Below, in pieces: positions 1 through 34,808 of a stretch of 34,808 bases of DNA. Within the stretch, counting starts at the first letter, position 1. Each line of letters starts with the position of its first letter. Source of the stretch: a virus (taxonomy: Duplodnaviria > Caudoviricetes); IMG/VR virus record IMGVR_UViG_3300017783_000097, positions 1-34,808 of that record. The stretch is one strand, 5' to 3'. The notes below the pieces were generated by a model that worked only from the letters and a program-made list of their open reading frames with translations, was not told the origin of the DNA and did not search any database. The translations under genes and the position numbers were made by a program.

Positions 1-176
1 GTTAATGCGGCTAACTCTTTTTTACCAAGTCGCTTTTTTTTATTATGAAATAAGACTTTTTTCCCAATATATGATTTTCCAGTGGGTTTGTGTGTAACTA
101 TATAAACAAAACCAAATGTATTTTCTGGAAATTGAGTGATGTCCCCTATTTTGTGTGTTTTATAGGTCCAACTCAT
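1..176 (-). CDS. GIY-YIG family (Seg-like) endonuclease-like protein, partial (3' end runs off window)
   Basis: Not in the ORF track. Manual translation from ATG at 176 gives MSWTYKTHKIGDITQFPENTFGFVYIVTHKPTGKSYIGKKVLFHNKKKRLGKKELAAL, with a GFVY...YIGKK GIY-YIG signature and no stop before the window edge. Confidence 0.75.
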   Translation of the reverse strand, partial: MSWTYKTHKIGDITQFPENTFGFVYIVTHKPTGKSYIGKKVLFHNKKKRLGKKELAAL

Positions 177-198
177 GTGTTTGTTTTAAAGTTAATAA

Positions 199-230
199 TA
201 AATATAACTAAAAAATTTTAAATTAACAAA
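199..230 (-). promoter_or_regulatory. Bacteroidota-type housekeeping promoter candidate (TTTG-N20-TATATTTA), overlapping an ATATTTAT late-type motif at 198..205
   Basis: The minus strand reads TTTG (230..227), 20 nt, then TATATTTA (206..199), matching the Bacteroides -33/-7 consensus TTTG-N19-21-TAnnTTTG. It lies about 22 nt upstream of the ATG at 176. Confidence 0.55.
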
Positions 231-236
231 TAATTT

Positions 237-1160
237 TTAACTTCCAGGACCATCAGCAAATATAGGCTTAACATAGACATAAGGTGAACTCTCACCATAA
301 AAAGTTGAATCTAATACACCTTCAAAATACCATTTACCTGTTGTGCCCCTTTCTACTCCATTATCTGCTGCGAATGAGGAATCTTGAGCATCTAATATTT
401 GCCAATCACCTGATAATCCCGTAGGGGCTATTGATGGGTTATCAAAAGAATATACTGCCATAGAACAAGTAACATCCGTACCCGATTCAAATGAAGCTGT
501 ATAATTAAAAACTACACTAAAATAAGTTGTGTCATCATAATCAAAACTACCAATACCTGAGGGATTGTTATCAATAGTTCTAAAATTGAAGTAAAAAGAT
601 AGATCTAAACTTCTATCAGAAACACTGGGTGTAAATTTAGAACCTGCTGACCAATCGTCATTATTTGCTTCCCCCGCACTACCTGAGAATTCGTACCATA
701 ATTGGTTATTTCCAAAAGCATCTACACCACTTGAAGCAGTAATTGATGCAGTTTGATTTCCTCCTGACAAAAGCGCACTCCCCTGATCCCAATTTGTAGC
801 TAAAGGAGCTACTGTAAGACTAGAAGGTGTACCAATAGCAGGTGTATACGTTCCAGTTCCAGCTTTTGAATTTTTTGTTATAGAATTAAAACCCTCTTGA
901 GCATCATATTCAAAATTTACATTAGCTTCTTCTAGGCTATAATATAATATTTTATTTTTACCACAACTTTTACCATAAAATTCAGAATAAGCATGAGGTG
1001 CTACTTGATTAACTGGAGTAGGAGTTGCATTTTCATATAATTTAACCATTGATCCTGCTGCTGGGGTTGATGTAGGACCAGAAAGAAAAGCTACTCCTGA
1101 TTCATGACACTCTGCTAGTATCATTGAAGCGCTTAATGGTCCTGAACTTGGTAAAGCCAT
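237..1160 (-). CDS. Putative tail-fibre tip adhesin / fibre-associated protein
   Basis: 307 aa, translationally coupled (TAATG) to the S74-chaperone fibre gene. The N-terminal [10 protein letters not shown]...SEFYGKS module is typical of proteins that follow phage fibres; the C-terminal part is acidic, aromatic-rich and likely beta-rich. Confidence 0.55.
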   Translation of the reverse strand: MALPSSGPLSASMILAECHESGVAFLSGPTSTPAAGSMVKLYENATPTPVNQVAPHAYSEFYGKSCGKNKILYYSLEEANVNFEYDAQEGFNSITKNSKAGTGTYTPAIGTPSSLTVAPLATNWDQGSALLSGGNQTASITASSGVDAFGNNQLWYEFSGSAGEANNDDWSAGSKFTPSVSDRSLDLSFYFNFRTIDNNPSGIGSFDYDDTTYFSVVFNYTASFESGTDVTCSMAVYSFDNPSIAPTGLSGDWQILDAQDSSFAADNGVERGTTGKWYFEGVLDSTFYGESSPYVYVKPIFADGPGS

Positions 1161-1462
1161 TATAATCTAGATTTAAGTTCGTCAATTTGATTTTGTTGTT
1201 CCTTAATTGCTTCAATTAGTAAAGGTATAATTTTTTCATAATTAACTGCTTTATACCCACTATTTCTTGTAGTAACAGCTTCTGGTAAAATACTTTCAAT
1301 TTCTTGGGCTATTACACCTACATCTTTACCTGTATTACCATGTATTGTTTTTCTTTCTTCTTCATTTAATTCTTTCCAATCAAATGTGTTTCCTGTTACA
1401 CCAATTACTTTACATAAAGCATTATCAATTGGTTGAATGTTACATTTTAATCTTCTATCAGA
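1160..1462 (-). other. Peptidase S74 intramolecular chaperone domain (autocleavage expected at S-D of FSTS/DRRLK)
   Basis: SDxRLKxNI and GVIAQE motifs plus a terminal coiled coil. Confidence 0.9.
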
Positions 1463-4400
1463 TGTTGAAAAAGCTACGATATCATTAGTTGCATCAATTC
1501 TACCTACTGTTGCATTTATAGCGTCTTGAGATCCTACTGTTAATGAACCTGTTACAACAGTATTATTCATGTAAGTAACTAATTGACAAACAGCACCAGA
1601 ATCACTTGCAGTAAGGTAAGAACCTATTAAAAATATATCATTACTTACTCCACCAGCAATAGCAGTTAAATCTATACAATTATGTCTTCCACCTAAAATA
1701 CCAGCATGGCTATCAAACATACTAATATAGTTTTTAAATCCTCCCCCTATAACACTTCTTGTTCCTGATGCAGTATTATACATTCCACCTAATATAGAGG
1801 AAAATCCTGAGTCTACACAATTACCACATCCCCCTCCTATTACACTTGCAGGTCCAGTATAGTAACCACCTATGGTATTTCCAATACCACCACCTATAAA
1901 TCCTAGACAATCATTAAGTGTATTATTAAAACCTCCTGCAATTGTAGAACGGTTTGGTTGAGTTGTACCATAATAACTACTTACTGAATTTATTGAATTT
2001 CCTTCTCCAGCAATAAAGTTAGCACAATGATTTGAAGATGTGTTGCTAACACCAAATACTGCTGAAAAACTACCACTTATTGTGTTTGAAGATCCTCCTA
2101 CTACGTTAAATGTTGCCATTTTAGAAGTAACTGTTGATCCAGATATTATATTATTACCCCCACCTATAATAGATGATCCTTTACCATTCCATATGGTATT
2201 ACAACAACCACCTCCTATAAAACTATAATTACTTAAAGAAGATGTATTACACATCCCACCTACAATTGAAGTTTTTTTACTCCCGATACAGTTTCTACAT
2301 CCACCACCTATAAAATTATTTTGACTATTTAATCCGTATATTCCAGCAATACGGTTAAATTTACCACCTCCAATAACATCTGCTCCTTCATAACCCGCTG
2401 TTATATTCTTAAAACCTCCTCCAATAAAACCGTAACAAGATGAATTGGAATTACATCTACCACCAACAATATTTGCATAACTACTACCAGCATAATTATT
2501 ACCACCACCTCCTATAAAAGTTGTTGAAGAATAAGCACTAACTTCATTTTGCTTACCTCCTACAATAACACTTCTACCAGCTGCGTATCCATTAATTAAA
2601 TTTCTACAACCCCCTCCTATGAAGGCCCAACATTCGCATATATTATTTTCTTGGCCACCTACTATGGATGAAAATTTTCCATTTTGGTAATAGCTGTTTC
2701 TACTATTATATCCTATCTGATTAAGACAACCACCCCCAATAAATTTATGTGATATACTATTTCCATAACCATCACTACCTCCTCTAAAACTATTTCGAGT
2801 ACCTCCTACAATTGATGAAAAAGTAGCTGATGCCGTATTTTTAAAGCCTCCTACTATTGATGTAAAATTACCTGATGCAGTATTTGAGAAACCACCTACA
2901 ATTACGGTATTAGATGCTCTTAATACGTTTTTACATCCTGATCCTATAAAATTAAAGTTTCCTGATGCCGTGTTTAATTGTCCTGATCCTATAAAGTTAC
3001 TACTTCCTGAATTTTTAGTGCCTAAACTAAACTGACAAATTTTGTTTCTACAACCGCCTGCTATAACATTAAAACTGAAAGTAGCGTTTTGGTATGATGT
3101 ATTATTTTGTATTGTATTTAAACTACCTCCTAAAATTGATGAATTCGAATCGACTTGGTAACCACTGTAGAAAGAATTAATTGTATTACAAACACCACCT
3201 ACCATTGTATGTCCACTACCCCTACTAGTTATACAGTTTTTACGACCACCAACTACAACATTATAATTACTATTGAGATAATTATAATTATTCATACCAC
3301 CACCCATAAAAGCAGTGCCTCCTTTATTTATATTATTAAATCCACCAACTATTACTGAGTTCCCATAGTAACTTTGATGTTTATTTAGTCTACCCCCAAC
3401 TATTAAAGATGCATTATTACCATAACTTGATATTTCATTTTTACATCCTGTAAAGATACCACCATAATAGGCCTGAGATATTTTATTACAAAACCCAGAG
3501 CCAATTATACTAAAACCAGCATAATAACCTGAGCCCCCATATATATTATTTTGTTTTCCACCTCCAATGAATGTTTTATCACCAGAAGATGTATTTGAAA
3601 TTCCTCCTACAATTGAACTTTCACCACCTGAGTTATAATTACTTTTACCACCTCCTATAAAGCTACATGGTGCTGAACCTGTGTTTTTAGTACCACCTCC
3701 TATAAAACTACAATTTCCTGAAGCTGTATTTAAAGTACCTCCACCTATACTTGAAAAGTTACCATTAGATTTATTAGACCCACTAACTGGTTGTATTCCT
3801 GATGTAAATGAACTTGCATTAAAATATTCATAAGGACCATCTGGGCGACTATTACCCGGTGGGCCTTGTTCACCTGATGTACCTGATGTGCCACTTGTTC
3901 CTGATGTGCCACTTGTTCCTGAAGTGCCACTTGTTCCTGATGTGCCACTTGTTCCTGAAGTACCATTATTTCCGGAAAGAATAAATCCACAAAGATCACC
4001 ATCAGTTAAAACAGCTCCACTACTTTCTGCAGCCGAAGTTGTTGCGCTATAAACTCTTGAATTTGTACCAGTAGTACCATTACTAGTAATATTTAAAACA
4101 ATAAATTTAGTGGGGTCAGAAACTTTATAAATACCTAGTTTTAAATTAGTAGTACCAATTGAAGCTAATAAATTATCTATATCTACAGAATCTGAATTAA
4201 ATTTACTTATATTTAAAAATGTGATATTAGAAGTTGAACTTGTACCTGAACCCAATTGAAATTCTCCTGAAGTCTGAGTACCTGGTGCTGATGTATTATA
4301 TCCATCAAATTCTGATTTAAATAAAAATCCTGTAGGTCCAGTTGGACCTACTGTACCAGGACCAGATGTTCCACTTGTACCTGATGTTCCCAATCCTGAT

Positions 4401-7400
4401 GTTCCTGATGAGCCACTTGTGCCTGAGCCACTTGTACCTGATGAGCCACTTGTACCACTTGAACCTGATGTGCCACTTGATCCAGATGTTCCCGAACCAC
4501 TTGTGCCCGAAGAACCACTAGTACCGCTTGATCCAGATGTACCTGAAGAGCCACTAGTACCACTTGATCCAGATGTTCCTGATCCACTTGTTCCAGATGA
4601 ACCTGATGTTCCACTAGATCCACTAGTACCTGAACCACTTGTTCCAGATGAACCTGATGTTCCGCTTGAGCCACTTGTTCCTGAAGAACCAGACGTACCG
4701 CTTCCTGATGTTCCTGAACTACCGCTTGTTCCACTTGATCCAGATGTACCTGAAGAGCCGCTTGTTCCTGACCCACTTGTTCCAGATGAACCAGATGTAC
4801 CACTTGAGCCGCTTGTTCCTGAAGAACCTGAAGTTCCTGATCCTGATGTTCCACTAGAACCACTAGTTCCGCTTGAACCTGATGTTCCTGATGAACCTGA
4901 AGTTCCTGATCCTGATGTTCCAGAAGAACCACTTGTACCAGATGATCCAGATGTACCACTTCCTGATGTACCACTTGAACCGCTTGTACCAGATGATCCC
5001 GAAGTTCCACTTGAACCACTTGTGCCACTTCCTGACGTTCCAGATGAGCCTGATGTGCCACTAGAGCCACTAGTTCCGCTTGAACCGGATGTTCCTGACC
5101 CACTTGTACCAGATGAACCTGAAGTGCCACTTCCTGAAGTACCACTTGAACCACTTGTACCTGAGCCACTTGTACCTGAAGAACCACTAGTACCACTTGA
5201 ACCAGATGTACCACTTGAGCCACTAGTTCCTGCTTCACCACTTGTTCCACTTGTTCCTGATGTTATTGTTTTCTTTTCAACAGTATTATTACTTGATAAA
5301 ATTAATACATCATTTGAGGTTCCTGTATCAACATCAGAAATATTAAGATGGTTTACAAAAGTTGTGTCTATTTGTGTTGTAGTAATATTTGACCCAAGAA
5401 TAAAAGTATTGGAATGTTTAAGACAGTTAAATCCTCCACCTAAAATTGCGGCCTTACTAACCGAAAAGTCATCTAAAATAGTATTTTGATAACCACCTAA
5501 AATAGTAACAGTACTAAGAGTATTGTTACTTGCTGTTATACTATTTCCATACCCACCAATAATAGAACTAAAAGATATATTACAAGCATTTGATGCAGAC
5601 ATATGGTTATTTTGTCCACCTCCGATAAAGCTACATCCAACCTGACCTTCATGTACAGTCATTTTATTCGAAACACCACCGGCAATAACACTAAATCCAC
5701 TATCTGAGCCACTAATTATATTTAGTCCCCCACCACCAATGTAACTATAATTAGCACTATCAATAAAATTACTTTCACCCCCTCCTATTGCTGAGCAATT
5801 TCCTCCAGAAGTATTATTTGTTCCTCCCCCAATATTTGACATACAACCCGAAGCTACATTTGAACCACTTACAGGTTGAATACCTGTATCTTCATCACCA
5901 ACTACATTGTATTCATAAGGACCCTCAGGTCTATTATCACCACTTGTACCTGATGTTCCAGATGTACCAAATCCGGATGTTCCACTAGAACCAGATGTTC
6001 CTGCTTCGCCACTTGTTCCTGAAGTACCACTTCCTGAAGTTCCCGAGCTACCACTTGTACCACTTGAGCCTGATGTACCTGATCCAGAAGTTCCTGATGA
6101 ACCGCTTGTACCTGCTTCACCACTTGTTCCTGATGTACCACTAGAACCTGAAGTTCCTGTTTCACCACTTGTGCCACTTGATCCTGATGTACCCGAAGAC
6201 CCACTTGTTCCTGATCCTGAAGTGCCACTTGAACCACTTGTACCTGCTTCGCCCGAAGTACCAGATGATCCACTAGTTCCAGATGATCCTGATGTTCCTG
6301 CTTCGCCACTTGTTCCTGAAGAGCCTGAAGTTCCATTTCCTGATGTACCACTTGAGCCTGAAGTTCCTGCTTCGCCACTTGTTCCAGAAGAACCGGATGT
6401 ACCAGATGTACCACTTGTACCACTTCCAGATGTTCCAGAAGAGCCACTAGTACCACTAGAACCAGATGTACCAGATCCTGATGTTCCAGATGAACCGCTT
6501 GTACCTGCTTCGCCACTTGTACCACTAGAACCTGAAGTGCCATTTCCTGAAGTACCAGATGATCCACTTGTTCCTGAAGTTCCATTCCCAGATGTTCCAC
6601 TTGAACCTGATGTTCCAGAAGAACCGCTTGTTCCTGCTTCTCCGCTTGTACCTGAAGAGCCACTTGTACCACTAGAACCTGAAGTTCCGTTCCCAGATGT
6701 TCCACTAGAACCCGAAGTTCCTGCTTCACCACTTGTTCCACTTGATCCTGATGTACCTGAAGAGCCACTTGTACCTGATGTACCATTTCCTGAAGTTCCT
6801 GAAGAACCTGATGTACCCTCTTCACCTGAAGTTCCGCTTGAGCCTGATGTACCACTTGTACCTGCTTCGCCACTTGTTCCTGAAGAGCCACTTGTACCAG
6901 ATGATCCAGATGTTCCATTTCCTGAAGTACCAGATGAGCCACTTGTACCTGCTTCTCCACTTGTACCAGATGTCCCACTTGAACCTGATGTTCCTGCTTC
7001 ACCTGATGTTCCTGATGAACCACTTGTACCTGCTTCACCCGAAGTTCCACTTGAGCCTGATGTTCCACTTGTACCTGATCCACTTGTTCCAGATGTTCCA
7101 TTTCCAGATGTACCTGAAGAACCGCTTGTTCCTGCTTCTCCGCTTGTACCTGATGTACCACTTAAACCTGATGTTCCTGCTTCACCTGATGTTCCTGATG
7201 TTCCTGATGAACCACTTGTACCTGCTTCACCCGATGTTCCTGAAGAGCCACTTGTACCAGATGATCCAGATGTACCATCTCCACTTGTACCAGATGAACC
7301 ACTTGTTCCTGCTTCACCTGAAGTTCCTGATGAACCAGAAGTTCCTGCTTCACCACTTGTACCTGAGGTACCAGATGAGCCACTTGTACCTGCTTCGCCA

Positions 7401-8716
7401 CTTGTACCTGAAGAACCGCTTGTTCCTGAAGATCCAGATGTACCATCTCCTGATGTACCAGAACTTCCTGATGTACCTAAACCACTAGTACCACTAGAAC
7501 CTGATGTTCCTGCTTCACCTGATGTTCCTGATGAACCACTTGTACCTGCTTCACCACTTGTACCTGAAGAGCCGCTTGTTCCTGAAGATCCAGATGTACC
7601 ATTTCCTGAAGTACCAGATGAGCCACTTGTGCCATTTCCTGAAGTTCCTGATGAACCAGAAGTTCCTGCTTCACCTGAAGTTCCAGATGATCCCGAAGTT
7701 CCTGCTTCACCACTTGTACCACTAGAACCTGATGTTCCACTTCCTGATGTTCCTGAAGAGCCACTTGTACCAGCTTCTCCGGATGTTCCACTTGAACCTG
7801 ATGTACCAGCTTCACCACTTGTACCTGAAGAGCCGCTTGTTCCTCCAGCACCACTTGTGCCCACTATATTTACTTTTACTACATCATCTATTGATGCATC
7901 AAGAGTTACTTCTACATCACCTGTAAAATTTATACCTCTAGTATTTCTTTTTATTAAGACATCATCTTCATATATATCTGAAACTGTTAGGTCATCAAAA
8001 AATTCTTGAACTTCAATTTGATAAGCTGCAAATTGTGAAGTTTGTGATAGATTAAGACCTGATGCATTATTTGAATATATAGGTGCTAATGATTCTGTTG
8101 TAGATAAAGATACAATAGCCATTTTTTGACTTGTACCTAAAAATAAAGATGAATCCCAATCATTCTCGTTGCCTTTTTCACCCCAAGTAATAAGATAAGA
8201 AGCTTCATTAGCAGAATTTTTTACATAAAAAGTATCAGTAATGTCATACTTATGAAATACACCTACTTGTTCTGTGCCTCCTATAGCTTGTGCTCCTAAA
8301 ATGGCATATGAACCACTTGGAGATCCTGCTATATAATAACTATCATTACTACCTGTTATATTTCTAACTCTAATATTTCCATTAGGTGCTAATAATGAAC
8401 CTGATTCTAAAAAATAAGTATTTTCTGCAACCCACCATTGAGTAAACTGACTTGAACCATCTTGTAATGCATTTTGGTCTACTGTAATTTCCGCACTAGA
8501 TGGATCAAAAGCTGTAATAGTAGCATAATCTGTAAGCTCCCCAGAGCTTTTAAGTCGTTGCCCTACTTTCATAAGATTCCATGGGACTGGGTCACCAGAT
8601 GTTGTTACTATATTAGTAACTTTGTTATCTCCAGCAGTATAATCTCCCCTTAGATTAGTATACCTTTCAGAAGGTGAAACTGTAAACTGTCCATAAAATA
8701 ATTGTTTTTTGCTCAT
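1160..8716 (-). CDS. Giant tail fibre: GTS/GSS collagen-like blocks, IGGGxxN beta-roll heads, C-terminal peptidase S74 intramolecular chaperone
   Basis: 2518 aa. The C-terminus SDRRLKCNI...FDWK...[17 protein letters not shown]...[18 protein letters not shown] matches S74 chaperones. It has dozens of (F/S)(I/V)xGGxxN repeats and three G-X-Y blocks. Confidence 0.9.
3854..3964 (-). repeat. Short (GTS)n block containing a near-perfect 18-bp tandem repeat (cctgatgtgccacttgtt x4, 3882..3953)
   Basis: Read directly from the sequence; encodes GTSGTS...GEQGPPG. Confidence 0.9.
4328..5257 (-). repeat. Collagen-like GTS/GSS repeat block 2 of the giant fibre (~310 aa)
   Basis: Units GTSGSSGTS and GSGTS, almost no GEA; ends [12 protein letters not shown]. 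Confidence 0.95.
5939..7861 (-). repeat. Collagen-like GTS/GSS/GEA repeat block 1 of the giant fibre (~641 aa)
   Basis: Units [12 protein letters not shown] with GNG/GSG/GDG/GLG interruptions; degenerate 9-nt periodic DNA. Confidence 0.95.
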
Positions 8717-8765
8717 TTTAAATTTTGGGAATTAAATTTTTGCAACATTTTAATTTTTTAATTTT

Positions 8766-11450
8766 TTAGAATAATAACATACAAATAGCTTCTCCACCAC
8801 TATCAATACTACCACCACCAATACTATAAGTATCAAAATCTGTATTTTTAGAAAAACTAAGACCTGTAGTTTTATTTTCGACTACTATATTTGATGATGC
8901 ATCCCACCATACAATAGAAGGTGGAACTCTAGTACTAAGAGCATCATTTTCACCTGCTCCATTTTCTCTATCACCATTTACTGTTACAACAAATGTTGAA
9001 TTTTCTGCAGCGTCTATATATGTTTTTATTGAAATTATCTGACAATCTCCTGTAGTTGCTGGAGTTACTGTAAACCCTGCACTTGAAAAACTTGTTACAT
9101 CAAATGCTGGGATATAAGCTCCATCTGTACCATTAGCTGTTCCAGAAGTTGCTGAAGTGTAATCAAATTCATCTGTTTGAACATTTGAGATTGCTACATA
9201 TAAATAATCATCTGCTCCACCTCTTACTACAATATAATCTCCATTAGCTAAACCATGAGCTGTTGATGTTACTGTTACAGTTGAAGCCGTTCTTTGCCAT
9301 GTTAAACCAGCATTTAAATCTCCAGTGGATAATATTTCTACATTTCCATTAGAATCACTAATAGCAACGTATCTTACTGCTAAGTTTTGTACATTTGAAA
9401 TTCCACCTCCACCACCTGATGTACCACTTGTACCAGAAGTTCCTTGTTCACCTGATGTACCAGATGTACCATTTCCTGATGTTCCACTTGTACCCGCTTC
9501 TCCTGATGTTCCTGATGAACCACTAGTACCAGAAGTACCATCTCCACTTGTACCAGATGTTCCAGATCCAGAAGTACCTGATGAGCCACTTGTACCTGAA
9601 GAACCACTAGTTCCACTTGAACCTGATGTACCACTTGAGCCACTAGTTCCTGCTTCACCACTTGTTCCACTTGTACCAGATGAGCCACTTGTTCCTGATG
9701 TGCCCGACCCTGAAGTTCCTGAAGAACCAGATGTTCCATTTCCACTTGTTCCAGAAGTACCTAATCCTGATGTTCCACTTGTACCCGAAGTACCATTTTC
9801 TCCTGAAGTTCCACTTGTACCTGCTTCACCACTTGTTCCCGAAGTTCCAGATGTACCACTTCCAGAAGTACCACTTGTACCTGATCCTGATGTACCAGAT
9901 GAGCCACTTGTGCCTAAACCACTTGTACCTGAGGTTCCAGATGAGCCGCTTGTTCCAGATGAACCTGATGTTCCTGAAGAACCCGATGTACCTGTTTCTC
10001 CTGATGTTCCACTTGTACCTGATCCACTTGTACCTGAAGTACCTGATCCAGAAGTACCAGATGAGCCACTAGTACCTAATCCTGATGTTCCACTTGTACC
10101 TGAGGTACCATTTTCTCCTGAAGTTCCGCTTGTACCATTTTCTCCTGAAGTTCCACTTGATCCAGATGTACCACTTCCAGAAGTACCACTTGTACCTGAT
10201 CCACTTGTTCCACTTGACCCACTTGTTCCTAATCCTGATGTACCTGAAGTACCGCTTGTGCCTAAACCAGAGGTACCAGAAGTACCAGATGAGCCACTTG
10301 TACCCGCTTCTCCGGAAGTTCCACTTGTACCTGATCCACTTGTTCCAGAAGTACCTGATCCAGAGGTGCCAGATGAGCCACTTGTTCCGCTTGTACCTAA
10401 CCCCGATGTTCCACTTGTACCTGAGGTACCATTTTCTCCAGATGTTCCACTTGTACCATTTTCTCCTGAAGTTCCACTTGAACCACTTGTTCCTGATGTA
10501 CCGCTTCCTGATGTTCCAGACGTTCCTGATGTACCATCACCGCTTGTACCTGAAGTACCACTTGTGCCTAATCCTGATGTTCCACTTGTACCTGAAGTAC
10601 CATTTTCTCCTGAAGTTCCACTTGATCCACTAGTACCTGCTTCTCCAGAAGTACCACTTGAACCACTAGTACCTGGTGCTCCACCGGGACCAGATGTTCC
10701 ACTTGTACCTGAAGTACCGCTTGTGCCTAATCCTGATGTTCCACTTGTACCTGAAGTACCACTTGTGCCCGATCCTGATGTTCCACTTGAGCCTGATGTA
10801 CCATTTTCTCCTGAAGTTCCACTTGTACCATTTTCTCCAGATGTACCGCTTGAACCACTTGTTCCTGCTTCACCTGAAGTACCACTTGAACCACTTGTTC
10901 CACTTGTTCCTGATCCTGAAGTACCGCTTGTGCCACTAGTACCTGGTGCTCCACCGGGACCAGATGTTCCGCTTGTACCTGATGAACCACTTGTGCCAGA
11001 TGTTCCACTATCTCCACTTGTTCCTGACGTTCCAGAAGTACCATTTTCTCCAGATGTACCGCTTGAACCACTTGTACCTGATCCACTTGTTCCTGATGTA
11101 CCAGATCCCGAAGTACCTGATGTTCCACTTGTACCTGGTGCGCCACCTGGACCTGATGTTCCACTTGTACCAGATGTTCCTGGTAAACCTGAAGTACCAC
11201 TTGTACTACCTAATTGTTTAAAAACTTGTCCTGTAGTGTTATTATAAGATAAAATATAGGAGTTACTTTGTTGTGGCAAAACATCAGGTTGTATGAAAAC
11301 TGAACTGGTAGCTTTAAAAGACCCAGATACTGAAATATCATATGCTGCTTGATTAGCTGCGGAAAAGGCATCAACAGATTGGGAAACATGCCATGACTGG
11401 ATTATTTCTCCTTGTTCTATTTGACTTTTATAATTAAATTGTTTTGCCAT
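8766..11450 (-). CDS. Collagen-like (GTS repeat) fibre/appendage protein
   Basis: 894 aa: a short N-terminal anchor, ~600 aa of G-X-Y (GTS/GSS/GEN/GEA), and a C-terminal globular domain with TVTSTAHGLANGDYIVV (HGLxxGD motif common in phage structural proteins). Confidence 0.8.
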   Translation of the reverse strand: MAKQFNYKSQIEQGEIIQSWHVSQSVDAFSAANQAAYDISVSGSFKATSSVFIQPDVLPQQSNSYILSYNNTTGQVFKQLGSTSGTSGLPGTSGTSGTSGPGGAPGTSGTSGTSGSGTSGTSGSGTSGSSGTSGENGTSGTSGTSGDSGTSGTSGSSGTSGTSGPGGAPGTSGTSGTSGSGTSGTSGSSGTSGEAGTSGSSGTSGENGTSGTSGENGTSGSSGTSGSGTSGTSGTSGTSGLGTSGTSGTSGTSGPGGAPGTSGSSGTSGEAGTSGSSGTSGENGTSGTSGTSGLGTSGTSGTSGDGTSGTSGTSGSGTSGTSGSSGTSGENGTSGTSGENGTSGTSGTSGLGTSGTSGSSGTSGSGTSGTSGSGTSGTSGEAGTSGSSGTSGTSGLGTSGTSGTSGLGTSGSSGTSGSGTSGTSGSGTSGSSGTSGENGTSGTSGENGTSGTSGTSGLGTSGSSGTSGSGTSGTSGSGTSGTSGETGTSGSSGTSGSSGTSGSSGTSGTSGLGTSGSSGTSGSGTSGTSGSGTSGTSGTSGEAGTSGTSGENGTSGTSGTSGLGTSGTSGNGTSGSSGTSGSGTSGTSGSSGTSGTSGEAGTSGSSGTSGSSGTSGSSGTSGSSGTSGSGTSGTSGDGTSGTSGSSGTSGEAGTSGTSGNGTSGTSGEQGTSGTSGTSGGGGGISNVQNLAVRYVAISDSNGNVEILSTGDLNAGLTWQRTASTVTVTSTAHGLANGDYIVVRGGADDYLYVAISNVQTDEFDYTSATSGTANGTDGAYIPAFDVTSFSSAGFTVTPATTGDCQIISIKTYIDAAENSTFVVTVNGDRENGAGENDALSTRVPPSIVWWDASSNIVVENKTTGLSFSKNTDFDTYSIGGGSIDSGGEAICMLLF
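9403..11210 (-). repeat. Collagen-like GTS repeat block of the 894-aa protein
   Basis: [12 protein letters not shown] and GPGGAP units, read directly. Confidence 0.95.
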
Positions 11451-11467
11451 TTTACCTTATTATTTAT

Positions 11468-11476
11468 TATAAATAT
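11468..11476 (-). promoter_or_regulatory. Putative late promoter ATATTTATA
   Basis: Same motif found in six intergenic gaps; here 17 nt upstream of the ATG at 11450. Confidence 0.65.
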
Positions 11477-11479
11477 AAA

Positions 11480-12550
11480 CTATCTATCTATATTTACTAG
11501 AATTGTTGTATCAGTTGTAGGAGATGATTGTAATGGTTGAGCTAATTTTCCTATAGCTAATAATTCAAAATCTCCATTATATAACCCTACAGTTGTAATG
11601 TAAGGCTCGAAATAAGAACCTGTTACAAAATCAAATGGTTTACCAATAGAAGCTGTATTTTCCCAATTAATTACACTACCACTAAATTTAGTAGGAATTT
11701 GACTTCCCGTTATTGCACTAGGGTTTAATGTGTAATTAAATTCATTTTCATTTATTGTACATTGATATTGTGTTTCAAATATTTTATATGAACTAGAAAA
11801 TGACATTGTTACTTCATTAGATGTAATAAAAGCATCTATAAATCTTTCAAAGGATAATACTATAGTACCTCCATATTTAGATGTACCATAATCAAAATTA
11901 TTTCCATATACATCAGTGGATGCAAATGATGATACAGTATCATCTGATAAAATTACTATACCATGTGGGTATATAATATTACCATTTATGTATTCATAAG
12001 TTGGAGATGAAACTCCTTTCCAAAGTAATCTACCCTCTCCATCATCTTTTATAGATCCACTTTTTGGATGTTCTATATAAAATGAATTAGGTTGAACATA
12101 ATCACCAAATAATTTTGATGGGATTGAAAGTACTCCTAATGATGCAGTTGGGAGAGTTTTATTAGGCCAAAGAGTAGTTTGTTCATAATTATAAAAATTA
12201 GTTTGTTGAACATTTCCTATAACAGTATTCCCTGCTTCGTTTGCTCCTAAAAATATACTTGATGTTATAGCATTTGATGTAAAGCCTGCACTTCCTGATA
12301 AATAGTTTGTATAATATAATTGTTTAATTGAGTCATAAACTAATACAGAAGAAAGTTGTTCTTCTACTGGTAAGTTAGTACCAGTAAGAATACTGCCAGA
12401 TTGTAAATAGTTTCCATTTAAACCAATAAATCTATTTATCCCAACATTAGGTTCCACCAAAACACTACCCCCAACAAAGTAAAATCCTTTATTTACTTCA
12501 AATGGTGATACTATTAAATCCTGTGCATTGAATTGTTTGTAAGCGCTCAT
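11480..12550 (-). CDS. Baseplate/tail-collar structural protein (paralog of 12556..13641)
   Basis: 356 aa. The C-terminal NEFNYTLNPS...YITTVGLYNGDFELLAIGKLAQPLQ is shared with the neighbouring gene and resembles the GLYD..GxLIAVA part of tail-collar fibre (P2 gpH N-terminal/DUF3751) domains. Confidence 0.6.
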   Translation of the reverse strand: MSAYKQFNAQDLIVSPFEVNKGFYFVGGSVLVEPNVGINRFIGLNGNYLQSGSILTGTNLPVEEQLSSVLVYDSIKQLYYTNYLSGSAGFTSNAITSSIFLGANEAGNTVIGNVQQTNFYNYEQTTLWPNKTLPTASLGVLSIPSKLFGDYVQPNSFYIEHPKSGSIKDDGEGRLLWKGVSSPTYEYINGNIIYPHGIVILSDDTVSSFASTDVYGNNFDYGTSKYGGTIVLSFERFIDAFITSNEVTMSFSSSYKIFETQYQCTINENEFNYTLNPSAITGSQIPTKFSGSVINWENTASIGKPFDFVTGSYFEPYITTVGLYNGDFELLAIGKLAQPLQSSPTTDTTILVNIDR

Positions 12551-12555
12551 TCATT

Positions 12556-13641
12556 TTAGAAATCTAGTTTAACTCTAACAAGAGCTTCTTTTGTAAAATC
12601 TTTTTGTATTGGTCTTGATAATTTAGCTACCGCTAGTAAATCACTATTATCATTATATAAACCTACTGTTGTAGGAAATGTTTGTGGGTTATTAATAAAG
12701 TAAGAATAAATTACTTCACCAGTTGAACCCGATATAAATGATGGATTCTCTGTATAATTGAATTCATTATTTCTAGCTCTAATAAATACATAATCTGATG
12801 ATATTGTTTCTTGAGAATTTAATTCAAAAATATTAGCTCTATTAGCTACAGTTCCAGTTCCTACTGAGGATGATATAGCATTATATAATCTAGTTGGATT
12901 ATTACCAAAAGTATTTTCATCAGAATCAGTAGCTAAGTTAATACCTGTTACATTACTACCTTCACCATTTACATCTAATGCTGACGCATTAAATAATATA
13001 GTAGAAATGTCTGGGCAAAACCATCCATATGATCCAGAATTAAATGAGTAACCATTATCATTAATAGTAGTATTAGCAACACCATTTGATCCACTAATTA
13101 CTTGGTATACCCTTTGAGTACCATAATAATCTGGGAGAGTTATCATACCAGAATTATCTGTTAGATGGAGTTGTCCTAAATCAGTGGTCGATACGTTAGA
13201 ATCAATAGTTAAATTCATTGTGCCGGGTAGTAAAGATTGTTTGTATCTTGCTCTTTCTATACTAATAACATAAAAATCATTATCAGCACTACCTGTAAGT
13301 GTATCACCCCATACAAAAGATGCATTTTCATCTTCTAAAATTAATGTTCTATACTGACCGTATATTGTTGTTGTAGGTGAAACAAAAGGAACAGTTGTAT
13401 CAAAATTTACTCCACCTCCACCATTTCTATTAGCATAAGCAATTTGAAATTGAACAGCTGCTGTGTCACTATCCGAAGCTGTTTGGTAAACACTTAAATA
13501 ATAAGGACCTGAAGATCCTTCTCTTTGGGTTGATGAAGTATGAAATGTACTTAATGAAGGTGCATTATTACTCCATACCGTAGAAGTTACTGAGTCAGAA
13601 CTTACTACAAAATCTTCTGGATCTAATTGTTTGAAAGCCAT
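12556..13641 (-). CDS. Baseplate/tail-collar structural protein (paralog of 11480..12550)
   Basis: 361 aa. C-terminal NEFNYTENPS...FPTTVGLYNDNSDLLAVAKLSRPIQK; N-terminal MAFKQLDPEDFVVS parallels MSAYKQFNAQDLIVS. Confidence 0.6.
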   Translation of the reverse strand: MAFKQLDPEDFVVSSDSVTSTVWSNNAPSLSTFHTSSTQREGSSGPYYLSVYQTASDSDTAAVQFQIAYANRNGGGGVNFDTTVPFVSPTTTIYGQYRTLILEDENASFVWGDTLTGSADNDFYVISIERARYKQSLLPGTMNLTIDSNVSTTDLGQLHLTDNSGMITLPDYYGTQRVYQVISGSNGVANTTINDNGYSFNSGSYGWFCPDISTILFNASALDVNGEGSNVTGINLATDSDENTFGNNPTRLYNAISSSVGTGTVANRANIFELNSQETISSDYVFIRARNNEFNYTENPSFISGSTGEVIYSYFINNPQTFPTTVGLYNDNSDLLAVAKLSRPIQKDFTKEALVRVKLDF

Positions 13642-13645
13642 ATTT

Positions 13646-14317
13646 TTATGATGTTAAAGATTGTCTTGTTATTGTTACTGGAATAGTTAATCTAGCACCA
13701 CTATCTAATCCTGTTACTGTTAATGTTGTTCTTAATTGAGAATTTCCACCAAATAAAGTATTAACAGTTGTAGCTGTAATACTAATTTGAGTTCCAATTA
13801 CTGTTTTTGAAACACTTGTACCAATTGTTTGAGTAGCATTAACATTTGCACTAGTTGCTGCTTCTGATTGGATACCTTGTCCTGTAAATGTACTAAATAC
13901 TCTTACATCTCCAATAGTAGCACTATATCCACTTGTTTCAAAGGTTTGTTCATTACCTAAATAATTTAATGTTTGAGGTGTTATTGCTAACTGTGCACCT
14001 TGTTTCATTGTTATAGCTGCATAACCAAGATCTAATACAGGTAGTTTAGCTGTACCTCTAGGTAATGTAGTTAATTTATATTTCATTATTTGTAGCTCAC
14101 TTGGAAATGCTTCTAATAGAGGCATATTATCAATTGCTTCACCATAATAGGCCGAGCCCGAAGGGTGATTTGGATTATAAAGTGTATAATCAATTTCATC
14201 ATCTCCTAAAGCAAATTGTGTTATTTGAAAAGAACCATCATTACGAGATAATAATTCTCTTCCTTTTGTAGTTAATATAGCATCAACTGTAATTACTGCG
14301 TTGTTTAAATATCCCAT
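13646..14317 (-). CDS. Baseplate/tail-collar structural protein
   Basis: 223 aa. The N-terminal AILTTKGRELL...FQITQFALGDD resembles the start of tail-collar fibre domains (ITTAGAAKL...ITTMAVGDG). Confidence 0.55.
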   Translation of the reverse strand: MGYLNNAVITVDAILTTKGRELLSRNDGSFQITQFALGDDEIDYTLYNPNHPSGSAYYGEAIDNMPLLEAFPSELQIMKYKLTTLPRGTAKLPVLDLGYAAITMKQGAQLAITPQTLNYLGNEQTFETSGYSATIGDVRVFSTFTGQGIQSEAATSANVNATQTIGTSVSKTVIGTQISITATTVNTLFGGNSQLRTTLTVTGLDSGARLTIPVTITRQSLTS

Positions 14318-14330
14318 TATGTTATTTTTA

Positions 14331-14358
14331 TATAAATATTATTATATGTCATAAATAT
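14331..14358 (-). promoter_or_regulatory. Tandem putative late promoters (ATATTTATG at 14358..14350 and ATATTTATA at 14339..14331)
   Basis: Two copies of the conserved motif in the 50-bp gap upstream of the ATG at 14317. Confidence 0.65.
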
Positions 14359-14367
14359 GTGTTCTTA

Positions 14368-17300
14368 TTAAGATTCTATAATTCCTTTAGAAATTAAATC
14401 ATTTACTATTACAGAAGCGCTTTGTATTAAGTATTCTGTAGGGAAGTCAGGATACAATATACCAGGGGTTTCTTGTAATTCCAAACTACTTAATGAGGCT
14501 GTATAATTCCCATCAGCGTCTACTCCATTTAACATAGCACTACTACTTATTGCAAATGAACCATCCGTTCCTGCATTAATAAATGAACCTGTATTTTTTA
14601 TTACTGTAGATATACTTGCACTCGCTAAATTTTCATAAGGGAATGGAGTATCTAAGTAAAGTGAATTAGGATTAACTACTGGTCTTCTTACTAAGAAGAA
14701 ATTTTTATTAATCGATTTAGGTACTGGTCCACTTAATTTAATTTTTAGTCTTGGATTTTTAGTTCCTGTATCTTGTTCTATATTTTCAGCAGGTGCAAAT
14801 ACTTCGTCAATTGTATAAGTATAATTTTCATTATTAGCAAATCTAATTTCATCCCCTTCAAATAATTGTATTGTATTATCAATTCTATCAAATGCTGTAG
14901 TTGCCGGTTCTACACCTGCTGGGAAATAATCCGATTGTCCCGGGAAATATTCTAAATCTCCTTGACGGAAAGTTGTACCATATGCTTCATTTAAATTTGA
15001 AGAAGACATTACTAATATACTTTGATCTAAAATATTTGTATTACCTTTTCCTGCCGAACCTGTATATACCCAAAACGGTGCTTTAGCTGTGTTAGCTTCA
15101 CCCATTAAATAATCATTAGCACCTTGACCTTGCATATTTACTGATGTATAAGCTCCTGCGTATCCAAGTGGGAAAAATAAACCTTGTCTATATCCACCTC
15201 TTGCGTTTTTAAACTCTCCTATAATTCTCCAGTTAATAGCATCTCCACCTTGAATAGTATATTTACCACTATTTGCTGTAATAATCCATTCTAATGCTTG
15301 AACACCAGCACCTCCCTTAGGTCCTCTTTCTCTCATTAATCCAAGATCAAATAATGTTTCATACATTTCCCAATCAACAGTACATCTAATACCACCTGTA
15401 GGTACTGGTACTCTAGTGTATCTCCATCTTTTAAATCTCCATCTTCTAAGGAAACTTCTAAGTGTTTGTTTTCTTCTTACTTTATAATAATTAACAATAT
15501 TAGTCATTTCAAACCACCCATATTCAAGTATACTTCCTATATTAGTTACTCTTCCATCATCAGTATAAACTTTACATTCTATATCTTCTAGATTAAATGG
15601 TTTTTCTTCTTTACCTACCCAATTAGTACCAACAAGTGATCCACTACTGTACATATGTAATTCAAATTTTAATTCATCTCTTACTCTACGTGTTTCACTA
15701 ACAAATGATGTTACAAATGATGTTTGTACTGTTACAATTTGTGAAGATGGTAAATCTTCTCCAGTTGTAATCGTTGGGACTATACCTGTAGTTGGAGCTG
15801 AGGGATACCTATTATTTGCTGGGTATAAGGCTGATATAAATGCATTTTCTGGGTATTGGATATTTAAGGATTGACCCTTAACATTAACATTCCAAGGATT
15901 AAGTACATTTGCATTATTTGTACCTGGCCCACCTATACCTGCATCATTTTGAGCTGATCCAGTTAAAAATTCTGAAGGGTCTAAATAATAATCAACTGAT
16001 TGTACCGGATTGCCAGTATCAATACTAGCTGAACCTTGTGCTGAGAATCTTGCAAATAAAGCATCATTTTCATCCCCATTATCATATTGTGATATATAAC
16101 CAGAACCAGATAATGGTAAAACATTAGCATAATTATTTGCTGAGTTTTGTGAATATAATATAGGTGTCACATACTGCATTATACGTTCTATAGATGCTGG
16201 GGCTCCTAATTCTCTATATTTTCCTTTTCCTGATTTAGCAGCTATTTTACCTAATGTAGTATTTGGAAATACTGCTTGAAAAGTATCTATGCTTAATGGG
16301 TCTAATGTAGGAGGTAAAGCATTACCTTGTTCATCAATTAAATAATTTAAATTAATTCTTGTTAAACCATTAATATTGGGATAAGGATCATCTAAATCAT
16401 TAAAATATCCAAAAAATGCATCTCTTAATTCTATTGTTGGATTTTTACCATATGTTCCTATATCTCCTATATTCCAAACATTTAATTCTTGACTTGTTGA
16501 TTTTGAACCATCATATCTAGGTTTAATAGAACGAGCTATAGTATAATTTGATTCTGGGACTGTTGCTCTTAAAGCACTACCACTAATAATTTGTCTTAAA
16601 TTTACAGGGGCTGCAAGATTTCCTCCGCTAATAGGAGTATAAAAATCTCCGTAGAAGAAATATGAAGCAGTATTTGTAGCCTGTAGATTATAATCTATAT
16701 CCATTAGATATGGATTTGCTCTTTGGTTAACAAAGTTATTTAGTAAAGGTTGACAATCTAATGCCAAGTTGAAAGGTACAACATTATTTCCAAAGAAAGT
16801 AGATATTAATTCGGCTGTTGGATCTGGTACTCTAAAATTTCCAAATTCAACTTCCAATGATCCAAGTGACATTTTTGTAACATCATTAAATGGAGCCCAT
16901 TCATTTGAACTACTAGGAACTATACTCATTGAGTATTCTGTTATAGTTAACCCTATACCAAAACTTTTACTAACTGATAATCCCATTCTAATACTATCTA
17001 ATGAAGTAAAATTACCAAAAGTTGAACCTGTAAAAGATGTTCTACCCGTTTGATCTGATGACGAAAGCATAATTCTATTTTCATTTGCAGCACCACCTGG
17101 GCCAAGAAAATTAACAGTACCCCCAGAATCTAAAGAAGTATTTTGAATGTAAATACTTCCAGTAAGTTCTTCATCTCCAACTATTTGATTAATTGATGAT
17201 GTTATTTTTACAAATGAAGATGTCATACTAGGATTAGTAATAATGGGAGCAACTGGATCATTAAAATATATTTCAGTTTCACCTACATTGCTTGTGCCAA

Positions 17301-20300
17301 AAGAATAGGGATTTTCATAATTACTCATAGAATATTCTACAAAAAACATTTCATCTGGTTGGGTTTGTGTACTACTAGTTGTTGCAGGATCCGAAGCATC
17401 ATATTCTACATTATTTACTGGAATTTCAAAATATCCTTTCATTACACCTCCACCAGTCCCAAAAGGTACTGTTTGTTCGTCCCCTGATGGTATTCGAACT
17501 ATGTATGGTTCTTGTGCACCAGGGCCAAAACTTTGAGATAATGTTACTTTAAATTTTTCAGTATTTCCAATTATTCTTGCGGGGTTTGATTCTGCAGAAG
17601 ATCCTGTTACTTTTAAAAATGCTTGTAAATCAAAATTAGGAAATAAACCAACAGTAGCAAAATTATTAGTGGGATATAAAGTAAAAAGACCACTATCAAC
17701 CCCCGTATTAGCCCCGCCTACATAATAATCAGAAATTGAATCTGTTGTAGTATAGTAATATGAAAAATTTCCATATGGTATTGTTGGTCTACTGCTGCCA
17801 ACTATTACAGTAGCATCTATATATACACTCATATCGTTAACTCGTACATTTGGAATGGCTGTAGTGTTTGGGATAGTTGGTGAATAAGCTATTACTTGCC
17901 AAAAAGAGTCTGCTACCACATTTGGTGAAGTACTTGCTTGAATGTTTGAATTTGTTAAAGGTCCAATTGTTAAATCTCCCTGTGCTGAAGGAAAACCAGC
18001 TGAAATTAAATCTGCTTGTGATATAGTTAATACATTACCTACAACATACCCTGCACCTATAAATTGTACAGCTAAAGATGAAACATTTGTTCCATTTGAT
18101 CCAATATTTACAGTTCCTCCATTTCCTACTTGTTGAGAACCTCCGGTAACTGATGTAAAATATACTCCATTAGCACTACCTGGTCCTATTGTTAAAGTTG
18201 ATGCATTAGATAAAGATAAAAGGGTTGGAGAACCTGCTCCTTGTATTAAAGTGTCTCCATTTGTACCAAAAGGATACAAACCTAAATTGACTGGATTATT
18301 GCTTAAGGACACATTTCCACTTTGGGAATCAGTACCACCTACTTTCCATACTCCTGTATCATTAGGATCTTCAACCCATAATAAATTATCGATATTGGAT
18401 GCATTTTGATTGAAATCTGGAATTTGTACGGGAATATTATCTGATGTTGAACTTGTTAATATTAGACCAACTGGGCCACTATTTTGGTTAGTGTTTGGGT
18501 AATAAACCGCCCCATTCTCTTTGTTGCCTGGAACATATGCCATTGAAAAAGTAACATCTGTTCCAGTAGGAGCATTTACAGAAAATCCAACTGCCACATT
18601 ACAATCAGCAACATCATCTACAGAAAATCCAACACCACTTCCATTAGCAGCTATTTCATTTAAAACAAATTGCCCATTAATAGTATAAGTTCCTACTTCA
18701 TTTACATCTATACCTCCATTTCCACCTAAACCTGATAAATCATACCAAGTTCCAGTTACATTATCAGTACCTACTGTATAAGCAGAAGATGAAATAGGGA
18801 ATGGGACTCCAGCTGAATTACCTTGCATTGTACTCCAAGCTGTAAATTCTAATGTTGGGGTATTCCATTGAAATGAAGATGTCATTATATTAGTCGTAGT
18901 AGCATGACCAGTACCTGCTGTGGTTATAGGATTATCAATAGCACCACCTTGATTAGTATTAGTAAAGTTTCTATAAAAAACGGGATTTAAACCTAATGTA
19001 CTATACCCCTGTGCAGAAGATGGGCGATATACCCCACTTGTTATATTTGGGTTAGTTGCCTCATCTGCTGAACCTGTATAGAAACTAATAGTTTGGTCCT
19101 CTACATTATTATTATTATTAGAAGAAACATGATAAATATTTTCTGTTACTATTGTGCTAGATTGACCTAAATTTGATGCACTATATGCAACTGAACATGA
19201 AAAATATAGGGGTATATTAGGAGTTCTACCTAATGTATAAGAACCAGAAGCATAATTTAAACCAAGATTTGATATAATATTTTGATAATTTATACTAGGT
19301 GAACCAGGGTTAAAGAAACCTAAGGTATCATTACTAGTATTATAATTAGCTGTATTTCCATTTTGGTCTCCCCAAAACCAAAATCTTTGGTTTTGAGTTT
19401 GTTGATCTGTTGCTAAATAACTACCTTGTGATTCGTTATCATTTCCATTATACGATGCAGTAAATGAACCCGATGCTATTAAACTAAAGTTTTCAGAACC
19501 CCCATCTTCGGACCAATTAAAATCTGGGTTTCCATTTGATTGGTTTATGTTTATAATAGTACTTTTAGCACCAACTGTTACACCATCTATATAATATTCT
19601 TTAGTACCTTCTTGAAATATTATTTCTAATTTTTCTGCTCCCACTAAATATTCACCTACTTCGTTATTATTAACATCAAATCTTGCTAATTTTACCCATT
19701 GGACTATAGATTGTCCATTAATTACATTACTTGCTATCCAAGCATCTCCTGGGACTGGGTTATTTCTATTATCTAAAAAAGCATCATTTGATACTGTTCC
19801 TTGAACTAATGAATTAAAAGAAAAGAAAAGTGGGTTATAAACAATAGGAGTATCTGATACATTTAAATAGGGTTCACAACCAGGATTTAAATCTTGATCT
19901 GATACTTGAATTCTTGAACCACTAAATATACCATCATAAAATTCTGATTGGTTATCTTTTATCCATCTTCCAGTTCCTGGGAATTTGCCTTCTCCACCAC
20001 TTGCACTTATATAAAATGAATTACTTTGGTTAAAGTTAAGACTATTAATTACTGAGTAATCTAATGAATCTGCCCAACTTTGTGTTAAGAAAAATCTATT
20101 ATCTGGTCCTAAACCTTTTGATCCAGATGGATATGTTTTTAAACCATTAAATCTTTCAAATGAACCACCTGGTCCACCTGAAAACTTATATATAGCTGAT
20201 CCTTCAGTAGAATATTGTGGGAAATCCGCTGATCCCGAACTATAATCTTTTGGTAAATTAACAACTAAACCTTCATATTCATGTCTTGATGATGTTACTA

Positions 20301-23300
20301 AAGCTGGTCTTTGTCTATTTCTTTCTAGTAAATGTTGTTTTACTACTACTCCAGAAGCTAAACTTGTTCTAGCAGGAGTAAAATCTTCTATCATTTTAAA
20401 TAATGAATTATCAAAGAATTTAATTAATCTAACAAAATCAACTACATCATACCCTCTAATATACTTTTCAAAATAAGCGTCTCTTAAAATATTTAAATCT
20501 GGATAGCTTCTTGATGATGAAAAGTTTTGTCTCGGATCACCAATATAATCTCCTAAGTTAAAATATCCTATTTGGGCATTAATATCATCATTTATTTGAT
20601 TTGAGGGTGAAAATGCTACTTCTAAATAATTAACATTTGGAGTGTAACTTTGACTTACAAATGAATGTTGTTGAATTGACTCCATAGGTGATATAACATC
20701 ACTTGTTGTACTAGAAATTGTAGCTTCAGATGAGGTTGGTGTTTGAAAACCATAAGGTGCTTCGGCTAAAATTAAATTTTCAGCTTGTATTTTATTTGTA
20801 ATCCTATTTTTTATACCTGCTGGTACTTGATCTTGGAATATATCTTCTACATTAGTTACAAACCTTGAAGCACTAATAAAATAACTACTATCATTAGTAA
20901 ATGATTGAGTAATTTGTACTGCAGAACCTGTTACTCTAGGATGAATAGATATTCTACTACCTGTATCTAATTGTGTCCCTAAATCTGCTCTAAAAAATAA
21001 CTCATTAGGTGTACTGTTTATTGTATTACCTTCATCTGAATAAGGATTTACAGTATAATCAAAAAATTTACTTTCACTTAGTTCAATATTCCAATATCTT
21101 AATTCTTGGAAAGACCCTGAAAAAGGTTGGTATGTACCACCTGCCCCTGAAGGAGTAAAGTCTGACTGAGTATTTAAAAATGCTTTTGTTGCATCTGTCC
21201 AATAAGATACATCAAAACCAGTAACTTGATTAGAACCAGAAAATCCTATTTCTCCATTAATTTCATTTGCAGCAAATAAAGTAGCAGAAGGAGTATCTTC
21301 GTTTACATTTACTTGAACGGACCACCAATCTTTATTAAAGAAGGGAAGATAAATACTAGCAGAGGTTCCAACATCAGTTGTGTCTGGGATGTATTTTAAG
21401 GTACCATAAGTGTCGTAAGGGCTAGCTATGGATCCTGAATATGAACCTTTTACAAAACCAGAACCTGTATATTCTAAAACAATAGCTGAATCCCCATCTT
21501 GTCCAGCTATAAATAAAGATTGAGAATATCTAATATTAGAACTTGCTATATTATTTACAGCAGGTGGTATTCCTGCTGATTTAAATCTAAATTGAACTGA
21601 ACTTGGTGAAGTATTTCCAAAATTATTATTAGCATTAAAAGATGAACTAACAAAATTAGTAGCATTTTCTCCTGTATCAAAAGCATAGTTAAATACATTT
21701 TGTTTTAAATCATAATCTTGAGATTCATTTCTATCTTTACCTCCAAATTCACTAATTCGTAAAATTGTATCAGGTATTCCATATGATGTAATTAATGCTC
21801 TAATACCAGCTATCGTACCTTTAGTTTTAAGTAAATATGGTATATTATGGTATATTCGTTTATATACTTGCTTTTGAACATTATTTAATGGCACTATATC
21901 ATTTGAAGCAGATATTTCAGTATCTACGTACTCAAACCCAGAAGGTGTGTTAACTTGACCATTAATTGATCCCGTCATGTATGGAAAAGGAAATGCACTT
22001 CCTGATGGTGTTAATCCTAAAAATGCTGTAAATAAATCATTTGTATTAAAATTATTAGCATATAGTTTAACCCCAAAATCTCTAATGGCATCTGCTACTA
22101 AATCTTTAGCAATACCATATTCTAAACGATTATCAGCATCAAATTTATTTGAAATATCTTTTGTATATAACCAAACATTATCATAATATTGACCCACCAT
22201 ATCAACAAATAATTCGTATCTTTCATTAGCAGGGTCATCTCTTAAATATTCAGGTATAGACCAATATAACCAATTATTGTTATTTTGATCAAAATTAGAA
22301 GCAGATAATGCTTGACCTCCATAATAAGGGTTGCTTTGATCAATACTACCCACCCATGTTGAAGCAATTATACTTCCTGTAGGGTATAATTGAAAAGGGG
22401 GTGTGGTATTTTGTTTTGGGTAAGAATATTGGGAGCCACTATTAAAATACAAAAATGATTCATACCCATCAAAATTTTTAATGATATTATCTATTTGCCC
22501 TGTTAATCTTGCTTTACTTGAACTATAAGCTATAGTATTTACTGTATTTCCTGTTATTTTATTTAACTGTGAAGAAAGTTGAAAACTAGCAGATTCAATT
22601 AAACCAACTTTATATACAAAATTTTCTAATCTAGTTTTAGCAGAACTAAAATGTATAAAGTTAGAATAATTTTCGTAATTAACATTAATATTAATTTCTT
22701 TTTGATTTAAAAGATTTTGGATTTGGTTAATTGAACTAGTTACATTTGATTGGAGTAAAGTATTAAAGGAAAATGATTCACCCCCAGTTGATGTTTCTTG
22801 TGTTATGTTAAGATTATAATTAGGACCTGCTATATAAGTAAAATCATCTTCTATAATAGGTTCAAATGGAAAATTTAATTCATAAGCTTGAGGGGAAGAT
22901 AATTCTTCAACTACCCATAATTCATCTTTTATACTAAAAGTAGAAGGTAAAGGTTCATATAATTTAATTAAAATTGTAGGATCTATTCCTTCTTCGGTTT
23001 CTAGCTTTATATTATTAGCTATTATTGATTGATTTAAACCAAAATTTAAATAAAAATCAACAAAATAATCTGCGTCTTCTCTATATTGAATAAATGAATT
23101 TGAGGAAGAAATTATTAATTCATTGGGAATAATATTACTATCTAGTCTTATTTCAGTTCTATCAGATGATATGTCAGAAATAAAATATTTTTCTGATATA
23201 TTAGAAGATAATCTTTTTCTATAAAAATTGTATAAAATATTATAAACTCCTAGATCATAACCAGAGTTAATTAGATCATTTTCGGGGTTTAATAATACAT

Positions 23301-23517
23301 CCCCTTCTCTTACATCATAATCTAATAATGGAATAGTAGAACCTGGGTATATTAAATTTTGGTTTTGGTCATAAACATAATATTCGATATAATCTGTATT
23401 TACATTAAATACAGTATCTAATTGGGATTGTACAATTAGTTCTGTATCCTTATCTGAATATGCTTGATATTCAAATGTATCTGGATTTAGTTGATTAATT
23501 GTTATTTCTTGAGCCAT
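14368..23517 (-). CDS. Very large baseplate wedge protein (T4 gp7 / P2 gpI-like core with extensive accessory domains)
   Basis: 3049 aa. IPEYLRDD...FVDMVGQYYD and YKRIYHNIPYLLKTKGTIAGIRALITSYG (KGT motif of gpI/gp7 wedge proteins, ~21770..21870); located in the baseplate cluster. Confidence 0.7.
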   Translation of the reverse strand: MAQEITINQLNPDTFEYQAYSDKDTELIVQSQLDTVFNVNTDYIEYYVYDQNQNLIYPGSTIPLLDYDVREGDVLLNPENDLINSGYDLGVYNILYNFYRKRLSSNISEKYFISDISSDRTEIRLDSNIIPNELIISSSNSFIQYREDADYFVDFYLNFGLNQSIIANNIKLETEEGIDPTILIKLYEPLPSTFSIKDELWVVEELSSPQAYELNFPFEPIIEDDFTYIAGPNYNLNITQETSTGGESFSFNTLLQSNVTSSINQIQNLLNQKEININVNYENYSNFIHFSSAKTRLENFVYKVGLIESASFQLSSQLNKITGNTVNTIAYSSSKARLTGQIDNIIKNFDGYESFLYFNSGSQYSYPKQNTTPPFQLYPTGSIIASTWVGSIDQSNPYYGGQALSASNFDQNNNNWLYWSIPEYLRDDPANERYELFVDMVGQYYDNVWLYTKDISNKFDADNRLEYGIAKDLVADAIRDFGVKLYANNFNTNDLFTAFLGLTPSGSAFPFPYMTGSINGQVNTPSGFEYVDTEISASNDIVPLNNVQKQVYKRIYHNIPYLLKTKGTIAGIRALITSYGIPDTILRISEFGGKDRNESQDYDLKQNVFNYAFDTGENATNFVSSSFNANNNFGNTSPSSVQFRFKSAGIPPAVNNIASSNIRYSQSLFIAGQDGDSAIVLEYTGSGFVKGSYSGSIASPYDTYGTLKYIPDTTDVGTSASIYLPFFNKDWWSVQVNVNEDTPSATLFAANEINGEIGFSGSNQVTGFDVSYWTDATKAFLNTQSDFTPSGAGGTYQPFSGSFQELRYWNIELSESKFFDYTVNPYSDEGNTINSTPNELFFRADLGTQLDTGSRISIHPRVTGSAVQITQSFTNDSSYFISASRFVTNVEDIFQDQVPAGIKNRITNKIQAENLILAEAPYGFQTPTSSEATISSTTSDVISPMESIQQHSFVSQSYTPNVNYLEVAFSPSNQINDDINAQIGYFNLGDYIGDPRQNFSSSRSYPDLNILRDAYFEKYIRGYDVVDFVRLIKFFDNSLFKMIEDFTPARTSLASGVVVKQHLLERNRQRPALVTSSRHEYEGLVVNLPKDYSSGSADFPQYSTEGSAIYKFSGGPGGSFERFNGLKTYPSGSKGLGPDNRFFLTQSWADSLDYSVINSLNFNQSNSFYISASGGEGKFPGTGRWIKDNQSEFYDGIFSGSRIQVSDQDLNPGCEPYLNVSDTPIVYNPLFFSFNSLVQGTVSNDAFLDNRNNPVPGDAWIASNVINGQSIVQWVKLARFDVNNNEVGEYLVGAEKLEIIFQEGTKEYYIDGVTVGAKSTIININQSNGNPDFNWSEDGGSENFSLIASGSFTASYNGNDNESQGSYLATDQQTQNQRFWFWGDQNGNTANYNTSNDTLGFFNPGSPSINYQNIISNLGLNYASGSYTLGRTPNIPLYFSCSVAYSASNLGQSSTIVTENIYHVSSNNNNNVEDQTISFYTGSADEATNPNITSGVYRPSSAQGYSTLGLNPVFYRNFTNTNQGGAIDNPITTAGTGHATTTNIMTSSFQWNTPTLEFTAWSTMQGNSAGVPFPISSSAYTVGTDNVTGTWYDLSGLGGNGGIDVNEVGTYTINGQFVLNEIAANGSGVGFSVDDVADCNVAVGFSVNAPTGTDVTFSMAYVPGNKENGAVYYPNTNQNSGPVGLILTSSTSDNIPVQIPDFNQNASNIDNLLWVEDPNDTGVWKVGGTDSQSGNVSLSNNPVNLGLYPFGTNGDTLIQGAGSPTLLSLSNASTLTIGPGSANGVYFTSVTGGSQQVGNGGTVNIGSNGTNVSSLAVQFIGAGYVVGNVLTISQADLISAGFPSAQGDLTIGPLTNSNIQASTSPNVVADSFWQVIAYSPTIPNTTAIPNVRVNDMSVYIDATVIVGSSRPTIPYGNFSYYYTTTDSISDYYVGGANTGVDSGLFTLYPTNNFATVGLFPNFDLQAFLKVTGSSAESNPARIIGNTEKFKVTLSQSFGPGAQEPYIVRIPSGDEQTVPFGTGGGVMKGYFEIPVNNVEYDASDPATTSSTQTQPDEMFFVEYSMSNYENPYSFGTSNVGETEIYFNDPVAPIITNPSMTSSFVKITSSINQIVGDEELTGSIYIQNTSLDSGGTVNFLGPGGAANENRIMLSSSDQTGRTSFTGSTFGNFTSLDSIRMGLSVSKSFGIGLTITEYSMSIVPSSSNEWAPFNDVTKMSLGSLEVEFGNFRVPDPTAELISTFFGNNVVPFNLALDCQPLLNNFVNQRANPYLMDIDYNLQATNTASYFFYGDFYTPISGGNLAAPVNLRQIISGSALRATVPESNYTIARSIKPRYDGSKSTSQELNVWNIGDIGTYGKNPTIELRDAFFGYFNDLDDPYPNINGLTRINLNYLIDEQGNALPPTLDPLSIDTFQAVFPNTTLGKIAAKSGKGKYRELGAPASIERIMQYVTPILYSQNSANNYANVLPLSGSGYISQYDNGDENDALFARFSAQGSASIDTGNPVQSVDYYLDPSEFLTGSAQNDAGIGGPGTNNANVLNPWNVNVKGQSLNIQYPENAFISALYPANNRYPSAPTTGIVPTITTGEDLPSSQIVTVQTSFVTSFVSETRRVRDELKFELHMYSSGSLVGTNWVGKEEKPFNLEDIECKVYTDDGRVTNIGSILEYGWFEMTNIVNYYKVRRKQTLRSFLRRWRFKRWRYTRVPVPTGGIRCTVDWEMYETLFDLGLMRERGPKGGAGVQALEWIITANSGKYTIQGGDAINWRIIGEFKNARGGYRQGLFFPLGYAGAYTSVNMQGQGANDYLMGEANTAKAPFWVYTGSAGKGNTNILDQSILVMSSSNLNEAYGTTFRQGDLEYFPGQSDYFPAGVEPATTAFDRIDNTIQLFEGDEIRFANNENYTYTIDEVFAPAENIEQDTGTKNPRLKIKLSGPVPKSINKNFFLVRRPVVNPNSLYLDTPFPYENLASASISTVIKNTGSFINAGTDGSFAISSSAMLNGVDADGNYTASLSSLELQETPGILYPDFPTEYLIQSASVIVNDLISKGIIES

Positions 23518-23526
23518 ATTTTATGT

Positions 23527-24069
23527 TTAATAACCACCACCTCCACCACTAGAAACTGCTGCAGAAGAAACAGATGTTGCACTACCCCCACTACTTATTC
23601 CTGTTGTATTTTTAGAGGTTGATGTATTTTCAGATAATGTTGTATTAGTTTGTATTATATTTTCGTTTGCTGCCTGAATTTCTTTTTCAAAAACCAATAA
23701 TGCCTCATTAGTAGCTGGGTCTTCTGTTTTTGATGCTTGTACTCTAGCGTTTTCCATCTGTGCTGTTAATAAATCACTTCTTAATTGAGCTATTTCAGCT
23801 TGTAATGCTTGTATTTCATCATTAATTTCATCAAAATTAATATATTCACCACTAGTTCGTACTAGATATTGATGAGAATTTGTTTCACCCAAAGCGGGTA
23901 TATCATAAAAAAGAGAATTATATAATCCAAAAAATTCTTCAACACTAGGTTGAAGTTGTTGATCTTCAGTAATAGAAATAGCACCTAATTCACTAAAACT
24001 AGTATTTATTGTTTTAATGTATTCAGCTTTATTATATATTTCTTTTACTAAATCTAATCTTTCTGCCAT
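23527..24069 (-). CDS. Hypothetical structural protein with coiled coil and Ser/Gly-rich tail
   Basis: 180 aa. EIQALQAEIAQLRSDLL heptads; C-terminal SSGGGGGY; coupled by TAATG. Confidence 0.6.
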   Translation of the reverse strand: MAERLDLVKEIYNKAEYIKTINTSFSELGAISITEDQQLQPSVEEFFGLYNSLFYDIPALGETNSHQYLVRTSGEYINFDEINDEIQALQAEIAQLRSDLLTAQMENARVQASKTEDPATNEALLVFEKEIQAANENIIQTNTTLSENTSTSKNTTGISSGGSATSVSSAAVSSGGGGGY

Positions 24070-25244
24070 TATCTATTTATAACTTTAAAATAATAATTAT
24101 CATCTTTTACTATTGTACTACCATTAATAGTTGTTTGAATTAATATTTTATAATATCTTTCAGGTTGTAATCCATTCATATAGATATCAAAATAATTACT
24201 TTGGTTGTCACAACTTATTCTTGTAAATTCAGGATCAAAATCTATTAATGTTTCATTTGTATCTAGATCTTTAACAGAATAAAGTGAATCAGCAGGTAAA
24301 TAATGGTTTTGGGTATCTATAGAAGATGTTAAAAATGTTCTTACTGGGAATTCTGGTCTAACATTAAGTCTAAATCTATTTATACTTTCACTATAAAATA
24401 TCCCAGGATTACTATCTAGGGCAACAAACAAATCAGTTGTTTTAATTTCAGGTAACCCACCGGGATCAAATATTTGGTCATTCCATTTAATTTCTAAAGT
24501 TGGAGGATATATAGTATTTGTATCAACAGAATAAAACTGCATAATAGGTTGTACAGCGTCTGCAGTATTAAATTCAATTGGGTTTTCCCATTTTACTATA
24601 AATCCATTATTTTGAATAGGTGTATAGGGATAACTGCTTTTAGAACTTGAATACCACACCTTAATAATATCTGTAACTGGGGCATTTAGATCTTTTTGTG
24701 ATCTTAACCTAAATGATTGGGTTACTTCAATATTTGTATTATAAGGGTCATCTGAACCCGTGTACCATGTACCACCTCCTTGATTAATATTTCCTGACCA
24801 AGAAGCTGTTACATAAGGTCCCCAACCTGCTAAATCCCAATATGCCGCACCTGTTCCTGTTGATCCAGAAAAAGTTCTTGCTTTCCAACTTACACCATTT
24901 AAAGTAGCTGGTGAGTCTAAGTATGTTCCTGTCCCATTATTCCATGAGCCCGATATGGGATATATTTCCAAATTTGTATTAAAGTCTACTCCTTGGGCAT
25001 TTGATATATAACATTTTAAACTACTTGAAAAGTTTTTTAATTCTGATCCTGTTACTTTTGTATTTATAACACTACTAATTTCATCTTGATCAAATTCAAT
25101 TAAATATCTAAATACTTGAGGTAAAGGATTTATATTTACATTTAAATTACCGATTTCAATTATGGGATCTATCCCTGTATTCATATATGGATAAAATGAA
25201 TATATTGTAGCATCTTGTAAAGGAAATAATTTATATACTGCCAT
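24069..25244 (-). CDS. Structural protein with DNRLRE/CBM96-like N-terminal domain
   Basis: 391 aa. QDATIYS..P..NTG....IEI...RYLIEFD and YPISGSWNNGTG...W match that beta-sandwich pattern; baseplate context. Confidence 0.5.
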   Translation of the reverse strand: MAVYKLFPLQDATIYSFYPYMNTGIDPIIEIGNLNVNINPLPQVFRYLIEFDQDEISSVINTKVTGSELKNFSSSLKCYISNAQGVDFNTNLEIYPISGSWNNGTGTYLDSPATLNGVSWKARTFSGSTGTGAAYWDLAGWGPYVTASWSGNINQGGGTWYTGSDDPYNTNIEVTQSFRLRSQKDLNAPVTDIIKVWYSSSKSSYPYTPIQNNGFIVKWENPIEFNTADAVQPIMQFYSVDTNTIYPPTLEIKWNDQIFDPGGLPEIKTTDLFVALDSNPGIFYSESINRFRLNVRPEFPVRTFLTSSIDTQNHYLPADSLYSVKDLDTNETLIDFDPEFTRISCDNQSNYFDIYMNGLQPERYYKILIQTTINGSTIVKDDNYYFKVINR

Positions 25245-25255
25245 AATTTTTTGTT

Positions 25256-27130
25256 TTAATATCCTATTGTATTACTAAATGCTCCTGTTCCTAACGATAC
25301 AACCCTACCTTGAATATCACTATTTGGAAATTTTACTTCAAATATACTTGGGTCTAAAGAAGGATAAATAATACCACTTTGTGTAGCTCCATTAATATCA
25401 TATGCATACTGAGAGTATCCACTATTAGTACCTGCTTTATTAGTTATTAATAAATTTTGCACTGTTTGAACTCCAGAAATATTATCTAATAATACTGAAA
25501 TTTCACTTAATATTATTGGTTGATTTATTTGCCATTTATTTATATCAAAATAATTTTTTAGTGCTGATAGACATTTAGCTAATACTTCACTATTGTTAAA
25601 ATTAGGTAATGTAATTATTTCAAAATCTACACAAATATTAATAATAAAAGCGTCTTTAACATTAACAGTATCACCTATCATTCTTGATTGGTTTAAATAT
25701 GTAATTAAATTACTTTTAATAGTTTCTGATGTTGTTACTAGATTACTATTGGAGTTATAAGCTAATACATATAAATCTAAAATAGTATCTGGGTCTTTTA
25801 CACTTGGTTTTGTTGTATAAGCTTTGGATAAATCACCAAATTTAGAAGGCATACTTAAAGCTCTAATTAAATAATCATCAGCTGTGACATTTCTTTGTTG
25901 CGTATTATAATTGGCTAATGCATTTTGTCTTATTTCTTCAATTGTATCACCATCACTACCTCCAGATGCCGCTACTGGGTTATTTACTGCTAATGAATTA
26001 AATATATATTGAGCTATAGTTGTATTACTTAAATTTGAATTTTTAAATGAACTATTACCAGTATTTAATATATTTATAGAATTTGCTTCTACATTAGCAC
26101 TAGTTCCTCCTCCAGTTAGGTATCTAACCGTTAAGGTTGTATTACTTGGTGCAGTTCCATAAGTATTTGTGAAAACAAAATTAGTTGGAGAATATGCTGT
26201 TGTTAATTTATTTTGACCAAAAGGTAACCCTAAACCAACATTATCTGGGTTTGGGGTTATTTGTTCATCTATTTGTAAAGCATTACCAGATCCAAATTGT
26301 ATTTGTAATGTTGTTTCATTTAATAGTCTTGTAGTAAATCTTTTATTTGTTGATTTAGTTCTTAAAATATATGGAGCATCTTCATCTTGATATGTATTAG
26401 GATCATTAACATTAGTATTTTGAATAGGATCATATACTAAATCTTGACCTAAATAATCTACTTCATAATATTGGTTACCATCACTATCAAAAATATCTAT
26501 AATTCCACCTATATTATTAGCACTTATTTCTAAAGTTGGAAACTGTCTATAAGCCCCCATAGTAAATTCTTGAGTTTGAATTAATCCAGATGCTGCTTTT
26601 CTTGTTTTTTTAAGTAAAAAATAAGTAGGTTCTCCTGCTGCTATTTGAGATACTGATACCTCTGTTGGATCAGCTGAAGTTGAAATTGAGAAATCTATTA
26701 ATGAATCTATTATAAATGAAGATCCATTTTGAGTTGTTACTGTTGTATTTTCATCTACAATTATGCTATAATTATAATCTGGTACTATACTTGTACCATT
26801 TGCTATAGAAGGAACTTGTTGATAAAAATCTACATCAACATATGCTAAACCTGTTGCTTTTGGTTTATAACTAAACATATAAGCAAGATCGTATAAATTA
26901 TCAAATTGTCTTGCATATTGTAAGTATGTTTCTTGAATCTGATTATCTAAATAAAAGGATAAAACATCACTAACATAAGATGCTTGTTCTATAAACATCA
27001 TCCCGGGTGATGCCGGGCTAAAATCTGTATAGGTATTAGGAAAATAGGTTTGTGAAAAATTAATAAGTTGAGCCCTAATATCATTAAAGTCTTTATTAAT
27101 ATATGATATGTCCTTATTTAGTAATGCCAT
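25256..27130 (-). CDS. Baseplate wedge subunit, T4 gp6-like (baseplate J family)
   Basis: 624 aa. KDFNDIRAQLINF...YTDFSPASPGMMFIE...DVLSFYLD and GGSDGDTIEEIRQNA...QQRNVTADDY; follows the gp25-like gene. Confidence 0.9.
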   Translation of the reverse strand: MALLNKDISYINKDFNDIRAQLINFSQTYFPNTYTDFSPASPGMMFIEQASYVSDVLSFYLDNQIQETYLQYARQFDNLYDLAYMFSYKPKATGLAYVDVDFYQQVPSIANGTSIVPDYNYSIIVDENTTVTTQNGSSFIIDSLIDFSISTSADPTEVSVSQIAAGEPTYFLLKKTRKAASGLIQTQEFTMGAYRQFPTLEISANNIGGIIDIFDSDGNQYYEVDYLGQDLVYDPIQNTNVNDPNTYQDEDAPYILRTKSTNKRFTTRLLNETTLQIQFGSGNALQIDEQITPNPDNVGLGLPFGQNKLTTAYSPTNFVFTNTYGTAPSNTTLTVRYLTGGGTSANVEANSINILNTGNSSFKNSNLSNTTIAQYIFNSLAVNNPVAASGGSDGDTIEEIRQNALANYNTQQRNVTADDYLIRALSMPSKFGDLSKAYTTKPSVKDPDTILDLYVLAYNSNSNLVTTSETIKSNLITYLNQSRMIGDTVNVKDAFIINICVDFEIITLPNFNNSEVLAKCLSALKNYFDINKWQINQPIILSEISVLLDNISGVQTVQNLLITNKAGTNSGYSQYAYDINGATQSGIIYPSLDPSIFEVKFPNSDIQGRVVSLGTGAFSNTIGY

Positions 27131-27537
27131 TATGCAAAGTTTAATTCTAAAGTATCATTTATTCCTGTATTAGGTATACTATAGGTTATATTTATTTGTA
27201 TTGTATTTTCATTAACACTTTTTTGTACTTCTATTTCTTCAACTTCAATATTAGAAAAATTACTGTTAATTTTTGCTTGTATATCTTCTTTTATAAAATC
27301 AAGATTTTCAGTTTCTATTTGGGTAAAGATATATTGTCTTAAACCTGCTCCAAATAAAGGATTTTCTATTCTTTCTCCGGGGTTTGTTAAAAAATAGTTT
27401 ATTAAGTTATTTTTTATAGCATCCCTAGTTTGATAATTAGGTTGGAATACACCTGGCGAGTCAAAAGGTAAATTAACACCAATTGCTACTCTAGGACGTA
27501 AATCATTAGGATATACTTTTCTTATTCCAAATGCCAT
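27130..27537 (-). CDS. Baseplate wedge subunit, T4 gp25-like (sheath initiator)
   Basis: 135 aa with the gp25 motif AIKNNLINYFLTNPGERIENPLFGAGL. Confidence 0.9.
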   Translation of the reverse strand: MAFGIRKVYPNDLRPRVAIGVNLPFDSPGVFQPNYQTRDAIKNNLINYFLTNPGERIENPLFGAGLRQYIFTQIETENLDFIKEDIQAKINSNFSNIEVEEIEVQKSVNENTIQINITYSIPNTGINDTLELNFA

Positions 27538-27539
27538 AA

Positions 27540-27899
27540 TTACCCTTTACTATTCATTAAACCCATTATTTGATCCATGCTTACATTCCCTTGTGGTAAA
27601 GTACCATTTGGTGAGGTTGTGTCTACAGGACCAGTCATTTGTAAAGGTACATCTTTTGATGTAGCATTTAATGTTCCATTAGCACCTGGCATCATTCCAC
27701 CTAAAACATTCATCATATTTTCTCTTAATTGAGCTTTATCAGCTTGTGGGAGAGGTTGAGGTGTAACTTTTTCTTGTACAGTAGGTTGTGTACTTATTTT
27801 TGGAACACGAACTGCTTCAAGTAAAATATCTTTCATTTCTTCTTGAATAGCTTCTTTTACTGCTTCTTTTACAATAATTTTTAATTGACTTAATTTCAT
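27540..27899 (-). CDS. Hypothetical late protein with N-terminal MKLSQLKxIVKEAVxE motif
   Basis: 119 aa; has its own ATATTTATA motif upstream. Confidence 0.6.
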   Translation of the reverse strand: MKLSQLKIIVKEAVKEAIQEEMKDILLEAVRVPKISTQPTVQEKVTPQPLPQADKAQLRENMMNVLGGMMPGANGTLNATSKDVPLQMTGPVDTTSPNGTLPQGNVSMDQIMGLMNSKG

Positions 27900-27914
27900 G
27901 TTATATTGATTTAT

Positions 27915-27923
27915 TATAAATAT
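27915..27923 (-). promoter_or_regulatory. Putative late promoter ATATTTATA
   Basis: 15 nt upstream of the ATG at 27899, in a 28-bp gap. Confidence 0.65.
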
Positions 27924-27927
27924 TAAA

Positions 27928-29613
27928 CTAATTAGCTTTTAAATTATTTTGTTGTATATAAAATACAAGTTCATCTATTAAAATTTGATCTGATGAACTA
28001 AACGAAGGTTCTCCTTTTAAAAGGGTAACTCCCCTGTTATCTTTAGCAACAGCAAATCTACGTTTTAATGTTCCTACAGGGTTTTTATTATCAGTTTCTA
28101 CACTAAAAATAAAACCATTTACATTACCTATTATAGGATTTCCATCTTCAGCTTCTTCTTCAGCTAAATCAAGTAATTCTTGATTAATAGCTTCTAATTC
28201 TAAATTTCCAGCTCCATTTTCTTCTGCGCACTCTTGAGCCATTTGGTCGATAGATTTTAATAATAATACTACAGTTGTAACTCCTGCTATTAAAAATATT
28301 AATGAAACTAAAGTAGCTCTACTTGTTTTTTCATTATCTTCTTGTAAACCTTTTAATGTATCTGTTATATCTTGTAATTTAGCAGACATAGAATAGGGTT
28401 GGGCAAAAATTAACCCACCGAAGTCTTTAGCGGGTGGTACCCCTACTGCCTGAGGTAATGGGAGTGCGTTTAATCCTATTCTAACTCCTTTTAATACATT
28501 TGCTAATGCCCTAAAAGCTACAACTAAAGCCGAATTAATAATAATTGTTTTAAAAATTTGATTTAATTGTCTTACTACTCTATTTCTAGTTCTAATAACA
28601 TCCGCTAAAGCTTCTGGGGTTGGGCAAGTTTTTCGGTTTGATTGGGTTAATTTTGATATACCAAAGGCAAGTAATAGTGATATTGCTAATGGAATTAATT
28701 TAGTTTTAATAGTATCTACTATTTTTGCAATACTAAGTTTTTTAGCAGAAATAATTTTACCAAAAGTATCCATAGCAATACCTGCTACTGTAGATTGTAC
28801 CTGGTCGATTTTATCATTAAATTCTTGGGATATATCTTTAGCTGCTTCATCAAGATTAATTAATTTAGTTAATGATAAATTTGTTTTTATTGTTTTATCA
28901 CCATTTATAATAGCTTGGGTCCCAGGGATATAACCACTTTTTGAATAAAGTAAACCAAAAACAAGTGGGGTTTTTCCATTAGCAGGAATTATTGGTATTT
29001 TAACCTTAATAGAAAAATCTCCTTGTTTATCCGTTCTAGTGGTTTGCCCCGGAATAGGAATAAATACTAAATCATTTAAATCAACTGGTGCTTTGTTGGG
29101 GATTAATTCTTCACTAACATTTAAAGGATTATCAACCTCAGCTTTTGTTTCTACAAAATCTTGGTTGACTCCTAATGTTACTTTAGCCCCTTTCATAGGG
29201 GCATTAGTATTTTTATCTTGAAGTCTACCTATTATAGTATATTCTTGTAAAATAGGTGTTTGACTTTTTAATTTTTCTTTTAAGGCAGATATTTCTTCTC
29301 TTATTTTATTTTGAGTTTTTTCTACACCATTAGATAAATTTGCCTTTCTTTGTTCAATTTTTTCTTTTCTACTTAATCTTCTATTTTGTCTTTTTTCTCT
29401 TCTTTGTTCTCTAGTTAAATTAGAACCCAAAGATAAATTTATTTCTTTTTCTGATGCTTCTTTTAAAGTAGAAAGATCTATATTATATTTAGTTGATAAC
29501 TCTTGAATTCTATTAAGTATATCAGCTACAGGTAAAGCATCTCCTAATAAAGATTTACCCTGGGGTGTAGAAAGTGATTGTTGGACTAATTGTAAAAGTG
29601 CTTCTTCTCCCAT
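27928..29613 (-). CDS. Membrane-associated phage protein with carboxypeptidase-regulatory-like (SusC N-terminal-extension-like) domain
   Basis: 561 aa. IIGRLQDKNTNAPMKGAKVTL...TRTDKQGDFSIKV...LLYSKSGY; hydrophobic stretches LIPLAISLLLAFGIS, IIINSALVVAF and TLVSLIFLIAGVTTVVLLL. Confidence 0.55.
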   Translation of the reverse strand: MGEEALLQLVQQSLSTPQGKSLLGDALPVADILNRIQELSTKYNIDLSTLKEASEKEINLSLGSNLTREQRREKRQNRRLSRKEKIEQRKANLSNGVEKTQNKIREEISALKEKLKSQTPILQEYTIIGRLQDKNTNAPMKGAKVTLGVNQDFVETKAEVDNPLNVSEELIPNKAPVDLNDLVFIPIPGQTTRTDKQGDFSIKVKIPIIPANGKTPLVFGLLYSKSGYIPGTQAIINGDKTIKTNLSLTKLINLDEAAKDISQEFNDKIDQVQSTVAGIAMDTFGKIISAKKLSIAKIVDTIKTKLIPLAISLLLAFGISKLTQSNRKTCPTPEALADVIRTRNRVVRQLNQIFKTIIINSALVVAFRALANVLKGVRIGLNALPLPQAVGVPPAKDFGGLIFAQPYSMSAKLQDITDTLKGLQEDNEKTSRATLVSLIFLIAGVTTVVLLLKSIDQMAQECAEENGAGNLELEAINQELLDLAEEEAEDGNPIIGNVNGFIFSVETDNKNPVGTLKRRFAVAKDNRGVTLLKGEPSFSSSDQILIDELVFYIQQNNLKAN

Positions 29614-29614
29614 G

Positions 29615-30889
29615 TTATATAGCTTTTACAATTTTAGATTTATAACTATTAATACTATTCAACATTAATGATATTTGTGTTTTTGCTGCTCCTGCCGTTC
29701 CTGGGGTTAAAAATAACATAGGTTCAATTGATAAGGTTTGGGCCATTGCTTGTAACTTTATTAAAAGATTTTCAAAATCATCTAAAAATGTATCTCCTAA
29801 CATTACAGATTGATTAGCACTAGCATCTCCTAATCTAATATTATTTTTTGAAGATTGTAAAACAACATCTCCTTCTTGAGAATATATGCCCGTTGTATTT
29901 ATTGAGGTTAATGATATAGTACTTTGGGAATTTAATATTATACTATCAGCCTTAGTATTAAATACTAATCTATCTGAATTAAGTATTACTTGACTACCTT
30001 GGTAAGACCCCACAGATTCTGGTTGGTTATTACTAATAGATGGGTTATTAGTTATAGAAGTGGATAGAGGTATTGATTGATTTGAGGTTAAATAAATTGA
30101 AGATAAATCTTTATTTATATTTTCAATAATAGGTAAATATCCTTCTTCACTAGAGTCATCTGGTTGGCCATTTCTTATTATTGTAATGGGGTTACCATCT
30201 TCTCCAGTACTAGACCAATTATTACCATATAATATACTATCTGTTTTTGCAGTACTTCCAAGTCTTACACTATTCCCCCACCTACCTTCTGTTATAATAT
30301 CTCCAGCAAAAGGTAATAACGAATGAATATTAGATCTTTCAATGAAAGTACCTCCAACTAATGGGGAATTATATTCATATTTAATTTTTTCATTTGATGA
30401 TTTTCGAGTTTGTCCCTGTTCTATAGCTTGATAACTTTTTTGTTGTGAAGGTTGTATAGTAGCAGTTTGGTTTAAGTTGGGATAAGCATTTAAATGTGGA
30501 TGATTCCAAATAGATATAGGATTAATATAAAAATATTTTTTAACATTACTATTTAAATTAACATTATTATCCGGGACAAAAAATAACAGTACTAGTTCAT
30601 TTACTACCGGATAATTTTTTAAATAAGGGATTAAAGGAGATGCTACAGTAGGAAATTCAGAAGATAAATCAGGAGAACCTTCAACTTTTTCAAAAAATAT
30701 AGTTCCAATTGATGCCCATTCACCATAGGTTTCAAATTTAGGATGTTTATCATCTAAAATAATATCTGTTACTCTAGCAGATAAAATGTTAGAAGATAGT
30801 GCATCAATTTGTTGTTGTACAACAGATTGATTATCCCTCCCAGAATTTAATTGGGAATTAACCGATGCAAATCCGTATTTATGCGCCAT
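29615..30889 (-). CDS. Baseplate central spike/hub protein (T4 gp5 / P2 gpV-like)
   Basis: 424 aa. OB-fold-like N-terminus (ARVTDIIL...YPVVNELV), GDIITEGRWGNSVRLGS, beta-strand repeats QVILNSDRLVFNTK...IRLG and QSVMLGD; lies upstream of gp25/gp6. Confidence 0.65.
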   Translation of the reverse strand: MAHKYGFASVNSQLNSGRDNQSVVQQQIDALSSNILSARVTDIILDDKHPKFETYGEWASIGTIFFEKVEGSPDLSSEFPTVASPLIPYLKNYPVVNELVLLFFVPDNNVNLNSNVKKYFYINPISIWNHPHLNAYPNLNQTATIQPSQQKSYQAIEQGQTRKSSNEKIKYEYNSPLVGGTFIERSNIHSLLPFAGDIITEGRWGNSVRLGSTAKTDSILYGNNWSSTGEDGNPITIIRNGQPDDSSEEGYLPIIENINKDLSSIYLTSNQSIPLSTSITNNPSISNNQPESVGSYQGSQVILNSDRLVFNTKADSIILNSQSTISLTSINTTGIYSQEGDVVLQSSKNNIRLGDASANQSVMLGDTFLDDFENLLIKLQAMAQTLSIEPMLFLTPGTAGAAKTQISLMLNSINSYKSKIVKAI

Positions 30890-31235
30890 CCTTTTTCCCT
30901 TCGAAATTAGTGTTAAGTTTATCTAATTCCTCCATTAACTGTTGTTTTTCTTCTTCCGTTATACCCATTGATTCTTCACCACCACTATTGTTAAGCGCAC
31001 GCTGTACTATAGTAGCCATTTTAATTAATTGTTCATCGTTACGAACGCCAATTTCCATATATTCTTTAATAAGTGGTACAATTAAAGTAGCATCACCTAT
31101 ATCATTTATAAGGGGTTTTAATTCTGAAATTAAACCTGTGATTTGGGTTTCTTTTTTCTTTTGATTATCGTATATTTCACTTAAGATATCCGAAAATTTT
31201 TTCTTTTTAAATACAATATTGTCTAGTGATCCCAT
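30879..31235 (-). CDS. Conserved-looking helical hypothetical protein
   Basis: 118 aa; first gene after an ATATTTATA motif; overlaps the next gene by 11 nt. Confidence 0.65.
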   Translation of the reverse strand: MGSLDNIVFKKKKFSDILSEIYDNQKKKETQITGLISELKPLINDIGDATLIVPLIKEYMEIGVRNDEQLIKMATIVQRALNNSGGEESMGITEEEKQQLMEELDKLNTNFEGKKDGA

Positions 31236-31248
31236 AATGTTATTTTAT

Positions 31249-31257
31249 TATAAATAT
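31249..31257 (-). promoter_or_regulatory. Putative late promoter ATATTTATA heading the baseplate operon
   Basis: 13 nt upstream of the ATG at 31235, directly after the sigma-factor gene. Confidence 0.65.
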
Positions 31258-31272
31258 GGATATAGAAAAAGA

Positions 31273-31977
31273 TTAGAATCTAGCGTAACCGTTTTCTAAA
31301 TAAAAAATATATTGTGATTTAAAGATTATATGTAATTTATCCGCTATTTTTGTTATTTTAGGTGTTTTTACTTCTACCATTTCTCTAATGTAAATGTAAA
31401 GTGCTTTTTTATTAAATACTTCTAAATCTTCCCTTTTACGGAATAACTCAAGTATAGCATCAGCTATTTGGGCATCATTTTTTTTAGGGAATAATTCAAA
31501 TATATTTTCCGATACATGGTCGACAAAAAGGTCTACATATTTATCTAAATCACTTTTTACTTTTTCATCTCCTTGGTTATATGTATGTTTTGAATTTTCA
31601 CCTGTTAGTATTTCAACACCAACTTTTTGGATTTTCTTTTTATAATTTTTTGTATTATATAATATTAACCAACGTTTTACAATAGTACCAAAATAGGAAT
31701 ATGCCTTAGCTCCCCTAGTAGGATCAAATAAATGCATTTTAGATAATAAAAATGTAATTATTTCATGTTGAAGATGTTCTAAATTTTCTACTTCAGTATG
31801 GTAAAATTTAAAAGTATGAATTATATTTTGGGTTAATTTAAAAAAAGGATAATGTATATGACTTTGATATATCTTACTACGTATTTCAAAATCAGGTTCA
31901 TTATTATATTTTACAATATAGTCCTCTGTCTCCTGAGTAAAGTAATTTTTACTTTTCTTTCTTCTTTTTCTTACCAT
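31273..31977 (-). CDS. Phage late-transcription sigma factor (T4 gp55-like)
   Basis: 234 aa. Basic N-terminus followed by NYF; HLFDPTRGAKAYSYFGTIVKRWLI matches sigma region 2 (FDPxKG..FSTY). Confidence 0.7.
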   Translation of the reverse strand: MVRKRRKKSKNYFTQETEDYIVKYNNEPDFEIRSKIYQSHIHYPFFKLTQNIIHTFKFYHTEVENLEHLQHEIITFLLSKMHLFDPTRGAKAYSYFGTIVKRWLILYNTKNYKKKIQKVGVEILTGENSKHTYNQGDEKVKSDLDKYVDLFVDHVSENIFELFPKKNDAQIADAILELFRKREDLEVFNKKALYIYIREMVEVKTPKITKIADKLHIIFKSQYIFYLENGYARF

Positions 31978-31980
31978 TAC

Positions 31981-32259
31981 TTAAAGATTAATTTTAAATT
32001 GAGATAATTTTTTTTGTAAGACCTTTATTTCATTAAAAAACCAACCTATTTCATCATCACTTTTAAATAAACCTTTTTCGTCTATTTGATTTAATTTTTT
32101 TTCTGTAAATGTAATTTGTTTATCTATTTTATTGATAAATTCCTGTTGAGAAACTATTATATCTTCTGCTCTTTCATTTTTACGTAAAAGGTTAAAAGTC
32201 GTATATCCAAAGATAACGACTAATAAACCTAATATTATAATAATAATTTCTAATATCAT
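31981..32259 (-). CDS. Small membrane protein (N-terminal TM helix plus coiled coil)
   Basis: 92 aa; MILEIIIIILGLLVVIFGYTTF; ATGA overlap with the HD gene. Confidence 0.7.
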   Translation of the reverse strand: MILEIIIIILGLLVVIFGYTTFNLLRKNERAEDIIVSQQEFINKIDKQITFTEKKLNQIDEKGLFKSDDEIGWFFNEIKVLQKKLSQFKINL

Positions 32260-33029
32260 AAACTATCTAACATGTTTTTTAATCCCGTACTTGCAACACT
32301 ATTTAGTGCTTTAGTTTTAGAGGATTTTATATTGCCAGATAATGTATAATTTTTCTTTGGCTGTTCCACACTATCTTTAGAAAACTTTGGTAACCATTCT
32401 TGCTCAAATTCAATACGCGCGGCCATTAAATCAGCTTGATGTAAAATATATGGTAGAGACGTGCGAGGTTTTTGTTCTGGCATGAATGTTTTTAAATATT
32501 TTTCATTAGCAACATCATATAACCCATCATGGGTTTGGATCGCTACCATTTCATTAAATGAGTAAGAAATGTCATGTTGTTGAAGAAGAAATAAACCACG
32601 ATCTGGGACAGAACAAAACGCTAATTTTTTATTAAACATATAATCTTCACCTAATTTATCTTTTCTCCATTGATCCGTCTGGGGGATATAAGATTCATGT
32701 TCTTTATCTCCCATTTTACCTAAATCATGGTTAATAGCAGAAAATACTAATTCTTCTTTAGTAAATGTAGTCATATCACATCCCATTTCTTCCCACATAT
32801 CATATAACCTAAGAGATCCTTCAACTACTCTATTTACATGGGCAACATATCCTCCCGGGAATGCTCCATGGTATTCTTTTTTATGAGCTGCGGGCATTAA
32901 TATAACACGTTCTTCATAACGTTTATAAAAACTAGATAATTGTTCTCCTCTATTTCCTGAGATGTGAACATTTATATTATCTAAAAATATTTCCCAATTT
33001 GATTGAATTTGTTCTGCTGTTAGTTTCAT
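32256..33029 (-). CDS. HD-domain phosphohydrolase (YhaM-like HD domain, no OB fold)
   Basis: 257 aa; PAA...YHGAFPGGYVAHV, HDLGK, THDG and ILHQAD motifs. Confidence 0.85.
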   Translation of the reverse strand: MKLTAEQIQSNWEIFLDNINVHISGNRGEQLSSFYKRYEERVILMPAAHKKEYHGAFPGGYVAHVNRVVEGSLRLYDMWEEMGCDMTTFTKEELVFSAINHDLGKMGDKEHESYIPQTDQWRKDKLGEDYMFNKKLAFCSVPDRGLFLLQQHDISYSFNEMVAIQTHDGLYDVANEKYLKTFMPEQKPRTSLPYILHQADLMAARIEFEQEWLPKFSKDSVEQPKKNYTLSGNIKSSKTKALNSVASTGLKNMLDSL

Positions 33030-33034
33030 AACTT

Positions 33035-33349
33035 TTATTTTATATTATTTTTTAACTGTTCTTCCATTTCTTTGGGCATAAAAGCAGCCCATTTGTTTTT
33101 AGGACAATACGCTGATAAAGATCTAACTTTTAATGTAAGGATACACCCACAATCTTTACAACAAGGTTGAGTACCTGGGACTGCACAATGGGTACCTTTA
33201 GTATCAAATAAATTACAACTTGTACAAATACCCCATCTAATTTTAGCTATTTGTTCTACATCATCTTTAACAAAAACTTTATTTTTAATACCCTCATATA
33301 TTAAATCTAAATTACCAAAGGCATTAATAAGTTTGTTAAACCTATTCAT
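33035..33349 (-). CDS. Cys-rich putative Zn-binding protein (DUF6171-like)
   Basis: 104 aa; RWGICTSC...C...CCKDCGC...K......CPKNKW. Confidence 0.7.
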   Translation of the reverse strand: MNRFNKLINAFGNLDLIYEGIKNKVFVKDDVEQIAKIRWGICTSCNLFDTKGTHCAVPGTQPCCKDCGCILTLKVRSLSAYCPKNKWAAFMPKEMEEQLKNNIK

Positions 33350-33350
33350 T

Positions 33351-33554
33351 TTATCCTAGTGAACTATTTTGTTCTTTATCTGAATTAGGTTCTCTTTCTA
33401 CCATTGATCTAAGATCTTCTACTAAATTTTTTGCTTTTTCAATCCCTTCCTTGTAAGTTGAAAGTGGTTCTTTTGTATTTACAATACGCTGGAGGTTAAT
33501 TAATGTATGATCTAATTGTTCTAACCTTTTATTAATTAAATTTCTATTTCTCAT
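33351..33554 (-). CDS. Hypothetical protein
   Basis: 67 aa, helical; tightly packed with the downstream genes. Confidence 0.65.
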   Translation of the reverse strand: MRNRNLINKRLEQLDHTLINLQRIVNTKEPLSTYKEGIEKAKNLVEDLRSMVEREPNSDKEQNSSLG

Positions 33555-33642
33555 AATTTATAATATTAACAGGGTATTCCTTAACCCTTTATTACCTTTA
33601 TTCCTATCCCTTCTTATTCCCTTTCTTACAAAACCTGTAATA

Positions 33643-33674
33643 CTAATGTACGAGGGATATTTTGTATATCCTAA
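33643..33674 (-). promoter_or_regulatory. Bacteroidota-type promoter candidate (TTAG-N20-TACATTAG)
   Basis: The minus strand reads TTAG (33674..33671), 20 nt, then TACATTAG (33650..33643). The spacing is the same as at 199..230. Confidence 0.45.
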
Positions 33675-33681
33675 TTATTTT

Positions 33682-34107
33682 TTAAATTTCTTTAACTACT
33701 TCTTTTATTTTATGAAGATGTGCGCATTTTTCGTATTCTTCATATTGTTCAAAAAATGTAACTGCACTATCTAATGCCTTATAAAATGTTTTATTATCAA
33801 AATTTATAATAGCATGAATATCATCATGGTCTTCTAAACTAATATTTTTAATATAAGACCAAGCTCTATTATAAACAGTAAATTCAGATGCCTCCTTTGT
33901 AGATTCAACATTATAATTAGGTTGTTCTTTTTTAAGAAATTTTTCTAACTTTTGATGAAAAATATAGTGATTTTGAATTAACTTAACAAACATTCCAATC
34001 TTAGCAAAAGGACCATTCATAAAATCTTTTATTTCAGATTTAGTTTTCTCATCACTAATTTCTTTTCCATCTACAAATAATTGAAATATTTTATCTTTAT
34101 CTATCAT
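33682..34107 (-). CDS. Hypothetical protein with C-terminal UVR (UvrB/C)-like motif
   Basis: 141 aa; ALDSAVTFFEQYEEYEKCAHLHKIKE resembles A...EDYExAAxLRD. Confidence 0.6.
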   Translation of the reverse strand: MIDKDKIFQLFVDGKEISDEKTKSEIKDFMNGPFAKIGMFVKLIQNHYIFHQKLEKFLKKEQPNYNVESTKEASEFTVYNRAWSYIKNISLEDHDDIHAIINFDNKTFYKALDSAVTFFEQYEEYEKCAHLHKIKEVVKEI

Positions 34108-34448
34108 CTTTTACCTCCAAAATATTCTACAGCATGTCCTTCTGTAATTAATAAATCATTTAACTTAACATCACCTAAAAATATATCACCCAAACATCTA
34201 CCATACTTACCTACACCTTGAGAGTGTAATATAAATTCATTATTATGTTTAATTAAAATATCTTTAACATATTGTTTAGCAGCTAAACCTCTTGCCTTTT
34301 CTTCTAAATCTCGGGTACGAGACTCGGCAGCATTAATACCAACTAATCTAATTCTAATTTTTTTCCAAGTATCAAAACCAAGATCAATAGTAGCATCAAT
34401 AGTATCCCCATCTACTACTCTTTCACATTTTGCTTTATAAATATACAT
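34104..34448 (-). CDS. Thermonuclease (staphylococcal nuclease-like)
   Basis: 114 aa; RVVDGDTID, RIRLVGINAAE, KYGRCLG and LNDLLITEGHA motifs. Confidence 0.92.
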   Translation of the reverse strand: MYIYKAKCERVVDGDTIDATIDLGFDTWKKIRIRLVGINAAESRTRDLEEKARGLAAKQYVKDILIKHNNEFILHSQGVGKYGRCLGDIFLGDVKLNDLLITEGHAVEYFGGKR

Positions 34449-34461
34449 AATAATGTTTAAT

Positions 34462-34470
34462 TATAAATAT
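34462..34470 (-). promoter_or_regulatory. Putative late promoter ATATTTATA
   Basis: 13 nt upstream of the thermonuclease ATG at 34448. Confidence 0.6.
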
Positions 34471-34473
34471 GTA

Positions 34474-34668
34474 TTATTTATCTAGATCCGCTAATTCAGA
34501 TTCAATATCTTTTTGAATTTGCTTTAATATTTCATATTCTTTAACAACATCTTTTTTTTCTGGATTGTCTGGGTGGTATCTCCATACTTCATCCATTACA
34601 GTTGATGTAGCTACTAAATCATTAATTAATTCTGATTTTTGTTGGTCTAATTCTTCTTGTTTTGACAT
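34474..34668 (-). CDS. Hypothetical protein
   Basis: 64 aa, acidic and helical with WRYHPDNP; fills the gap between its neighbours. Confidence 0.65.
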   Translation of the reverse strand: MSKQEELDQQKSELINDLVATSTVMDEVWRYHPDNPEKKDVVKEYEILKQIQKDIESELADLDK

Positions 34669-34669
34669 A

Positions 34670-34807
34670 TTATTTAAATTTATTGCCTATTAAGTTAATT
34701 GTTTCTTTTGCCTCTTCCAAGCTAATTTGGAAAAATTCTTTACTACTATTGACACGTTGTGCCTTTAATTTATGGTGTACTTCTCTTTCTACCATTTCAC
34801 CATTAAA
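34670..34807 (-). CDS. T5orf172/MUG113-type GIY-YIG domain protein, partial (C-terminus only)
   Basis: Not in the ORF track. Manual translation FNGEMVEREVHHKLKAQRVNSSKEFFQISLEEAKETINLIGNKFK* carries the E..VH..L...RV...EFF motif. Confidence 0.75.
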   Translation of the reverse strand, partial: FNGEMVEREVHHKLKAQRVNSSKEFFQISLEEAKETINLIGNKFK

Positions 34808-34808
34808 A

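Follow-up and report, generated by a model that had tools for sequence, protein, structure and literature searches.

Tripeptide excess in proteins of the window

This study analyzed a 34,808-nt stretch of viral DNA (the window), the source of which is an uncultured marine T4-like phage related to Immutovirus. [quoted passage not shown] The relatives clustered with RM378 on four markers (support 79); the window itself contains no capsid gene. Comparison of the window with immuto revealed 37–47% identity and, in both phages, an excess of the motif described below, and the divergence of the two phages lies far beyond that of one species. The central protein comprises 3049 aa in the window phage and 1265 aa in immuto, and serine collagen fibres are present in the window phage but not in immuto.

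A sequence-only reading of the window had reported by hand count that the tripeptide [ST][GAS]S is overrepresented in five proteins. The counts were exact, and the excess was confirmed for four of the five. All of the surveyed genes are encoded on the minus strand. The 3049-aa protein of the baseplate block (14368..23517) carries 55 dispersed sites at a median spacing of 34 aa, compared with a shuffled mean of 14.5 (z = 10.7). The 356-aa (11480..12550) and the conserved 361-aa (12556..13641) proteins of the same block contain 10 and 7 sites (1.9 and 2.2 after shuffling), with high turnover among homologues in the former and two highly conserved sites in the latter, and the 391-aa protein adjoining gp6 (24069..25244) contains 8 (1.1 after shuffling). 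The outer baseplate proteins thus carry the tripeptide three to seven times above chance. Stricter null models, namely shuffles within blocks of 10 and 30 residues and dipeptide-preserving shuffles (500 each), never reached the observed count of the 3049-aa protein and reached those of the 391-, 361-, and 356-aa proteins in at most 2, 12, and 1 of 500 shuffles, respectively, which rules out local composition and dipeptide bias for these four proteins. For the fifth, a 307-aa protein (237..1160) with 5 sites (3.0 after shuffling, z = 1.2), the same biases may account for the count; 44–187 of 500 stricter shuffles reached it, and it therefore has no demonstrated tagging.

The order of the residues was asymmetric, with TGS occurring 12 times and SGT 0 times in the 3049-aa protein, and the two most enriched tripeptides in the five globular proteins were SGS (p = 5e-10) and TGS (7e-8). 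The 85 sites are encoded by 65 distinct DNA 9-mers, and the serines at positions 1 and 3 use both TCN and AGY codons, which rules out a DNA-level repeat or codon artefact. The signal acts at the protein level.

As the sequence-only reading had stated, the motif was absent from the gp6-like baseplate wedge protein (25256..27130; 0 observed, 2.1 shuffled), the gp25-like baseplate protein (27130..27537; 0 and 0.1), and a 424-aa serine-rich protein putatively labelled a spike (29615..30889; 0 and 2.4), which served as untagged controls, and it was also not found in the 234-, 257-, and 114-aa genes. A 223-aa protein within the tagged block (13646..14317) has one site; because its homologues in the relatives hold 2 sites against 3.2 after shuffling, we regard it as untagged, and its matches in the Atlas were unnamed viral clusters only. 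The model of the 391-aa protein (pLDDT 93) predicts a beta-sandwich resembling a carbohydrate-binding module (fold match 8wab, E = 1e-5, TM 0.66 over the target), and the model of the 361-aa protein revealed no T4 counterpart (no Foldseek match at E ≤ 0.001; best VIA Z 4.3). Because the fold searches yielded only these results, the term outer baseplate rests on gene position beside gp6 and gp25.

Turnover and location of the motif in related phages

The excess recurred in 194 of 194 homologous loci, each comprising at least 600 aa of tagged-family homologues (2.2- to 8.9-fold, median 5.1-fold), and in all 94 additional loci (minimum 2.7-fold). The best homologues of the 3049-aa protein, pooled from seven relatives, contained 109 [ST][GA]S tripeptides compared with 22.3 after shuffling. 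Homologues of gp6 (39 observed, 70.2 shuffled) and of the 424-aa protein (21 and 42.0) were depleted to 0.5- to 0.6-fold, and those of gp25 had none (5.2 shuffled).

The sites are gained and lost over time, each as a unit of three residues. Approximately 8 sites per protein were spread across 105–116 alignment columns, as the sequence-only reading had expected. The final serine was present in 87% of the rows with fitting positions 1 and 2 and in 22% of those without, compared with 75% and 54% for control triplets, a covariation that misaligned loops and common ancestry may exaggerate. Across 292 sequences, position 1 was enriched in S (5.3-fold) and T (4.9-fold), position 2 in G (7.1-fold), Q (2.5-fold), A (2.4-fold), and S (2.1-fold), and position 3 in S (5.1-fold) but not in T (0.9-fold); these values refine the motif to [ST]-[G>Q,A,S]-S. 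Two sites of the 361-aa family are near-invariant (98/107 and 90/107), and the second also occurs in LR756508 and RM378, which suggests a possible structural contribution to the signal. In RM378, the motif level was 2.26-fold, and the sheath and capsid are barely tagged. Separately, a non-structural 50-kb part of pT24 had a value of 1.56-fold (T[GA]S 7, S[GA]T 1), and an unrelated cyanophage fibre contained 20 such tripeptides within a repeat.

The tripeptide had been described as marking the periphery of the virion but not its core. The bias toward the outer surface held; however, the pooled relatives revealed excesses in the major capsid protein (2.8-fold), the sheath (3.0-fold), and the neck (3.3-fold), whereas the tube (0), the tape measure (0.4-fold), the portal (0.4-fold), and the terminase (0) showed none. 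A distinction between outer surface and interior therefore fits the tag better. In the relatives, including immuto, 26 of 27 capsid sites aligned to the I-domain and linkers of T4 gp23 and 53 of 58 sheath sites to residues 88–345 of gp18. Both regions are described as surface-exposed in the available excerpts of PMC9546572 (capsid) and PMC3004832 (sheath), and the alignment thus bears out the predicted placement of the sites in outward-facing domains. The capsid and sheath proteins of LR756508 are approximately 50% identical to tagged orthologues and have 0 sites in the exposed parts, indicating that the same folds do without the motif.

A glycosyltransferase pair and a motif-poor relative

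A full-length glycosyltransferase, GT-B, was present in 8 of 8 complete or at least 99% complete motif-positive close relatives, in agreement with the earlier expectation of a co-occurring transferase cluster. It directly follows a second enzyme, GT-A, in all 74 loci with room downstream, and the pair corresponds to gp181 (GT-A) and gp180 (GT-B) of immuto, whose glycosyltransferase cluster spans gp169–gp181. Both enzymes match PF00534 and retain the E-x7-E element (EGWGLxxTE and EG[FY]GRPLxE), which is degenerate only in RM378, where GT-B is very divergent (hhalign probability 71). Among 50,697 phage records, GT-B matches were found in immuto and Mel-JY01 only; a wider sequence search returned 4793 GT-B relatives, without genomic context, which were left aside. 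Among solved structures, both enzymes are closest to chlorovirus B736L (E = 5e-12 for GT-A and 4e-4 for GT-B, donor-binding half only) and not to a T4 DNA glucosyltransferase; AGT and BGT were absent from the PDB matches to E 1. The available part of the published account reports immuto DNA as dA, dC, dT, and fdPreQ1 without a sugar-bearing base, although minor bases could be missed.

No glycosyltransferase was found in the window or in a 41.8-kb contig encoding an identical 391-aa protein, consistent with the earlier statement that the modifying enzyme lies outside the window; among relatives that have the pair, the closest shares 65% identity. A search of 26 IMG/VR records found no GT-B in 20, all of them 27–83% complete, and these incomplete records were not counted as negatives. 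A motif-positive contig, G015 (83% complete), carries no such pair but is uninformative because it ends approximately 1.4 kb before the position of the pair in genome G002.

LR756508 is the sole complete relative without GT-B, and its motif is mostly lost (density 0.27 per 100 aa, compared with a median of 1.24), with a residual excess of 2.7- to 2.8-fold in the tagged families (7 observed, 2.5 shuffled). Of the 32 genes common to five complete motif-positive genomes, 3 are absent from LR756508, and all 3 are glycosyltransferases; the phage keeps GT-A and carries glycan genes of its own. A search for further GT-B-negative lineages yielded nothing beyond three contigs with 94% identity to LR756508, and the family therefore offers a single negative lineage on which to base the GT-B link.

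Proposed sugar tag and alternative explanations

Because the tag lies on outward-facing parts and goes with a sugar-transferase gene, it likely marks the attachment points of a sugar coat. We consider it probable that the tripeptide is a phage O-glycosylation sequon read by the phage-encoded cytoplasmic glycosyltransferase pair. GT-B may read the sequon or start the glycan, with one sugar attached at each site, and GT-A and variable downstream genes (GT2 enzymes, an aminotransferase, an acetyltransferase, an epimerase, and a methyltransferase) may extend it into a lineage-specific form, which would result in a coat shielding or stabilizing the particle. We lean slightly toward the hydroxyl of the final serine as the modified group, since that position is strict and position 1 takes S or T equally. 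The idea of a phage modification signal had been put forward in the sequence-only reading; the excess, residue order, unit-wise turnover, exposed location, and co-occurrence with the GT-A/GT-B pair argue for it, and chemically the tripeptide is still a candidate. Weighing against it are the residual excess and the retained GT-A of LR756508, the motif level of RM378 despite its divergent GT-B, the tripeptides in the cyanophage fibre and pT24, the near-invariant sites, and a secondary structure at the sites resembling that near other serines.

The tripeptide may instead be a structural element, such as a turn, a strand end, or a cap, in beta-rich exposed domains of this clade, with the pair performing another function. 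The few near-invariant sites surviving in the GT-B-negative lineage, the 2.8-fold excess that LR756508 keeps in tagged families, and the use of the same tripeptides in unrelated cyanophage repeat fibres are consistent with this explanation. However, the sites occupy coil, strand, and helix in the models, and they occur in unrelated folds, shift between columns at steady density, accept threonine at position 1 but not at 3, and are missing from the orthologous capsid and sheath of LR756508; furthermore, the structural regions of T4, PA5oct, and LR756511 had motif levels of only 0.37-, 1.14-, and 0.99-fold. We therefore regard a structural element as unlikely. It is also rather improbable that a host enzyme reads the signal, or that the modification is not a sugar (e.g., phosphate or methyl), and that GT-B merely co-descends. 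Tag-like behaviour fits any enzyme-read signal, the GT-B link depends on a single loss, a clade-wide trait and a clade-wide gene can co-occur by descent alone, and host-dependent methylation of a phage tail protein is described in the available part of PMC13445384. By contrast, the motif-poor relative lacks no shared genes other than glycosyltransferases, and isolates with Flavobacterium, Microcystis, and Rhodothermus as recorded sources retain the tag. The general O-glycosylation sequon of Bacteroidota, D-[S/T]-[A/I/L/V/M/T], was not enriched in the 3049-aa protein (9 observed, 10.5 expected); the smaller ones had 1 vs 1.6, 4 vs 1.9, and 3 vs 1.0. Surface location and unit-wise gain and loss would equally suit a site at which a folding chaperone, or a small decoration or cement protein, docks onto many of the outer virion proteins; this explanation is very improbable, given that no non-enzyme gene tracked the motif in the core-gene subtraction (ORFs of at least 70 aa with a BLAST match) and that approximately 50 sites per fibre chain at 4-residue spacing are too dense for protein binding.

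The fibres require separate consideration. The 2518-aa fibre (1160..8716) consists of proline-free Gly-Thr-Ser/Gly-Ser-Ser collagen and glycine-rich repeat regions with a C-terminal Peptidase_S74 chaperone, and the 894-aa fibre (8766..11450) is mostly Gly-Thr-Ser collagen without an excess of the dispersed motif. The sequence-only reading regarded the fibre repeat as the same motif polymerized, which would imply one signal and one enzyme; the two fibres do contain 117 and 40 SGS, and three relatives carry both traits. However, these SGS are the junctions of GTS and GSS collagen triplets (PF01391), SGT is more frequent than SGS within the repeats (130 vs 105 and 91 vs 39), and [ST][GAS]S in the 894-aa fibre falls below its shuffles (42 vs 57.9). 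Serine collagen also occurs in viruses without the dispersed motif, including a complete 299-kb myovirus with no GT-A/GT-B pair (0.84-fold), and tracks a TibC-like enzyme, which was present in 6 of 6 complete or at least 90% complete genomes with serine collagen and in none of the 12 family genomes that lack such collagen. Among all collagen contigs the enzyme was found in 11 of 18, the 7 misses being 17–84% complete; it is absent from the fragment that forms the window. Because the DNA pattern used for collagen also admits threonine, two genomes with Gly-Thr-Thr repeats (G046 and G036) were dropped from the count, as was G028, which exhibited no repeat on translation. The same pattern was present in many bacteria in a scan of genome contigs. 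The enzyme does not explain the dispersed tripeptide, since immuto, G002, G010, G050, and G051, all complete and motif-positive without collagen, lack it. The fibre repeat is thus probably not this motif polymerized, and a single signal with a single enzyme is highly implausible.

A full-length TibC relative matched PDB 4RB4 (E = 4e-31), with similarity spanning TibC residues 61–383. The 2518-aa fibre is likely the substrate of this separate enzyme; the serine collagen fibres of the window would be modified by a second, TibC-like heptosyltransferase encoded outside the 34.8-kb fragment. We marginally favour the combined interpretation that an abundant aquatic clade within the Far-T4 phages has its own sequon, [S/T]-small-S, with a private glycosyltransferase pair, to which this phage adds a TibC-like collagen system. 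Hundreds of freely moving sites would then cover capsid, sheath, baseplate, and fibres, and a single particle would bear two sugar coats encoded independently of each other.

If the proposed sequon is real, a three-residue O-glycosylation signal read by cytoplasmic phage enzymes would give glycoengineering a new portable tag, the members of a very common group of aquatic phages (an estimated 8000 or so IMG/VR stretches) would be sugar-coated, and outer virion surfaces would be predictable from sequence. One member, immuto, is in culture on Flavobacterium sp. LMO8. Our search of openly accessible main texts found no literature on this motif or on virion glycosylation in Immutovirus or Far-T4 phages.

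Comparison with known glycosylation systems

In the portions of the literature accessible to us, virion glycosylation of tailed phages has so far been reported for a few mycobacteriophages, at the termini of chains, and a recognition motif was not found. Phage-encoded glycosyltransferases modify mycobacteriophage virions (Freeman et al. 2023, via the available parts of PMC12619734, PMC12582341, and PMC10877033), with the glycans reported to sit at the C-terminal ends of capsid and tail tube subunits. The present system is similar: the phages are tailed, relatives of the window phage encode several glycosyltransferases, virion proteins are the probable acceptors, and a shield is proposed. It differs in that each chain has many candidate sites, which are internal, marked by a tripeptide, known from sequence alone, and located on capsid, sheath, neck, baseplate, and fibres but not on the tube. 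With respect to the tripeptide alone and not to other acceptor sites, the C-terminal pattern did not apply, as the tail tube had 0 sites (1.0 shuffled, seven relatives) and the capsid sites lie in the insertion region.

Chlorovirus capsids are likewise glycosylated by virus-encoded enzymes, and the GT-B-fold enzyme B736L/A546L is known from these viruses; according to the available part of PMC9614988, the glycans are attached by N-linkage to Asn at atypical sites, and the acceptor of B736L is not proven. O-glycosylation is proposed here instead, and N-X-S/T sequences (HMW1C/NGT type) were at 39 compared with an expected 50.1 in the 3049-aa protein and did not exceed expectation in the other tagged proteins.

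TibC, an iron-bound dodecamer using ADP-heptose as the donor, acts in the cytoplasm, where it transfers heptose to serines of adhesin repeats. The TibC/Aah (BAHT) system resembles the present one in that a full-length TibC relative occurs in relatives with the type of serine collagen fibre found in the window; here, a collagen-like helix takes the place of the autotransporter beta-helix as the likely acceptor. GtfA and GtfB of the accessory Sec system, which are encoded by adjacent GT-B-fold genes, O-glycosylate serine-rich surface proteins in the cytoplasm, and GtfB is regarded as non-catalytic. Two adjacent GT-B-fold genes were likewise found in the phage loci, whereas both phage enzymes keep E-x7-E and their proposed acceptors are dispersed tripeptides rather than long alternating-serine repeats.

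A dispersed tripeptide in baseplate proteins

Every gene of the 34.8-kb contig, which the window covers entirely, lies on the minus strand. An HD gene and small genes accompany a baseplate block, in which gp25 and gp6 are followed by proteins of 391, 180, 3049, 223, 361, and 356 aa; then come two fibres of collagen-like sequence and one protein of 307 aa. The Flavobacterium phage immuto exhibits the same gene order. Among 50,697 phage records, both the 391- and 361-aa proteins were matched only in immuto, the Microcystis phage Mel-JY01, and the uncultured huge phage LR756508; Rhodothermus phage RM378, described as the isolate that serves as reference for the Far-T4 group (PMC4360716), was matched by the 361-aa protein but not by the 391-aa protein. 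Mel-JY01 (PP395634), whose recorded host is cyanobacterial, nests among Flavobacterium-phage relatives in a four-marker tree, and the host record may deserve checking.

The sequence-only reading had counted 55, 10, 7, 8, and 5 copies of [ST][GAS]S in the 3049-, 356-, 361-, 391-, and 307-aa proteins and had found the motif absent from gp6, gp25, the small enzymes, and the 424-aa protein. Our counts were identical, with shuffled means of 14.5, 1.9, 2.2, 1.1, and 3.0 for the five proteins. The order check proposed in that reading gave 12 TGS and 0 SGT in the 3049-aa protein. Under block and dipeptide shuffles, the excess was retained in four proteins but vanished in the 307-aa protein, in which tagging is thus not demonstrated. 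The top two tripeptides were SGS and TGS, and codon use revealed a protein-level signal; the motif observation is real. A 561-aa protein located just before the baseplate genes (27928-29613) combines hydrophobic helices with a segment rich in Arg and Lys; it is conserved in relatives, is untagged, and has no match in Pfam or PHROG.

An [ST][GA]S excess was observed in all 194 loci in which homologues of the four tagged proteins totalled 600 aa or more (2.2- to 8.9-fold over shuffled sequences, median 5.1-fold) and in 94 of 94 further loci, the loci being related and partly redundant. Control homologues were depleted (gp6, 0.6-fold; 424-aa protein, 0.5-fold). In 292 sequences, position 1 favored S (5.3-fold) and T (4.9-fold), position 2 favored G (7.1-fold), Q (2.5-fold), A (2.4-fold), and S (2.1-fold), and position 3 favored S alone (5.1-fold; T, 0.9-fold). 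The three positions were gained or lost together (0.87 versus 0.22; control triplets, 0.75 versus 0.54), a covariation that loop misalignment and shared descent can inflate. Judged from these alignments, the motif is a family trait with tag-like behavior. As identities of the signal, N-X-S/T (N-glycosylation) and the Bacteroidota O-glycosylation sequon were ruled out.

Outside the family, structural regions of 40-50 kb yielded 0.37-fold (T4), 1.14-fold (PA5oct), and 0.99-fold (LR756511), and a non-structural part of pT24 yielded 1.56-fold. The 1.63-fold value of P-SSM2 derived from a single fibre whose repeat carries 20 sites, and it showed no order asymmetry; single repeat fibres can therefore mimic the motif. 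This fibre, PSSM2_023 (NC_006883; L356:3954-5747), holds its 20 [ST][GA]S in a His/Ser-rich repeat at its end. In a comparison that covered five regions and one entire genome (G034) from outside the family, only this family had the motif dispersed across many globular proteins.

Position of the sites on the virion

Pooled over up to seven relatives, the excess was 2.8-fold in the capsid protein, 3.0-fold in the sheath, and 3.3-fold in one neck protein; the value was 0 in the tube, hub, and terminase and 0.4-fold in both the portal and tape measure. Alignment to T4, distant and hence valid at domain level only, placed 26 of 27 capsid sites within gp23 132-245 and 53 of 58 sheath sites within gp18 88-345. 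The former range comprises the insertion domain and linkers, with boundaries transferred from gp24 residue numbers; this domain is described as making surface protrusions (PMC9546572), and gp18 88-345 as the solution-exposed part of the sheath (PMC3004832). After correction for regional composition, the excess inside versus outside these ranges was 2.3-fold versus 0.2-fold (capsid) and 2.7-fold versus 0.7-fold (sheath). The model of the 391-aa protein (24069-25244) resembles a chondroitin-binding carbohydrate-binding module (8wab), and the protein may itself bind sugars.

Candidate enzymes and the reading of the motif

GT-A and GT-B are the first two genes of immuto gp169-gp181, a cluster that encodes glycosyltransferases together with nucleotide-sugar enzymes. 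Among 80 fetched loci, they adjoin in all 74 with room downstream, and both retain an intact E-x7-E motif. Two lineages have GT-A divided over a pair of neighbouring ORFs and GT-B whole (PP395634 83441-84932; G010:C1:195206-196714). The closest solved relative of both is chlorovirus B736L, whose acceptor is described as not established (PMC9614988). The DNA of immuto is reported to consist of dA, dC, dT, and fdPreQ1 (10.1101/2023.04.13.536721), a composition that speaks against DNA being the acceptor.

Full-length GT-B was present in all eight close relatives that are complete or at least 99% complete (immuto, Mel-JY01, and viral genomes G002, G010, G014, G029, G050, and G051). Six exhibited a proteome-wide excess of 2.0- to 3.2-fold; G050 and G051 reached 5.0-fold and 4.0-fold in tagged families, the G051 figure deriving from only 747 aa. 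The outgroup RM378 carries GT-A, a very divergent GT-B, and a 2.26-fold motif. This GT-B is the unannotated Rm378p014 (NC_004735 10616-11893), beside the RM378 glycosyltransferase and with a degenerate E-x7-E; TLS, TVS, and TFS are also in excess in RM378, perhaps as a drifted sequon.

LR756508 is sister to the main clade (support 100 for both together, 70 for the main clade alone). It possesses GT-A, GT-B was sought in it and was absent, and its proteome-wide motif was 1.36-fold, with 0 of 651 ORFs significant. BLAST matched 32 immuto genes in each of five complete genomes that carry the motif; three of these genes were missing from LR756508, namely GT-B and a pair of GT2 enzymes, of which one was a weak and probably generic match. 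Loss of GT-B and motif here counts as one event, and LR756508 retains a residual 2.8-fold motif in tagged families and glycan genes of its own. At 305432-312100, GT-A is followed by cytidylyltransferase, GT29 sialyltransferase-like, and GT25 genes. Among the highest-ranking tripeptides of LR756508 are GDP (55/20) and FDG (66/28), which may represent a different signal.

Excess, order, turnover, location, and gene co-occurrence are demonstrated for the motif, and we consider it probable that the dispersed tripeptide is a sequon. Cytoplasmic GT-A and GT-B would add a sugar to it on virion subunits, and GT-B is likely to be the one that reads it. Variable genes downstream would complete a lineage-specific glycan coating the particle. 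A structural motif is an unlikely explanation. From the alignments, a few near-invariant sites may have a structural role. Sites fall in predicted coil, strand ends, and helix ends in the confidently modelled 391- and 361-aa proteins. After thinning to <80% identity, each tagged family held 7-8 sites per protein over 105-116 alignment columns, with 29-39% of the sites in columns used by fewer than one-tenth of sequences. Slightly less probable still is a modification of some other kind or a reading enzyme supplied by the host.

The proposed sequon would work similarly to mycobacteriophage virion glycosylation as outlined for Freeman et al. 2023 (via PMC12619734, PMC12582341, PMC10877033); unlike in those accounts, the candidate site is internal, repeated, and sequence-defined, and the tube is spared. 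If confirmed, it would be a new form of virion glycosylation in phages. No description of the motif was found in the literature searched, mostly open-access papers.

Collagen fibres and a TibC-like enzyme

The window fibres (1160-11450) are Gly-X-Y collagen with GTS, GSS, and GEA triplets. The proposal that their repeat is the dispersed motif polymerised probably does not hold: SGT exceeds SGS in the repeats, and collagen is present in viruses without GT-B. The complete 299-kb myovirus G034 has collagen and a 0.84-fold dispersed motif. The fibres are a matter separate from the motif.

A full-length relative of TibC (E 4e-31) was present in all six collagen genomes that are complete or at least 90% complete (G014, G029, G034, G037, G043, and Mel-JY01), in 11 of the 18 collagen contigs identified by a pattern scan, and in none of 12 family genomes lacking collagen. 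Collagen lay inside the fetched flank of 8 of 46 TibC-like loci of at least 10 kb versus 0/38, 0/61, and 0/58 in three comparison sets. The collagen is likely modified by this enzyme. The TibC-like heptosyltransferase is often fused to a GT4 domain and accompanies proline-free GTS/GSS collagen across unrelated viruses (Mel-JY01, 4747-8430). The Gly-Thr/Ser-Ser repeat pattern, a loose one with untranslated matches, also matches many bacterial genomes (L517-L596), including Burkholderia, Massilia, Streptomyces, and Acidobacteria.
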